Source: a bacterium
GTDB lineage: Bacteria > UBA10199 > 2-02-FULL-50-16 > JAJFLM01
Direction of reading: 5' to 3'
Assembly: GCA_965216315.1 (NCBI GenBank)
Contig: CBDCFN010000016.1
Span: 1,984,001 to 2,048,000, forward strand
Length of the DNA stretch: 64,000 nt
The translations under genes were made by a program, and so were the position numbers. The notes beneath the pieces were generated by a model that was not told the DNA's origin, did not search any database, and saw only the letters and a program-made list of their open reading frames with translations. This document shows, in pieces, positions 1-64,000 of the stretch (positions within the stretch are counted from its first letter, which is position 1; each line of letters starts with the position of its first letter).

Positions 1-2
1 AA

Positions 3-173
3 CAGTTTCTGGCTAATATCAAAGACCAGAAAGCTAAAAAACTGGTAGTTCGATCGGCACTATACGAAATTTATGGGAAAAAGGTTCTTCTGAATATTAA
101 GGACATGAAGGATTTAAAGATCTTTTCTGAAGCAACAAATATACCCATTAAATTCATTTTCAACTATCTTTAA
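3..173 (+). CDS. 3' end of a hypothetical protein running in from the left edge
   Basis: Open frame from base 3 (QFLANIKDQKAKK...FIFNYL) to TAA at 171-173; AT-rich like the rest of the island. Confidence 0.55.
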   Translation, partial: QFLANIKDQKAKKLVVRSALYEIYGKKVLLNIKDMKDLKIFSEATNIPIKFIFNYL

Positions 174-238
174 CATCTGACGATGCACTGATATGCGCAT
201 AATAAATATACGGTGCATTGTAGTAGATACTGTGCGCT

Positions 239-3200
239 TTAGTTGTATTTCTTGAATTTGCACTGCTTGGCACCAATAAGCTTTGACCTACTGTTGAGCA
301 TAAATGCTCCGCTGATATTCAATCTTCCCAATGCACCACCACCGAGATAGCCACTGCCAAACAAGTGCTTTTCGCCGAGAAGAGTCCAAATAATTGAATA
401 ACCATTTTTCTTAAGATAGTTGTGTAATACAGACTTATTAATAAGAATTGACCGAGGCATAGAATCACTAAAAACATTCGGGTCGAAAGCTATTAGTTTT
501 TTACCGGCACTGTAGAAGCGGCCATCAGTATAATGTTGTCTTATTCGTAATTTATCTATTAACCATTTCGCGGGTAGCTTGACTCGGATCGATTCGCTTG
601 TTGAACAATCAATCGATGAACCACTACTAAGATATGCGTCATCCGTTACTAATATCTTAGCAGGCATTAATTTGTCACTTGGAGCGGTCGTCCAACCTTC
701 ATGGTGATAATATGGAATGTAATAGTATAAGAATGGATGCGCCCAAGGATACTCACCCAGGAAAACTCTATAAAACTCATGAGATTCAGGCATCCACCTA
801 CCCATGAAATCTTGCTTCTTTGCCCATAAATAAAATTTCTTCGCATCCCTCTTCTTAACAATATAGCTCTTTATCATATACCAAATTGTTCTTGTGGGTG
901 TCTGATATTTATCTTTCTCTGGGGCGATCTCATTTTGCCACTGAATATGACTTTCGAGCGCAAGCCAACTAACGTGATTATCATCAGATGTTTCAATAAG
1001 GCTAAGGGGATCTGGCAAATCATTTTTGCTCTTTATCCATGTCGCATCAGATGCTCTTTTCTTCCAAGATTTGTGAATAGTGGTGTGTTGGTATAGCCCT
1101 AGATTAGGAACACCTTCAGGCTTAGAGTTTGGTGGATCTTTTAATATGCAAGATGGGTCAATATCCCTAACACTCAACTGCCAGGGTCCTTGATAAGGGC
1201 CATAGCGATCGGGCCACCGTTCTATTTTAAACTCGAAATTATCTCCAATCCGTGCCAATAGCTCATGAAAAGCAATCCACTGATATTTTTTTCCTAATCT
1301 TTCAGCTTTCTGCTCTGACTGACTTACTCGATAATAATTGACGCGTCTGTCGAAATCACTGTGTAGTTCGTTTTTCAATCCAAACTGCATAACTCGATGA
1401 ACTAACCATCTCTGAGCTAATGCCGCATCAAATTCATCAAGTGAATCACTTATATTTCCATGATCATCAATATACGGCTTAAATTCTCTTTCAAAAAATG
1501 ATCTTTTTGGCTGCTGCAAAGATTCAATGAATTTTCTCCAAGCAGCTTTTCTCTCTTTATAGTATTGTTTTAGTTTTTCCTTAGTGTCACTATCATCGTT
1601 ACCATAGACAATGAGTGGAATACTCACAATGCTTGAAGGGCTTGTAATTTGTCTATATAAACGCCTTTGCTGCTTATTTAATTTTTTAATAAATTGCTGA
1701 TATTGTTCCCTCCTGCTCGCACCTCGAGACATAAGAGGTCGGCTTGACCAGCAATTAAGTGTTGAATTAAGCTCATATCGTCCAAAGTCGCCAAACATGA
1801 CAGATGACCATACTTGACGTAATGCTCCATCGTCGGCTGTACACCTTAACTTTAGTCTATCTGCAGTCGGAACTCTTTTTGGCCATTTGCTGTTATACGG
1901 AGGCGCTATTTTCTTCTTACTAACACGTAATTTAAGCTTATTCTTTAAGGCGCATTCAATAATTCCCCGTGCATAATCGCGTAATAGAATTTGTACTGGT
2001 GGCTTGTTATCCTCAAAAATACTTTTATATACCCAGCTAGCTAAGGCCTTGAGCGCCTTTTTGTCGCCTTGGGACCGCAAGGCACAACCATACGCTATAG
2101 CGTAAATCCGCTCTGCGACATACATATCATTAACATTCTGAAACCCTCTCAGTAATCTCAGTACAATATTTAAGCGATTCGTTAAAATTGCAATGAGTGC
2201 CTTTGTACTTTTGTCTCTTAAAAATCTATTAGACGTTGTTAGGAACCATGATAATGTAATTGCACATAACTCTGCAGATTCATCGCTCAAATGGGATTTA
2301 TCGTACTCGGACCAAGCCCATGTAACAAGTCGATCGACAGCTTCCTTATTGCCATATTCGTCATGCAAATATATTGACCACCACGAATCACGATTAGCCA
2401 TTGAATACTTAAATAGGTGGCCATGAAGATAATACGCATTGAATGGATGTTCTGGTATAGGTGCAACAGACAGAAAAGCATTAAGTAGTAAAGTGTGGCC
2501 TCTCTCTGATCTAATTATATGGGTATTTATGAGCCTTATTGTATTTTGAAGACTATGCGAGAAGGCAGTAGGCTTTCGCCATATAATACTTTCGATAAAA
2601 GCTTCCTCAGCAAGCTGTAATTGATAGTGACCCTTTAAGAGATAAGGGGCGACCTCTATAAATTCACTTCCTTTTAAATGCTCTGGGCACTGTATTGATA
2701 ATGTTTCAATTATGCCCCGCCCTAGAGGTTGTGAAATAAATTTACCGAGCTTTCTACGTTTTGAAAAAAATCTTTTAGCAGTATTGATATTCTTATTGCC
2801 TTTTCCAAATTCTGATTCATACTCCTTGAAAATGTACCTACCAATTAAATGATCACTAAATTTCTGAAAAGGGAATCTATATTCGAATCCACTGTCGGAA
2901 TCCCCTCCACTCGTATATTTTGGGACTTTGACTAACAATAACTGCTTTTCCAACGCGCTAATTAAAGCATTGCAATCAACCGTGGGGTATGCATTTGCAA
3001 CTATTCTGATAAGCTCTTTGTCTGTAATTCTATCTGAGCGTCGTGAAACCATATCATGAGCTATTTGCTCAATAATGGTATCCCATATGACATAGTCACC
3101 TTTTTTATTTCTGCCTTTAGGTAGTGCGAATTGCTTAACAATATTCCTGCTAGCGAATTTAATGAAATTCTCAAAAATATAAGTAGCACCTTCATGGCCT

Positions 3201-4393
3201 CGAAATACCGGCTTTTGACCAGTTGTTTTCTTTCCACTGGGCTTAGTTCGGCTTTCGTAGGCTTTGCAAAATAATAGCAAGAATAGGGGGTTGCGGAATT
3301 CTGGCGCAAGCAATGGGACTTCTGGAAGAGGCAAATTGAATTCATTGAAAAATTTGTTTACGGCCTCCCACTCACGGAATTCAAAGCCATGATGTTCAGC
3401 AAAAACAAATTGTTTCATTTGCGTATTACTGAGAGTGTCATGCTCAAAGCCTGTCCTTACACTAATAGCTAATGCAATACATGGATATCTCTTAAGCGTA
3501 TCAATGAACTTTTTAAGCTTGCGCTTCCAAATTTTCGGATGATGCGTTTCGTTCAGCGCATCTATAACTATGAGGGAGCGGACACCTGTTTCTCGTCCAG
3601 CCTGATTTAGTAATTTAAACAATCCATTAGATGTCAGCACACCTTTCAATCCGATCTGGTGTATTATTTGGTCAGCTAAATCAGCGCTATCTGTAAAATA
3701 CTCTCCAAACGTCACTACTGTTGGAAGATGTTGTTGTCTCTTGATGCGCGTTTCCACCACGTCACATAAAAGATGTGTTTTTCCAGTGCCCGCTAAACCC
3801 GTTAATAATAGAAATGGCTTATTTGATAGTTTGGCAGAAACGCTGAGCGAAAACTCTTCAAAATTCCTAATCTCTTGTTGAGTTTTATATAGATATTCTA
3901 TGTCTGCCTTAATTCGGCTCAAGTACGATTCAAGTTCAGTATTTTTCTTAGTTTCTCTTGTTTTCCTATCGATGACCGATTTTTCATCTTCTAATAGTCT
4001 AACCAGCTTTCGACACAATGGTATTGCCTTTTTGCTGCGAGAACTAATAGACGGCCACGGAATTATCCTCGTATTAAATTCTTTTATTTTACTGAGCAAT
4101 GTCAGGAGAGCTGAGACTTCTCTTTTCAAGTTTCTGTAGGCGCTATCTATCTTTTTCTTCTTATGTTTATTAGATATTCGGTTAAAGGTTCTTGAGAAAT
4201 CGCCGAAATCCTTTCTAATTGAAGTATAAAATGTTTCTGTTCTTGCTATTCCATCAAATATTTGGGCAATCGGTACTTTAATGTTTAATTTAGGCGTATA
4301 CCGAGGGCCGGCTTTCTTCAGAACTTTCTCTAGGTGAGAATGAAGCCATTTTTTGTCGAGGAAGAGATTCTTAACCATATTTCGTGAGTGCAA
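239..4393 (-). CDS. Avs2-like (AVAST type 2) STAND NTPase anti-phage protein, apparently lacking the N-terminal effector; start may be ATG at 4378
   Basis: Walker A GLAGTGKT (~aa 199), Walker B LIVIDALNE, NPLFL motif, and RDSWWS, ERLGKKYQWIAFHE and RDIDPS motifs I recognise from Avs2-type proteins. Confidence 0.8.
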   Translation of the reverse strand: MHSRNMVKNLFLDKKWLHSHLEKVLKKAGPRYTPKLNIKVPIAQIFDGIARTETFYTSIRKDFGDFSRTFNRISNKHKKKKIDSAYRNLKREVSALLTLLSKIKEFNTRIIPWPSISSRSKKAIPLCRKLVRLLEDEKSVIDRKTRETKKNTELESYLSRIKADIEYLYKTQQEIRNFEEFSLSVSAKLSNKPFLLLTGLAGTGKTHLLCDVVETRIKRQQHLPTVVTFGEYFTDSADLADQIIHQIGLKGVLTSNGLFKLLNQAGRETGVRSLIVIDALNETHHPKIWKRKLKKFIDTLKRYPCIALAISVRTGFEHDTLSNTQMKQFVFAEHHGFEFREWEAVNKFFNEFNLPLPEVPLLAPEFRNPLFLLLFCKAYESRTKPSGKKTTGQKPVFRGHEGATYIFENFIKFASRNIVKQFALPKGRNKKGDYVIWDTIIEQIAHDMVSRRSDRITDKELIRIVANAYPTVDCNALISALEKQLLLVKVPKYTSGGDSDSGFEYRFPFQKFSDHLIGRYIFKEYESEFGKGNKNINTAKRFFSKRRKLGKFISQPLGRGIIETLSIQCPEHLKGSEFIEVAPYLLKGHYQLQLAEEAFIESIIWRKPTAFSHSLQNTIRLINTHIIRSERGHTLLLNAFLSVAPIPEHPFNAYYLHGHLFKYSMANRDSWWSIYLHDEYGNKEAVDRLVTWAWSEYDKSHLSDESAELCAITLSWFLTTSNRFLRDKSTKALIAILTNRLNIVLRLLRGFQNVNDMYVAERIYAIAYGCALRSQGDKKALKALASWVYKSIFEDNKPPVQILLRDYARGIIECALKNKLKLRVSKKKIAPPYNSKWPKRVPTADRLKLRCTADDGALRQVWSSVMFGDFGRYELNSTLNCWSSRPLMSRGASRREQYQQFIKKLNKQQRRLYRQITSPSSIVSIPLIVYGNDDSDTKEKLKQYYKERKAAWRKFIESLQQPKRSFFEREFKPYIDDHGNISDSLDEFDAALAQRWLVHRVMQFGLKNELHSDFDRRVNYYRVSQSEQKAERLGKKYQWIAFHELLARIGDNFEFKIERWPDRYGPYQGPWQLSVRDIDPSCILKDPPNSKPEGVPNLGLYQHTTIHKSWKKRASDATWIKSKNDLPDPLSLIETSDDNHVSWLALESHIQWQNEIAPEKDKYQTPTRTIWYMIKSYIVKKRDAKKFYLWAKKQDFMGRWMPESHEFYRVFLGEYPWAHPFLYYYIPYYHHEGWTTAPSDKLMPAKILVTDDAYLSSGSSIDCSTSESIRVKLPAKWLIDKLRIRQHYTDGRFYSAGKKLIAFDPNVFSDSMPRSILINKSVLHNYLKKNGYSIIWTLLGEKHLFGSGYLGGGALGRLNISGAFMLNSRSKLIGAKQCKFKKYN

Positions 4394-4440
4394 GAGTATA
4401 TTTTAATCATACCGAACAACAGGGAAAACATTTATCCAAT

Positions 4441-4760
4441 GTAGTGCTTGCCGCGGGCCCGATTCGGGGGTGCGGGGGGAGAAGCGGGCCCGCGGCCCCG
4501 GCTTCAAGTGGCGTCTTTCAATCTATGGCGAGGCCTGGAGTCAAGCGACGGCCCACTGGGACCGTGGGCGGTGCAGGCCGAATGCCTGAGCGCCCGGCCT
4601 GCGTAGCCTTGGCGAAGCAGGCTAGCGAAGGCATGAGGCTTGCTCAGCCAATTTAGGGCACGCGGGGCTGCACAAGCCGTGACGAGCGCGTGGCGGGAAG
4701 GTGCCTGTGGACGAGGCATTTAGTGACCGCTCGGCGCGGCTTTTGCAGCAAGTGGCCTCG
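4441..4760. repeat. GC-rich palindrome-rich non-coding block inside the AT-rich island
   Basis: GCCGCGGGCCCG (4449-4460) / CGGGCCCGCGGC (4485-4496) inverted pair; CCTGCGTAGCCTTGGCGAAGCAGG REP-like palindrome; abrupt composition change. Confidence 0.5.
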
Positions 4761-4833
4761 TGGTCACGAATTTTCTTGAAACCAAGTTCGAATTTTGATC
4801 CACAGGCACCACAAAATTTGCGCAGCCAATTTT

Positions 4834-4910
4834 GTCCCTATATTCCATATACGATATGCGCCATGGCGCAAATTTTCGTATATAGAATATCGTATAGGGT
4901 ATATGGGGAC
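4834..4910. promoter_or_regulatory. Long imperfect inverted repeat (protein-binding or recombination site candidate)
   Basis: ATATTCCATATACGA (4840-4854) and TCGTATATAGAATAT (4876-4890) are inverted with 1 mismatch around the perfect palindrome TGCGCCATGGCGCA (4857-4870). Confidence 0.5.
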
Positions 4911-5207
4911 TTATTGCTGACTTTGAATCAACAAAGTAACAATATAATCCTGCGATTGCCTGCTTTCCAATATGGAAGATAAACATAAACAATATCTCGA
5001 ACGTATGTATCCGTTACGGAGCACTAAAAGATAATAATACAAAGATGGGAGATATTGTCCGTATATATCACAAAAATGTTAGTGAGCCCACAAAAGACAG
5101 AAATCGAATAACAGAATAGATATTCAATTAACCTATGATCATGCGGGCCGTATGATATCAGGGATGTGATTCGCAGGCGAGTTAACCAGCGGACTCACAT
5201 CTGGGGG

Positions 5208-5519
5208 TCAGTAGGCTTTTGAAGCTGCCTCTTGCTCTCTAATACGTGTAGTCATAATGTTATTCAAGAGCATTTTATCCTGCTTCTGTAGATCCGGAAA
5301 TCTTAGCTTCATTCTCATTTCATTAAGAGTCTTTTTATCTCTCTTCATTAGCAATCCGATAGCTTCATCAAAAAACGAAACGGAACCAACTAATTTTCCG
5401 CCAAACTGTATCTCGATTCTTGGCTGATCCCAATTGTCATTAATCAGAGTTCGTATCTTTTTTCCAGCTTCACGAGAAATGATATCTTCACCGCAAATTT
5501 CTGGGACATTAATTATCAT
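5208..5519 (-). CDS. DUF4325 / STAS-like domain protein
   Basis: SREAGKKIR...IQFGGKLVGSVSFFDEAIG pattern typical of DUF4325; start at MIINVP overlaps the end of the upstream gene. Confidence 0.8.
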   Translation of the reverse strand: MIINVPEICGEDIISREAGKKIRTLINDNWDQPRIEIQFGGKLVGSVSFFDEAIGLLMKRDKKTLNEMRMKLRFPDLQKQDKMLLNNIMTTRIREQEAASKAY

Positions 5520-6390
5520 TGAAAATTCCTTCTTCTTCTCTGAGAATATCATAATAACTTTCACCATCTAAATTAATCTGAAAATCTACGCACGTTCCCA
5601 TAAACGATTTTTGAGCTTTTTTGTAATCGTATTCGCTGCGATCATATTTCAGTGCAATTTTTGCCTTGCCTGAAAAAATGTATAGTCTTCCTGAATTGTG
5701 TCTGAGAGCTTCTTGTATTATTTGATAGCCTCGACCACCTTCTATTTCATCTCTTGTTGTTAAGCTTTCTTTCAATAGGCGCTGGATTGCATCCTTGTCA
5801 GTTCCTAAGTCCTCATATCGCGTACGTAGTTTATATGGTATTCCAACTCCAAAATCTAAAAAAGCTATGTGCATGTTATGAGATCGTCCCCAAGAACCAA
5901 CGCAGGCATAACAAGTACGCTCTCCACTATGGTCTAATGTATTTGTGAGTAACTCTGTAAGAATGAGTCGTGCCATATCTTTGAGGTCTGGGGTGAATCT
6001 AGGAGCGTTCGCGGCTATTATAGCAAGCATGTCATCTAGAGACATAGTATTGTAACTGTCGAGCCTCCGAAGTTGGCACATCTTCTCAGTTACCATAATG
6101 CTTTGAGGGCCATCTGGTTTACTAAGATACCTTATAGCCCGCAATGCATTTTGGGCGCGCCTGGCCGAAGGCAAAGTTATTCTTATTTTATTGTTTCTGC
6201 CCCACGCTAAATCTGTCAGGCCACATAAGAAACATACGGAAAGTGCGCTAACTTCAGTAGTTCTCTTGAGGTCGAAGTGAACTATTGAATTTTCTATGCC
6301 GCGCACTTTACGGACTGCCGCCAATAAGGAATCAATGTAGGCCACCGTCAGCTGTTTGGGGAAAGGAATGTCGATAGTGCCGGGGATCAT
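5509..6390 (-). CDS. STAS-like + GHKL/HATPase_c ATP-binding protein (anti-sigma kinase-like)
   Basis: N box ELLTNTLDHS, G1 box DFGVGIP, G2 box GGRGY; N-terminal STAS-like segment. Confidence 0.8.
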   Translation of the reverse strand: MIPGTIDIPFPKQLTVAYIDSLLAAVRKVRGIENSIVHFDLKRTTEVSALSVCFLCGLTDLAWGRNNKIRITLPSARRAQNALRAIRYLSKPDGPQSIMVTEKMCQLRRLDSYNTMSLDDMLAIIAANAPRFTPDLKDMARLILTELLTNTLDHSGERTCYACVGSWGRSHNMHIAFLDFGVGIPYKLRTRYEDLGTDKDAIQRLLKESLTTRDEIEGGRGYQIIQEALRHNSGRLYIFSGKAKIALKYDRSEYDYKKAQKSFMGTCVDFQINLDGESYYDILREEEGIFNDN

Positions 6391-6519
6391 AGATGTAACC
6401 TACTGAAATATATAGACTATGTAAATCAATAATTGCAGATAATTATATATAACATCATAATAGGTGTTTAAATTCATATACTTATGAATAATTTAAATCC
6501 CCGGCATCAAGGGGGCTGG

Positions 6520-6652
6520 CATCATGAGCTGCGCTTCTATCAATCAGCCTGGCAAGCGGAAGTAATATCGTTTCAGAAGCCATAGTAGTTGAAGTTACGG
6601 CACTCCCACGGCACTGGCTAATTTTTTCTTGAGTAATTTCTTTTGCTTACGC
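6520..6652 (-). pseudogene. Possible degenerate XRE-family HTH remnant
   Basis: Minus strand reads RKQKKL(TQEK)LASAVGV if two compensating frameshifts are allowed, then a stop; no intact ORF. Confidence 0.2.
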
Positions 6653-6777
6653 CGATCCGCGGAGGATTCGACGAGCCTTTCGCAGAAGGCGAAAATTTCC
6701 ACCGTGCGATTGCCAAAATAGGCAATCGCATCCTCACGAAGCGGTGAGGACGAGCAAATCCCCCCCCCACCTCCACT
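6652..6777 (+). mobile_element. Putative island boundary: hairpin cluster followed by a tmRNA/tRNA 3'-end-like att sequence
   Basis: CAAATCCCCCCCCCACCTCCACT (6755-6777) resembles an ssrA/tRNA 3' end; preceded by hairpins TGCGATTGCC/GGCAATCGCA (6705-6730) and TCCTCAC/GTGAGGA (6731-6750); composition shifts here. Confidence 0.45.
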
Positions 6778-6842
6778 ATTCAGTGTGCGTCCAAGAGGCG
6801 ATCCAACTTGCCTTGAATGGTCGGCATCTCCCGGTCGAATTA

Positions 6843-9800
6843 TTATTTAATGCGTGCGGCAAGGGATTGGCGCTTGCGAAGCGTTCCCAGGACAAGGAGA
6901 CAGAGAGCCAGTACAGCCCATGGCAGCCCCGCGTTCACTCTTTCCGCAAATGAAGCGCTTGTTAAGCTACAACTGGAGGAGCCGCCGCCGCCCTCCACTT
7001 CTAAACAATCAAAGAAACCGTCGCGGGGAGCACTGACATCCACTACGAGATGCTCGCATCGATCACATGCACCCAATTCAACTCTCTGGGGATCATCAGG
7101 GCAGTCGTCATTGCAGTCCAGTACGCCGTCACCGTCGCTGTCGACATCGTCGGTCTTATCCGGATCGTCGGGGCACTGGTCAACTTGCTCCAGACCGGTC
7201 TCCAGGCAGTCGGTGATGCCGTTCTGGTTTTCATCCAGGTCCGCTTCGCCGCAACCGCAGTCGCCCTCCTCCGTCTTGTTCGGATCATCAGGACACTCGT
7301 CATTGCAGTCCAGCACGCCGTCTCCGTCGGAGTCGACATCGAAATCCTTTTCCGGGTCCGTGGGACAGAAATCCTCGCTGCCGTCCGAGGGCATGCAGTC
7401 AGTATCACATCCGTCACCATCGACGCCATTGGCGTCGTCGCACTGCTCGACGCCGGACTGCACAAAACCGTCGCCGCAAAAAGCGGAGGTACAGTCGGGC
7501 AGACACTTATTATAGAACTGATTGGCAACGCCGTTGTCGCATTCCTCGCCCGGACCGACGATGCTGTCACCACAGAACGCCTGGGTACAGTTGTTCGTGC
7601 AACTGTTGCTATTGTCGTTGTCACCGTCGTCGCATTCTTCCGAGCCCTCGGGAATGCCGTTCCCGCAGCTGCCACCTTCAAGCTCGCAGTTTGCACAGAT
7701 CAGCCCTAAGGCGGCATAATCAACACCGTCTTCAGGATCGCATTCCTCGCCCGCTGCAATCTGCACGATACCGTCGCCGCACACGGCCTCGATGCATTCG
7801 TCACTGCAGGAGTCGTCGTTGACGCCGTTGCCGTCGTCACATTCTTCCACGCCGTCACCGGTCAACTGGACCACGCCGTCGCCGCAAATGTTCTCTGAAC
7901 AATCGTTCTTGCAGCTGTCATGGGGATCGGTATTGCCATCATCGCAGTCTTCACCGGCCTGCGGGACGCCGTCACCACATGATGGTTTTTCACACGTGTT
8001 GCTGCATTCATCGTCATCGGTGTCGTTACCGTCGTCACATTCCTCGCCGAGCGTGGCCTGTGTAATGCCGTCACCACATTCCTCGATCACGCATGTACTA
8101 CTGCAACCATCGAGCGAGTTATTGTTTGCGTCATCACACTCTTCGCCGTCGTCGAGATTGCCATCACCACAGCGTGCCTCGATTTCGCATGATTCGGAAC
8201 ACCCATCGCCATTGCTGTTGTTCCCGTCGTCGCAGTCCTCGGTACCGAACTGGACGAAGCCATCGCCACATGCGGCATTCAAACAACTCGTTGTACATCC
8301 GTCGTTGGGATTGACATTGCCGTCGTCGCATACCTCCGTGCCTTCGACGACGCCGTTTCCGCAGCGGGGCTCGACAATGCAGATATCGGAACATCCGTCG
8401 CCGCTCGACTGGTTGCCGTCATCACACTCTTCGCCGTCGTTCGGATCTAAAATGCCGTCACCACAACGCTGGTTGATGCAGCCCGGGCGGCAGCTGGCGT
8501 CGGGGTCGGTGCTGTTGCCGGCGCCGTTGTCACAATCCTCGCCGGGATCCGTGTTGCCGTCGCCGCAGAACGGGGCGATCACATGGCAGATCGCGTCGCA
8601 GTTGCCGGAATTCGGCGGTTCGCATTCTTCGCCCAGGAGCGGCTGGATGGAACCATCACCGCAGGATTCGGCGACACAGGTATCGGAACACCCGTCGCCA
8701 CTCGATTGGTTGCCGTCATCACATTCTTCACCGGCAACAGAATCTCGAATGCCGTCACCACAACGGGATAACACGCAACCCGGTCGGCAATTGGCATCGG
8801 GATCGTTGCTATTGGCCGCACCGTCATCGCATTCCTCACCGGGGTCCGGGTTGCCGTCGCCACAGAAAGGGGCAATAAGCTGGCAGGCCGCGTCACAGTC
8901 ATCGACCGAGGGGGGTTCGCACTGTTCGCCCAAGAGCGGCTGGATGGAACCATCGCCGCAGGATTCAGCGACACAGGTATCGGAACAGCCGTCCCCGCTC
9001 GACTGGTTGCCGTCATCACACTCTTCGCCGTCGTTCGGATCTAAAATGCCGTCACCACAACGCTGGTTGACGCAACCCGGGCGGCAGGTCGCGTCGGGGT
9101 CGGTGCTGTTGCCGGCGCCGTCGTCACATTCTTCGCCGGGATCCGTGTTGCCGTCTCCACAGAACGGGGCAATCACATGGCAGATCGCGTCGCAGTTGCC
9201 TGAATTCGGCGGTTCGCATTCTTCGCCCAGGAGCGGCTGGATGGAACCATCACCGCAGGATTCGGCGACACAGGTATCGGAACACCCGTCGCCACTCGAC
9301 TGGTTCCCGTCATCACAATCTTCTCCGCTCTGCTGAATGCCATCGCCGCAACGCTCCTCGCGGCAGAGATGACTGCAGCCGTCATTATCATCCAAGTCGC
9401 CGTCGTCGCATTCCTCGCTGGGCTGCTGAATGTTATCGCCACAGGCTTCCAGCTGACAGGTCGCCGAACAGCCGTCGTTGTCCGACTGGTTGCCGTCGTC
9501 GCACTCTTCATCATCGCCGCCACCGATCGTATTATCAGCACCGTCGGGGTCGAGAACACCGTCGCCGCAGCGCTCTTCACGACATAAATGATTGCAACCG
9601 TCACCGTCGATGAGGTTGTTGTCGTCGCACTCTTCACTGGGTTGCTGGATACCGTCACCACACGCTTCCAGTTTGCAGTTAGCATCGCAGCCGTCACCAT
9701 TGGACTGGGCGCCGTCGTCGCATTCCTCGTTATCGTCGAGCGTAGTGATGTCATTATCAATACCGTTTAGATCAAGAACCCCATCCCCGCAGCGCTCGGG

Positions 9801-12800
9801 TTGGCAAAATTCACTACAGCCATCACCGCTGACCGGAAGACAAACGGCACTGTTCGGATCGACACAGCCGCTGACGTCAGCCGTCGTGCAAGCCACATTG
9901 ATATCATCGCTGCAGACGCCACCGTCGTCGCACTGCTCGCCGGCAACACCTTGCGTATGACCATCGCCGCAAACGGCGCTCTTGCAGTCATCTGTGCATA
10001 AGTCGTGATTATCGATGTTGCCGTCGTCGCATTCTTCGGCGACGAGTTGTCCCGTCACCGGGTCGACAAAAACATTGGTGATGCCATCACCGCATTCCTC
10101 GATCTGGCAAGACCGGCCGCAGCCATCTTTATCCTGCGTGATGCAGACCGCGCTGTTCGGATCGGCACAGCTGGTTACATTATCAATGGTGCAGGGCACA
10201 TTGGGATCATCACTACAAACACCGCCGTCGTCGCATTCTTCGCCGGTATCCAGGACACCGTTACCGCAATTCGGCCCGCCGTTGCCACCATCGCCGCCAC
10301 ATTCCAGTTCGCAGGAATCCGGATGACAATAACAGTTGTCGGGTACATCCGGGTTTCCGTCTGCATCAAATTCGCATTCTTCCAGTGCCTCGATCTCACC
10401 ATTGCCACAGACGGGTCCTTGGCAATCGTTGCCGCAGGCATCATTGTCGACATTATTGCCGTCGTCGCATTCCTCGTCGTCGTCGGTGTTGGGGATGTTG
10501 TCAGGTCCATCCGGGTCGGTAACACCGTCCCCGCAGGATTCAATGTTGCAGGCATTGTTGCAACCATCACCATTCCTTTGAACACAGGGGGTCGGGTCGC
10601 CGTTGGCGTCGACCGGGCACTGCGAAACACTCGTACAGGCGCTTCCGCCTACAAGACAGTGTTGGCCGTCGTCGCACTCTTCGTCCTTGTCGAGGATACC
10701 GTTGCCACAGGATTCAAGTATGCAGAATTCGCTGCAGCCCGGGTGCCGGATCGGTTCACAAAAGTTGAACTTGAGGATCGGATCGCAGTCAAAATCAGAG
10801 GTGCACGCGGTGCCGGTTTGGGAACAAGCACCACCCTCATCACAGCTTTCAAAGGGAGGTTCAACGACACCGTTGCCGCATCGGGAATCATTCAATTCGA
10901 TCGCGCCCCGGTCGCAGGCAGCATCCGGTCCGTAGCGGTCCGTGCCAAGTTGGTCGTCGGCGGGACAATCGTTACTGCCCGTATCGTTGGCAATACTGGA
11001 CGCAAGCAGCGGGCAATGCGGTTCGCCGGCGATGCTTGATGAGGTGTCGCAGACGTCCAGGCCGGCATCCGTATCGGGCGATACCATAATGTCGTTCGTC
11101 ATCGCCGCAACAATCGCGCCGCTTAAGTCGCCAAGGAGGTTAAAGTCGTTCGAGTTCAGTCCACCGCTGTAATTGGGTCCACTCGCTTTGGCGGTGTTCT
11201 CTGCCAGGATCGCGTTTCTCATGCTCGTGTTGCTGTTGAGGCTGAAGACACCGCCGCCCTCCTCACTAGCCAGGTTGCGCGCAATCGTGGAACTGAAGAT
11301 ATTGATATAGGTCTCCGGGATGACAAAAGGATCCGTCGAACCCGGATCCGGAAAGACGATGCGCGCCTGCTGAAGTTCGGTGCTGCTAACATCCAGGTAA
11401 GCATTCGTCTGAAGGCTGTTTCTAATCGTATCATTGGTGACAATCTGGTTTCCATCGGTACGGCTTCCGTCGCCACCGTCATTGCGGCCACCATCCCCAC
11501 CGTCGTCGAAGATTGACTGGCAGATATTGGGATCCCCCAAGATGAAGAAACCGCCGCCCAGTTTGGCCTCGTTTTCAAAGACGCTGGTATTGGTAATGCC
11601 GACGTCACTGCACAAAAAAGCCAGTCCGCCGCCGAACTCGCCGGCGAGGTTGCTGTGGAAAGCGCTCTGTTCGATCGTGACATTACTGACAGCAGCGCCG
11701 ATCGCCCCGCCCAGTCCCGTGATACTGTTAACCTCCGAAGAGTCCTCAGCGATGACGAGGTTGTCTGTAAATGTAGAATTGCCGATGTTGAGGTTGCCCG
11801 CCGCCATGACGATGGCGCCCCCGATCGAGGACACGTTACCGGCAAATATTGAGTCCGTGATCTCGACTGTCGAAAGAAACTCCGTCGCGACGGCACCGCC
11901 AATGCCGTCTTCGCGGCCCACTGTCAGCGGATGCGGTGTCGTCAGCGTGCTGTTGCCTTTCAAGGTAGACTGATGGATTTCTAAGATACCGGGCCCGCCG
12001 CCACCGTTGTTGTCGTCACCTTCCTCACCGACGAGGAGTGCACCGCCGTTATAACATTCATCGCAGATCTCAGGTTGGCATTGGTCGGTACAACCATCTC
12101 CGTTCTGCGGGGCGCAGATTTCTTGACGATTGGCACTGCAAGGATTCTTGGCATCGCAGAAGGCACCGAGTTCCCCCGTCGTGACATCCAGGCAGCGGCC
12201 ACCGTCGTCGCATAACTCTGCCGGCGCATCGACGATACCATCCCCGCAGGATTCCAGTTGACAGAAGCTGTCACAGCCGTCCCCGGATTGCGGGATGCAA
12301 TCATTGGCGGCGCCATCGACGACCGGACAAGGATTATTGGCGTCGCAGACGGACCCGTCCGCGGAACAAAGACCGCCGTCATCACACTGCTCGCCATTAA
12401 CGGGTTCTTTTACGCCGTTACCGCAGGAGGCATTGTCTCCGCTGTTCAAGCGCCGACAATTGAAATCACAAGGAGGGCCGCTCGTATCGCCGGGATCGCA
12501 TTGCTCACCGTTTTCGACGATGCCATTGCCGCAGCTTTCCAATTGGCAGTCGGCACTACAGCCATCGCCATCGACTCGCTCTCCGTCGTCGCATTGTTCA
12601 CCTACATCCACCTGGACGATGCCATCACCACAGAACAGCGGATCGCAACCGGGATTGAATTTATTGATACTAAGGTTGTTGAATGACGCCAGGCCGCGAA
12701 CATGGGCGAGCCGGAAGAAAATGTCTCCATCGGGATCCGAGCCGAGACCGACAAGGTCCGCAACGCCACCGCCGTCGATAATGACCGGAGCCTCAATCAC

Positions 12801-13151
12801 AGGCAGTGCGTTGGGGCCGTTGCAGGCATTCAAATTGAAATTATCGACCTGCGTAAATTGGTAGATGCCGGCCGTGAGGACAATAGTGTCTGTCCCGTTG
12901 CCGGGAGTACAGCCGTCGACTTGTTCTTCGCGCCTCGAGGCTTCGAGCGCCTCGCCGAAAGAACATTTTCCGTCCTGGTCACCGCCGATCGTGGGAGGAC
13001 CTGACGGCAATTCGCCGCAGCGAAGTGGCGCAGCCGCCCCGCTATTACATTGGACCGTCGTATCGACGATAATCGTCGCCCCGTAGGCGCTGCCCGCAAT
13101 ACTTAAAGTGATTAAAAAGAAAAGAGTCTTACCCAGCGTCTTTGCGTTCAA
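6843..13151 (-). CDS. Giant secreted Cys-rich surface protein: CSLREA-like N-terminus, beta-helix/choice-of-anchor-Q-like region, DUF4215 (myxobacterial Cys-rich) repeats, TSP3-like Ca-binding repeats, C-terminal TM sorting signal
   Basis: Signal peptide; CSFGEA; GGA-rich repeats and CDRGAIE; dozens of CGDG...EECDDGN...DGC units; [26 protein letters not shown] + hydrophobic helix + RKRQ; RBS AGAGGGG before TTG. Confidence 0.9.
8390..9320 (-). repeat. Three tandem 297-bp (99-aa) intragenic repeat units
   Basis: GGTT(G/C)CCGTCATCACA recurs at 8411, 8708, 9005 and 9302 (period 297). Confidence 0.9.
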
Positions 13152-13438
13152 GTAGTTGCCCCCTCTAGTGCGCCATCATCAGGGGTAATTGTACCGTTTT
13201 CCGGGGCAAAATGAAGCCACTTGTCATGCGAAAGTCTTCGCTGGAGGTTGGCTATCCATTTAACTAATTGAAATTATTAATTAATATTAAATATAAAAAA
13301 ATGTTCTGATTAAGGGGCAATTGGCACAAAGTTTTATCGATATGAGAATTTTAGTAAAATTGCCTTTTGATCTGCGGCTTTATGCGTGGCGCCGCAAAAG
13401 AGTGGATTCGGCTGCTTCACTTGCAGGACCTTCACACC

Positions 13439-14674
13439 TCAATCCGACATAAACTCAATCAACTCCTGATGCTGACTCTTAGCGTCCTCAAAACCGAGAT
13501 CTAAGAGCCGTTTGAGATAGTGTGGTGAAAAGCTCAAATAGGATAAGAGGTCGACGCCGCTATAAGGGTCGACGTCCATCGTGCGGAGCAGAAACTTTTC
13601 GAAAAAGGTCTGCTCATCCTTATTGCGCTGCCGAAAGCATTCTTTGAAGATTTCGCCGATGTCCACCGAAGGTCGGATGTGCAAGACTTTGAGATGCTTG
13701 AGTCCACGGTCAGCGATATCGCCCTCGATGTTGTGATCCTCGATCATCTGATTGACTTCGCTTAAAAAAGTCGGACCGTGGACCTTCTCTCCCCACTCGA
13801 TAATGCGGTTGATGCGATTCAGCTGTTCAAAGTCATACTGCACGCGATCTAAAAAGATCGCATTCATCACCCGACTCACGATGGCCCCTAACGACGGTTG
13901 ACGCCCTCGCTCTCCCCGCTCGGGAGCGGCCTCACCGGGAAGGGCCCGATGATTCAAGCCAATCGCCAACACCCGGTCTGCACCGAGATGAATGGCCGGA
14001 GACAACGGCGTATTCAGGCGCAGACCGCCGTCGATATAGGGAATATCGCCGATCATCACTGCCGGAAAAACAATTGGAATCGCCGCCGAGGCACGGGCAT
14101 GGTTAGGCATGATTTCCGTAATGTGCGCTACACAATCACCTTGATAAGCGGTCTGGTCATGCTTCTCAACGAATAATTCCAAACGCCCCGTAAGCACGTT
14201 GGTGACAACCAGCGAAATCGCATCGATTAAGCCGTCATTGATATTCCGGCTCAAGCGTTTCCAATCGATGATGCGACAGATAAACGGATTGAACGGCGAG
14301 GTGTCCAAGAAACCCGGAAAGTGCGGGTTCGCCTGACCCGGCCGCCTGAATACTTTCTCCAAAAACCCGACGCTGGTCTTGCGCAGAAAACCCGCGAGCG
14401 CACTCAGGTTACGTCGATAGATATCCTCACTACGCACGTCTTCCCACAGTTTCCTGATCGCACGCGCCTGCAAGTCATGGTCGTGCGCCGTCGAGACCAT
14501 AAAACAGGTATTGATGGCGCCCACCGACGAGCCGCACTGAATATCAAAACGCCGCGTCCGAACCGGATTCGGCAGCATCGTGCGAATGTAATGAATGATC
14601 CCCGCTTCGTACGCCCCCCGCGCTCCGCCGCCGGATAAAACTAATGCGATTTTAGCCGGCCGCGACTCCGTCAT
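13439..14674 (-). CDS. Patatin-like phospholipase
   Basis: GGGARG oxyanion motif, GSSVG nucleophile elbow, DGG motif. Confidence 0.92.
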   Translation of the reverse strand: MTESRPAKIALVLSGGGARGAYEAGIIHYIRTMLPNPVRTRRFDIQCGSSVGAINTCFMVSTAHDHDLQARAIRKLWEDVRSEDIYRRNLSALAGFLRKTSVGFLEKVFRRPGQANPHFPGFLDTSPFNPFICRIIDWKRLSRNINDGLIDAISLVVTNVLTGRLELFVEKHDQTAYQGDCVAHITEIMPNHARASAAIPIVFPAVMIGDIPYIDGGLRLNTPLSPAIHLGADRVLAIGLNHRALPGEAAPERGERGRQPSLGAIVSRVMNAIFLDRVQYDFEQLNRINRIIEWGEKVHGPTFLSEVNQMIEDHNIEGDIADRGLKHLKVLHIRPSVDIGEIFKECFRQRNKDEQTFFEKFLLRTMDVDPYSGVDLLSYLSFSPHYLKRLLDLGFEDAKSQHQELIEFMSD

Positions 14675-14726
14675 GGCGGGCGATTATAGCCGAATAGCTG
14701 GATTTTTTATAGCTATTACGACGGTA

Positions 14727-15548
14727 TTACCGTTTCCACAGATAGAACGAATCCGTCACGTAGGTCATTTTATCCTCGCCGACTTGGCGGATCGCAATCC
14801 GATAACCGTGCCCCCGTATCTCCGGGGCATCATCCGGAAGTTCCTCGCGACCATCAAAGAACGATAGTTTCGTCTCCCCATCGACAGTGTGCGTCCCCAA
14901 ATCCAGTACATGCTTGAAATCGGGGCCAACAACCAATGACGCCTCGAGCTCAACCGGGCCGTCCGTTTCAACGGCAACAACAACAGGCTCGAACAATAAG
15001 ACGGGATAATGATCCGGATCAATTTTAGTCACCGAACTGATTGTCCCCGCAACATTCGATAGGTCCGGCCTTTCCGCATAGTCCCCTGCATTAAAGGAAG
15101 CATCGGACGCGACATCCCAGGAAAATCGAACGCCAAACCCGCCACTAAAGGCCAGATTATCGAAATCCGTCGTGGCGAGACCCGTGTACGCAGTCAGGCC
15201 GACGTGATCGGTCACGTTAGCTAAGAAAAGGACGCCGGCCTCTCCGGTGGTCACAAGGTCACCGCTCGTCAGGCTCTCTATGTCTTCAGTCACTCCCAAC
15301 TGCCCCCCGAGCCAAACATCGGGATCAAGCTGGCCTAAAAGGCCGAAATGAAACGCAACATTATACGAAGGAATCTCGGCGGAGCCCCCATCGAAAGGCA
15401 CGAGCAACTCCGCCGCCGCCGTCGCATCGATGAGCAGGTCATCGGTCTCAATTTGTAGGTTAGGTCCAATCGAACCACCCAACAGTGTCTGACCTGCCCC
15501 GGATAAAACGGAACTGTCCAGTTCAATACCTAAACGCACCTCTCCCAC
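14727..15548 (-). CDS. Hypothetical protein; N-terminal half resembles amphipathic beta-barrel strands
   Basis: 273-aa ORF, RBS GGAGG before GTG, alternating hydrophobic pattern ending GGFGVRFSW. Confidence 0.65.
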   Translation of the reverse strand: MGEVRLGIELDSSVLSGAGQTLLGGSIGPNLQIETDDLLIDATAAAELLVPFDGGSAEIPSYNVAFHFGLLGQLDPDVWLGGQLGVTEDIESLTSGDLVTTGEAGVLFLANVTDHVGLTAYTGLATTDFDNLAFSGGFGVRFSWDVASDASFNAGDYAERPDLSNVAGTISSVTKIDPDHYPVLLFEPVVVAVETDGPVELEASLVVGPDFKHVLDLGTHTVDGETKLSFFDGREELPDDAPEIRGHGYRIAIRQVGEDKMTYVTDSFYLWKR

Positions 15549-15610
15549 AACACACCTCCACGGCTCATTGCATACTGCTAATTGTTCATGAAGTATCGCA
15601 CCTAGGGAGA

Positions 15611-15637
15611 TTATCGGCGCTTAGACAAGAGAAGTTC
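15611..15637 (-). promoter_or_regulatory. Sigma28-like promoter
   Basis: Minus strand GAAC-N15-GCCGATAA, about 60 nt upstream of the 15548 start. Confidence 0.55.
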
Positions 15638-15661
15638 TGACGACAATTTGCGAAACGGTTT

Positions 15662-16066
15662 CTAATTCGCCCGCTTAAGAGTACAGATGATTGATTCTGC
15701 ATCTGCATAGTCTACAATGATACCACCAAGATCAAGGGCCCCGTGAGCTTGAATAACCACATTATATTTAATCGAATTTGACATCACTAACTTCGCTGAA
15801 TTCATACAAGACCGCATTATTTCACGCACAGAACTGTTTCCCATATTCAAATTATCAAAACGAAATCCGTCAAGCCCTTGAATGCTTTCTCCAATAATAT
15901 AGATCCGTGTCGTCCCGAAATTCGTGTTGTAAAGATGCGTGACATCCGTAATTTTTGTGAACTCGGCCGTATGAGTCTTTGGAGGATCGGCCGCAATCAC
16001 GATTTGACCGACAAACATCACTGCAATAAATGAAAGCAAACCGGCTAAGCGAACCCTATTTTTCAT
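15662..16066 (-). CDS. Small secreted hypothetical protein
   Basis: RBS GAAGGAG before MKNRV; signal peptide; two Cys. Confidence 0.75.
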   Translation of the reverse strand: MKNRVRLAGLLSFIAVMFVGQIVIAADPPKTHTAEFTKITDVTHLYNTNFGTTRIYIIGESIQGLDGFRFDNLNMGNSSVREIMRSCMNSAKLVMSNSIKYNVVIQAHGALDLGGIIVDYADAESIICTLKRAN

Positions 16067-16084
16067 ATTTTTCTCCTTCATTGC

Positions 16085-16492
16085 TTAAAACTCTCCCATG
16101 ATGATGCGCCATTCTTCTTCCAGCTGTCCCGCTAGCAGAGCGGCCTTGGCCTTAAACGGCACCGCAAAAACCGAAAACGGATTAGGCCCCGACTCGTTGC
16201 CAGGCCCTGAGTCGGCCTCCCCCCCTCCAGCGGACGGATCCTCCGCCAATGGGTCTCCGGCCGGTGAATCGGACCCAGCCTCAGCTTCGGCTTCAACCTC
16301 GGGTTCTCCACCCTCATCGACAACATCATCACTCGCAAATGGCTCCTCATTCACCTCTTCAGCGGAACCTGCATCGCCGGCCGGTAATGACGTCCCCTGA
16401 CAAGCGGATAGCAGGAAAGTAACGGCGCAAGCTATGGAGATAAAAGGGGAAATCCCGATACGGCAGAGGCTGAAATTCATTGCACGCATCAT
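16085..16492 (-). CDS. Acidic low-complexity lipoprotein
   Basis: Lipobox LSAC followed by D/E/P/G-rich tail and a short C-terminal helix. Confidence 0.7.
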   Translation of the reverse strand: MMRAMNFSLCRIGISPFISIACAVTFLLSACQGTSLPAGDAGSAEEVNEEPFASDDVVDEGGEPEVEAEAEAGSDSPAGDPLAEDPSAGGGEADSGPGNESGPNPFSVFAVPFKAKAALLAGQLEEEWRIIMGEF

Positions 16493-16600
16493 AGCATAGG
16501 GGACTCCACCCTCACCACGGAATTGTGCCTAAAAGTGCTTACACGAGTTAACAGATACTGAACCCGGCGAGAAACCCGATCCCGTCTCACGGCCGAAAAC

Positions 16601-17242
16601 TTGGGAATGAACACATCCACCTCTTTCTTCAAATTCACGTTGTTTCTCTTCTCACTCAGCCTGGTCACGGCCTGCCATTATAGTGGCGGCATTACTGATT
16701 CGGATTATGACTTCGGCCCGTCGATTACGGAAGACCTTCCCCCTGAAGTCGCTGAAGCCATCGCCGAGGATATCGAAACCGAATTCGACCGACAGGCAAA
16801 TGAAGACGAAATTATTGATGAAGTAAGATCAACGGAATTGAGCGATGAGCTCCTTGAAGAGCTTGATAAAACCGAAGCCCTTGGCAACGATGATACTGAG
16901 CTGGACGAAGAAAACACCGCAAACAACGGATCCGAAACAGATGCTGAAGAACCCACCGTGGAACCCGAAGAACCGAGCGAAGTCGTCGTCACTCCCGCCA
17001 ATCCGGATGCCAATATCACCGTAAGCCCGACTTTTACGAATATTGAGACCAGCATACAGCCGCACTGGGAACCGCGTCCCGCAGTTCGCCAAATTCCTCC
17101 CCGCGAAGAAGAAATCAATTACAACAACACCATCTCTTACGACGTTTCCGATGAACGACAGGAGTTCGACATAGCCGATACCGTTTACTACGAAGCGGAT
17201 AATAATAATAATCGTGACTGCCGCCGCTGCAGGCGTGATTAA
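16601..17242 (+). CDS. Acidic hypothetical lipoprotein
   Basis: Lipobox VTAC; acidic disordered body. Confidence 0.7.
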   Translation: MGMNTSTSFFKFTLFLFSLSLVTACHYSGGITDSDYDFGPSITEDLPPEVAEAIAEDIETEFDRQANEDEIIDEVRSTELSDELLEELDKTEALGNDDTELDEENTANNGSETDAEEPTVEPEEPSEVVVTPANPDANITVSPTFTNIETSIQPHWEPRPAVRQIPPREEEINYNNTISYDVSDERQEFDIADTVYYEADNNNNRDCRRCRRD

Positions 17243-17306
17243 AATCAGTTATACTCGTTAGAAAAGTTTTCTCGCGCCTATTGACCATTTTCGCTACAAT
17301 TCCAGC

Positions 17307-18509
17307 GTGGGTCTCTGGAAGCGCACGCGGATTTGGGCTGTACTCTTCACCTTCCTCGCTCTGGCCAGTTGTTCAGGTACGGGAACACCGGGTGATACTC
17401 TCCCTGCTGCACCACCCGTGCCACCAGCAGAAATTCCTTCGTTTCTTCAATTTCCAGAAAGTCTAGCCATCGATTTCAGTGAGTTAAATCAAGCAGAGGG
17501 CAATCCGAGCGTTTCGGCATTGCAAACTCAATTTGCCAGTGATCAGACACGCGAAGAAATTATCCGTGATCGGATTGAATTCATCGTCGGAAGTAGCAAC
17601 GAGTTTAATGAAACCCTGGAATTCCTCTTGCAGCCGGCCAGCAATGCCCGGATTCCCGTCAGGCCTCAACAACAAGACTTTGAAACAGTCGTGGAAATGA
17701 CCGGAATGGTCGAAGGGTTCCCGCAAACGGTCAGCCTCAACGCTGTCTTCGATTTCCGTGACTTTGACTTCGACGGAGACAATCAACCGGATGGCTGTTC
17801 TGGCTGTACCTGCCCGGTCGGCTGTGAAGCCGATGGCCTCAGCGTCTGTCCTGCCGAGGCCCCTGCCACCGATTTCAAGCCCGTTTGTTTTCGGATCTGG
17901 TTAAACAATGAACGCTATATGGCGGGAAAGTTTGATGCCTCCCCGGCTTCATTGCCCACGGAGGGTAACCCGGGTGCCGGCGTCTTTCGCGCCAGTGAAA
18001 CTCTTGATATGCCCAACGTTGAAGCCGAGATATCGAGCGCACGTATTGGTGCCAACTATGATCAAAGAGACTCAGACAAGCAATTCAATGATTTGTTTTT
18101 GCATGCCTTCCTCGGCGGAGTTAATCCTATCGCAACGCATATCATCTCGGAAGCAGTCCTGTCCGGCGCAGACCTAATCAAAACCTTTAATGCCACTGCC
18201 AACATCTTCGACAGTCCGGAAGATAAAAATCCACAATTTTTTGCCAAACAGGTCTCCAAATTCAGAGAAGGTACTGACTTTATCGGACTTCATGTAGTCG
18301 CCGGCGGTATTGATGACGATACGGGCGAGTTTACCGGAGAGCTACCCATCCTCTCTCCCCCCATCTGCGCCCAGATCTCGACGGCCATTGAGACATCCCT
18401 TGGGATTTGCCAGGACCTCGAAATCGATGTTACCGGAATTGATTTTGCCTCTGATGTTCAAGAGGCAGATGTTACCTTGCCACCGCTCGACGACTTTCCC
18501 GATCTGTAA
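17307..18509 (+). CDS. Hypothetical lipoprotein with Cys cluster
   Basis: Lipobox LASC; DFDGD Ca-binding-like loop followed by CSGCTCPVGC. Confidence 0.75.
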   Translation: MGLWKRTRIWAVLFTFLALASCSGTGTPGDTLPAAPPVPPAEIPSFLQFPESLAIDFSELNQAEGNPSVSALQTQFASDQTREEIIRDRIEFIVGSSNEFNETLEFLLQPASNARIPVRPQQQDFETVVEMTGMVEGFPQTVSLNAVFDFRDFDFDGDNQPDGCSGCTCPVGCEADGLSVCPAEAPATDFKPVCFRIWLNNERYMAGKFDASPASLPTEGNPGAGVFRASETLDMPNVEAEISSARIGANYDQRDSDKQFNDLFLHAFLGGVNPIATHIISEAVLSGADLIKTFNATANIFDSPEDKNPQFFAKQVSKFREGTDFIGLHVVAGGIDDDTGEFTGELPILSPPICAQISTAIETSLGICQDLEIDVTGIDFASDVQEADVTLPPLDDFPDL

Positions 18510-18521
18510 CAAGTACGTCCG

Positions 18522-19082
18522 CTACCCAACCCGTTTCAGCGTATTCTTATCGATATGATGAAACAGCTCCGGCTGCCCCTTGATCTGTAGTTGCGTATCC
18601 TCTTCATAACTAAAGCTGTCATCATCGTGAATCGTAATCTTTAGCTCATAGCGCACGGTCTTAAATTCTTTATCCAAGAACTTATTCGAGCATATGCCGT
18701 AAGTTTCCGACCCGACCTCCGCACTCAGTTGAAAGGATTTGGCATCCGCCTCGACGGTCCCTCCGGCAATTACGGTCACTCCACGGGGTACCATGAAGCA
18801 ACGTAGTACCTGCTTGGCTTCGGCATCCCAGAGCCAATATCCCAGTTCTTCATGAAACGGATCTTCCTCACCGACCGGCCAGGCCGTCGTTGCATAACGC
18901 AACCCATACAGCTGTTGTTCGTGATTATTAACGGCACCAATTGGAGTAAATGTCATCCGCTCGCGAAACTTGTTAGTCTCCGTCCCTCTCTCATCAGAAG
19001 GGGCCGTATCATCGCCCTTTTCACCTTCCCAGGTACCGGCCAATGTCGATAAAGGACCTAAATTAACTATATCTTCGTCCAT
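18522..19082 (-). CDS. Nitrobindin / DUF1794 heme-binding beta-barrel protein
   Basis: LGPLxxLAGTWEG, FHEELGYWLWD, C-terminal HIDKNTL. Confidence 0.88.
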   Translation of the reverse strand: MDEDIVNLGPLSTLAGTWEGEKGDDTAPSDERGTETNKFRERMTFTPIGAVNNHEQQLYGLRYATTAWPVGEEDPFHEELGYWLWDAEAKQVLRCFMVPRGVTVIAGGTVEADAKSFQLSAEVGSETYGICSNKFLDKEFKTVRYELKITIHDDDSFSYEEDTQLQIKGQPELFHHIDKNTLKRVG

Positions 19083-19100
19083 AAATTCCCCCCTTTAACT

Positions 19101-20096
19101 TTAAGCGATAAAATAGTGCATCTCTTGGAGTAAGCCAATCTGTTCTTTGATGCTGAGTAAGAATTCTTCCCAATAGCGCCGCTCTCGATAATAAGGAAAG
19201 GCCCGTTGAAAAATAGCCTCTTCATAGCGCTGCCCAATCCAGGCCGCATGGCGAATCATGCGTAAGGTCCTGAGCGGCTCTGTCAAACGCAAAGTTTTTG
19301 GATCGAACTCACGAAATATCGAATACCCCTCAAAAAAAGCTTCTTGCTGGCGCCGCTTATCTTCCTCGCTCCCATTAAAGAGCATCCAAATATCTTGTAC
19401 CGGCGGCGCCAGCACCATATCGTCAAAGTCGACGAGATGAAGGCCGTCTTGATTCCACAGTATATTACCCGGATGACAGTCTCCATGAAGGGTAATCGTT
19501 TCTAAATATTCATGGAAGCACGGGGTCACCAATTGCAGGGCTTGATCCAAATGGGCGGAAATACTTTCTCGCAGATCATCCGGCAGGAAGTTCTGGCGCA
19601 GGATAAAGTCCAGGCTATCCGCACCATAAGTCGTTGGATTGAGATGAAGTCGATGTTGCGAATGAAAGGCGGCACCGACATTATGCAAGCGCCCTAAGGT
19701 GCGTCCGAGCCAGCGTCGATCATCATCCGAAATTTCAGCATGCTCGCGCCCCCGAAATTTAGGGTAAAAAGCGTAGTAGAAGCCATTGATCTCGCCCAAG
19801 GTCGAGACGACATCGAGCGGCTCACGCAGCATCAACGGCATGACAACCGGGATCTCAGCTGCATCCACTGCCTGCATAAAACGGTGTTCTTCAGCAATTG
19901 CGGCCGCGGACCACCGCCCGGGTCGGTAGTACTTGCCGATGATTGAGTCCCCAGATTCTAAGGTAATATCGTAGACACGATTCTCATAACTATTAAGCGG
20001 AAACAGGGCTCCTGTCGGCCGAAATCCTTGGGCTTCAGCCGCACGAAAACAAGTCTCCGGATCAAGCAACTCAAAACTATCAAGGTTTGGAGACAT
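19101..20096 (-). CDS. srkA: Stress response Ser/Thr kinase SrkA/RdoA (YihE)
   Basis: LNSYENRVY, KYYRPGRW, LHGDCHPGNILW, VDFDD, QDIWM, FQRAFP motifs. Confidence 0.93.
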   Translation of the reverse strand: MSPNLDSFELLDPETCFRAAEAQGFRPTGALFPLNSYENRVYDITLESGDSIIGKYYRPGRWSAAAIAEEHRFMQAVDAAEIPVVMPLMLREPLDVVSTLGEINGFYYAFYPKFRGREHAEISDDDRRWLGRTLGRLHNVGAAFHSQHRLHLNPTTYGADSLDFILRQNFLPDDLRESISAHLDQALQLVTPCFHEYLETITLHGDCHPGNILWNQDGLHLVDFDDMVLAPPVQDIWMLFNGSEEDKRRQQEAFFEGYSIFREFDPKTLRLTEPLRTLRMIRHAAWIGQRYEEAIFQRAFPYYRERRYWEEFLLSIKEQIGLLQEMHYFIA

Positions 20097-20255
20097 GGCT
20101 AGGCACCCGAGTAACCTGTTTACCGGGAAAAGCCAATCGCTTTTCGGACGAAAACCAATAGACTTCTGGTATCAGTTCTATAAATAGGTTTCTCCATGGA
20201 AATGATTGTGAGCGAGCGTCGGATTAACTCCGCGCGAGAGAACCAAACAGGGAGT

Positions 20256-20291
20256 ATGGGGGTGTTGGGCTCAGCACACACCCCCATTTTC
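20256..20291 (+). terminator. Terminator-like hairpin immediately upstream of the ABC-F start
   Basis: ATGGGGGTGT (20256-20265) / ACACCCCCAT (20278-20287) followed by T residues. Confidence 0.4.
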
Positions 20292-20293
20292 GA

Positions 20294-22141
20294 ATGATTC
20301 AAGCCATCGGCATCAGCAAACATTTCGGACATCATGTCCTCTTCGACAAGATTACTTTTTCTCTGACAAAGGGTGAGAAAGTAGGCCTAGTCGGCCGTAA
20401 CGGCTCCGGTAAATCCACGCTCTTTAGAATTATCCTCGGCGAGCTCGCGCCTGATGAAGGAGAAATAAGCGTCCCAAAAGGCTATCGCATCGGAACCCTT
20501 CCCCAGCACATCCACTTTTCTAAAAATACTCTGTTGGAAGAAGGTTGCCTGGCTCTGAGTGAGGATGAGCAATGGGACCATTATAAGGTAGAACGCATCC
20601 TCTCCGGCCTTGGATTTTCCGCGGAGGATTTCAATAAAAATCCAGACACATTTTCCGGGGGATTTCAGATTCGCATTAATTTGGCCAAGGCCCTCGTCCA
20701 AAATCCTGACATGTTGCTTTTGGACGAACCGACCAACTACCTGGATATCGTCAGCCAACGTTGGCTCAAACAATACTTGGCCGCCTATCCCGGTGAAATC
20801 ATTCTCATCACCCACGATCGACAATTCATGGACGGTGCCACAACGCATATTATGGGGCTTCATCGCGAACGTTTAAAAAAGATCAAGGGCAATACACTCA
20901 AATACTATACTCAGATCCAGGAGGAGGAAGAAAACTACGAGCGCACCCGCAAGAACCAAGCGCAAACCAAAAAACATTTAGAAAAATATATCAATCGCTT
21001 TCGCTCAAGCGCCCGCCGGGCCTCTCAAGCCCAGTCACGCGTCAAACAATTAGCCAAACTCGATGATTTAAAAGCTTTGAAACAAGAACGCAATCTGGAG
21101 TTTTCATTCAACCATACGCCCTGTCCCGGAAAAACAATCATGACCGCAAAAAATCTGCGTTTTGGTTATGACAAGGGGCCATTACTGATCGATCACTTGT
21201 CATTTACAATTGGGCGAAACGATCGCATCGGCATCATCGGCAAAAATGGAAAAGGAAAGTCCACACTGCTTAATTTACTCGCAGGAGAATTGAAACCGAT
21301 CAAAGGCACCATTACGTCACACCCAAGTTTGCAAATCGGTCACTTCGGGCAAACCAACGTCAATCGCCTGAATCCAGAACTGACGGTGGCCCAGGAAGTT
21401 GCCGCCTCCAATTCGGAACTGACAATGGAACAGGCCCGCTCAATATGCGGGACGATGATGTTTGAGCAGGACTTGGCACTTAAAAAAATCCGCGTGCTTT
21501 CCGGCGGCGAGCGCAGCCGCGTCTTATTGGGTAAAATACTGGCCAACCGTTCTAACTTACTCCTACTCGATGAACCGACCAATCACTTAGACCAAGAATC
21601 GGTTGAAGGTCTTATCGACGGGCTCGAGGTCTTCGAAGGCGCGGTAGCGATCGTGACGCATAGTGAGATGATCCTCAGCCAACTCGTCAATAAGCTTGTC
21701 GTTTTTCACCGGGGCCATGTGGAATTTATCGAAGGGTCGTATGACTACTTTCTAGACAAATATGGCTGGGATGATGATGAAGAGGCGGTCGTACCGCCAA
21801 AAGCCGAAGAAATCACTATCAATAAAAAAGAGCTGCGCAAGCAGCGTTCTCAAATCATCAATCAGCGTTCTAAAATCTTAAACCCTTTAAAAAAGAAAAT
21901 GGACAAACTAGAAAATGAAATCTCTGAACTGGAAAGCGCCTTAAAGGAAACAAATGATGCGCTTATTCAGGCCTCCAAAGAGAATAATGTGGATCAGTTT
22001 GTCATTCTCTCCAAGGCAAGCAAAGAACACCAAAAAACTATTGACAAGAACTACGTAAAGCTCGAAGAACTGACGGACAAATATGAGAGAGAAAGCGCCT
22101 CTTTTGAAACCAAGCTAAGCGAAATGGAAGATATCAATTGA
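20294..22141 (+). CDS. ABC-F family ATPase (ribosome-associated)
   Basis: Two ABC cassettes (GRNGSGKS/FSGG/LLLDEPTN; GKNGKGKS/LSGGE/LLLDEPTN), no TM segments, C-terminal coiled coil. Confidence 0.95.
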   Translation: MIQAIGISKHFGHHVLFDKITFSLTKGEKVGLVGRNGSGKSTLFRIILGELAPDEGEISVPKGYRIGTLPQHIHFSKNTLLEEGCLALSEDEQWDHYKVERILSGLGFSAEDFNKNPDTFSGGFQIRINLAKALVQNPDMLLLDEPTNYLDIVSQRWLKQYLAAYPGEIILITHDRQFMDGATTHIMGLHRERLKKIKGNTLKYYTQIQEEEENYERTRKNQAQTKKHLEKYINRFRSSARRASQAQSRVKQLAKLDDLKALKQERNLEFSFNHTPCPGKTIMTAKNLRFGYDKGPLLIDHLSFTIGRNDRIGIIGKNGKGKSTLLNLLAGELKPIKGTITSHPSLQIGHFGQTNVNRLNPELTVAQEVAASNSELTMEQARSICGTMMFEQDLALKKIRVLSGGERSRVLLGKILANRSNLLLLDEPTNHLDQESVEGLIDGLEVFEGAVAIVTHSEMILSQLVNKLVVFHRGHVEFIEGSYDYFLDKYGWDDDEEAVVPPKAEEITINKKELRKQRSQIINQRSKILNPLKKKMDKLENEISELESALKETNDALIQASKENNVDQFVILSKASKEHQKTIDKNYVKLEELTDKYERESASFETKLSEMEDIN

Positions 22142-22572
22142 TTAGCATAAGAAACCTGCTTACAAGTTGTTTATTAAGCCTTTTGCTAGTGGCGTGTGGC
22201 ACTTTAGGCTCAAACTCCGCTGACCACGGCCACAATCCCGGAAATTTAACGATCTATTTCGAGGATAACGAATATACGGTCCCGATCGAGGCACAGTTGC
22301 ATCTCATCGATATGGTCAGGTTTCTTGAACATCATCGTGATTCCTCTGTTGAAGTCTCCGGGCATACTCATCGGAAAAAGGGAAAGCGACGGAGCATAAT
22401 GACTTCCAATAAGCTTGTCCAACTCGTCAGTGATCATTTACTGCGCCTCGGCATCAACCCGACCCGACTCCGTACGTCAGCCTCCAATGACTTGCCTTCG
22501 GCTCAAGAGGCGCCCCGCGTTGAAGTGAAATTAGTCAGAGCGGCAACCCTGTTGACTCCCGTAAACAGATAG
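22138..22572 (+). CDS. OmpA-like domain lipoprotein
   Basis: Lipobox LVAC; IYF...VEVSGHT...LGINPTRL...RVEV pattern. Confidence 0.75.
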   Translation: MISIRNLLTSCLLSLLLVACGTLGSNSADHGHNPGNLTIYFEDNEYTVPIEAQLHLIDMVRFLEHHRDSSVEVSGHTHRKKGKRRSIMTSNKLVQLVSDHLLRLGINPTRLRTSASNDLPSAQEAPRVEVKLVRAATLLTPVNR

Positions 22573-22585
22573 TTTCACAGCTCCG

Positions 22586-22613
22586 AAACCCCACACTCTC
22601 GGAACGCCGATAA
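22586..22613 (+). promoter_or_regulatory. Sigma28-like promoter
   Basis: AAAC-N16-GCCGATAA, 9 nt before ATG 22623. Confidence 0.5.
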
Positions 22614-22622
22614 ATACAGACT

Positions 22623-22952
22623 ATGAAACAGCTCAAACTATTTGCGCTTTTACTCACTTTCGCCTGCGCGGCGTGTACCGGCAGTACCACGCCAACTAAC
22701 AGCAGCGACACTCCCAGCGACGTTGAAATCAGCGTTCCAAGTACCCCAACAGGTCAGGAGCCTGAAACATCAGCCGATCCTTCGGATTCGAATGTCGCAA
22801 CCGAAGCAGGTGAAAACGAGAACGAAGACGCACCCAACAATCCAGATGGTGGCACGACTCAAGAAGAAAATGAAGCAGAAGAAACAGGCCTCTCAACGGC
22901 GCAAACCATGGCCGTTATCCAGCAGGTCCTATTTTCAAAACATATTAACTAG
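22623..22952 (+). CDS. Acidic low-complexity lipoprotein
   Basis: Lipobox CAAC; S/T/E/P-rich tail and short C-terminal helix. Confidence 0.75.
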   Translation: MKQLKLFALLLTFACAACTGSTTPTNSSDTPSDVEISVPSTPTGQEPETSADPSDSNVATEAGENENEDAPNNPDGGTTQEENEAEETGLSTAQTMAVIQQVLFSKHIN

Positions 22953-22987
22953 CAATAAAATCACTTTATACCACTGGAGGTAATCCA

Positions 22988-23485
22988 ATGACAGGATTCA
23001 AAAAAATCATAGTGAGCATGGGCGCTCTGGCTCTCATGCTTTCAACCGTAACAAGCTGGGCGGCTCAACCGGGCAACGGAAACCTTCCCTCAAGCAATAA
23101 CCCGGCTAATGAGGCAGCGAATGCCGCTAACATTGACTTGACAGTTCCAACAGGTTGCAAGGTCAAATCAATTGAAACTCCTGGTTTTGGTTCATTTATA
23201 TGCGATAAAGGACCCGACGAAAATGGTATGAACCTCAATCCAGAACTTGAACTCGATAAAGATTCCAAGGCCAAAAACATTCTGGTCAAGGTCAGTTGCG
23301 GTTCGGCGGAAAAATCCGTTTTAGTCGAATCAAAAGAATATTCTGATAACTGGAAGTTGATCTATAGCCAATTATTGGCCGCGCAACTCTCAGGGAATAA
23401 AATCAAGTTTGGCCTTGGCAACTTAGCAACTTGCGGCAATACAGATCTCGCAATTGCCAAGTCCGTCATTCTCCTGAATCAATAG
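22988..23485 (+). CDS. Small secreted hypothetical protein
   Basis: RBS GGAGG; signal peptide ending SWA; four Cys; YSQLLAAQLSGNKIKF segment. Confidence 0.8.
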   Translation: MTGFKKIIVSMGALALMLSTVTSWAAQPGNGNLPSSNNPANEAANAANIDLTVPTGCKVKSIETPGFGSFICDKGPDENGMNLNPELELDKDSKAKNILVKVSCGSAEKSVLVESKEYSDNWKLIYSQLLAAQLSGNKIKFGLGNLATCGNTDLAIAKSVILLNQ

Positions 23486-23502
23486 CAATAGTCCTAGCAT
23501 GC

Positions 23503-23535
23503 AAAAAAGGGCCTCACAGATGTGAGGCCCTTTTT
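23503..23535. terminator. Bidirectional Rho-independent terminator
   Basis: AAAAAGGGCCTCACA-GA-TGTGAGGCCCTTTTT perfect hairpin. Confidence 0.9.
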
Positions 23536-23552
23536 ATTAAAGAAGCCATAAT

Positions 23553-24677
23553 ATGACAACAACAACAAGACCATCGACTCCCCTTCAGATTTTGAACGCC
23601 TATCACCGAATCGCGCGTTTTGAGGGTCTGACAGTCAAGGAACTAGCGAGTCGTCTACCGCAGACGATACCCCAGCGGCTACGGCAATTCGTACTCACGA
23701 AAGTCGCTCAAATCGTCTCTTCTGATACAGCCGCGGGAACAAACTCAAAACGGATCGACCCCTGGGGCGAGGCCATGCAAGTGGCCGCATTGGTACAGAG
23801 CCACCTTAATAGATATCTCAATAAACCGATCCAGAAATATGATAATCCCGTTTACGTTCAAGAATTACGATTCGGCCGGCTGGAAGCAAAGCGGAATAAG
23901 ATTTTAGCTAATTTTTCTATGCCCAGCACCAAGCATCCTGTTCTCAACGTCCTCCGCAGGCTACCCATCCGCTACATTGATTCCTTACGAGGCATTCGTG
24001 TCTTTTATAACGCGGCTACAACGATTGAAAAAAAGCACCCTGATTTGATTAAAGACCGCAAACTAACGGTTCTCTACCCCGCCAGCGGAAGCCATCTGGC
24101 TCCGCTGATGACAGCAATCCGTTTAATAGATCGTAACAAGATCGATTCAGGTGAATTCACCTATACTGATATCGATAAACAGCATATTAGTAAGATTGAG
24201 AGGCAACTGATGTTCCTCTTGAAGAATCGCGTGATCACTAACTATACGGTCCATTCAGCCAAAATATTTGGCAATAATGGCACTGAGCATCGCTATGAGT
24301 TTCAATATAAAGGAAAGAAAGTCTCAATTGTCCTGGCCCTCAACCGTAGTGGTAAGAGTTATTGGAGGCCTGAATATGCTCGTGGAGCAGATCTCGTGAT
24401 ACTCCATGACACTGAAGGAAAAAATGCAGAGCTCATCAAGCAACTTAGCAAAGAAAAAAGCAGCCATCGAGCCGCATCGCCGCAAGTCATTCTTACCGAG
24501 GGACGCGAAAGCGCTTCTAAACAGGTGAAAAAACCATCTCAATCTCATTACATCGAAATTCAGGGACAGTATGGCCACTGTGACGGATTTTTCACGACAG
24601 CAGCTCCGCGCGGCGGCGTTGAATTTAGTCGTTGTGCCTACACGAGCGGTCTGCTCTTTGAGAACAAACGTAAATAA
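23553..24677 (+). CDS. Hypothetical protein, possible Rossmann/SAM-methyltransferase-like C-terminal domain
   Basis: VLYPASGSH followed by FTYTDID resembles motif I/II; no signal peptide. Confidence 0.6.
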   Translation: MTTTTRPSTPLQILNAYHRIARFEGLTVKELASRLPQTIPQRLRQFVLTKVAQIVSSDTAAGTNSKRIDPWGEAMQVAALVQSHLNRYLNKPIQKYDNPVYVQELRFGRLEAKRNKILANFSMPSTKHPVLNVLRRLPIRYIDSLRGIRVFYNAATTIEKKHPDLIKDRKLTVLYPASGSHLAPLMTAIRLIDRNKIDSGEFTYTDIDKQHISKIERQLMFLLKNRVITNYTVHSAKIFGNNGTEHRYEFQYKGKKVSIVLALNRSGKSYWRPEYARGADLVILHDTEGKNAELIKQLSKEKSSHRAASPQVILTEGRESASKQVKKPSQSHYIEIQGQYGHCDGFFTTAAPRGGVEFSRCAYTSGLLFENKRK

Positions 24678-25998
24678 TATCAGCTGTCCAATGACTCCAA
24701 GAGCAGCTTACGAATAGGCTGTACCTGACTCGTTCGACATCAGACTCTTTTGAAAATCGAAATTTCTTTAACCGCTCAACCGTATTCTTGTCGCCTCCTA
24801 GCCGCTGCAAAAAAGCATCCCATTCTTTTTTCTGGGCGGCTGTCAGCCTTTCGTACCACATGATGTATTGCAATAATTCCCAATCTTTCAACGCGATTTT
24901 CCCAAAACGCGCTTGTTGAAACTCACCGGCAGCCTCAATCCACGTCGCGTAAGCCAGTCTGGGCAACTTGTTTGTCGACAGAGTCATATTCCATGTCAGG
25001 CGTTGCTGTTTCGCATCCCACGCCCCGTTGCTTTCCAAAGGTTGTCGAGACGCTAAGAAAACAACCCTGAGTTCATCCCCTAAAATGAAGGATAAACCCA
25101 GCGCTAAGTCATCACCTATCTCTTCAAGCACATCTTCCGGTTCTGGGGCCTGCTCTTGACGCGTTTTTTTCCACTGCGCCTCTCTTTGTTTCCATTCGTC
25201 GGTCGTACGAATATAGGCTAGAATTGATTTTTCCAACTCCTTTGCGAAGAGCAGGTTGATCAATTCGGTAATCAGCGGGGACTCCTTGTTCAGCTGCAGC
25301 TTGCGCGCAAGAACAACGCGAAGGACTCCCTGGAGTGCTTCTTTGCCTGTTTCGAGCGGCTTATCTTCCATCAAACGACTCAATTGCGGCCACTGCTGCG
25401 GCGGAAAATATTTGTGTTCCGCGAGATAGAGGACGGCGCGCGCTATACTTTCTTTGTCGGCCGACCAAAGATAGAGAATCAAGTTTTTCGCGTCTTCGCG
25501 CAATTCCTGCTTAATAAATTGATCGAGTTGCGACCACCCAGGTTTATCCCCTAGCTTGGAGCGCAACCAGCCCTTGATCAGGTCGACCAGCTCATCGACG
25601 GCTTTTTGTTGTTTCGCAATGGACCCGGCCATGTCGTCATTTCCGCGGAAACGTTCCATATAATAAGAAACCGATCCCAAGGAGGTATCATAGTGCCTCC
25701 AATAGCCCACCCCGCCTATATCATTCGGTGTGTCTTCCTTAAACTGGGCCTTGAGTTTAAATTTTTTTGGCTCCGCATTGGGGAGCTTTTGATGATACGC
25801 CGTCGCAATTCGTTCTAGCTCGGCCTTGTGCGGTGTTTTTAAGCTATATTGGCGCGTGAGGTGACTCTCCCGCCAAAACACAAGTTGGCGGTCCAGAACT
25901 TCTCCCTGCGCTTTCATTTCAACTTCGTAGACGTTTCGCGAACAGGCGGCGCTCAGCGCCAGCAAAAACAGTAAAGTGATCCATCGAAGTTTGGGCAT
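24625..25998 (-). CDS. Hypothetical lipoprotein
   Basis: 457-aa ORF, lipobox SAAC, RBS AAGGA. Confidence 0.75.
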   Translation of the reverse strand: MPKLRWITLLFLLALSAACSRNVYEVEMKAQGEVLDRQLVFWRESHLTRQYSLKTPHKAELERIATAYHQKLPNAEPKKFKLKAQFKEDTPNDIGGVGYWRHYDTSLGSVSYYMERFRGNDDMAGSIAKQQKAVDELVDLIKGWLRSKLGDKPGWSQLDQFIKQELREDAKNLILYLWSADKESIARAVLYLAEHKYFPPQQWPQLSRLMEDKPLETGKEALQGVLRVVLARKLQLNKESPLITELINLLFAKELEKSILAYIRTTDEWKQREAQWKKTRQEQAPEPEDVLEEIGDDLALGLSFILGDELRVVFLASRQPLESNGAWDAKQQRLTWNMTLSTNKLPRLAYATWIEAAGEFQQARFGKIALKDWELLQYIMWYERLTAAQKKEWDAFLQRLGGDKNTVERLKKFRFSKESDVERVRYSLFVSCSWSHWTADIIYVCSQRADRSCRHND

Positions 25999-26069
25999 GG
26001 TAAGTTTCCTTGCTTGAGCTGCTTATTATGCTAGATTAGCCGCCTATTGACAGCAAAAAGAGGACGCTT

Positions 26070-28247
26070 ATGAAGCAAAAGTCGAGCGTAGGGGGATTTG
26101 ACTCAATCTTTTATTCGTTAGGAGAAGCCAACCGAGTTGGCTGGTGGCGAATGTGGCGCGCCCTCTCCTCTCGCAATACCTGCAAAACATGCGCTCTCGG
26201 AATGGGCGGCCAAAAAGGCGGAATGCGCAACGAACTCGGGCACTGGCCTGAAGTCTGCAAAAAATCGTTTCAGGCGATGGCGAGCGACATGCAAAAAGCC
26301 ATCCCTGAAGCATTCTTTGAGCAGCATTCCATCGAAAAATTGCGATCCCTTTCCGAGCGCGAACTTGAAGCAGCTGGGCGCCTGGCATTTCCTCTCTATT
26401 CAGGACCCAATGACACCCACTATCGGCGCATCCCGTGGAACAAGACCTTTAGCATCCTTAGTACCCAACTGAAAGCAACGCCTCCTGAACAAAGTTTTTT
26501 CTATCTAAGCGGGCGTTCTTCCAATGAGGCCGGCTTCCTCTTACAACTAATGGCACGCTTGTATGGAACCAATCACATCAACAACTGTTCTTATTATTGT
26601 CACCAAGCCAGCGGCGTCGGCTTAACTGAAGCCATCGGCAGCGGCACGGCAACCATCACCTTGGATGACGTAGAACACTGCGATCTTTTCTGGTTGTTCG
26701 GAGGCAACCCGAGCTCCAATCATCCCCGCTTAATGAGTTCCCTGATGCGCCTCAAGCACCGTGGAGGCAAGATCATTGTCGTCAACCCGGCTAAAGAAAC
26801 CGGCCTCTTAAGCTTTCGCATCCCTTCCAACCTCAAATCATTAGGATTTGGCACTAAAATGGCGGACCACTACGTTCAACTCAATATAGGCAGCGATGTA
26901 GCGTTGATCATGGGAATCGCCAAGGCCTTGCTCGCAAAGCATGAGATCGATACTGATTTCATTGCCGATGCAACGGACCACTGGGAAGAGTATCTCCAGC
27001 TAATTGATAGTACGTCTTGGGATGAGATTACTGCACAATCCGGTATCAATCGCCGTGAAATCGAATTGCTCGCTCAGACTTACGCGCAATCCGAAAAATC
27101 AATATTCGCTTGGACAATGGGAATCACCCATCATCTGCATGGCGTTGAGAATGTCCAGAGCATCGTTAACTTGGCATTGTTACGCGGCATGGTCGGAAAA
27201 CCCCATGCCGGCCTGCTCCCCCTCCGTGGTCATAGTAATGTCCAGGGGATGGGAACCGTTAACGTCATCCCAACGCTCAAATCCGCCGTCACCCAACGCC
27301 TTAAAGATCAGGGGATTTCAATCCCGACCATGCCCGGCTACGACACGATGCGATGCATGGAAGCCGCAGAACGGGGCGAAATGCGCTTCGCCTGGTGTTT
27401 AGGAGGTAACCTCTACGGCTCTAATCCCGATAGCCGTTTTGCCGAACGGTCGCTCAACAATATCGACACGATTGCCTATCTCAATACGACCCTCAATAGC
27501 GGGCACGCCTATGGGACCGGCAAAGAAACACTCATTCTACCCGTCGTCGCACGCGATGAAGAAAAGCAAAAGACGACCCAGGAATCGATGTTTAGCTACA
27601 TCCGGCTGAGCGATGGGGGCAAAAAACGCCTCAAAGAAACCAAGAGTGAAGTAGAAATCATTGCCTCAGTCGCGAGCGCCATCTTAGGCAAGAACTCTCC
27701 CGTGCCGTGGGAAGAGATGAAAACTCACAGTAAAATTCGCGCTTTGCTTGCCAAAAGTATTCCAGGCCTCGAAGCACTAAAAAAAATTGATACGACTAAA
27801 AAAGAATTCACTATTCCGGGACGAATTTTTCACCAACCCCAATTCAATACGGATACCGGCCGAGCTAAATTCTCACTCCACGCGATCCCAAAGCAAGGTA
27901 CAAAAAGCCCAAGTGAACTGACTCTAATGTCCGTCCGCTCGGAAGGTCAGTTTAACACGGTTGTTTATGATGAAGAAGATAGTTGGCGCGATATCAAACG
28001 TCGCGATGTCATCCTCATGAACCAAGAGGATATTGAGCGATTAGGGCTCAAGCCGGATCAGCAGGTAACAATTCAATCTGAAACCGGTAAGCTCGAAAAT
28101 ATTTTAGTCACGCCCTATGACATCAAAGCAGGCAATGCCCTCATGTATTATCCTGAGGTCAATATCTTGATCTCGCGTGCTGTCGACCCACGTTCCCGAA
28201 CGCCTGCCTTTAAAGCGACGCATATTACAATACACGCGGCGCAATAA
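26070..28247 (+). CDS. FdhF/YdeP family molybdopterin oxidoreductase
   Basis: CKTCALGMGG, SGRSSNE, NNCSYYCHQAS, LRGHSNVQG, RSEGQFNTVVY, YYPE motifs. Confidence 0.93.
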   Translation: MKQKSSVGGFDSIFYSLGEANRVGWWRMWRALSSRNTCKTCALGMGGQKGGMRNELGHWPEVCKKSFQAMASDMQKAIPEAFFEQHSIEKLRSLSERELEAAGRLAFPLYSGPNDTHYRRIPWNKTFSILSTQLKATPPEQSFFYLSGRSSNEAGFLLQLMARLYGTNHINNCSYYCHQASGVGLTEAIGSGTATITLDDVEHCDLFWLFGGNPSSNHPRLMSSLMRLKHRGGKIIVVNPAKETGLLSFRIPSNLKSLGFGTKMADHYVQLNIGSDVALIMGIAKALLAKHEIDTDFIADATDHWEEYLQLIDSTSWDEITAQSGINRREIELLAQTYAQSEKSIFAWTMGITHHLHGVENVQSIVNLALLRGMVGKPHAGLLPLRGHSNVQGMGTVNVIPTLKSAVTQRLKDQGISIPTMPGYDTMRCMEAAERGEMRFAWCLGGNLYGSNPDSRFAERSLNNIDTIAYLNTTLNSGHAYGTGKETLILPVVARDEEKQKTTQESMFSYIRLSDGGKKRLKETKSEVEIIASVASAILGKNSPVPWEEMKTHSKIRALLAKSIPGLEALKKIDTTKKEFTIPGRIFHQPQFNTDTGRAKFSLHAIPKQGTKSPSELTLMSVRSEGQFNTVVYDEEDSWRDIKRRDVILMNQEDIERLGLKPDQQVTIQSETGKLENILVTPYDIKAGNALMYYPEVNILISRAVDPRSRTPAFKATHITIHAAQ

Positions 28248-28254
28248 ATTCTTG

Positions 28255-28902
28255 TTATTCGGAGAACCCCACCGATACGAGCTTGGGTTGAGTCCCATCA
28301 TCGAGAGTAAAATCATCCCAGAATTGATGGGCAGCCCCATAGAGAAGGACGACATCAGCACCCGGGTTATCGCTTAAATATTGTTGGATCTGATGCGCCG
28401 CGAATTTTTCACGAACGTCCATAATCAGTTTGTCTCGCATCACATCATCGTCTGTAGTGGCAATCCGGCGATGGACTTCGTCTTCAGTCGCACAATTGGA
28501 GATTGTTCGGTGAATTTGGACGTCAGGATCCAATTTAAAATATACGAGTGACGATCCATAGAGCGCTAACTGAACCAGTTGATCCGGCTGCGGATCGGCA
28601 AGAAATTCCTCAATATCGCCTGGATGTTCCAATCCCGGCACGACAAAATCATCCCTGCTCAATTCTCCGCAAACGCCTTCAGAGAAAATATGGCGGGGTT
28701 GGGTTTCAACAAAGTATTTTAGGATTTTGAACTGGAATCGACCTATTTCGAGAAGCTCCGCTTCGGTCATCCCTTCAACGAAATGAATCTGACGCACAAA
28801 GGTGACCTGACCGGCATCAGGATTTCCATCCAGCTCGACATGAAATTCACGCCGTTCTGCGGACTCAACCGCTACGACACCTTCTTCGGAACGCACCTCC
28901 AC
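28255..28902 (-). CDS. Hypothetical protein
   Basis: 215-aa ORF with IFSEG and LLYGAAH segments; no confident family. Confidence 0.6.
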   Translation of the reverse strand: MEVRSEEGVVAVESAERREFHVELDGNPDAGQVTFVRQIHFVEGMTEAELLEIGRFQFKILKYFVETQPRHIFSEGVCGELSRDDFVVPGLEHPGDIEEFLADPQPDQLVQLALYGSSLVYFKLDPDVQIHRTISNCATEDEVHRRIATTDDDVMRDKLIMDVREKFAAHQIQQYLSDNPGADVVLLYGAAHQFWDDFTLDDGTQPKLVSVGFSE

Positions 28903-29005
28903 ATAGGCTTATCTTGCAAGCTTAATGCCAAGGTTAAAGGTGAACTGTTACCAATAACTCCCTATTTTTATTTAAGATTTTTTCGCGCGTCCCTATCGCA
29001 CCATT

Positions 29006-29035
29006 CGAGACTGAGGACTCCCCCCCTCAGTCTCG
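29006..29035. other. Intergenic stem-loop
   Basis: CGAGACTGAGG / CCTCAGTCTCG 11-bp perfect stem between divergent genes. Confidence 0.5.
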
Positions 29036-29101
29036 GCAAGTCAGTCTCCAAACCTGGCCTGATATGAATCATACCCCCGCTGCGCTATACTGGTCCGCAA
29101 G

Positions 29102-29851
29102 ATGGATTCAAGCGAGCGCATCGGAATTGTCATGCTTCACCCTAGCTGTAATATGGTGTGTAGCTTTTGTGTCACGGAAGACAGCTTTGCTGCGATGACC
29201 TTTGAACAGGCGGTTGAGTTGCTTCACACCTTAAAAGCAATCGACATCCATAACATCGTGTTTGGAGGGGGGGAACCCTTCACCTGGGAACACGACCTTG
29301 TCAGACTAACCGAGATCGCCAAACAAATGGACTTTTTGGTTCAAGTCGGAACCAATGGCATAGGCATGCCCGCCAATTTTGAGAGGCTCCCTTCTATCGA
29401 CCGCTACTGTCTTCCGCTCGAGTCGGCGGACCCAAAGCGACACAATTCAATCCGGCTCTATAAAGGAGAACACCACTCGATTATCATTGAGAGACTTGAG
29501 GCGCTCCAACAAACCCGGAAATCCGTGACCATCTCAACCGTCATTCATCAGGAAAATCTCGATGGCTTGCAGGAACTTGGCTATTTATTGAGAGACTACC
29601 ATGAGAAAAGTCATAATATACATGCTTGGCATCTCTACAAGTTTATTCCTGAAGGGCGCGGGGGGCGCCCTAATGCGGATCGCCTTTCAATTTCCGGACA
29701 GACTTTTGACCGCATTGTCGCTGAACTCAAGCAGATGAATTTGGGCTTCACTATTTATAAGCGCAGAGATATGTTCCAATCTCGATCGGTTGGCTTCTTT
29801 TGGTATCTGGATGATCAACTGAAGTCTACCTGGAGCCAATTAAAAGGATAA
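29102..29851 (+). CDS. Radical SAM protein
   Basis: CNMVCSFC, GGGEPF, GTNG motifs. Confidence 0.9.
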   Translation: MDSSERIGIVMLHPSCNMVCSFCVTEDSFAAMTFEQAVELLHTLKAIDIHNIVFGGGEPFTWEHDLVRLTEIAKQMDFLVQVGTNGIGMPANFERLPSIDRYCLPLESADPKRHNSIRLYKGEHHSIIIERLEALQQTRKSVTISTVIHQENLDGLQELGYLLRDYHEKSHNIHAWHLYKFIPEGRGGRPNADRLSISGQTFDRIVAELKQMNLGFTIYKRRDMFQSRSVGFFWYLDDQLKSTWSQLKG

Positions 29852-29858
29852 TTGAACC

Positions 29859-31238
29859 ATGTCACGACCGCTTAGCGAGCTTTTGATAAAATATAATCAG
29901 CCGGGACCTCGCTATACCAGCTATCCAACAGTTCCCGCTTGGACCGAAACGGTCGGCTCTTCTGATTATGAAACCTCGCTAAAAAATCTCAGCACTGAAG
30001 ACCCGCTTTCACTCTATTTTCATATTCCCTTTTGTGAGAAGCTTTGCCACTTCTGCGGGTGTCTTAAAGTTATCACCCAGAACCGTTCTAAGTCTGCCGA
30101 ATATATTAAAGTACTGCTAAAAGAGTTGGATCAAGTCGCCGAACTAATCCCGGCGCAAACACGCACTGTTTCTCAGCTTCACTTCGGCGGCGGTACCCCT
30201 AATTTTTTGCAACCCGATGAATTGACTCAGGTCATGACTTCGATCCGGCAGCACTTTGAACTTCTGCCCGATGGCGAAATCGCCATAGAAATGCACCCGC
30301 GGACATCGACACGCGCTTTTTGCGATAATTTAAGAGCGCAAGGATTCAATCGGATTTCGCTCGGTGTGCAAGATTTCGATCCAAAAGTGCAACAACTCAT
30401 CAATCGTTTTCAAGATTATGAAATGACCGAAAAGATGGTTTCTTATCTGAGAGATATAGGCTTCAATGCCTTTAATTTTGATTTAATTTATGGCCTGCCG
30501 GGACAATGCATGAACACCTGGAAAAAGACGCTGCAACAGGTTCTTGAGTTAAAGCCTGATCGATTAGCCGTCTACAGTTATGCCCATGTCCCCTGGAAAG
30601 CCCCCGTGCAGCGATCCTTTAAAGACAGCGATCTGCCCTCACCGGAACTCAAACTGGAACTTTTTGAAGTCGCTTATAAAACCTTTACCCAACAGGGTTA
30701 TCGTCTTATCGGCATGGACCATTTCGCCCTCGAAACTGATGAATTAAGTTTGGCAGCTGAAAATGGCAGCCTGCACCGCAACTTTATGGGATATTCGACC
30801 CGTGCCAGTTCACAACAAGTTGGGCTTGGCATGAGTGCCATTTCTTACATTGGCGGCAATTATTTTCAGAATCATAAAACCCTAAAGGAATATTACGACT
30901 CACTGGAAAAGGGTTCATTGGCGACATTTAGAGGTTTTCTGCTCGACCGCGACGATCATATACGACGCGCGGTAATCACACAGATCATGTGCAATGGATC
31001 TGTTAACTATGCCGCGTTTAAAGAGCAGTGGGGTATCGACTTTCTTAGCTATTTCGACGATGAGCACAAGCGTCTCGAACCTTTCTTACAAGATGAACTC
31101 TTACTGAGCGATGCCGATGGCATCCGCGTCATCGATCACGGTTTTCTATTCTTACGTAATATCGCGATGACTTTTGATACCTACCTTGATGATATCCGCA
31201 CCAATGCACAGACACCTGTCTTTTCCAAAACGGTTTAA
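29859..31238 (+). CDS. hemN: Oxygen-independent coproporphyrinogen III oxidase
   Basis: GPRYTSYPT, LYFHIPFCEKLCHFCGC, GGGTP, IGMDHFA, LHRNFMGY, C-terminal FSKTV. Confidence 0.96.
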   Translation: MSRPLSELLIKYNQPGPRYTSYPTVPAWTETVGSSDYETSLKNLSTEDPLSLYFHIPFCEKLCHFCGCLKVITQNRSKSAEYIKVLLKELDQVAELIPAQTRTVSQLHFGGGTPNFLQPDELTQVMTSIRQHFELLPDGEIAIEMHPRTSTRAFCDNLRAQGFNRISLGVQDFDPKVQQLINRFQDYEMTEKMVSYLRDIGFNAFNFDLIYGLPGQCMNTWKKTLQQVLELKPDRLAVYSYAHVPWKAPVQRSFKDSDLPSPELKLELFEVAYKTFTQQGYRLIGMDHFALETDELSLAAENGSLHRNFMGYSTRASSQQVGLGMSAISYIGGNYFQNHKTLKEYYDSLEKGSLATFRGFLLDRDDHIRRAVITQIMCNGSVNYAAFKEQWGIDFLSYFDDEHKRLEPFLQDELLLSDADGIRVIDHGFLFLRNIAMTFDTYLDDIRTNAQTPVFSKTV

Positions 31239-31355
31239 ACGGTTTAAGCGGAACTTTCTCAATCAAAATGAGGCTCAAGCGAGCGAACCTCTATTCTATC
31301 AATAATATTAAGGAGTTATTTGAGAGCGACGAGCCGATTTTTCTCAGGTCGATTC

Positions 31356-31369
31356 ATGATATGAATCAT
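31356..31369 (+). promoter_or_regulatory. FNR/FixK-like box upstream of CBS-ftsH
   Basis: ATGAT-ATGA-ATCAT, centred about -42 relative to a start predicted from CATAAT at 31393-31398. Confidence 0.4.
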
Positions 31370-31418
31370 TCTCGACGCTGGTACAATAGGGGCATAATTT
31401 TTAGAAATGGAGGGAAAT

Positions 31419-31844
31419 ATGGCGACACTGCAAGTACAAGACTTAATGACCGATCACGTATTTAGCGTTCGAGAGAATGAAGATCTTGCCCAACTCACGG
31501 CACTCATGGAAGACATTCACGTACGTCATGTACCGGTTATTGACGAAGAAGGAATCCTTCGCGGCCTCGTCTCTCATCGGGACCTCTTGAGTTCCGTCCT
31601 TTATGCACAACAAGATCTACCTCAAAATGAATTGCAAGAGCTGTTAAAGAGCATGACCGTTAAAGAAATAATGGTCGAAGGGGTTGAAACGGCTGAGGCA
31701 GATCAAGACATTACAGATGCAGGCAGCATTATGCTCGACAACAAGCTGGGCTGCTTACCGGTCGTAGAGGGCGATCGCCTGGTAGGGATTCTGACTGAAG
31801 CTGACTTTGTTAAGTTTGTCGTCAAGACAGCCGGAGGGGAGTAA
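31419..31844 (+). CDS. CBS domain pair protein
   Basis: VRHVPVIDEEGILRGLVS and LGCLPVVEGDRLVGILT; RBS GGAGGG before MATLQ. Confidence 0.92.
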   Translation: MATLQVQDLMTDHVFSVRENEDLAQLTALMEDIHVRHVPVIDEEGILRGLVSHRDLLSSVLYAQQDLPQNELQELLKSMTVKEIMVEGVETAEADQDITDAGSIMLDNKLGCLPVVEGDRLVGILTEADFVKFVVKTAGGE

Positions 31845-31859
31845 AATGAGCTTTGACTC

Positions 31860-33728
31860 GTGAAAGATCTGCCGCCAACAACAAAATATCGCAATCCTCT
31901 ATATATCATTTTGGCTATCGGCGCGGTCTTTATCGTGCTGCAATATTGGAATCCATTGCAGCCTGCACAAGAAATTCCCTACAGTCAGTTCTTAATTGAA
32001 CTGAGTCAAGGACGTATCGAACACGTCCGTCTCTCCGAAACTAAAATAAGCGGGACATTCAAAGATGGCGAGCAAGGAAAGGCAATCAGCTTCACAACAA
32101 TTCCAGTCCGTGATGACCAACTTGTAGAAAAACTAACGAAACTCCAGGTTCCTTTCGAAGGAGCACATCCGAATACTTTTTGGGTCTCAATATTTCCGTG
32201 GCTTATTTGGGTGGTCATCCTCCTCGTTATTTGGCGATTCATGCTCACCCGCCTGACTTCCGGTCCTCCAGGCGGTCTCATGCGACTTGGTAAATCAAAA
32301 GCAAAAATTTATGTCGAGCGCGGCGTCAAGACGAGCTTTGATGATATCGCCGGTGAGGATGAAGCCAAGGCTGAAGTCATTGAACTCATCGACTTCTTAA
32401 AAAACCCGGTTAACTATGCACGACTCGGCGCCCGCACCCCCAAAGGCATTCTCTTAGTGGGCCCTCCGGGATGTGGCAAAACACTCATGGCACGAGCAAT
32501 GGCGGGTGAAGCCAACGTCCCTTTTTTTTCTATCAATGGATCCGAGTTTGTTGAAATGTTTGTCGGACTCGGAGCCGCACGCGTCCGCGACCTTTTTGAA
32601 GAGGCCCGAAAGAATGCTCCCTGCATCATTTTTATCGATGAATTGGATGCGATCGGGAAATCCCGCAGTCTCGGGTATGCGGGAAGCGGCGCTCATGAGG
32701 AAACCGAACAGACGTTAAACCAGTTGCTCGCAGAGCTCGATGGTTTTGATCCCTCACAGGGCATTATTCTATTAGCTGCTACCAATCGACCTGAAATTCT
32801 TGATCCAGCCCTGCTGCGCGCAGGCCGATTCGACCGCCAGATCCTACTCGACAACCCGGACCGGGCCGGCCGCAAAGCCATACTTGAAGTTCATATGAAA
32901 AAAATCACTGTGGCCGATGATATTGAGGCCGATAAGATCGCTTCGCTGACTCCCGGCTTCTCCGGTGCAGACCTGGCTAATCTTGTCAACGAAGCCGCCC
33001 TCCTCGCGACACGCCGCAATGCAAAACAGGTTACTGAAGAAGATTTCATCATGGCCATTGAACGTATTATTGCCGGTCTGGAGCGCAAGAAGCGTTTGAT
33101 GAATGCACAGGAACGAAGGCGTGTGGCCTATCATGAAATGGGTCACGCGACCGTATCTTTAGCAGCAGGCAAGATGGAACAAGTTCAAAAGGTCAGCATT
33201 ATTCCAAGGGGCATTGGCGCACTAGGTTACACCATGCAACGTCCCATTGAAGACCGCTATTTAATGAGTCGCGACGAATTACTGACCAAAATGGCCATCC
33301 TGCTCGGCGGTCGCGCTTCGGAAACATTGTTCTTTGATGACGTCTCGACCGGCGCCAGCGATGATCTGGTCAAGGCAACCAATATCGCACGCGCGATGGT
33401 CACGGAGTACGGCATGAGTGATAAATTAGGGCTGGCAACCTTCGAAGAACCGCGCTCTCCTTTTCTGCAAGGACCGCTGATTTTCCCCAAACAGCCCATC
33501 GCCAGCGAGCAGACGGCGCAAATTATCGACAGCGAAGTCAAAGATCTCTTGGCTGCCGCCTTCAACAAGGCCACCGAGACCATCAAGAAAAACAGCACGT
33601 TTATTGAGGCTGCGGCCCAACGCCTTTTGGAAATAGAAACGCTGGATCATCAGGAAATCGATCAGCTGTGGCAGCAATTGAAAGCTGTGGAACCCTCACC
33701 CGTTAAACCGGTCGCCGCACCTCATTGA
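31860..33728 (+). CDS. ftsH: ATP-dependent zinc metalloprotease FtsH
   Basis: Two TM helices, [30 protein letters not shown]. Confidence 0.96.
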
Positions 33729-35230
33729 GCAAAGCGAATCATCCCTTGATTCAAATTCCAATAATCTTTGGCAAAAGAGAGCTCTTCTTCAGTCTCGGCG
33801 TAAATACGCAACAACGGTTCGCCCTGTTCACAATGTTGACCCACCTTTTTGAAAAGATACACGCCCGCACTTTTGTCCTTGGGCGCTCCAGTCAATTTGG
33901 CCAAACGCCCGACATGGTAATTATCAAAGGCCGCAACCGTACTATCGTTCTCGGCAAGAACGTCATAGTGAAAATTAGCTTCCCGCAACGACTTAGGGCC
34001 TCCTTGAGCTCGGATCAACGCCTGCATCTTTTCATGAGCCTTGCCGCTGTCTAGAATCTCCTGGGCTAATTCGTACCCTTTGCCGGCTCGCACCTCTTGC
34101 TGAAACTCTAAAATATGCCCCGCGATTTGCAGGCTCTTTTCGCGTAAATCTTGCGGCGCTTCTCGATGTCCTTCTAAAACGCGCAAGACATCCCGTGCCT
34201 CCAGGCTCGGCCCGACTCCATAACCGATGGGCTCTACTCCGGAAGTGATCAGGCACTCCACGTACATTCCAAGTTGTTCTCCGACATACTCAAAAGTCCG
34301 TTGCAAATGGAGCGCTTTTTGTCGACTCCGCAATTTGCTCGTCGGCCCCAACGGTAAATCGAGCAAGATGTGCGTCGACCCAGCTGATTTTTTCTTCGAA
34401 AGTATCGACGCAACCATCTGTCCTTCCGAATCCAAGCTCAGCGGTCGCTCCACCTGTATAATGATGTCATCAGCCGGTGACAGATCAACCGCGCCACCCC
34501 AGGCTATGCAGCCATTTTCCTGCGAAACAATTTCCTTCATCCGTGATAACGGCAGGTCGACCTCGGCCAGTGCTTCCATCGCATCGGCCGTGCCACAGGG
34601 TGAGGTAATCGCGCGTGAACTGGTTTTAGGAATTTTTAACCCAAAGGCAGCCACAATCGGCACTACCACCATCGTCACGCGATTCCCGGGCACGCCGCCA
34701 ATGCTATGTTTATCTACGATCACTTCCGCTTGACCGCCTGCAGACTTATGATCCCAATCTATGCGCTCACCTGTCTCCACCATGACATTCGTCAGCCATA
34801 CAACCTCTTCACGCGAGAGATTGTTTTGAGTACACGCGAGAACAAAAGCGGTTAGTTCGATCTTCGAATAGCGCCCGGCAACGATATCATTAATAATTTC
34901 CCGAAGCTCTCCCTCGTCAAACATCTGGCCGTCCAGTTTTCTTTTAACATACTCAAATGAGTGCAGTGGAGTCGGGTGTCTAATCCAAACTTCACTTCCT
35001 TCGGGTAAATTCAACTGATTGAATGTATAGCTGGATAAACCGATCTCACCTTCTTTCAAGAAAGGTTCAGAAACAATGTTTAAGACAGCAACAATGCTCT
35101 TTCCTGACCCGACAATTTCGATTTTTGTTTGCGAATTAAAGCCCTGCGAGGCGCAGAGAGGACAATCATGGCGCATAAAGGCGACATTTTCCTTGTAGGT
35201 ATCGATTTGTATCTTACGCAGTCTCATCAT
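33722..35230 (-). CDS. AMP phosphorylase-like / putative thymidine phosphorylase
   Basis: DKHSIGGVPGNR, PKTSSRAITSPCGTAD, SILSKK plus the N-terminal extension of the long AMP-phosphorylase-type subfamily. Confidence 0.92.
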   Translation of the reverse strand: MMRLRKIQIDTYKENVAFMRHDCPLCASQGFNSQTKIEIVGSGKSIVAVLNIVSEPFLKEGEIGLSSYTFNQLNLPEGSEVWIRHPTPLHSFEYVKRKLDGQMFDEGELREIINDIVAGRYSKIELTAFVLACTQNNLSREEVVWLTNVMVETGERIDWDHKSAGGQAEVIVDKHSIGGVPGNRVTMVVVPIVAAFGLKIPKTSSRAITSPCGTADAMEALAEVDLPLSRMKEIVSQENGCIAWGGAVDLSPADDIIIQVERPLSLDSEGQMVASILSKKKSAGSTHILLDLPLGPTSKLRSRQKALHLQRTFEYVGEQLGMYVECLITSGVEPIGYGVGPSLEARDVLRVLEGHREAPQDLREKSLQIAGHILEFQQEVRAGKGYELAQEILDSGKAHEKMQALIRAQGGPKSLREANFHYDVLAENDSTVAAFDNYHVGRLAKLTGAPKDKSAGVYLFKKVGQHCEQGEPLLRIYAETEEELSFAKDYWNLNQGMIRFAQ

Positions 35231-36116
35231 GGCCTAACACCTGATTGAGGCATCGACTTAACAAGGGGGCCACGTCAATCCGATTGCTTTCATGGGGCAA
35301 AGTATTGCAAGAGGCTATCAGTTCCACACCCGCTTCGCGGATGGATTCATAAGACTGCGCGGCAAAGATTGGGTGAACCAGGACACAAGCGATATTTCTA
35401 CAGCCCGTATGGGTAAGCTCCTGAATCACCTCGAGCATGGTTCCACCGCTAGAAACAATATCATCGACGATGACGACAGTCCGATTTTGAATGTCTTCAG
35501 GAACCTTCCAGAGAACACGGACCGAAGTATCACTTAAACGACGCTTTTTAAAGACGATGAAATCCAGATCTTCTAGCGCCGCTACCTGTGATACCCATTG
35601 CTTCGATTCCTCATCGGGACCGATCAAGATCGGGTTGGGCACTTCTTCGCGGATATAACGGGCAACTAACGGCATCGTCGACAGCGTTTCCGTCGGAATC
35701 GAATAAATTTCTTCAAGTTCGTGGATACGGTGTAAATGCGGATCAATCGTAATTAAACGGTCCACGTGACGACTAACCAGCTTGGCAAAAGTGCGTGCTG
35801 CAACCGCCTGACCCGGTTCAAAGGCCTTATCCTGTCGCATATAAGGTAAATAAGGCGCCAGCCAGATCACACTCTTCGCCTCGAGATCGCGGCAAGCACT
35901 CGCGGCTAATAACAAGGGGAAAATCTTGGTATCCGGTCGATCCATACTCGATACCAATATCGCTTTTCTACGGCGCACGCTTTCCGGAACCCGAACTAGC
36001 GACTCACCGTCAGGGAAATGGCGAATATTGAGCGGCTCTACCGGCAATCCCACTACATCCGCAATCTTTGTCGCCAGCGCCGCACTATGCTCATCATGAA
36101 TAAGTATCGCGTCCAT
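35214..36116 (-). CDS. prs: Ribose-phosphate pyrophosphokinase family protein
   Basis: FPDGE, PYLPYMRQD, DPHLH, GPDEES, VIVDDIVSSGGT. Confidence 0.92.
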   Translation of the reverse strand: MDAILIHDEHSAALATKIADVVGLPVEPLNIRHFPDGESLVRVPESVRRRKAILVSSMDRPDTKIFPLLLAASACRDLEAKSVIWLAPYLPYMRQDKAFEPGQAVAARTFAKLVSRHVDRLITIDPHLHRIHELEEIYSIPTETLSTMPLVARYIREEVPNPILIGPDEESKQWVSQVAALEDLDFIVFKKRRLSDTSVRVLWKVPEDIQNRTVVIVDDIVSSGGTMLEVIQELTHTGCRNIACVLVHPIFAAQSYESIREAGVELIASCNTLPHESNRIDVAPLLSRCLNQVLGHDETA

Positions 36117-37471
36117 TATCCGTCAAAAATTTCCATATAATCCGGAACTTCGCAATTCCAATCGAGCTCATCTTGTATTCGTTTGCGCAAGCCTTCACTG
36201 GCCAACGGCTCTCCATGCGTCACAAAAACTCTTTTGGGTTCGCGTGCCATAGTATTGAGCCATTTCATGATTCCTTGAACGTCGGCATGGGCCGATAATG
36301 ACTCCATCCCGCATACCTCCGCGCGGATGGGTACATACCGTCCGTGGATCTTGATCTCTTCTGCACCGTTCAGCATGGCCTCACCACGCGTCCCTGCTGC
36401 CTGAAAACCGGCAAAGAGTATCGCATTTTTGGAATCTGGAGCCAATTTCTTAAGGTGGTGCAATACACGCCCCCCTGTCGCCATTCCGCTCGCTGAGATA
36501 ATTATTGCGGGGTGCTCGGTCTCATTTAAATGCCTCGATTCATCAGCTGAGCTAACAAACTGTGTCATCTCACCAATACCCTGACACTCTTCAAGCGTCA
36601 GGGACTGATCCGCGATGTAAGAGCAAAAAATTTGGGTGGCCTGAATAGCCATCGGACTATTCAAATAAACAGGAACATCGGGAATACTCTGCGATCGCTT
36701 TAATTTCCAGATGATATACAACAATTGCTGAGAACGTCCGACGGCAAATGCGGGAATAAGCAGGCGACCACCGCGGCCAATCACTTTTTGAATCAATAAT
36801 TTAAGTATCTCTTCCGGATCTTCTCTCGGATGGCTTCGATTCCCATAGGTCGATTCGACGAGAACATAATCGGCTGAACCGATCTTATCCGGAGCTGACA
36901 TCGTCAAATCGTCATATCGACCCAGGTCACCTGAGAATATCAACTCATTGTCTTCGGCGCGAAAGGATATAAAACTGGCCCCTAAAATGTGGCCGGCCTT
37001 CTTGAAATCGAAACTCATCGTTTCCGTCAACTGAACGGGGGTTTCCCAATCAACTCCTTCAATTTTTGCCGCCGCTTTACGCCCATCCGCCTCCGTATAT
37101 AAAGGGAGTGCCGGAGAATGCTTGGAGAATTTGCGCTTATTCGCAAAGGCGGCGTCCTCTTCCTGCAGATAACCGGCATCCGGCAGTAACAGTTCACACA
37201 GCGCCTTGGTTGCATGCGTGGCGTAAATCGGACCTTTGAAACCGTTACGGACCAACACCGGCAAATACCCGGTATGATCGATATGCGCATGCGTGAGGAT
37301 CACCGCATCCAAAGTCGCCGGATCGAAAGGCAGCGGTTTCCAATTGCGCAGACGCAGCACTTTAAGCCCCTGATACAGACCGCAATCAATTAAGACCTGC
37401 TTCTCGCCGCAACGGACCAAATGTTTGGATCCGGTCACCGTATTATTAGCGCCTAAGAACTGGAGTTGCAT
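36116..37471 (-). CDS. MBL-fold beta-CASP ribonuclease
   Basis: THAHIDH, FSGDLG, ESTYG, PAFAVGRSQ, SAHAD, HGE. Confidence 0.93.
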   Translation of the reverse strand: MQLQFLGANNTVTGSKHLVRCGEKQVLIDCGLYQGLKVLRLRNWKPLPFDPATLDAVILTHAHIDHTGYLPVLVRNGFKGPIYATHATKALCELLLPDAGYLQEEDAAFANKRKFSKHSPALPLYTEADGRKAAAKIEGVDWETPVQLTETMSFDFKKAGHILGASFISFRAEDNELIFSGDLGRYDDLTMSAPDKIGSADYVLVESTYGNRSHPREDPEEILKLLIQKVIGRGGRLLIPAFAVGRSQQLLYIIWKLKRSQSIPDVPVYLNSPMAIQATQIFCSYIADQSLTLEECQGIGEMTQFVSSADESRHLNETEHPAIIISASGMATGGRVLHHLKKLAPDSKNAILFAGFQAAGTRGEAMLNGAEEIKIHGRYVPIRAEVCGMESLSAHADVQGIMKWLNTMAREPKRVFVTHGEPLASEGLRKRIQDELDWNCEVPDYMEIFDG

Positions 37472-37516
37472 GGACCTTAGTTATAGACCGAATCGGAGCA
37501 CACTCAAAGGCCAAAT

Positions 37517-37681
37517 CGAGTGTGATCTCTGTTCACACTAAACACTCGAATGTGAACATATGACGTTCACACTCACTCGGGATTTGTCGCTCCCTTCGAA
37601 TGCCATATCAATTTTTTATAAGTAATATCAATTAGTTATAATTTTATCGGGACTGAGGCCCGGCTTGGCACAGGGCTTGCT
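37517..37681 (+). promoter_or_regulatory. Sigma54 promoter with upstream enhancer-like palindromes and IHF sites
   Basis: TGGCAC-AGGGC-TTGCT (37666-37681); WATCAANNNNTTR matches at 37606-37618 and 37626-37638; TGTGA...TCACA pairs at 37521-37537 and 37551-37571. Confidence 0.8.
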
Positions 37682-37699
37682 CTATAGCCTAGTGTACAT

Positions 37700-37850
37700 G
37701 CTGAGGTGGTAACAGATTTTAAAAGCTCCATGCGCACCCACTACACCTCAGTGACTCTCTGGTTGGAGTCATCATGATTCCGGCTAGGGACCACTAACCT
37801 GCCCCATCGTCTGAATCGCACCTAGGGCGATGGGGCTTGGTTAGCGGAAA
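37700..37850 (+). ncRNA. Structured 5' leader / candidate cis-regulatory RNA
   Basis: Stems CTGAGGTG/CACCTCAG, TGACTC/GAGTCA and nested TTCCG-CTAACC-GCCCCATCG / CGATGGGGC-GGTTAG-CGGAA. Confidence 0.4.
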
Positions 37851-37884
37851 GACATTAAATAACTTTTTTATGGGGATGGACGAA

Positions 37885-38250
37885 ATGACACAACTTGGAC
37901 AAATCGCACGCGTCATCTATCAAAGACCCGATGGTCAGTTCGGTTGCACCATGACCGCTTACACGCGGCTCGCCGAATTAGATTTCGACAATCCGGTCCT
38001 GACATATTCCGAATACCGACAAGCAACGGATAAGGCCAAGATACCGGAAGGCACTCGCATCACGCGTCTTATCATCGGTCGTTATTTGTACGCCGTCGAC
38101 GACCACTCGCTCGATTTTCATGTCCAGCTCGCCGAAACACCTATTGAGCCCGTCTGTCGCCTGGAAATCAATTTTAGTTGGGAAACGGTCGGTGTCCTTC
38201 AAAATTACAACGAAACACCAGAAGAGACACCCGCCCAAATAGACATTTAA
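37885..38250 (+). CDS. Small orphan protein (probable paralog of 46931..47239)
   Basis: RBS GGGGATGGA; shares EY-x6-A[KR][IL]P-x3-R[IL]-x5-G pattern with the 46931 ORF. Confidence 0.7.
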   Translation: MTQLGQIARVIYQRPDGQFGCTMTAYTRLAELDFDNPVLTYSEYRQATDKAKIPEGTRITRLIIGRYLYAVDDHSLDFHVQLAETPIEPVCRLEINFSWETVGVLQNYNETPEETPAQIDI

Positions 38251-38428
38251 TGTCCCCATGACAACCCAGTGCCTCGCCGTTTGAAGCGAAAGCTTCGGCG
38301 GCGGGGCCACTTGGTAACACAACTAACGAGCTTTTGCTTGCTTCAGCGATGAAGCACGGTCCTGTCGTCTTTTCATCCCGGTTAGGCGGCGGGGCCAACA
38401 AATTTTTGATTTAAGTAAGGAGAACGAC

Positions 38429-38800
38429 ATGAGCGGTGACGGAACAATTAGCCCAAATGTGGAACGAGTTCTCGGAGACATGAGAACACGTGATGACCTT
38501 GACCAACAAAGACTCTCAGAGCAAGTATCACAAGGATCCGGAAACCAAGACGGTACCGCCCAAGCAATCGCGGCACTGAACCAAGTCGCCGGGACAATTA
38601 CCCAAACCATAACAAGTGTAACGGAACAAGCGACGGCAGCTGGACAGTCCCAGGCCGCAGCACAACAGGCCGCCGTCCAAAATCAAGAAGACAGTCGCGA
38701 AGGACATATTATGCTCAACGTGCTCGAAGCGAATCGCGAAGCTGATGCGCAGATGTTTGGTACCGGCCTCGGCGCGCCCAGACACGTCCGCAATGTCTAA
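38429..38800 (+). CDS. Small Q/A-rich helical orphan protein (MSG start)
   Basis: RBS AAGGAG; 123 aa; no signal peptide. Confidence 0.8.
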   Translation: MSGDGTISPNVERVLGDMRTRDDLDQQRLSEQVSQGSGNQDGTAQAIAALNQVAGTITQTITSVTEQATAAGQSQAAAQQAAVQNQEDSREGHIMLNVLEANREADAQMFGTGLGAPRHVRNV

Positions 38801-38852
38801 ATAGAGTCTTTTCTCATCTGTCTAGGGGTTTGAGAGGGAGAGGAGATAAACC

Positions 38853-39425
38853 ATGCCAAATAGAATTATCGTTGCTCAAGGACGCAACTATACTGTTTAC
38901 GTCGATGATGCCAATCACGACGGTGTCTATAATGAAGGGGAGCGTCTCTCTGTACGTGAAGGCCGGGGGAGTCTATCTCATCGGCAAAGTGACGTCGACG
39001 GCGTACTCGAGCGACTCGGTGTCCACGAGTTGCGTCCTGGCATCCGCATCGAACCCTTTCGCGCTTACCTGGATCAATTGCGTCATGCTCGACAATCCGC
39101 CTCCGCTGGCAACCCGGAACACACGGTTAATCATATATTACAAGCGCAGGACTATGCACGACAGGCCGGTATTCAAGCCGATCATCGCGAACTCGCTCGG
39201 ATCGGATCTCGCTGCATTGAGCAATGGTGTCAGAAACGCTATGAACATGGCGGTGACCGCGAGCGTGATAAGATCCAACGCTTTTTAGATCAGATCCAAC
39301 GTGAAATCAGCCGGGCTCCAAGTGAAGTGACACAAACCGACCGCGCCCTAAATGTACTCCGTGATCTTCCGAGACTTACCGATTTTCAAGAACAAGGCGA
39401 ACCCTTAGCGTTGAACGAAGATTAA
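38853..39425 (+). CDS. Orphan protein with N-terminal DxNxDG (EF-hand-like) motif
   Basis: RBS GAGGAG; VYVDDANHDGVYNEGERL. Confidence 0.8.
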   Translation: MPNRIIVAQGRNYTVYVDDANHDGVYNEGERLSVREGRGSLSHRQSDVDGVLERLGVHELRPGIRIEPFRAYLDQLRHARQSASAGNPEHTVNHILQAQDYARQAGIQADHRELARIGSRCIEQWCQKRYEHGGDRERDKIQRFLDQIQREISRAPSEVTQTDRALNVLRDLPRLTDFQEQGEPLALNED

Positions 39426-39465
39426 TCAATTGTCTAGAGCTTGAGAGGGAAAAGAGGAGATAAAA

Positions 39466-40218
39466 ATGGGTGATATTACGATCGGAACCGTTGGGGAAGT
39501 AACCTTATTCGTCCGCGATCGCAACGAGAATGGCGTTTATGATGAGGGAGACCGCATTGGTGTCCGCAACGGCAGCGCTAGCCCGCGATTTGATCAGCAA
39601 AGCATTCGAGAAGCCTATACCCGCTTGGGAATCACCGGAATTGATCGCAGTGATTCGCATAGAAATACCCTTATATCTGGATTGAGATACCACATTGATC
39701 TCTTGCAACGCACACTACAAGCCGCCGCTCGCGGAACTAGAGAAGATATCCGAACCGTCCGTTCAAATATCGCAACGTTTCGCTGGCAACCCCGGCGCTC
39801 CATAACGCTCGGAAACAATTCATTACAAGCTATCCAATGGGATGCGATCTATAACTGCCTCAACCAAGACCGGGAACATAATAGGGACATCCTCGTGCAG
39901 GTAAGACGCCTTGATCTAGACCAAGATCCCGAAAACCGCCGACGCAGCTGTCGCCTGATCATGCGTTACTTAATGGCGGATAAGGGATCGGCCCGGCAAC
40001 GCGAGCTAGCCCGAAGAATAGAGACACGTGCCACCCGTTCACGCGGCCCGATGCAACCCTTACCGACCCGGCCCCCAGCTGCTTCACGGCGACAGGCTCA
40101 ACCCAGAGAACTCGGAAGACTCGACCGGGCAGCCCGTGGTGCCCGTATCGCAAGCAGTGCCATCGTCAACTTTCTCCTCTCGGCACAAACATATGTCAGG
40201 GAACACACAGGGATTTAA
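39466..40218 (+). CDS. Arg-rich orphan protein, N-terminally paralogous to 38853..39425
   Basis: RBS GAGGAG; LFVRDRNENGVYDEGDRI. Confidence 0.8.
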   Translation: MGDITIGTVGEVTLFVRDRNENGVYDEGDRIGVRNGSASPRFDQQSIREAYTRLGITGIDRSDSHRNTLISGLRYHIDLLQRTLQAAARGTREDIRTVRSNIATFRWQPRRSITLGNNSLQAIQWDAIYNCLNQDREHNRDILVQVRRLDLDQDPENRRRSCRLIMRYLMADKGSARQRELARRIETRATRSRGPMQPLPTRPPAASRRQAQPRELGRLDRAARGARIASSAIVNFLLSAQTYVREHTGI

Positions 40219-40379
40219 AAATCACGCGCCGGGACACCTGCTCCAAGGTCCCGGAATGGCATCAACGCTGGAATCAAATTACGGACCATGCCCATCACGC
40301 CTGGCAACGCGCCCAGCGCTGGTGGAGAAGTCTCTAGGCGATTGACAAATAACTACAGCTTGCTTAGTTGAAGTGATCC

Positions 40380-40748
40380 ATGCAGCCCAATCAGCCATCG
40401 CCAAAGAAAAACTCCAACTTCAAGATCGTCTTAGTTATTTTAGGCCTGGCGATTTTACCTATTGCGTTCTTTCTCTATCCTGAGTTTGAACGCAGCCAAA
40501 TCCTCGAAGATGGCATTCCGGCGCAAGGCACGATCATCAAAGTCCGGGACACGGGGAATCGTTTCAACGACCAGCCCCAGGTCAAGGTCTGGGTCAAAGT
40601 CGAACCCGATAAGGCGGAACCCTATGAAGCGATGACCAAGATGGTCATCTCACCGGTCTACATCCCGCAGTTTCAACCGGGCAAGCGCGTTCGCGTCCGC
40701 TATGACGCCGATGATCCGACGAAAATCGCCATCGAAGCGACCGAGTAA
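40380..40748 (+). CDS. DUF3592-like membrane-anchored protein
   Basis: One TM helix, GIPAQGTI...QPGKRVRVRYDADDP. Confidence 0.75.
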   Translation: MQPNQPSPKKNSNFKIVLVILGLAILPIAFFLYPEFERSQILEDGIPAQGTIIKVRDTGNRFNDQPQVKVWVKVEPDKAEPYEAMTKMVISPVYIPQFQPGKRVRVRYDADDPTKIAIEATE

Positions 40749-40751
40749 ACG

Positions 40752-40778
40752 CAACCCTTGGTTGTTCTGTACCGATAA
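40752..40778 (+). promoter_or_regulatory. Sigma28-like promoter
   Basis: CAAC-N15-ACCGATAA, 12 nt before ATG 40791. Confidence 0.45.
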
Positions 40779-40790
40779 CCTATAATAAGG

Positions 40791-41642
40791 ATGTCTATGC
40801 GATTTCGCTTTAAATATCTTATTCTCTGCACCCTGCTCGGCTGTGTTATGGCCTGCACCCAGGGTTTTCAACTGCCAAGCGGTCAACCGACCTCGGCCAC
40901 TAATATCGATATCGAAGATGAAGAGGAGACGACTGAACTGGCCGCTGAGGATCCTCTTGAGGAGCCTGCTGCAGAGCCGTTAGTAGATCCTTTCGTGGAA
41001 ACGGGACCCAGCATCGAACCTGAGGAGGCCGTGACACGTTCGATGGAAAGTCGTCGCATCTCAGCACCTGGCGAAACGCCAGTCACCATTGCCGACTCGA
41101 GCGGCACGACGGCGGCCCCGTCCAGTCACGAATCGGTTCAGTGCTTGGGAGCTTTTATCATCGCTTGGCCCCACGCGACCCGACCAGAGGGTATTCCGGA
41201 TTCTGGTTTTAACCATGAAGCCTACTGCCGCGATAGTGCCCTTATCCCGGCAAGTGCGCTCTTTAGTGATGACTTCGCCCGCCAGGCCCAAATTCGGAGA
41301 TTCAGCGCCACGTTTGTCGAAGACGACACACCCGTTTGCCTTATAGGGCACAACTGTGTCCGCAAAAATCACCTCGCCGAAGACTTAGGTCTCACCGCCG
41401 GTTATTACTTGGTTTACGAGATCCTAGATTGTGATGCACTCCATTACCGGTACCATGAAAGAGAAAATGCTATTTTCATAGAAATGGATAGGGATGCGCG
41501 TTTCAAGGATGCACGAGCATTGAAGGAATATGTCTGCCATTCGAGTATTCGCTTCATCGGAGATGCCTACGTACCATCAATGTTACGTTTCATGGAAAGA
41601 GAACCCGGCGCCTTCATTCGCTACCTATTCCCAAAAGAATAG
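40791..41642 (+). CDS. Orphan lipoprotein, GxYLV family member 1
   Basis: Lipobox VMAC, acidic linker, FIIAW and AGYYLVY motifs. Confidence 0.75.
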   Translation: MSMRFRFKYLILCTLLGCVMACTQGFQLPSGQPTSATNIDIEDEEETTELAAEDPLEEPAAEPLVDPFVETGPSIEPEEAVTRSMESRRISAPGETPVTIADSSGTTAAPSSHESVQCLGAFIIAWPHATRPEGIPDSGFNHEAYCRDSALIPASALFSDDFARQAQIRRFSATFVEDDTPVCLIGHNCVRKNHLAEDLGLTAGYYLVYEILDCDALHYRYHERENAIFIEMDRDARFKDARALKEYVCHSSIRFIGDAYVPSMLRFMEREPGAFIRYLFPKE

Positions 41643-41646
41643 CACT

Positions 41647-44600
41647 TTAGCCCGTCTGACTCTCGATAAACGCCTTCATCGCCACCCGTTTGATCGGGAT
41701 ATTGTGCTTTTGTAACTGCGTGTATAGATAGCGACGTGAAATCCCCAAGGCTTCAGCCGCGAGCTTCTTATTAAAACCGCTGTCCTGCAAGGCCTTTAAG
41801 ATAATGTTCTTCTCACTCAACTTCTTGCTCCCACTGTCGATGGCAGGAGCTGAACCTGCCATCGCCTGCGGCCGCCCTTCAAAAAGCGCCTTCTTAAAGT
41901 GGAAGGATTTAGGCAGGAGTTTCTTCTTGTGGTGAAAGAGACTCGCACTACGAACCGTGTTTTCCAATTCGCGCACATTCCCCGGCCAGGTATAAAGCGT
42001 CAATAGTTCAAGCGCTTCCGGTGTTATTTCGTAAGCGTCACGTTTTTCATTGCGACCCATTTTTTCAAGGAAATGTTTTACGAGGATGGGGATATCTTCA
42101 ATGCGCTCGCGCAACGGCGGCAAGGTAACCGTCATTCCATTGAGGCGATAAAAAAGATCTTCCCGAAACGATCCATCAACGATCAATTCATTCAGGTCTT
42201 TATTACTCGCTGACACCACCCGCACATCGACCGTGATAACTTGATTGGAACCCAAGGGACGAATCTCGCCTTCTTGCAAAAAGCGCAATAGTTTAGCCTG
42301 CATCGGCGGGCTCATATCCGCGATTTCATCGAGAAAAACCGTGCCCCCGTTCGCGTATTCAAGTAAGCCTTTTTTATCGCGGTCCGCATGGGTGAACGCC
42401 CCCTTCTTGTGCCCGAAGAGTTCCGACTCCAGCAATGTCTCCGGCAAGCTCGAACAGTTTTCACTGACAAAGGCTTTTTTGGCACGGGGCCCTTTATAAT
42501 GGAGGGCACTCGCAATCATTTCCTTACCTGTTCCGGATTCTCCAAAGATCCAGACCGGTATACTCGTATCGACCAGCCGATCGACGAGGGAGAGCACCTC
42601 CAACATCGCCGGTGATTGACCGACAATCTCGCCGTATTCATAAGTGAGTTTTTGACGCGTCTCCGCGATATCTTTCTTAAGAATTGTCAGCTCGCTGCTT
42701 TGACTATCGACGGTCTCCGCAAGCTGCTTGTTGTTCTGACGCAAGCCCTGAATCATTTGGGCTTTTTGGAGCGCCAAACCAGCATGATCTGCAAAAATTT
42801 GTAAGACCTCCGATTCCTGCCCATGAAAACGCTCGGTTTCATAACTATGATCCATATAGAGCACGCCAACGACCTCATCGGCCGTCGTCAGGGGAAGGAC
42901 GAGGATCGATTTGAGATCGAGCTCATGCACACTCTCAGCCGATTCAAAACGTTGATCAAGAATCGCGTTGTCGGTCACCAGCGGCTGACCATTCTTAACG
43001 ACTTCGCCGACGGCTGAAAGACTCACGCGAAAATCATCGCCTTCCAGTAAATCTTTTGAGATGTTGCGCGCAACCTTGACGGAGTAACCGGCGACAGGAG
43101 AGTCAGGGTCTTCCGCTTTAATCAGCAAAAATCCCCTCTCGGCTCCGGATAGCTGCATGGCTGCATCCATGATCTGTTGGAGCACTTCATCAACGTTATT
43201 AGAACCTAACAGGTCCTTGGTGATCCCATGTAATTTTTGCAGAATATCCATTGTTTTAATCTCCCCTAATTGTGTTTCTGTCTCGCCCGCTTGGGCTAAA
43301 CAATATTTTTGATAATCGGGTCGTTCCTCAAAACTCAATTTGAGTGGGTCTGAGAGCCGTTCGTAAAGTGTCGTTAGTATCGTAGGTAATTCAGCCTGCC
43401 GCGCTGGTTCCAAAGCAAGCATCAAACGCACCCAACGTCGTTCCAAATCCCACTCGACCGGGGCCGCTTCTTTCTGGAGATGACGCGGGATGGCTAAAGC
43501 ACCAGTGTGTTTACCGTGACGAAGCATGTCGATTTCGAAACGAACTTCCTGCTGACGGTCACGAATATTAGCCATACCACTCATCGTGTCGGCCTGAGTT
43601 GAAAAGGAATCCGCTTGATCAAAATGTCCCACGCTGGCCCACACGAGAGCCAACTGCAGCAAGTTCAGCCCTTGATCATAGGGACTGCCAAAAAAGAGAA
43701 AGAGTTCGCGTGCCTTTTCAAGCTCTTCCAAGGCGCGCAGGTAATCGCCACGCCGTGTCGCAAATACGCCTAGATTTTGATAGACACGGGCCAATAACGA
43801 TTCATCATGACTCTGGGCCGCAATCTCGAGGGCCTTATTGTAGGATGCTTCGACATCATCAGCCCGCCCCAGTTGAAGAGCTAAGTTACCTTTCTCAAGC
43901 TCACTGGAAAAAAGGCCATGAGTCGACGACAAGAGTTCATAGATGCCTTCCCCTAGCTGCAAATACAACAGGGCTTGATCCCAATCGCCCTGTTCCGCTG
44001 CCATCAAAGCCTGATGCTTGTAGATTTCGGCCTTCTGTTGCGTCTCTTCGGGCAAAAGTCCATGGGCCTCAATAAAATGTTTTTGTGCCGAATCAAATTT
44101 TTCTTCGTTAATGTCCAAAAGCCCCAACATCGAATGAGCACGCGCAAGGCGGGGCCGATGAGACTCTTTCGCCAAATCACCGGCCTTCAAACAAAATTCC
44201 AAACGTTGACGGGCTTTTGATAATTGTCCGAGATTTTTGTAGGCCACTCCCGTCGATAACCCATATTTAACCGGATTAAGACCTTCTTCATCCTGCGGGA
44301 ATTCCTGATGCCATTGCTCCGCAATGCGAATCGTCTCAACAAAATTTCCTTCTGATCCGTAGGCATTCGCTAACTGCCTCAACAACAACTCTCTGTCCGA
44401 CGGATCCAGATCATGCTGCAAACACTTGTTAAAAAGAGCCTCTGCCAACTCAGCTTCGTGGCGGGCAATATATATGGACCCTGCCTTCAAGACCCATTCA
44501 ATCTGCTTGGGATGCAAAGGCAAGTGAGCGGCATGATGAGCCATCGCTTTAATCAGGTCCGCTTCCAACTCTTCGTTCCCGGATTCAAATACCTCTCCCC

Positions 44601-46368
44601 AGTAATCCAACCAATGCTGGTGGATTTTATTTCGATCTCGTGCATCAAGTTTATTTAAGACAATATCAGCTAAACGAGGGTGGGCGAGCTGATAGGCACC
44701 CGTATCTTCGTTATGATTTTTTATCAGACCCTGATCAATGAGACCGTTCACAAGCCCACCTACTTCAGTGGGCTTTCCACTATAAAGCGCTCGCAAATGG
44801 TTGCGGCTGACAGGCAGCAAGGTCGTTGCAATCAAACGAATTATTTCCGTCTCCGCTGCGTTCAACTTCTCAACGCGTTGTTTCAATAAATCTTCGAAAT
44901 TCTCAGGAAGGCTGATTTGCTGAAATTCCTTAAGGCTCAAGTGTTTCTTCGCCGCCAAGCCACTGGATCTGATTTCCTTAACTGTTTGGGTCAGTAACTC
45001 CGGATTTCCCTGGGTCCGTTCATAAATGACATCAATAATTTCTGTCGGTAAAGACTGCTGCAATAAAGCACCGATAAACTGCTCGGCATCATCCCTAGCT
45101 AAAGGGTGGAGACCGATATCAAGTACTTGGGAGTCTTCCTTAAGGTTGGCAAAAAAATGAGCCAGCACGGCATCAAGGTGATCATCATTGTATTCAAGGA
45201 TGAGAACACCATCAGCTCGCTCATCACTCTTCAGAAAATGATAGAGATCCCTTAAATGGTCACGCCGGAGGTTTTCGGCGCCGCGCACCATCGTGACAAA
45301 TGTATCCTCAGAATATTGCAGGCGTCCAACGTCTTTAGCCTGCAACTGTGCAACTTTTATTCCCTCCAAAACGAGGTGAAAAAAAAGTTCCTGCGTAAAG
45401 CGATTTTTACCGGTACCGGTAAGTCCGTGAATTAGAATGACCCCGCGGCTCTTGTCTTCTCGTTGTTTTTGAATAAAGCGAAGCGCTTCGTCCCATTCAA
45501 ACTCGCGGCCGAACAGCAGAAAGGAATGCATCGTCTCACTGCTCACTTCTTTGGTTTCACCACTCTCAAGTGCTTCGAGAACATCGCTTACTGATTTGAA
45601 ACGGCGCAAGGCATCGGCCTCAATCATACGATCGATTACCTTGGCAACCCGCTTAGGAATCGAACTTGACCGATCCGCTAAGCGCTGAAATTCAGGCGAA
45701 AAGAGATCGCGGAGGTTACGTGCGTCACGCCGTGGGTGGTGACCCGCCAAGGCCTCATAAAAAACTGTGCCCAATGAAAAAATATCACTGCCGGTCCCCC
45801 GCTCTCCTTTTAAGAGCTCCGGAGCGAGATAAGGAATCGCACCCTTCAACTTGGTCATCTCGGCGCGCGTCGCCTTGGGTGCAAAGATCGCAAAACCAAA
45901 ATCGACCAAGCGCGCCTGTCCGTTCTTATCGACCATGATGTTGGCAGGCTTAATGTCACCATGGAGGATCCCTTGCCCGTGGAGATAATCAAGCGCCTGG
46001 AGGCTCTGCTGCAACCAGGCGAGTATTTGTTCCGGAGTCGCTCCCCGCACGGCATCCTGCAAAGACGCCCCGTCGACCAATTCCATCCAGAAACACGGGG
46101 CCGGATCGACGCCCTCGATCTCATCGCCTGATTTGGAAAAACCGTAGATGGGAACCAGCCCCGGGTGTTGGAGCTTGGAAAGAAAACGCGCCTCCCGCTC
46201 AAAATTAGCGAGTGCCACTTGGGACGTATCCTTTAAGACCTTGAGGGCCACCGGTGGTTGATCCGGCGCTTGGACATCGAGGGCCCGATAGACCGAGCCA
46301 CTGGCGCCGGCATCCAATAATTCCTCAGCCTTCAATTGTGCCACAGGTGTATTGTAAAGTGTGCACAA
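41647..46368 (-). CDS. Ser/Thr kinase - P-loop ATPase - TPR - GAF - sigma54 enhancer-binding protein (start possibly GTG 46344)
   Basis: VALK, HGDIKPAN, DFG, APE; GLTGTGKN and GNP; TPR helices; GAF; GESGTGKE, ESELFGHKKGAFTHA, FLDEI, FREDLFYRL, WPGNVRELEN; Fis-type HTH. Confidence 0.93.
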   Translation of the reverse strand: MCTLYNTPVAQLKAEELLDAGASGSVYRALDVQAPDQPPVALKVLKDTSQVALANFEREARFLSKLQHPGLVPIYGFSKSGDEIEGVDPAPCFWMELVDGASLQDAVRGATPEQILAWLQQSLQALDYLHGQGILHGDIKPANIMVDKNGQARLVDFGFAIFAPKATRAEMTKLKGAIPYLAPELLKGERGTGSDIFSLGTVFYEALAGHHPRRDARNLRDLFSPEFQRLADRSSSIPKRVAKVIDRMIEADALRRFKSVSDVLEALESGETKEVSSETMHSFLLFGREFEWDEALRFIQKQREDKSRGVILIHGLTGTGKNRFTQELFFHLVLEGIKVAQLQAKDVGRLQYSEDTFVTMVRGAENLRRDHLRDLYHFLKSDERADGVLILEYNDDHLDAVLAHFFANLKEDSQVLDIGLHPLARDDAEQFIGALLQQSLPTEIIDVIYERTQGNPELLTQTVKEIRSSGLAAKKHLSLKEFQQISLPENFEDLLKQRVEKLNAAETEIIRLIATTLLPVSRNHLRALYSGKPTEVGGLVNGLIDQGLIKNHNEDTGAYQLAHPRLADIVLNKLDARDRNKIHQHWLDYWGEVFESGNEELEADLIKAMAHHAAHLPLHPKQIEWVLKAGSIYIARHEAELAEALFNKCLQHDLDPSDRELLLRQLANAYGSEGNFVETIRIAEQWHQEFPQDEEGLNPVKYGLSTGVAYKNLGQLSKARQRLEFCLKAGDLAKESHRPRLARAHSMLGLLDINEEKFDSAQKHFIEAHGLLPEETQQKAEIYKHQALMAAEQGDWDQALLYLQLGEGIYELLSSTHGLFSSELEKGNLALQLGRADDVEASYNKALEIAAQSHDESLLARVYQNLGVFATRRGDYLRALEELEKARELFLFFGSPYDQGLNLLQLALVWASVGHFDQADSFSTQADTMSGMANIRDRQQEVRFEIDMLRHGKHTGALAIPRHLQKEAAPVEWDLERRWVRLMLALEPARQAELPTILTTLYERLSDPLKLSFEERPDYQKYCLAQAGETETQLGEIKTMDILQKLHGITKDLLGSNNVDEVLQQIMDAAMQLSGAERGFLLIKAEDPDSPVAGYSVKVARNISKDLLEGDDFRVSLSAVGEVVKNGQPLVTDNAILDQRFESAESVHELDLKSILVLPLTTADEVVGVLYMDHSYETERFHGQESEVLQIFADHAGLALQKAQMIQGLRQNNKQLAETVDSQSSELTILKKDIAETRQKLTYEYGEIVGQSPAMLEVLSLVDRLVDTSIPVWIFGESGTGKEMIASALHYKGPRAKKAFVSENCSSLPETLLESELFGHKKGAFTHADRDKKGLLEYANGGTVFLDEIADMSPPMQAKLLRFLQEGEIRPLGSNQVITVDVRVVSASNKDLNELIVDGSFREDLFYRLNGMTVTLPPLRERIEDIPILVKHFLEKMGRNEKRDAYEITPEALELLTLYTWPGNVRELENTVRSASLFHHKKKLLPKSFHFKKALFEGRPQAMAGSAPAIDSGSKKLSEKNIILKALQDSGFNKKLAAEALGISRRYLYTQLQKHNIPIKRVAMKAFIESQTG

Positions 46369-46437
46369 CGAAGGGTCAATAATTCACAATTGATGGAGGG
46401 ATTGACGCTGAAATCGCCGCTGCTCAGCGGCATTTTA

Positions 46438-46503
46438 TGTGAATAAAATGTGAATAAAGTGTGATATAAATGTGATGTAATAAGTGTGATATTTTTGTGA
46501 TAT
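46438..46503 (+). repeat. Helically phased TGTGA direct-repeat array
   Basis: TGTGA at 46438, 46449, 46460, 46471, 46485, 46496 (spacings 11, 11, 11, 14, 11). Confidence 0.85.
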
Positions 46504-46581
46504 CCGCAACTCCCCTAATCAAAATAAATTTTAGCACAATAATTTCAGTGAGTTATAAGCTAACTATTTCGGGGAAATAGT

Positions 46582-46597
46582 TGGCACACATATTGCT
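46582..46597 (+). promoter_or_regulatory. Sigma54 promoter
   Basis: TGGCAC-ACATA-TTGCT, 40 nt before ATG 46638. Confidence 0.85.
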
Positions 46598-46637
46598 ATA
46601 CACAATAAGTGTTTACATAATTTTTGGAGGTATAAAT

Positions 46638-46934
46638 ATGTCAGGCACACGTATCAGTCGTTACGACACGCATCCCCAGGGCGATACCGACCCGAACACA
46701 TCCCAGCGCGGTCCCGAGGCAGCGCGGGCTCACGATATCAGCCATACGGCTCGCGATCTCAACGAGGCGAGTTATCAAGCATCTCAACAATTGGATCGGG
46801 TCACGCAAACTCGCCCGAGGCGACAACGTCCGGCACGCATGACTCAACAGGAGATCATGGAAACTCAGCAGCGACGCAATAATGAGCTCGCCCGCATCAT
46901 CGAAGGAGCTTTACAGACGAGGACAAGACGATGA
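46638..46934 (+). CDS. Small Q/R-rich orphan protein (MSGTRISRY)
   Basis: RBS GGAGG; ATGA overlap with the next gene. Confidence 0.75.
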   Translation: MSGTRISRYDTHPQGDTDPNTSQRGPEAARAHDISHTARDLNEASYQASQQLDRVTQTRPRRQRPARMTQQEIMETQQRRNNELARIIEGALQTRTRR

Positions 46935-47239
46935 GAGCCGAGTTTATCGTTCAAATCGATCAAGGAACTCAAACCATTGGAACATCTTTCCGTCCCGACC
47001 GGAATGATCCCTCAAACTTTCGCGTCAGCCGGCGTGAATACGATGAGATGCTCGCGAATGCGCGGCTTCCCGCGAACGCGCGATTGATCGGTGTCCAAGT
47101 CGGGGATCATTTTTTTCCGGCCGGGACTTCGGATCAATTTTATCGATTGTTCCGGCGCGGTCCGCTTCGCCCCGCACTACGACGGCGCGGCCCTGCGTTT
47201 TGGCAATCATTACAAAGCTTTCTTAACCGTTTGATATGA
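46931..47239 (+). CDS. Small orphan protein (probable paralog of 37885..38250)
   Basis: RBS GAGGA; REYDEMLANARLPANARLIGVQVG. Confidence 0.72.
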   Translation: MRAEFIVQIDQGTQTIGTSFRPDRNDPSNFRVSRREYDEMLANARLPANARLIGVQVGDHFFPAGTSDQFYRLFRRGPLRPALRRRGPAFWQSLQSFLNRLI

Positions 47240-47276
47240 GGATTTAATTTTAAATTTCGTCCCCCATGACGACCTA

Positions 47277-47328
47277 GGTCCCGCGGCTTTCCACTGGTAG
47301 GAGCCGCGGGGCCCCTCCTCTCTTTTTT
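47277..47328 (+). terminator. Stem-loop with downstream T tract
   Basis: CCCGCGGCT (47280-47288) / AGCCGCGGG (47302-47310), then a pyrimidine/T run. Confidence 0.55.
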
Positions 47329-47343
47329 AAAAAGGAAATGACC

Positions 47344-47754
47344 ATGTCAGGCAAAGAAGTTTCACGATATACAAGGCCCCGACCCTTACCGAACTCGACT
47401 CAGCCCGCAACAGTCGCTCAACCTACAGGTCGGGCAACACCGGCCCGAACGACTCAATATATGGCTACTCCGACGGGACAGCAGGCCCTGCAAGCAATCG
47501 AACAACGACGACAAATACAAGCAACGACACGTTACGAACAAACTTTGCGCCACGCCCCCATGCGTCACGGGAATATTACCTTTCGTCCAGGCGATCGCGT
47601 CATTTCAGTCAGGGATCCAAATCACGTCGTCACGATCGACCACTTCGAAACCCGTAGAGGATACGGCTGGGCTATTTTCCGCAATGGCGGGGAATCTCCT
47701 ATCGAAGATATTCACCATTATCACACCCCGGCATCACCAACGCGATCAGAATGA
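47344..47754 (+). CDS. Small orphan protein (MSGKEVSRY) with SH3/KOW-like C-terminus
   Basis: RBS AAGGA; P/T/Q-rich N-terminus; FRPGDRVIS segment. Confidence 0.7.
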   Translation: MSGKEVSRYTRPRPLPNSTQPATVAQPTGRATPARTTQYMATPTGQQALQAIEQRRQIQATTRYEQTLRHAPMRHGNITFRPGDRVISVRDPNHVVTIDHFETRRGYGWAIFRNGGESPIEDIHHYHTPASPTRSE

Positions 47755-50271
47755 TTTATTGGGGCGCTCCCACTCCCGAATGCGGCTGAGCAATTGCCAG
47801 ATCCAGTGTCTTTGCCCTGGTTCCGCAGCGACTCCACGACGACGTCGCGGTGATTCGGACTCACGACGTAATGCGTCCTTTTTGGTATCTGCATGATGGT
47901 GTGAGGTTGTCTGTGAAATCGTCTTGAACTTCTGACTTTCCAAGATGCTCCGATAACGCATGACGGGTGGCAACCTTTTCTCCTGCAATTGTTTAGCCCT
48001 TTGAATCATCTCGAAGTCAGCCTCGTCGGGAACCGGAAAGGCGATCCCGTTCGCATAGGTTGGCGAATGGCGAAAGTTATAAACGAGATGGTGCCAGTCC
48101 TCAAATCCCCGGAGTGGCTGGGGCTGGCGACGTCCCGCGCCCTTTAATTGCACGTCGGCGGCGGGAAAAGTCGTATTGGCCCACGTATCACAGGTCAGAT
48201 TACCGCCGTCTCTGATTTCATTGCCGACAATCACATCATCTCCGACGGGCACCGTATCCAAGACGCCATTGGCGCCCGGCCCGATGCAGAAATCATCCCC
48301 GTTGATATCAACCTGGACGTTGTTGGTATTCGGTGCCGGACAACTCGACCCTTCCAAAATCCCGTCACCGTCCCAGTCCATCGGCCCCAAAGCTAGTAGA
48401 GTGCCACCTATGCCGGCACACTCATCGAGCCCGAGCGGGAGCGTCTCACGCAAATCCGGCAGGTCATGCCGAGAAAAATCACAATTGCCGGGAACACCTG
48501 CCGCTGGCGTCGAAGGAACTGAACAGTCTTGAAAACGGTAATTCATGACACTGAGATAATTGGGCTTGTTGTGAATTCCATCATCGCCGCCATGTGCCAG
48601 ATTCAAAGTATGTCCCAACTCGTGCATAAAGGTCCCGGCCTGTTGGTTTTGACTGCCTACAGAAAACCCATTAGCGTCAATAGCCCAACAGGGGTTGCCA
48701 AGCTGATTCAGTCCCCCGAGCGAAACAAAGAAATCATTGGCGGTAAAATTTTCGGCCCATCCGCTTGTGCAATCATTCGTTTGGCGCCTTGAATTTGTCT
48801 GATGCACGAACAAGGCATAACGAAAGGCCGGCGCGCGCTCCTCGTTAAAGTTGGCCGCCTTCAAGGTGTAAAAACTCGTTCCCGGTCGTCCGGCCGCGCC
48901 ATCCCAGTCGACGACTTGATTCCCCGCCTCGGCAATATGATCGCCCCCCTCGCCGTAATCACCGAAGGTCCCGATCACGAAATTACCAGCCGCATTCGCC
49001 GTCCCGTTGACCGGTATCACGCCGGCCCCGTACAGTGTGCCCGTATCGACGTGCAATTGAATCCCCGTTGTGCCGTCAAGATTAACCACCGGGGCATTCG
49101 CAAAGGCCTGCACGACATCCTGCATCGCTGCTTGTAGCGGGCAGTGACTGTGATCGACCGGATCCGTCAACACACCGTTGCCATTGGCATCGTCAACAAG
49201 ACAGTCGACCTCAACAAAGAGATCCTTGCGCAATGGATCGGCCCCCATCGCCGGAAGATCGACATCAATCGTCCCATCCGCATCGACATCGATGCCGAAC
49301 CGTTCGGCTCGATCGTACAGTCCATCTCCGTCGCGGTCGATCCTGGAACCGACAGCAACAGACAAATTAAGATTGGCCGCAGGAACATTCCAACTATCGA
49401 CGAGCTCGCCGTCAGCCTTGTACACCTTGATTGCACCCGTCATGCCATCCGACCTGATGATTTCATCAGCTCCGTCCGCATCGAAATCGCCGACGGCGAC
49501 GTCGAGATTGAGATTCGCCGCCGGACCACTAAAACTCTCAAGAATACTCCCATCAAGACGATAGATTTTAACCTGGCCCGTCCAGCCATCTGCAATCACT
49601 ATGTCATCCGTTCCATCCGCGTCGACATCCCCCGAGGCCATACTGAGATTTTGGTTGGCTGCGGAACCGCCGAACCCTCCCAGCACATTCCCATCGATGT
49701 CATAGATTCTGATCGAACCCGTCATTCCGTCCGCCGTCATGATTTCATCAACACCGTCACCATTGACATCTCCGACCGCAACATCAAGGTTTTGGTTGGC
49801 TGCGAGACCGTCGAATCCTCCCAGCACATTCCCATCGATGTCATAGATTCTGATCGAACCCGTCATTCCGTCAGCGATTATAACCTCCTCAACATGATCG
49901 GTATTGACGTCTCCGACCGCGATGGTAAGATTTTGATTGGCCACCGGAACCTGAAAACTGCTCAGCAACTCTCCCTCGTCGGTATAGACGCGAACAATTC
50001 CCGTCATGCCATCTACAGTAACAATCTCGTCGTTAAAATGATCTCCATTGATATCGCCAGCCGCAATACTCAAATTTAAATTAGCGGCAGGAACAGAAAA
50101 ATGGTGAGCGGAGGTTTCGAGCGGATCATAAATTCGAATGAGACCGGTCCAACCGTCGGCAGTAAACAATGAAGCACCGATGGGTTCGTCTGCAAATGTT
50201 GAGGTATGAAATAAAAGCAAAGAGAAAAAGATTGAGAGGATGGTTACGAATTGAAATTTTATTTTTGTCAT
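47746..50271 (-). CDS. Secreted FG-GAP beta-propeller + zinc metallopeptidase (metzincin-like)
   Basis: RBS AGGAG before MTKIK; signal peptide; 47-aa repeats with GD(V/I/F)NGDGxDEI; HELGHTLNLAH and downstream SVMNY Met-turn. Confidence 0.85.
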   Translation of the reverse strand: MTKIKFQFVTILSIFFSLLLFHTSTFADEPIGASLFTADGWTGLIRIYDPLETSAHHFSVPAANLNLSIAAGDINGDHFNDEIVTVDGMTGIVRVYTDEGELLSSFQVPVANQNLTIAVGDVNTDHVEEVIIADGMTGSIRIYDIDGNVLGGFDGLAANQNLDVAVGDVNGDGVDEIMTADGMTGSIRIYDIDGNVLGGFGGSAANQNLSMASGDVDADGTDDIVIADGWTGQVKIYRLDGSILESFSGPAANLNLDVAVGDFDADGADEIIRSDGMTGAIKVYKADGELVDSWNVPAANLNLSVAVGSRIDRDGDGLYDRAERFGIDVDADGTIDVDLPAMGADPLRKDLFVEVDCLVDDANGNGVLTDPVDHSHCPLQAAMQDVVQAFANAPVVNLDGTTGIQLHVDTGTLYGAGVIPVNGTANAAGNFVIGTFGDYGEGGDHIAEAGNQVVDWDGAAGRPGTSFYTLKAANFNEERAPAFRYALFVHQTNSRRQTNDCTSGWAENFTANDFFVSLGGLNQLGNPCWAIDANGFSVGSQNQQAGTFMHELGHTLNLAHGGDDGIHNKPNYLSVMNYRFQDCSVPSTPAAGVPGNCDFSRHDLPDLRETLPLGLDECAGIGGTLLALGPMDWDGDGILEGSSCPAPNTNNVQVDINGDDFCIGPGANGVLDTVPVGDDVIVGNEIRDGGNLTCDTWANTTFPAADVQLKGAGRRQPQPLRGFEDWHHLVYNFRHSPTYANGIAFPVPDEADFEMIQRAKQLQEKRLPPVMRYRSILESQKFKTISQTTSHHHADTKKDALRRESESPRRRRGVAAEPGQRHWIWQLLSRIREWERPNKSF

Positions 50272-50300
50272 AGCACTCCTTTTGGCGAAGTGCTGCACAA

Positions 50301-50316
50301 AGCAAGACCTGTGCCA
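50301..50316 (-). promoter_or_regulatory. Sigma54 promoter
   Basis: Minus strand TGGCAC-AGGTC-TTGCT, 29 nt before ATG 50271. Confidence 0.85.
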
Positions 50317-50451
50317 GAAATATTTTTTATTGCTAAAAACCATTTCAACTCGCTAATTCAAAAAAATATTTTTTCGAATTCTTGCGAAGTCCACACGGTC
50401 GTTCAAAAGCTATTTCCAGGGTGCCTCGTCCCCATTCTGAGATTTGAAATC

Positions 50452-50558
50452 CCCAGGCAACTCGTAGCCCTTTTGCTGCCGATAAGGTATATTGGGAGAA
50501 GGCCGAGCTGAATTTACATCTTCAGAAAACTCAATCCGGCCCCTTTTGGGAGTCGCGT
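50452..50558 (+). repeat. 107-bp direct repeat copy 1 (sigma28-like promoter + leader)
   Basis: Identical to 51743-51849; contains CAAC-N16-GCCGATAA (50458-50485). Confidence 0.92.
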
Positions 50559-50561
50559 CCA

Positions 50562-51686
50562 ATGTCACTAATGTTCAAAGGTTTGTTGGCCCTATCTTTG
50601 GTTCTCAGTCTGTGGTCCTGCCAGGGCATGACGGGGGGCCTTTCCAGCGGCCTCAACGCCGATTCCAGCGATCCCGACTCCGATGACACGATTTTAGCCG
50701 ATTCAGCTTCTCCTGGGAGCACATCGGGATCAGAAGGCTATGGGCTCTCTGACAGCGCCATGGATCCCGCTATAGATCCTGCTATTGAAGGGAGCCCGTC
50801 CGAGCTCGGAGGTCCCGACGGATCAGATACCATGGTTGAACGACGTGCCGACGGCATCACAGCCCCCATGCCGGAAGAAGAACCCATCACCGTCGCCGCG
50901 GCGGGTGGGAGTGACGGAACCAGCAGCTCCGGCTCTACCTATGAAACCTTGGACCCGCATAACGTCGTTGTCTTGAAATGGGAACCCGGTATCGACATTC
51001 CCTGGAGTACGCCGCAAGAATTTCTTCGCATGATAAGCGTACCCGTAGACTCTCCTCGATACATTGAGATCACTCTCCCTGCGCGTAGTCATCATTTGAC
51101 GGCCCATTTTCCGGAAATGGTCGCCCATGCCAGAGAGCTAGAAAGAAAAGAAGAGGCAGCCGCCCGAGGTATCGTCCTGCTCGATCGAAATAGGCAGGAA
51201 ATAATCGAACAGAATCTACTCATCGGTAATAAGCTCAAGGTCGAGCCCTCACTCATTGATCATTTGCGAGCAGAGAATGGCGATGAAGAGACGGGAACTG
51301 TACCAAGACCAAGCGAACCAGCGTTAAGAGAACCTGAGCACTGCTCCTATGTAAACGAATTTTTTCTCTGCGCCACTCGCGCCAATCTTATCGAGAAACT
51401 TCGGGCTCACTTCATCAAGGATACTTATTATGGTCCCGGTTATTATCTCGTTTTTGCACTGAAACCAACAAAGACAATAGATCCATCTGTTAGCGGAACA
51501 ACTTGGTCCACACTTTATGAGAACCTTGGAGTGCTGCAGGATAATGTCCGACGTCAAGTGACTGACGACGGACCTTTTGATCTTATCGGCGACATGAGAA
51601 TTATCGATCCGACAGGCTTGCTCATGGAACGCATGAGAGAACGCTTACGAAGCTCAGGCACTCCAATCTATATTATCAGCGATTAG
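50562..51686 (+). CDS. Orphan lipoprotein, GxYLV family member 2
   Basis: Lipobox LWSC; VVLKW; EPEHCSY; GPGYYLVFA. Confidence 0.82.
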   Translation: MSLMFKGLLALSLVLSLWSCQGMTGGLSSGLNADSSDPDSDDTILADSASPGSTSGSEGYGLSDSAMDPAIDPAIEGSPSELGGPDGSDTMVERRADGITAPMPEEEPITVAAAGGSDGTSSSGSTYETLDPHNVVVLKWEPGIDIPWSTPQEFLRMISVPVDSPRYIEITLPARSHHLTAHFPEMVAHARELERKEEAAARGIVLLDRNRQEIIEQNLLIGNKLKVEPSLIDHLRAENGDEETGTVPRPSEPALREPEHCSYVNEFFLCATRANLIEKLRAHFIKDTYYGPGYYLVFALKPTKTIDPSVSGTTWSTLYENLGVLQDNVRRQVTDDGPFDLIGDMRIIDPTGLLMERMRERLRSSGTPIYIISD

Positions 51687-51742
51687 AAAGAATCAAATCG
51701 CACTCCTCACCGCGAATTCTTCTCATTTTGGGATTCATTCTT

Positions 51743-51849
51743 CCCAGGCAACTCGTAGCCCTTTTGCTGCCGATAAGGTATATTGGGAGAAGGCCGAGCT
51801 GAATTTACATCTTCAGAAAACTCAATCCGGCCCCTTTTGGGAGTCGCGT
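51743..51849 (+). repeat. 107-bp direct repeat copy 2
   Basis: Identical to 50452-50558. Confidence 0.92.
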
Positions 51850-51852
51850 TCT

Positions 51853-53076
51853 ATGTCGCTAATATTTAAGGGCTTTTTGGCCCTATCTTTGGTTCTCAGT
51901 CTGTGGTCCTGCCAGGGCATGACCTCCGGACTGACCACTGGTCTCAACGCCGATTCCAGCGATCCCGACTCCGATGACACAATTTTAGCCGATTCAGGCA
52001 CTTCCGGCGGCTCAACCGGCTCGGAAGGTTATGGACTCTCCGACAGCGCGATGGATCCCGCCAGCGATCCACTCATGGACGCGCCGGATCCGGAATATCG
52101 GACTATCAGCGGCAGCCCGAGCGGAGAGCTCGACGCAGGCAGCATCACTCCGCTGGAACCGGATGGATCGGCGATTGAACGCAGCGATACCTCCATGGAC
52201 GCCGTTCCGACACCCATCGATACCGAGCCGAGACCGGTCGTCGCGGCTGAAGGCGGCACCGTCGGAGCGCCGCATGATTACGAGGCCGTCAATCCGGAGA
52301 ACATCGCCGTCCTCTTCTGGCCCGAAGCAACGACCGTCCCCTGGACGACCCCCCGAGAATTTATAAATAAAATTCGCCGAGCGCCTGCCGGCGATGCAAC
52401 CATGAATGCGATCGCGCAACAAGCGCAAACCATACACTTTTTTGCCTGGTTTCCCGAAAACGTTGCCCGCAACCGTACCGCCGAGCGTCGCTTGGCCGCC
52501 GAAGGCAAAGGCTATGTATACCTCGATCAAAATGTGTCGGATATCATTAAAGAGGAAAGCCTGCTCAGTGAGAGGCTGCGCACGCGCGAACCCCTGGTGG
52601 CTCAATTAGGATCCGACGGCGCCGCGCCAGCCGGAACTACAGAAACGGCACCAACGGCTGAAGAGAGCGCTCCGCCTGAACCGGAACATTGTTCTTATTT
52701 TGACCGTTCAGCTCCGGAATTCCGTGAATGGACTTTATGCACGACCCGCGAGCAGTTGACGGATCGACTGCAGCAACATGTTAGCAAGCCGTTATTCCAA
52801 ACCGACGGCACCTTCGGCCCCGGTTACTACCTCGTGTTCGCAATCAAAGCGTCGGAGCGTGATGCGCGCAGTTGGCCAACGTTGTTCGCCAATTTTCAGG
52901 CATTAAAAGACGCCGTCCACCGTCATGTTATAGATCCGAACGGACATTATGAACTCAATGGAGATTTTCAAGTCAGTACTCCTGATCAGAACATGCGGAC
53001 ACGCCTGTTGCTGGAACTGTACAAAAACAAACCCCAAGATAGCCCGAATCAACCGATATACATTTTCAGAGACTAG
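51853..53076 (+). CDS. Orphan lipoprotein, GxYLV family member 3 (tandem paralog of 50562)
   Basis: Near-identical first ~70 aa; EPEHCSY; GPGYYLVFA. Confidence 0.82.
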   Translation: MSLIFKGFLALSLVLSLWSCQGMTSGLTTGLNADSSDPDSDDTILADSGTSGGSTGSEGYGLSDSAMDPASDPLMDAPDPEYRTISGSPSGELDAGSITPLEPDGSAIERSDTSMDAVPTPIDTEPRPVVAAEGGTVGAPHDYEAVNPENIAVLFWPEATTVPWTTPREFINKIRRAPAGDATMNAIAQQAQTIHFFAWFPENVARNRTAERRLAAEGKGYVYLDQNVSDIIKEESLLSERLRTREPLVAQLGSDGAAPAGTTETAPTAEESAPPEPEHCSYFDRSAPEFREWTLCTTREQLTDRLQQHVSKPLFQTDGTFGPGYYLVFAIKASERDARSWPTLFANFQALKDAVHRHVIDPNGHYELNGDFQVSTPDQNMRTRLLLELYKNKPQDSPNQPIYIFRD

Positions 53077-53085
53077 GATAAGCAC

Positions 53086-53781
53086 ATGAGAATCGCTTTA
53101 TTTCTCATCTTCACACTCTGCCTCGCCGCCTGTCAGCCGGGCGGACCCCTTTCAGCCATCTCTGATATCGATGCACCGACTGAAACCGCCATGGATGAAG
53201 GCACCGTCGCTTCATCCTCCGCGCACGAAGAACTGGAGAGCGACACCGAACTCTCGGAAGAAGCTGAAGAGGCCATGGAAGAGAGTCGTCGCGAACAAAT
53301 GGCCCGCGTCCGCGGCTATGAGGATCTGCAAGAGGATGCACGCCGGGAACGACACAGCGGCCCGATTAATGAGGTGGATACCGGACGTCCATCAACAGAG
53401 GAATTTAAGTCTATCCTCTCTCAAGTGGATCAACGCACGATGATCATTATTGGCTGGGACAAAGAAGCCCAAACTTACATCAACTTTGACACTGAAGAGG
53501 AGTTTCAAGAAACGCTGCTGACGGGAGACATTGACCCGACTTGCATTAAAATGGCCAAGGTTAGGCGGCACCGTTCCAAATCAACGAGCAGTGCCGGGCT
53601 CCTTAAGGAGCTCGCATTAGAACAACCGGGTACCTATCTCGTTTTTCAAGAACAAGGCTGGCTCCAACAAGGGATACCGGAAAGATTTGTCAATATAGAC
53701 GAACTCAAAAACTTTGTAACGGATCCTAACTTAACCTTTGTTCAATTCATTCATTATCCGGCATTCGCCGTCATCCGTTAA
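53086..53781 (+). CDS. Orphan lipoprotein, GxYLV family member 4
   Basis: Lipobox LAAC; IIIGW; PGTYLVFQ. Confidence 0.78.
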   Translation: MRIALFLIFTLCLAACQPGGPLSAISDIDAPTETAMDEGTVASSSAHEELESDTELSEEAEEAMEESRREQMARVRGYEDLQEDARRERHSGPINEVDTGRPSTEEFKSILSQVDQRTMIIIGWDKEAQTYINFDTEEEFQETLLTGDIDPTCIKMAKVRRHRSKSTSSAGLLKELALEQPGTYLVFQEQGWLQQGIPERFVNIDELKNFVTDPNLTFVQFIHYPAFAVIR

Positions 53782-53784
53782 ACT

Positions 53785-54117
53785 TCATCTCGCACATTTG
53801 ACACAACAAGAACTCTCAGGAACATGCATAAGTCGCGCGATCGGAATCGGTTCCTCACACACCGCACACAAGCCAAAATCTTCCGAATCGATTTTACTCA
53901 AGGCCCTTTCCAGCTTTGATAACTTGGCCTTGGCGGCACGCAGGGCAGCCGCATTAATCTGTTGATTATTAATTGCCTCCATACGGGTCAGGCGACCGAT
54001 GGCTTCATCTGGAGCCACCGGCTTGGCCGATTCTTCAAGAGCGGGAATACTTTCTTTAACGGCGACTATTTCAGCCGTTATCGCCTTCTTGAGATTCTGC
54101 TTTTCTTCTTCTGTCAT
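53785..54117 (-). CDS. TraR/DksA family C4 zinc-finger protein
   Basis: AIGRLTRMEAI coiled coil; FGLCAVCEEPIPIARL...CCVKCA. Confidence 0.9.
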   Translation of the reverse strand: MTEEEKQNLKKAITAEIVAVKESIPALEESAKPVAPDEAIGRLTRMEAINNQQINAAALRAAKAKLSKLERALSKIDSEDFGLCAVCEEPIPIARLMHVPESSCCVKCAR

Positions 54118-54170
54118 CTATATTAGGTCCTTCGCACCACACCATAACACATTTTAGAGGGGATGCTTTT

Positions 54171-54797
54171 ATGAAAATATGGAGCGACAGTTTTGGGCAC
54201 AATCAAGTCATTCCTAGTGAATTTGCATTTGGTAAACATCACCCAGACTCACACGTCGAACTCTCCGAGAACAAGAACCCGCACATCGCTTGGAGCGACC
54301 TTCCCGAGGGAACGCAGTCACTGGTTCTCATCTGCCACGACCCCGATGTCCCGAGCCGCGGCGATGATGTCAATCAGGAAGGCAAGACCGTCCCCGCAGA
54401 TCTTCCCCGCGTTGATTTTTTTCACTGGATCCTCGTCGACATCCCGACCGATGTCGACCACATTCCGGCCGGGGAACACAGCAGCGGCATTACAGCGCGC
54501 GGTAAAACGGGCCCCGAAGCGCCCGGTGGCATGCGACATGGCCTCAGTAACTATACGGACTGGTTTGCCGGTGACGCCGATATGGCCGGCAACTATTTTG
54601 GCTATGATGGCCCCTGCCCTCCATGGAATGACGCCATCATCCACCATTATAACTTTACGCTCTATGCCTTGGATGCCCCTACTTGTCCGGTAACGGAACA
54701 TTTTACTGGCCCCGAGGTTCTCAAGGCCATCGAAGGTCATATCCTCGATAGTGCTACTTTGATTGGGACTTATGCGATTAATCCGGAGGCGGCTTGA
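54171..54797 (+). CDS. YbhB/YbcL family (PEBP / Raf kinase inhibitor-like) protein
   Basis: HDPDVP, FFHW, YDGPCPPWND, HHY motifs. Confidence 0.93.
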   Translation: MKIWSDSFGHNQVIPSEFAFGKHHPDSHVELSENKNPHIAWSDLPEGTQSLVLICHDPDVPSRGDDVNQEGKTVPADLPRVDFFHWILVDIPTDVDHIPAGEHSSGITARGKTGPEAPGGMRHGLSNYTDWFAGDADMAGNYFGYDGPCPPWNDAIIHHYNFTLYALDAPTCPVTEHFTGPEVLKAIEGHILDSATLIGTYAINPEAA

Positions 54798-54885
54798 GGA
54801 AATGCCTAGCCAGTCTGAACTTCATTTGCTATAGAAGGCCGCTCATTCAATCAGTCATTGCGACATACCTAAGAGGGGAATTATC

Positions 54886-55209
54886 ATGAAAAAATCAGCA
54901 CTCACACTGATGGCAATCTTGTCATTGTCCGTAGGCATCGCTGCCTGCAGCAGCTCGATGCCGATCGAAAAGTATATTGATGTCATGGCGGACCTGGGAT
55001 GCCAGGGAGTGACCGAGCTTGATACGAAGGCAAAGGATATCTTTGCGAAACACGGTGTCACGCAAAAGGACGTCGATTCATTTCGTCGCAATCTGAAGCG
55101 CGATCAAATTAAAGATATGGCCGATAAGATTGTCGCCAAAGTCGCCGCCTGTCACGGCGTGGACTTGAAGAGCTTAGGGGCGAAGGCACATCAAAAGGAA
55201 GCTTCCTAA
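54886..55209 (+). CDS. Small hypothetical lipoprotein
   Basis: RBS GAGGGG; lipobox IAAC. Confidence 0.75.
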   Translation: MKKSALTLMAILSLSVGIAACSSSMPIEKYIDVMADLGCQGVTELDTKAKDIFAKHGVTQKDVDSFRRNLKRDQIKDMADKIVAKVAACHGVDLKSLGAKAHQKEAS

Positions 55210-56303
55210 GCCGGAGCCGCTATTTCCGTTTCGACGGCAAAATGGTCGGACGAGTCGTGTCCGGTGCGAGGATCTCTAAATTCTTCGCGCCGCACACGAC
55301 TTTTTTTCGCCTGCAGTACACCATCCGTATAGATATAATCGATGCGTCGCTTTCCTTCATTGGGAGCCCCTTTCACCCCAAACTTAACAGCAAACCGATT
55401 GTTATGATCATAGGTATAACCAGGTCTTGCCTGCTCATCAGGATGGAGCAAACGAAAACTATCGACGAGCCCTAATTTGCGGGCCATCCAGCGATAGCGC
55501 ACATCATTGAGGTCACCCATCACCACGGCCGGATAAATCGCTTCTTCAACGAGGGCTCGAATTTGTTCTAGTTGTTTCTTGCGCGCCGTTATGGCCTGGA
55601 GGGATTCTCCTTGCTGGGCATGCGTGACATACACCGTATAGCTCTTTTGTCCGGGCGGATTAACATCGGCTTTGAGCGTTCCCTTCCGTGCAAAGCGCTC
55701 GGCATCGGCCCGTGCCTGATACGGATAAAAAATGGCATCGGACAGAGGATAACGACTCAGTATCAGTAAGCCGGATCCCCATACATCCGGCAGGCGAAAG
55801 GCTTCCTTTAGACCCCAGTGCATCCAATCTTCTTTAATAAAATACTTGAAAGCGCTGCGCAGCAGCCCACGGTCGACGTTGTAATTCGTCTGTGCAAAAA
55901 ATTCGACAATGTCTTCGACATTATCTAAGAGCAATTGAGTGGCTCGCGGCCAACGAGAATGAAGACTCTCAATGATATCCGGTATGCCCCCGGCATTAGG
56001 AGATCTCACCTGGTAAGGATAGATATCTTGAAGATTTTCTTGGAGAGCACCGCGCAGTTCATCATCCCACATCTCCGTGAGGCCGACGACATCCGGCCGC
56101 AGCTGACGCAGCTGCATTGCAATTTGTTCGGTACGTAAATCGTCATCCAAGACAAGACCGGTCTCAACACCGTTGATACTCCCGGTCCGACCGAAGATAT
56201 GCGTGTTGTACGTCAACAAGCGTGATGACGTCACCACGTGACTTGCTGATTGAACGCCCGCCGCTGAACTCAGCGATATAGGCATGGCAATACCAAGCGC
56301 CAT
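55206..56303 (-). CDS. Endonuclease/exonuclease/phosphatase (sphingomyelinase-like) family protein
   Basis: LLTYN, DVVGLTE, SGLLILSRYP, VMGDLN, RIDYI, SDHFAV; RBS AAGGAGG before MALG. Confidence 0.88.
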   Translation of the reverse strand: MALGIAMPISLSSAAGVQSASHVVTSSRLLTYNTHIFGRTGSINGVETGLVLDDDLRTEQIAMQLRQLRPDVVGLTEMWDDELRGALQENLQDIYPYQVRSPNAGGIPDIIESLHSRWPRATQLLLDNVEDIVEFFAQTNYNVDRGLLRSAFKYFIKEDWMHWGLKEAFRLPDVWGSGLLILSRYPLSDAIFYPYQARADAERFARKGTLKADVNPPGQKSYTVYVTHAQQGESLQAITARKKQLEQIRALVEEAIYPAVVMGDLNDVRYRWMARKLGLVDSFRLLHPDEQARPGYTYDHNNRFAVKFGVKGAPNEGKRRIDYIYTDGVLQAKKSRVRREEFRDPRTGHDSSDHFAVETEIAAPA

Positions 56304-56382
56304 AAACACCTCCTTGCCCTGAGCGAATCTGATCACGCCAGATTAGCCGAAGGGGTATCGCCCGCTAACCCGCTTGGACACT

Positions 56383-56408
56383 GTATCGGCGGGAGATCGC
56401 GTAAGTTG
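56383..56408 (-). promoter_or_regulatory. Sigma28-like promoter
   Basis: Minus strand CAAC-N14-GCCGATAC upstream of the EEP gene. Confidence 0.45.
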
Positions 56409-56456
56409 TTCTGCAAAGCGTCAGGAAATGATGCGTTGTGTCGTTGCCGCTAAGTT

Positions 56457-57836
56457 TTAAGGAAGGTTTCCGAACACGATGGCCGTCTGTTCCCCATTAT
56501 GAATGAGACCTAGCTGATCATTTGTAAAATCATAATCAATCGAGGTCGGACCTACTCCGGCATCCAGAGTCGTGATGACCGTTTCAGAACCCGGCGTCAG
56601 GCCGAGTACGGAAATTGTGTTATCTCCATTATTGGTGACAAAAGCTCGGCTATTGTTATCAATCGTCACGCTATCGGGACTCGTCCCGACGTCGACGGTA
56701 TTCGTAATCGTTACGGCGCCGGTCAACACGTCGATATCCAGAATGTGAGCGACCCCCGAGTCATCGACCAAGACTGCGCTGCGATTATTAAAAATCGCTA
56801 GATCACTCGCGCCATTGATGCCAAGTAAACTACCGGTTCCGATCGGAAAGGCAAAATTAACATCAATGACAAACCCATAGAATTCACCGTTTGCATATTC
56901 AATCACAACCACGGCATAGTCATTGCCCGCGTCACTCCCTGTGGCAACAACAGGCGTGCTCACTTGGTTGGGATTCGACCCGATCGGATTCGCTATCGGC
57001 GCCGGTGCGAACGCTGGAATAGTCAGATCTAAAATCGATATTTCGACATTCGCTGCCGCCGTATTATTCGTAATGACCGCCTTAGCTGCAGCCGCGTGAA
57101 TGGCTATGTTAACGGGATTTACCGTTAAAGGACCTAACGACGCACCCGTGGAACCGTCTAATGGTTGTGAACACACATCGCCGGTGTTTGACACGACTAT
57201 TGCGCGCGCATTGGCGCTGTCGATCGCTAGCGCGTTCGGATCATTACATTCAACCGGCAGACTGATTCCCGCCCCGGTCGAGGGCGGGTTGCCGAAGATA
57301 ATCGGATTGATTATTCCATTCCCCAAGAACTGACCCGTCATCCAGGTCTGAGAGGTCGTCGCATCGAGCGCCATCGCCACGGGAGCAAAGTTAAGTGGCA
57401 TCGGAACAAACGGCACCGTCAATACGATCGGCGTACCGTTCACTCCGTTTTCAATCTGAAAAAGCTGGATTTGATCGCCAATCGCCGCTTCGATGTCTAA
57501 GGTAAACGACCCGTCCGCGTTGGAGGTCGTTTCATTGGTTGTCTGGGCATAGGCCGTCCCCCAGAACAAGGGCTCCCACCAGTAGGCAAGCCCTTCCTGC
57601 GTGAGATTCACCGCGCGCACGATATTGCCGCCCGTTACGGCACCGGCCTCACCCGTGATCGTCGAAATCCCGTTGTCCGGAGTATCGATGCGAATCTTCG
57701 TGACGACAGGGGCCGGAATAGAAACGGGGGGTGCTGACGAGGCCGCACCGCCACAGTCCACAAGACAAAGCGCGAGGCCCATCAGGGCCACAGCCCTCAA
57801 GCCGCGCTTTAAAAATCTTTTCTTTACCGTAAACAT
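56457..57836 (-). CDS. Lipoprotein with Ig-like domain and YncE/YVTN-like beta-propeller
   Basis: RBS GGAGGA; lipobox LVDC; ADGSF; VGTSP...AFVTNNGDNTISV repeats. Confidence 0.8.
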   Translation of the reverse strand: MFTVKKRFLKRGLRAVALMGLALCLVDCGGAASSAPPVSIPAPVVTKIRIDTPDNGISTITGEAGAVTGGNIVRAVNLTQEGLAYWWEPLFWGTAYAQTTNETTSNADGSFTLDIEAAIGDQIQLFQIENGVNGTPIVLTVPFVPMPLNFAPVAMALDATTSQTWMTGQFLGNGIINPIIFGNPPSTGAGISLPVECNDPNALAIDSANARAIVVSNTGDVCSQPLDGSTGASLGPLTVNPVNIAIHAAAAKAVITNNTAAANVEISILDLTIPAFAPAPIANPIGSNPNQVSTPVVATGSDAGNDYAVVVIEYANGEFYGFVIDVNFAFPIGTGSLLGINGASDLAIFNNRSAVLVDDSGVAHILDIDVLTGAVTITNTVDVGTSPDSVTIDNNSRAFVTNNGDNTISVLGLTPGSETVITTLDAGVGPTSIDYDFTNDQLGLIHNGEQTAIVFGNLP

Positions 57837-57860
57837 CTGCAGTCCTCCAACCCCTATTTG

Positions 57861-57876
57861 TGCAATAGATATGCCA
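57861..57876 (-). promoter_or_regulatory. Sigma54 promoter
   Basis: Minus strand TGGCAT-ATCTA-TTGCA, 24 nt before ATG 57836. Confidence 0.8.
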
Positions 57877-57907
57877 CAAGAAAGCGGTCACGTCGAGATT
57901 TAATCAA

Positions 57908-57990
57908 TTCCCCTCTCCTCGGCAAGAGAAGGGCCAGGGAGGGGTCTTTATCGACCTCCCCTGAATCCCCTCCTTAGCAAGGAGGGGAGA
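57908..57990. repeat. Pair of REP-like palindromic elements
   Basis: CCCCTCTCCTCGGCAAGAGAAGGG and CCCCTCCTTAGCAAGGAGGGG units in inverted arrangement. Confidence 0.6.
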
Positions 57991-58022
57991 ACACAATTTA
58001 TATTTTCTAAAATATATATAAG

Positions 58023-61000
58023 TTGTATATTTTTGAGATGATCATCGACCAACGCTATCGGGTCATCGGGGAGCTGGGGCAAGGGGTCAGCGGCAGCGTT
58101 CATCTCGTCGAAGACATGGAAGAACACTGCGAGTTGGCCCTCAAGTTTCTGCGGATTGATTCCGTCATGCTCACCCCCGAGCAATTACTCGATCGTTTCA
58201 AACAAGAATTTCGCATCCTCAAAGAATTGCAACACCCGCACATCGCGCGCATCGGCGACTTCGGCTATGACAAAGATTCGAAACAGCATTATTTTACGGA
58301 AGAACACGTACAGGGCGCCCCCATTACCGAGGCCGTTCAAGACGCTTCACTGGACGAAATCGAAGCGCTCATCGTTCAATGCTTGCGCGCGCTTGAATTT
58401 CTTCATGCCCGTCAGATCTATCATTATGACCTCAAACCGGCCAATTTATTTGTCACCCACAATAAACAAATCAAACTTATCGATTTCGGACTCGCCAACC
58501 TGCCGGGACGATCCATTTCAGGAACGCCGACCTATATGGCGCCGGAAATTTGTCTTCAACAACCGCGTGACGGCCGTGTCGACCTTTATGCCCTCGGCGT
58601 CATTTGGTATCAGTCACTCAGCGGCGGCAATCCTTTTAAAGATAAAAGCGTTAAGCTAACCATGGAACGACAAGTTCATTTCAAGGCGCCCCCGATTTCA
58701 ACGCAGCGATCGGATCTCCCTGAGTATCTCGATGATGTTATCGGCCGCTTGCTCGCCAAAAACCCCGATCACCGTTATGGACGTGCCGCGCAGGTTATTC
58801 GTGATCTGAATTGGTTAGGCGACAAGAATTATCCGATTGAGACTAAAGCCACCAGCGCCGGCTACCTACCCGAAGTCGGGCACCTCGTCGGCCGTGATGA
58901 AGAATGGGCCCGCATTCAACAGACCATCGATCAAGCCTCTGTGGAAGCAAGTCCTTCCCCCCCTATTATTCTGGTCGTCGGCGATACGGGATTAGGCAAA
59001 ACGCGAATATGCGAAGAAGCCCGTTATTACGCCCAACTCGATACACATGCACTGGAAATACGGGACTTCGATCATGTCCTCACGGCTGCGGGGATTGGTG
59101 AGCTTCGTTCTCAGGTCATCCAACGGACTTGGTCCGATGGCTCCCTGCTCATCGGGCTCTACCCGCAAGATGCTGATACGATTGCCGCATGGCTGCCTAA
59201 AGAACAGGTTCAAATTGTTCAGCTAAAACCATTCAACCAAGCACAAGTGAGGGAATACCTTCATCATGTCACCGGCATGACCGAAATCCCCAACAAGTTG
59301 TGTGAGGCCCTGACGACTCGGACGGAGGGCAATCCACGACTCTTACGAGAACTGTTGGTCGCATGTTTCAGTCAAAGTAAATTCAGTGACGCCTTCGGCC
59401 GGTGGACGCCAGGTGCCTTTGCTGATTTACAGCAAGAATCGGAACAACTGCCACTACCGTCGGCATTGGAACAATGGTTTACCGCGCGTAGTAAATCCTT
59501 GCCCCAAGAAACACTTCATGCCTTATCCGTATTATCAATCTGCCAGCACCCTGTTTCACTGTATGGGCTGGAAACAATTGTGGGTCCCATCATTAAATGG
59601 GGGCCGGAACTTATCAAAACAAGTTGGGTCAGTCGAAAAAATGATGGTTTTACCCTCCAAAACCCTTCTGTCCGTGAATGGTCACTCCAACAGCTTTCAC
59701 GCTGTGATCGAACCGGATGGCATGACAAGATTGTAAAAGCCGCGTCGGCATTTCCTGATGAAGATATGGATTACCATCGGTCCTATGGGCATGATCCCAA
59801 GCAAATTATTGCTTCCGCTGAACGCTATACGGAAAAATTAGTCCAGCAAGAATCATGGGAGTCTGCTGTCAATGTCCTCGATTGGGTGTGGGCGTCACTT
59901 CCTAATAGTAAAGCTAAAACAACCCTTGGCATTAGTCGGATTGATGCACTCATTGAATTGGCACGTGATGACGAAGTCAGTGCCGCCATCAAGGAAATTC
60001 AAGCCAGTATCAACGAGTTGCCGGATACCGCGCAAGTGACATGCCAGCAGTTACTCGACGATACCGTCATTGAATGGTTGTTGCGCCAACATAAATACGA
60101 GGACGCTCACCAGCGCATTGATGCGGCCTTAAACAACGAGCATTTGAGACCCCCCGCTCAGTTAATCCGCCTCAAAAATTATCTCGGCAGAATTGCCTTG
60201 GAGCAAGGAGATACGAAGTCCGCCCATGAACTCTTGCACAGCACCTGGCAGGAAGCATCCAAGTTGGATAAATCAGTCCGCTATCCCACCGCCAATAACG
60301 ATCTCGGTCTCGTCTTGCTCGCCCAAGGTCAATTCGACGCGGCGGCGTCTCATTTCGGCGAAGAGCTCAAGGCCATTCGCCATTGGCATGATCCTTTTCT
60401 TGAGGCCCGTTGCCGCTACAACCTTGCCGAAGCGCACCGCGGCCTCGGCGACACTAATAAAGCAAATAATGAACTGCAACTGGCTTATGAACTAGCTCAG
60501 CCCGTGGGTCGACACGAATTGACCCTGCGTATTCTCAATGCCATGGGCAACCTGGCGAATGAATCGGCACAAACCCAAGCAGCCATCGATTATTATGAGC
60601 GTGGTCTTCGCCTGGCGCAACGACTTGGAGATCGCAGCAGTTGCGCCGCACTTGCCACCAACCTTGGCATTTTATTCCACAACACACATGAAAATGATGA
60701 TGCGCTCAGTTATCTCACCCATGCCGAACATCTTTTGAGCGACATCGAACGAACACCCAGTGAATCGAGTTGTTTGGCGCGCTGTCTGCTCGAACGCGCC
60801 TTAGTAGAGCGCGATAACGATCATATAGAAAGCGCGGAAATATATCTGACTGAAGCCCACAAAATCGCCGCCGAAGAAGGCGGTGAATCTTTATTGCCTT
60901 TTATTGAAGAGGCGCAGGAGGAAATCAAAATGCCCCCAATGACATCTCCCGATTCCACGCAACCGCAGCAGGCCGGGACTCAGGCCTGGCAGGATCTGCT

Positions 61001-62777
61001 GCATATCAATCAACAATTAGCTCATGTGACCGACATCCCGGCTCTCCTCCAACAAATATTATCTCACGCCGTCACGATGGCTCACGCGGAATACGGCATG
61101 ATCCTTCTCTTGGATAACGCCGACGAATTACAGGTCGAAGCCTCGCTTAACGTCGAAGCCGATGCCGCCCTCAAACAAATCAGCCAGAGCATGGCCCAGC
61201 GCTGCATTCAATCCGGCGCACCACTCATCACTGATGACGCCCAGATGGAGGATTCTTTTAGCAGCAATGAATCCGTCATGATGGCCCAATTGCGCGCGGT
61301 CGCCGTCATCCCCATTCACGCCGCGGCTAAAGTTATCGGCTGTGTCTATCTCTCCAATCGCTATGAGATAGGCGCCTTCCGCGCGGTCGATATGCAATTA
61401 CTCGCCGCATTTGCCGACCAGGCCGGCATCGCCATTGATCGGGCCCGCCTCCTGGAAGCCTCGCGCCAACACGCGCATCAATTAGAAGAAAGTCTTTCGG
61501 AACGAGACCAGGAAATTTCCATTCTCGAAGCCCAAATACAATCCAAACCGAGTGAAGCGAAATTTCAATTAGACAAACTTATTTCGTCCAATCCCAAGAT
61601 GGGCAATCTCTTCAAACTCATTCGTAAGGTTGGCTCCACCGACCTCTCAGTCTTTATCCATGGCGCCACCGGCACCGGGAAAGAAGTGATGGCACGCCAA
61701 CTCCATGCCTCGCATACGAAACGCTCCAAGGGGCCTTTTGTCGCCCTCAGTTGTGGGGCCATCCCCCATGAACTAATGGAAAGCGAACTCTTCGGCTACA
61801 AGGCCGGCGCCTTTACCGGAGCCACGCGAGACAAAGTCGGTCTCTTCGAAGCGGCCAATGGCGGCACCCTTTTCCTGGACGAAATTGCCGAACTTCCGCT
61901 GGAACTCCAGGCGAAATTACTCCGTGTCCTCCAGGAGCGCGAGGTCCAGCGCATTGGCGAGACAACCACACGGAAAATTGATTGCCGTATCCTCTCCGCC
62001 TCGCATCAGGACATCAAGGCACGGATCGGCGACAAGAGTTTCCGCGAGGATCTCTATTATCGCCTCTGTCAGATTCAGTTAGATATCCCCTCCCTCCAAG
62101 AGCGGCGTGAGGACATTCCCGGCCTGATCGATATATTCATCAAACGGTTTTGCGCGGAACAGGGCAAGAAAAAAACCCTTCAGGTGGATCGTACTTTGTT
62201 AAAGAAACTCATGGCCTATAGTTGGCCCGGCAATGTGCGCGAACTGGAAAACCTGATCCTCGCCGCCTGTGCCCTGAGTGACGGCAAGAAACTGCGGATC
62301 GATGATATCCCCCCGCATCACCCGCTCGCCGTCGACGAACAACTGCAGCCCACAAGCGGCATGGCGCCCAACGGAAGTCAATCGCTGCCGACAGGTCTCG
62401 GTCAAACCAACACCAGCCGTGTTACTATTGATAATATCAACGATTACGAACCAAACAAAACCTGGCGCGACTACGAACAACTCATCATCGCGAAAGCCTT
62501 TCAGCACTTTGAATTTGATGCAAGAAAGAGCGCCTCCGGACTCGGCATCTCCGTCGCCAAGATGTACAAGATCGTCAAGGAATTAAACCTCAAGGATCCG
62601 GCCCATCCTCTCTATCAAGAACCCTTCCAGTATGATGAGGAAATCAAACTAAAAGACTATATGCTGATGATCTTCAAGGCCGCCCGTACCGCGGCCGGCG
62701 GCAAGCCTTACGGCGCGATTCGCAACCTGGAAGTGTCACCGGGCTTCTTTTACAAAACGCTGCCGGCGAATACCTGA
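58023..62777 (+). CDS. Ser/Thr kinase - P-loop ATPase - TPR - GAF - sigma54 enhancer-binding protein with two C-terminal HTH-like motifs (start probably ATG 58038)
   Basis: GQGVSG, LALK, HYDLKPAN, DFG, APE; GDTGLGKT and GNP; TPR; GAF; GATGTGKE, ESELFGYKAGAFTGA, FLDEI, WPGNVRELEN. Confidence 0.93.
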   Translation: MYIFEMIIDQRYRVIGELGQGVSGSVHLVEDMEEHCELALKFLRIDSVMLTPEQLLDRFKQEFRILKELQHPHIARIGDFGYDKDSKQHYFTEEHVQGAPITEAVQDASLDEIEALIVQCLRALEFLHARQIYHYDLKPANLFVTHNKQIKLIDFGLANLPGRSISGTPTYMAPEICLQQPRDGRVDLYALGVIWYQSLSGGNPFKDKSVKLTMERQVHFKAPPISTQRSDLPEYLDDVIGRLLAKNPDHRYGRAAQVIRDLNWLGDKNYPIETKATSAGYLPEVGHLVGRDEEWARIQQTIDQASVEASPSPPIILVVGDTGLGKTRICEEARYYAQLDTHALEIRDFDHVLTAAGIGELRSQVIQRTWSDGSLLIGLYPQDADTIAAWLPKEQVQIVQLKPFNQAQVREYLHHVTGMTEIPNKLCEALTTRTEGNPRLLRELLVACFSQSKFSDAFGRWTPGAFADLQQESEQLPLPSALEQWFTARSKSLPQETLHALSVLSICQHPVSLYGLETIVGPIIKWGPELIKTSWVSRKNDGFTLQNPSVREWSLQQLSRCDRTGWHDKIVKAASAFPDEDMDYHRSYGHDPKQIIASAERYTEKLVQQESWESAVNVLDWVWASLPNSKAKTTLGISRIDALIELARDDEVSAAIKEIQASINELPDTAQVTCQQLLDDTVIEWLLRQHKYEDAHQRIDAALNNEHLRPPAQLIRLKNYLGRIALEQGDTKSAHELLHSTWQEASKLDKSVRYPTANNDLGLVLLAQGQFDAAASHFGEELKAIRHWHDPFLEARCRYNLAEAHRGLGDTNKANNELQLAYELAQPVGRHELTLRILNAMGNLANESAQTQAAIDYYERGLRLAQRLGDRSSCAALATNLGILFHNTHENDDALSYLTHAEHLLSDIERTPSESSCLARCLLERALVERDNDHIESAEIYLTEAHKIAAEEGGESLLPFIEEAQEEIKMPPMTSPDSTQPQQAGTQAWQDLLHINQQLAHVTDIPALLQQILSHAVTMAHAEYGMILLLDNADELQVEASLNVEADAALKQISQSMAQRCIQSGAPLITDDAQMEDSFSSNESVMMAQLRAVAVIPIHAAAKVIGCVYLSNRYEIGAFRAVDMQLLAAFADQAGIAIDRARLLEASRQHAHQLEESLSERDQEISILEAQIQSKPSEAKFQLDKLISSNPKMGNLFKLIRKVGSTDLSVFIHGATGTGKEVMARQLHASHTKRSKGPFVALSCGAIPHELMESELFGYKAGAFTGATRDKVGLFEAANGGTLFLDEIAELPLELQAKLLRVLQEREVQRIGETTTRKIDCRILSASHQDIKARIGDKSFREDLYYRLCQIQLDIPSLQERREDIPGLIDIFIKRFCAEQGKKKTLQVDRTLLKKLMAYSWPGNVRELENLILAACALSDGKKLRIDDIPPHHPLAVDEQLQPTSGMAPNGSQSLPTGLGQTNTSRVTIDNINDYEPNKTWRDYEQLIIAKAFQHFEFDARKSASGLGISVAKMYKIVKELNLKDPAHPLYQEPFQYDEEIKLKDYMLMIFKAARTAAGGKPYGAIRNLEVSPGFFYKTLPANT

Positions 62778-62835
62778 CAAGGTGGTGAGGCAACGAAACT
62801 TCCTGCATCTGCGCTGTGGCCTTACTTGGAGCTTC

Positions 62836-62898
62836 TCATTTTATCATTTTATCATTTTATCATTTTATCATTTTATCATTTTATCATTTTATCATTTT
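62836..62898 (+). repeat. 8-bp tandem repeat (TCATTTTA) x8
   Basis: Seven full units plus TCATTTT, read directly. Confidence 0.95.
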
Positions 62899-63083
62899 GA
62901 TATAATCGATGGCTTTCTGAAAATATGAATCAAGTAAATATAACATAATGAAATCACTTATTTTTTTCATCTTCTCCCCTCAAAAATCTTTCTGACCGTG
63001 ATATAAATCATAATAATGTCTGACAATAATTGCTTGAGAGACGTGCCGTCGTTTGGGACAATATTATCGAGGGGGACGGTCTC

Positions 63084-64000
63084 ATGGCGAGCATCAAAAC
63101 AATCACATCTTACTTAGCGCTTATCACTTTAACCTTGGCCGGCGCCGACGCCGTTCAAGCTGCCGGCACTCTTACCGAAGATGCCGATTCACCGGTATCC
63201 ATGGGCGACTTCTGCGGCACGCCTTACGTGAAATACACGGGTGTACTTGCAGGCGAAACCGATCCCGGCAATCCCGCGACCGCCTATAGAGTACCATTCG
63301 TCATCAGGACGCCGGCCGATCCTGAACAGGGTAATGGTGTCACTCTCTATGAGTTCCCTCATTTCGGTTCCAAAGACTTTTCCAGGGTGTTTCTGGGCTA
63401 TGATTTCCTGTTCTGCCGCGGCTTTTCTCAGGCCGCCGTCGGCTATGATAATAGAACCGGTTTCGGTGTGGGCGCCAACAGAATTTTGGATCAAAGCATA
63501 CCCGGTGTCTATATTGGTGGGGTAGGCAATAGAAATATGGACGTTGGCATCATGACTGATTTTGCCGAGGCCTTGGCGAAAAAAAAGCAAGGTCAGGATT
63601 TCTTGGGAAACAACTCGCGCACGCGCTACACAGCCGGTTTTTCCAATGGTTCTAACCCCTTGATCACCTACCTGGACAGCCGCCAAGCAAGTGGTCTTTT
63701 TGACTTCGCCATGCCTTACGTCACAGACGGGAATACGGACGACGACACGCGCACCTTAAAACAGGTGTTGGGCGACGGTAATTACACGGGAAAGGTCATC
63801 GTCGTGAATGACGAATATTTTGAAAGCGAAGTTACCGAAGGCTCCTTACATGATACCAATCCGGCCCTTCGTGAGCAGTATCGCTATTACACGACGGCCG
63901 GCTCCCCACACATTCCGGATGTCTTTAATTGTCGCTCCTTTATACCGACGAGACATACCACCGATAATACGACCCCGGGGACCTTTCATCCGGAGCTCCG
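63084..64000 (+). CDS. Secreted alpha/beta-hydrolase domain protein, partial (runs off the window; not in ORF track)
   Basis: RBS GAGGGGG; MASIKTIT...AVQA signal peptide; GFSNG nucleophile elbow; YRYYTTAGSPH. Confidence 0.78.
   Translation, partial: MASIKTITSYLALITLTLAGADAVQAAGTLTEDADSPVSMGDFCGTPYVKYTGVLAGETDPGNPATAYRVPFVIRTPADPEQGNGVTLYEFPHFGSKDFSRVFLGYDFLFCRGFSQAAVGYDNRTGFGVGANRILDQSIPGVYIGGVGNRNMDVGIMTDFAEALAKKKQGQDFLGNNSRTRYTAGFSNGSNPLITYLDSRQASGLFDFAMPYVTDGNTDDDTRTLKQVLGDGNYTGKVIVVNDEYFESEVTEGSLHDTNPALREQYRYYTTAGSPHIPDVFNCRSFIPTRHTTDNTTPGTFHPEL

Follow-up and report, generated by a model that had tools for sequence, protein, structure and literature searches.

The window, by which we mean the whole 64,000-nucleotide stretch of DNA that was analysed, carries two giant genes on opposite strands that share the architecture Pkinase / AAA_16 / TPR / GAF / Sigma54_activat (Pfam). 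Their features are given below, with the position of each internal start expressed relative to N, the conserved Asn of the first GAF helix, and the strength of each Shine–Dalgarno (SD) sequence as SD:anti-SD duplex energy in kcal/mol.

41647..46368, minus strand: gene 1, long open reading frame, 1573 aa from the first TTG (Ser/Thr kinase, AAA_16 (STAND-type NTPase), TPR, GAF, sigma-54 AAA+, HTH_8)
43266..43261, minus strand: gene 1, internal SD GGGGAG, spacer to the ATG 9 nt, duplex dG -8.1 kcal/mol
43251..43249, minus strand: gene 1, in-frame ATG, Met1040, at N-10
41647..43251, minus strand: gene 1, short GAF-AAA+-HTH isoform of 534 aa, predicted by comparison
58023..62777, plus strand: gene 2, long open reading frame, 1584 aa from the first TTG (kinase, AAA_16, TPR, GAF, sigma-54 AAA+, C-terminal HTH-like region)
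60916..60921, plus strand: gene 2, internal SD AGGAGG, spacer to the ATG 8 nt, duplex dG -10.3 kcal/mol
60930..60932, plus strand: gene 2, in-frame ATG, Met970 of 1584, at N-26
60930..62777, plus strand: gene 2, short isoform of 615 aa, predicted

The gene 1 site reads ...attaGGGGAGattaaaacaATGgat on the minus strand and the gene 2 site reads gcgcAGGAGGaaatcaaaATG on the plus strand. The 16S rRNA of this genome has a canonical 3' tail (...GGATCACCTCCTTTCT), and both internal SDs are complementary to it (CCTCCTTT). A first-pass annotation had described GGGGAG-9 nt-ATG at Met1040 with a 534-aa product and AGGAGG-8 nt-ATG at Met970 with a 615-aa product, both at the TPR/GAF junction, and we confirmed each on its strand: Met1040 lies 17 residues and Met970 33 residues upstream of the Pfam GAF start, inside the linker that precedes this domain, although at positions that are non-homologous in the alignment. 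In a structure model of gene 1, confidence drops in a single stretch between the helical repeats and the GAF domain, and the ATG comes after this stretch. The 60-nt segment around this site is AT-rich (GC 0.33, lowest 0.5% of the gene's 1554 segments) and among the least structured (MFE -2.1, lowest 0.3%), and the gene 2 site is moderately unstructured (13.5th percentile among segments of its own gene). Gene 2 has another Met three codons after Met970, which has no SD (-3.8), and its true 5' start is likely the ATG at 58038 (MIIDQRYRV...).

The Sigma54_activat profile (PF00158) is covered in full in gene 1 (4.6e-69) and gene 2 (1.7e-67). Sigma-54 activators contact their sigma factor through a loop with the motif GAFTGA; gene 2 has GAFTGA itself, and gene 1 has GAFTHA, as do 12 of the 14 other aligned sequences of its clade, the remaining 2 having GSFTHA. 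Gene 1 matches HTH_8 (1.1e-08); no HTH_8 match at E <= 0.01 was found by Pfam in gene 2, but its C terminus nevertheless aligns with the HTH of its paralogues. The genome has a sigma-54 gene (Sigma54_DBD, 9.2e-62, at G000:C16:834420-834899), and the family reaches nine fused genes and one split pair in a genome of 3 Mb. Fusions of kinases to sigma-54 activators may, reportedly, already be listed in the myxobacterial kinome of Pérez et al. 2008. A consensus scan of 600 nt around either internal site detected no sigma-70-like promoter, and the window has no Rfam RNA family at gathering scores. A search for sequencing runs of this DNA gave four entries from a single study, none of them RNA.

To place the energies of the two sites in context, we scored the genome's own starts, counting dG <= -8 as strong. 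Among 12439 in-frame internal ATGs (open reading frames of at least 200 aa), 2.0% reach -8 and 0.5% reach -10, as against 17% and 7.6% of 1873 first ATGs. The first-pass annotation had also held that the 5' starts lack comparably strong SDs, and this proved correct: the best candidate upstream of the kinase G-loop scores -6.0 in gene 1, where it is a TTG located right at the G-loop, and +0.1 in gene 2. The same is seen across 29 complete giants, where the best 5' candidate has a median of -3.2 and reaches -8 in only three, and for the seven genes of the gene 1 clade whose 5' ends are complete, no 5' candidate is as strong as the internal SD.

We then asked how the junction behaves among homologues. 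Scanning genome contigs with the gene 1 protein as query gave no matches, and scanning with an alignment (A3) gave 80 loci; the counts that follow refer to 64 fused homologues from the same class in which the fused frame is intact. An ATG with a strong SD occurs within the 15 codons before GAF in 18/64 homologues, compared with 40/5402 control intervals from the same open reading frames, an interval that was picked after inspection of the data. A positional scan, which uses no chosen interval, gave 19 ATGs at dG <= -8 in the 25 codons preceding the GAF Asn (11.9 per 1000 codons), compared with 0 to 1.9 per 1000 in bins that lie further than 75 codons upstream of this residue or further than 25 downstream; three neighbouring bins are also elevated (5.0, 2.5 and 3.75). 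The site is absent from many fused homologues (29 of the 64 have no ATG in N-26..N-8, and of the 63 that the tree contains, 28 were classed as having none, the Met-less ones including 13 of 14 of the sister clade and Myxococcota homologues examined), and it is therefore not required for the protein to work.

The feature is concentrated in the clade of gene 1. In a quick IQ-TREE reconstruction with SH-aLRT support, this clade (SH-aLRT 99) has a start with an SD in 16 of 16 fused members (15 ATG, 1 GTG), which come from five genomes, three families and several paralogous sublineages; the terminal branches leading to them measure 0.08-0.28 changes per conserved-domain column. Together with named MAGs the clade gives 29 distinct sequences, of which 28 have dG <= -5.8 and 22 have dG <= -8, with SD-to-start spacers of 3-10 nt. 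The residues preceding the Met are variable (KEE, KES, KET, EGG, GGK, KGK, GE, EEE, VEN and others), as is linker length, while bases -12..-8 are 90-100% purine versus 31-72% at -36..-17. A large part of the SD strength is due to which amino acids are encoded (Lys/Glu/Gly), and this share could partly reflect linker composition. Synonymous resampling (n = 33) gave a mean dG of -7.6 observed against -5.0 expected (Wilcoxon p 2e-7, a value that is overstated because the homologues are kin), the effect being weak locus by locus (p <= 0.05 in only 3/33). RNA folding over -30..+30 averaged -8.9 kcal/mol for the junction starts and -14.9 for the 1087 remaining internal ATGs, and 26 of 28 junction starts lie above the mean folding energy of their own locus; the linkers of Met-less homologues fold at -15.8, with no GC or structure trough. 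In both comparisons the groups were sorted by the very feature in question, and they cluster on the tree.

For gene 2, which sits on a long branch, a class-wide search of 93 genomes found three other orthologues, and metagenome scans with the protein and with an alignment (A4) as queries found no further ones. The orthologue in genome G014 has an aligned Met with an SD (-11.0), and those in G015 and G084, two members of a single genus, carry Gly in place of this Met, so that the site is retained in two of three genera. Conservation of the junction start and its synonymous-site bias, on which the first-pass annotation had made its proposal depend, thus hold for the gene 1 clade (16/16; -7.6 versus -5.0) and in part for gene 2, an outcome more in keeping with an internal start that is used than with chance. 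Support for an internal start, as judged from these comparisons, is weaker for gene 2 than for gene 1. A terminator-like hairpin at 60865..60886 in gene 2 is missing from the two orthologues that were folded, and we treated it as chance.

The origin of the site is illuminated by relatives in which the protein is split. In seven split versions the kinase-STAND-TPR part is a gene of its own, and the GAF-activator gene that comes after it starts at the same junction. In 7/7 analysable cases the upstream neighbour of the stand-alone GAF-activator gene encodes a kinase-STAND-TPR protein of 910-997 aa, and the stand-alone genes start at N-10..N-19 with SDs of -5.8..-12.0; a free protein beginning at the junction is therefore viable. 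The junctions comprise two ATGA overlaps (pairs L043 and L069, with the SD within the end of the upstream gene), two overlaps of 11 and 23 nt and one start located 1 nt past the stop. Two-gene operons that are translationally coupled through an ATGA start/stop overlap are well known, and L043 and L069 match this arrangement exactly; unlike them, genes 1 and 2 have joined frames and no upstream stop, so that initiation would occur on mRNA under elongating ribosomes. L043 is nested within the gene 1 clade on the tree. A one-base frame change turns the split arrangement into the fused one. The first-pass annotation had offered a relic of gene fusion as the alternative to an internal start. This idea acquires a real basis from the seven pairs that break exactly at the junction, and the two ideas unite in a site that is the retained start of an activator gene that was once, or is elsewhere, separate.

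What we observe directly is the features in the sequence, the degree to which they are conserved and how split and fused genes relate, and from these we infer initiation at the internal sites. We favour, as the probable explanation, a retained and still used internal start that would give a short GAF-AAA+-HTH isoform alongside the long one. Each giant gene would be a fusion of two units that occur in some relatives as a translationally coupled pair, a Ser/Thr kinase - STAND NTPase - TPR unit and a GAF - sigma-54 AAA+ - HTH enhancer-binding protein. The fused genes appear to keep the ribosome-binding site and ATG of the second unit, in frame and in an unstructured, AT-richer linker, and ribosomes could therefore load there on the full-length mRNA, which would yield a free activator (534 aa for gene 1, 615 aa for gene 2) beside the long form of ~1570 aa. 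Because relatives keep the SD and the start, each gene probably makes two products, a long one with the sensor part and a short activator, and because the 5' SDs are weak or absent and the internal ones strong, the short form is probably in excess, a ratio that we read from SD energies. The ring-forming AAA+ domain is common to both forms, and from this shared domain one would expect mixed hexamers, in which a few long subunits would bring the sensing input of the kinase, STAND and TPR domains. The evidence is comparative throughout, the lineage being an uncultured phylum of UBA10199-type MAGs.

We consider it unlikely that the site is instead a silent relic, that is, an unused start left over from a time when the downstream part was the second gene of a two-gene operon, with only the full-length protein mattering. 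Such a reading would account for split pairs that break at the exact junction with ATGA or short overlaps, for the nesting of L043 in the gene 1 clade, for the loss of the Met from many fused homologues and for the Gly at this site in the gene 2 orthologues of one genus. Against it, the 16 fused clade members, from three families, all keep the start, a well-spaced SD and low RNA structure despite diverged linkers; the SD exceeds its synonymous expectation; and unselected intragenic SDs are rare, at 2-4% of internal ATGs.

Less likely still is a constraint from the protein or from elongation, in which the Met caps the first GAF helix and the purines encode a Lys/Glu/Gly linker or form an SD-like pause that aids folding of the upstream domains. 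The Met at N-10 does precede a conserved helix (M-D/E/Q-I-L-x-x-L), the amino acids alone predict SD-prone codons (expected dG -5.0, where other ATGs have a median of -2.5), and SD-like sites do arise from conserved residues, as at N+21, where LMEAAM makes an accidental SD and ATG in four loci. However, the Met of the junction drifts from N-10 to N-21 (N-26 in gene 2) with the SD always 3-10 nt upstream; within each linker the SD lies specifically at the distance that suits the ATG, and of 25 other codons in the linker as a rule no more than 2 have an equally good score; the Met-less linkers have no trough in GC or structure, and the same Met is the real start of stand-alone genes. Chance, the mimicry of an SD by Glu/Gly codons beside an ordinary Met that the first-pass annotation had left as an option, strikes us as very improbable. 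About 2% of the genome's internal ATGs reach -8, and with many Mets per gene one strong match somewhere in 1570 codons is not rare; yet in both paralogues, and in dozens of homologues, the matches converge on one short linker (18/64 against 40/5402 intervals), their positional distribution peaks sharply, and 28 of 29 clade sequences have the SD, all of which tells against it.

Internal in-frame starts that free a working C-terminal module are known from a handful of bacterial proteins. ClpB is made as long and short isoforms via an internal start, the short form being devoid of an N-terminal domain, and the accepted model has the two assemble into mixed hexamers. The giants resemble it in the predicted production of a ring-forming AAA+ ATPase in two lengths from one gene, but ClpB is a disaggregase and omits ~150 aa, compared to ~1000 aa of sensor domains here. 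The gene clpB is named among proteoform genes in a 2026 N-terminal proteoform review (PMC13515050). According to Meydan et al. 2019 (bioRxiv 10.1101/520783), E. coli arcB has an internal start at a domain boundary, demonstrated by Ribo-RET and western blot and conserved in 26 species. The giants share with it an in-frame start and SD-like sequence, conserved across species, where two domains of a multi-domain signalling protein meet, and the (here predicted) release of the C-terminal module as a separate protein. ArcB-C is experimentally demonstrated and corresponds to the small phosphotransfer domain of a histidine kinase in the membrane, whereas the giants are predicted to release a complete activator of 534-615 aa from a soluble Ser/Thr-kinase/STAND/TPR parent. 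Two-polypeptide phage endolysins (PMC9430671) form a full-length and a C-terminal product from an in-frame internal start; some pairs must multimerise, with a reported stoichiometry of 1:5 that puts the short form in excess, although these are lysis enzymes rather than regulators, and what their two products have in common is a domain that binds the cell wall. In its GAF - AAA+ - HTH layout the predicted short isoform resembles enhancer-binding proteins like NorR, in which the GAF domain controls the AAA+ domain (PMC2941729).

Our literature search found no internal start of the ArcB-C / ClpB kind in a sigma-54 activator, and the word "enhancer" does not occur in review PMC13515050. If the short form is made, annotations of giant one-component regulators miss half of the story, and an activator ring could mix two kinds of subunit in a ratio set by two ribosome-binding sites. 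More tentatively, the observations can be read jointly: the weak 5' start might supply a few ~1570-aa sensor subunits and the strong internal start many GAF-AAA+-HTH subunits, with one sensing subunit gating the whole ring, the lineage toggling between the fused dual-start form and the ATGA-coupled split pair by single-base frame changes, and expansion of the family providing tunable modules. The split and fused relatives form a natural series for how a fusion can retain the start of its downstream gene, and a retained start makes the fusion reversible, so that both architectures can coexist.

Genes 1 and 2 share a Pfam order of Pkinase, AAA_16 (a STAND-type NTPase), TPR repeats, GAF, and Sigma54_activat with its lid, and HTH_8 is additionally found in gene 1. 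With 34% identity across GAF-AAA+ and 26% across kinase-STAND, they are distant paralogues. The genome (G000; 2.96 Mb, 16 contigs, 98% complete) contains rpoN and nine such giants, plus one split pair in which a GAF-activator gene lies behind a separate kinase-STAND-TPR gene. Among named genomes, the nearest are metagenome-assembled and carry the labels Deltaproteobacteria bacterium, UBA10199-1 or STL-UBA1; Myxococcota and Planctomycetota hold more remote homologues. The first-pass annotation had placed a Shine-Dalgarno (SD) sequence and an in-frame ATG at the junction, the linker before GAF, of both genes, and we confirmed its positions, spacers, and product lengths.

41647..46368, minus strand: gene 1, very long open reading frame, stop-free translation
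43251, minus strand: gene 1 candidate internal start, ATG (Met1040) preceded by GGGGAG and 9 nt; predicted 534-aa product
58023..62777, plus strand: gene 2, very long open reading frame, stop-free translation
60930, plus strand: gene 2 candidate internal start, ATG (Met970) preceded by AGGAGG and 8 nt; predicted 615-aa product

We scored each SD as the duplex energy (dG) of positions -20 to -4 paired with the 16S rRNA tail, whose 3' end is canonical (CCTCCTTT). The internal sites score -8.1 (gene 1) and -10.3 kcal/mol (gene 2). In-frame internal ATGs of this genome (n=12439) reach -8 in 2.0% of cases and -10 in 0.5%, compared to 17% and 7.6% for the first ATGs of open reading frames, indicating that the organism uses SD sites. 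The weaker SDs described earlier for the 5' starts were borne out: no start candidate 5' of the kinase domain reaches -8 in any of the nine giants of this genome, and where the 5' end is complete (29 giants), the median score of the best candidate is -3.2, with three giants reaching -8. Relative to the conserved Asn of the first GAF helix (N; position 8 of an HMM built from protein alignment A1), the internal Met lies at N-10 in gene 1 and at N-26 in gene 2; the linker is thus common to both, but the aligned column differs. Of separate note, an anti-SD-like string, CCCCTCCTTAG, lies about 40-50 nt 5' of two giants, gene 2 and L002 (G000:C16:1237422). Upstream of gene 2 (about 57967..57987, plus strand) it forms a perfect 9-bp hairpin with AAGGAGGGG, which might be the terminator of a neighbouring gene or a leader structure.

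To place the junction sites among homologues, we assembled 72 non-duplicate loci (64 fused, 8 short) across 41 genomes belonging to the class of this bacterium and binned all in-frame ATGs with dG <= -8 by distance from N, a scan that is window-free. The 25 codons preceding N contain 19 strong SD-ATGs (11.9 per 1000 codons), compared to 0 to 1.9 per 1000 in bins that lie over 75 codons 5' of N or over 25 codons 3' of it; three neighbouring bins are also elevated (5.0, 2.5, and 3.75 per 1000), for which the further SD-like sites described below account. In a 15-codon window, N-22..N-8, picked post hoc with the data already seen, 18 of 64 giants have a strong SD-ATG versus 40 of 5402 control windows from the same reading frames, and nominal p-values are too optimistic because the homologues are kin. 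The pattern is found in several well-supported clades of the tree. Conservation of SD and Met at the junction, put forward as a check in the first-pass annotation, holds for the gene-1 clade and in part for gene 2.

Two further sets of SD-like sites were observed. In the sister clade, which has no junction Met, the motif LPEE-x-K-M-DFE is conserved 34-61 codons ahead of N, and an in-frame ATG there follows CCGGAGGAA at a spacing of 5-6 nt (loci L040, L048, L050, L051, and L053-L058; dG -8.7 to -10.3). At nine of the ten loci it lies in a GC trough (0.40-0.52, versus 0.57-0.68 for the reading frame) with weak RNA structure, and the synonymous p is 0.15-0.30. The site may serve as another internal start, further 5', or may follow from the conserved Pro-Glu-Glu. 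At N+21 in L001, L010, L032, and L045, L-M-E/D-A-A-M inside GAF yields ATGGAGG-type strings before the second Met (dG -9.3 to -9.8), a case of SD and ATG due to protein constraint alone; conserved residues can make accidental sites.

The clade of gene 1 (SH-aLRT 99 in a quick 71-row maximum-likelihood tree built from GAF-AAA+) retains the junction start and SD in all 16 fused members (15 ATG, 1 GTG; dG -5.8 to -12.5), which span five genomes and three families with several paralogous sublineages in each genome. Together with the named metagenome-assembled genomes, the clade gives 29 distinct junction sequences, of which 28 reach -5.8 and 22 reach -8, the single weak one scoring -3.5; another locus is truncated by the end of its contig. 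The Met-containing linker, between a conserved LPPxLQVSFxERxDY and the GAF helix, varies in length and is unrelated in sequence between members. When the clade is aligned on the ATG, purines make up 90-100% of positions -12..-8 versus 31-72% of -36..-17, and SD-ATG spacers are 3-10 nt. The 60-nt fold around junction starts averages -8.9 versus -14.9 kcal/mol at 1087 other internal ATGs, with 26 of 28 less folded than their own locus mean, and Met-less linkers (-15.8) lack a structure trough, although these classes are set by the feature itself and cluster by phylogeny. For gene 1, the ATG window ranks in the lowest 0.5% for GC (0.33) and the lowest 0.3% for MFE (-2.1) of 1554 windows, and in an AlphaFold model of residues 850-1379 (mean pLDDT 74.5) confidence is low between the helical repeats and GAF only at residues 1028-1035, directly before Met1040.

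The branch leading to gene 2 is long, and 93 genomes of the class, when searched, gave three orthologues. Conservation of its Met and SD holds in one: G014, from a different family (49-53% identity), has Met in the same column (EEAQEEIKM / TDAQREVDM) with CGGGAGG 6 nt before the codon (dG -11.0), whereas G015 and G084, of one genus, have Gly-Gly there. RNA structure at the site is at the 13.5th percentile, less unusual than in gene 1. Given the mixed orthologues and moderate structure, support for an internal start in gene 2 is real but thinner. We also considered as a terminator a GC hairpin (CGCCGCC-GAAGAA-GGCGGTG, then a T-rich run; 60865..60886, plus strand) 45 nt 5' of the internal ATG, but it is absent from both orthologues folded and is probably due to chance.

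The split relatives indicate where such a site could originate. Of eight short homologues we analyzed seven, leaving out L034, which contains undetermined residues. Each of the seven has directly 5' of it a co-oriented reading frame of 910-997 aa, in a different frame, whose sequence matches the kinase-STAND-TPR part; the short genes begin at N-10..N-19 with SD dG of -5.8 to -12.0. Stop and start are arranged as ATGA (twice), as 11- and 23-nt overlaps, or with gaps of 1, 11, and 136 nt. One pair is in G000 itself (C15:12786-17400), and another, L043, is nested within the gene-1 clade. Because the pairs break at the junction, it is a natural fusion/fission point, which gives a basis to the gene-fusion origin raised as an alternative in the first-pass annotation; because the short genes start there, a protein beginning at this point is viable. 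Split and fused forms are interconvertible by a one-base frame change.

We propose that the junction SD and ATG are the activator gene's own start, kept through fusion, with the weak 5' start giving a long form and the strong internal start a short GAF-AAA+-HTH form. That the internal start is used and each gene yields both forms is, we judge from these comparisons, likely. Enhancer-binding proteins are established to act as AAA+ hexamers (PMC2941729), so mixed long/short rings would be the natural expectation. A silent relic of the former downstream gene start seems unlikely. It accords with the existence of split pairs and with loss of the Met in many lineages: an ATG in N-26..N-8 is missing from 29 of 64 fused homologues (tree class 'none', 28 of 63 placed), and a strong one is absent from all Myxococcota homologues examined. 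Absence of the junction Met and SD from homologues, which together with a full-length product alone the first-pass annotation named as refuting its reading, holds for these homologues but not for the gene-1 clade. In that old clade every fused member has the site intact, correctly spaced, and unstructured despite linker change, for which continued use is the most likely reason.

A protein-level or pausing constraint is improbable. Residues preceding the Met are diverse (KEE, KES, KET, EGG, GGK, KGK, GE, EEE, VEN, and others), and SD strength is partly due to the choice of Lys, Glu, and Gly. The synonymous-site bias that had been suggested as a check appears when loci are pooled (resampling of seven upstream codons, mean dG -7.6 observed versus -5.0 expected; n=33, Wilcoxon p 2e-7), but individually only 3 of 33 loci give p <= 0.05. 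Chance, set against the positional peak and the intact gene-1 clade, is scarcely credible.

Long and short forms of ClpB co-assemble. Those of two-polypeptide endolysins do as well (PMC9430671). The nearest documented counterpart is E. coli arcB, whose internal start was demonstrated by Ribo-RET and western blot and is conserved with its SD in 26 species (bioRxiv 10.1101/520783); the internal starts of the giants are predicted from sequence comparison. Our literature search, including the accessible text of the review PMC13515050, brought up no sigma-54 activator with a described internal start; the giants would extend this kind of start to that class.

Certain families of the class have heavily expanded this giant regulator type: three genomes (G027, G010, and G020; 2.8-3.4 Mb) each have 15-26 matches to junction queries, with many 1500-1700 aa open frames. 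In other families the gene-1 query gave no match (0/6 in f3). L007 (G000:C16:721600-725388), a paralogue with decayed AAA+, lacks the GAFTGA loop region as well as some of the Walker region in alignment A1, has one in-frame TGA reported within its match, and is probably a pseudo-activator or broken gene. The canonical sigma-54 contact loop is GAFTGA, as gene 2 reads; in protein alignment A2, the gene-1 clade has GAFTHA in 13 of 15 sequences and GSFTHA in two, with the gene 1 loop at about 42030..42047 (minus strand; residues ~1314-1319).
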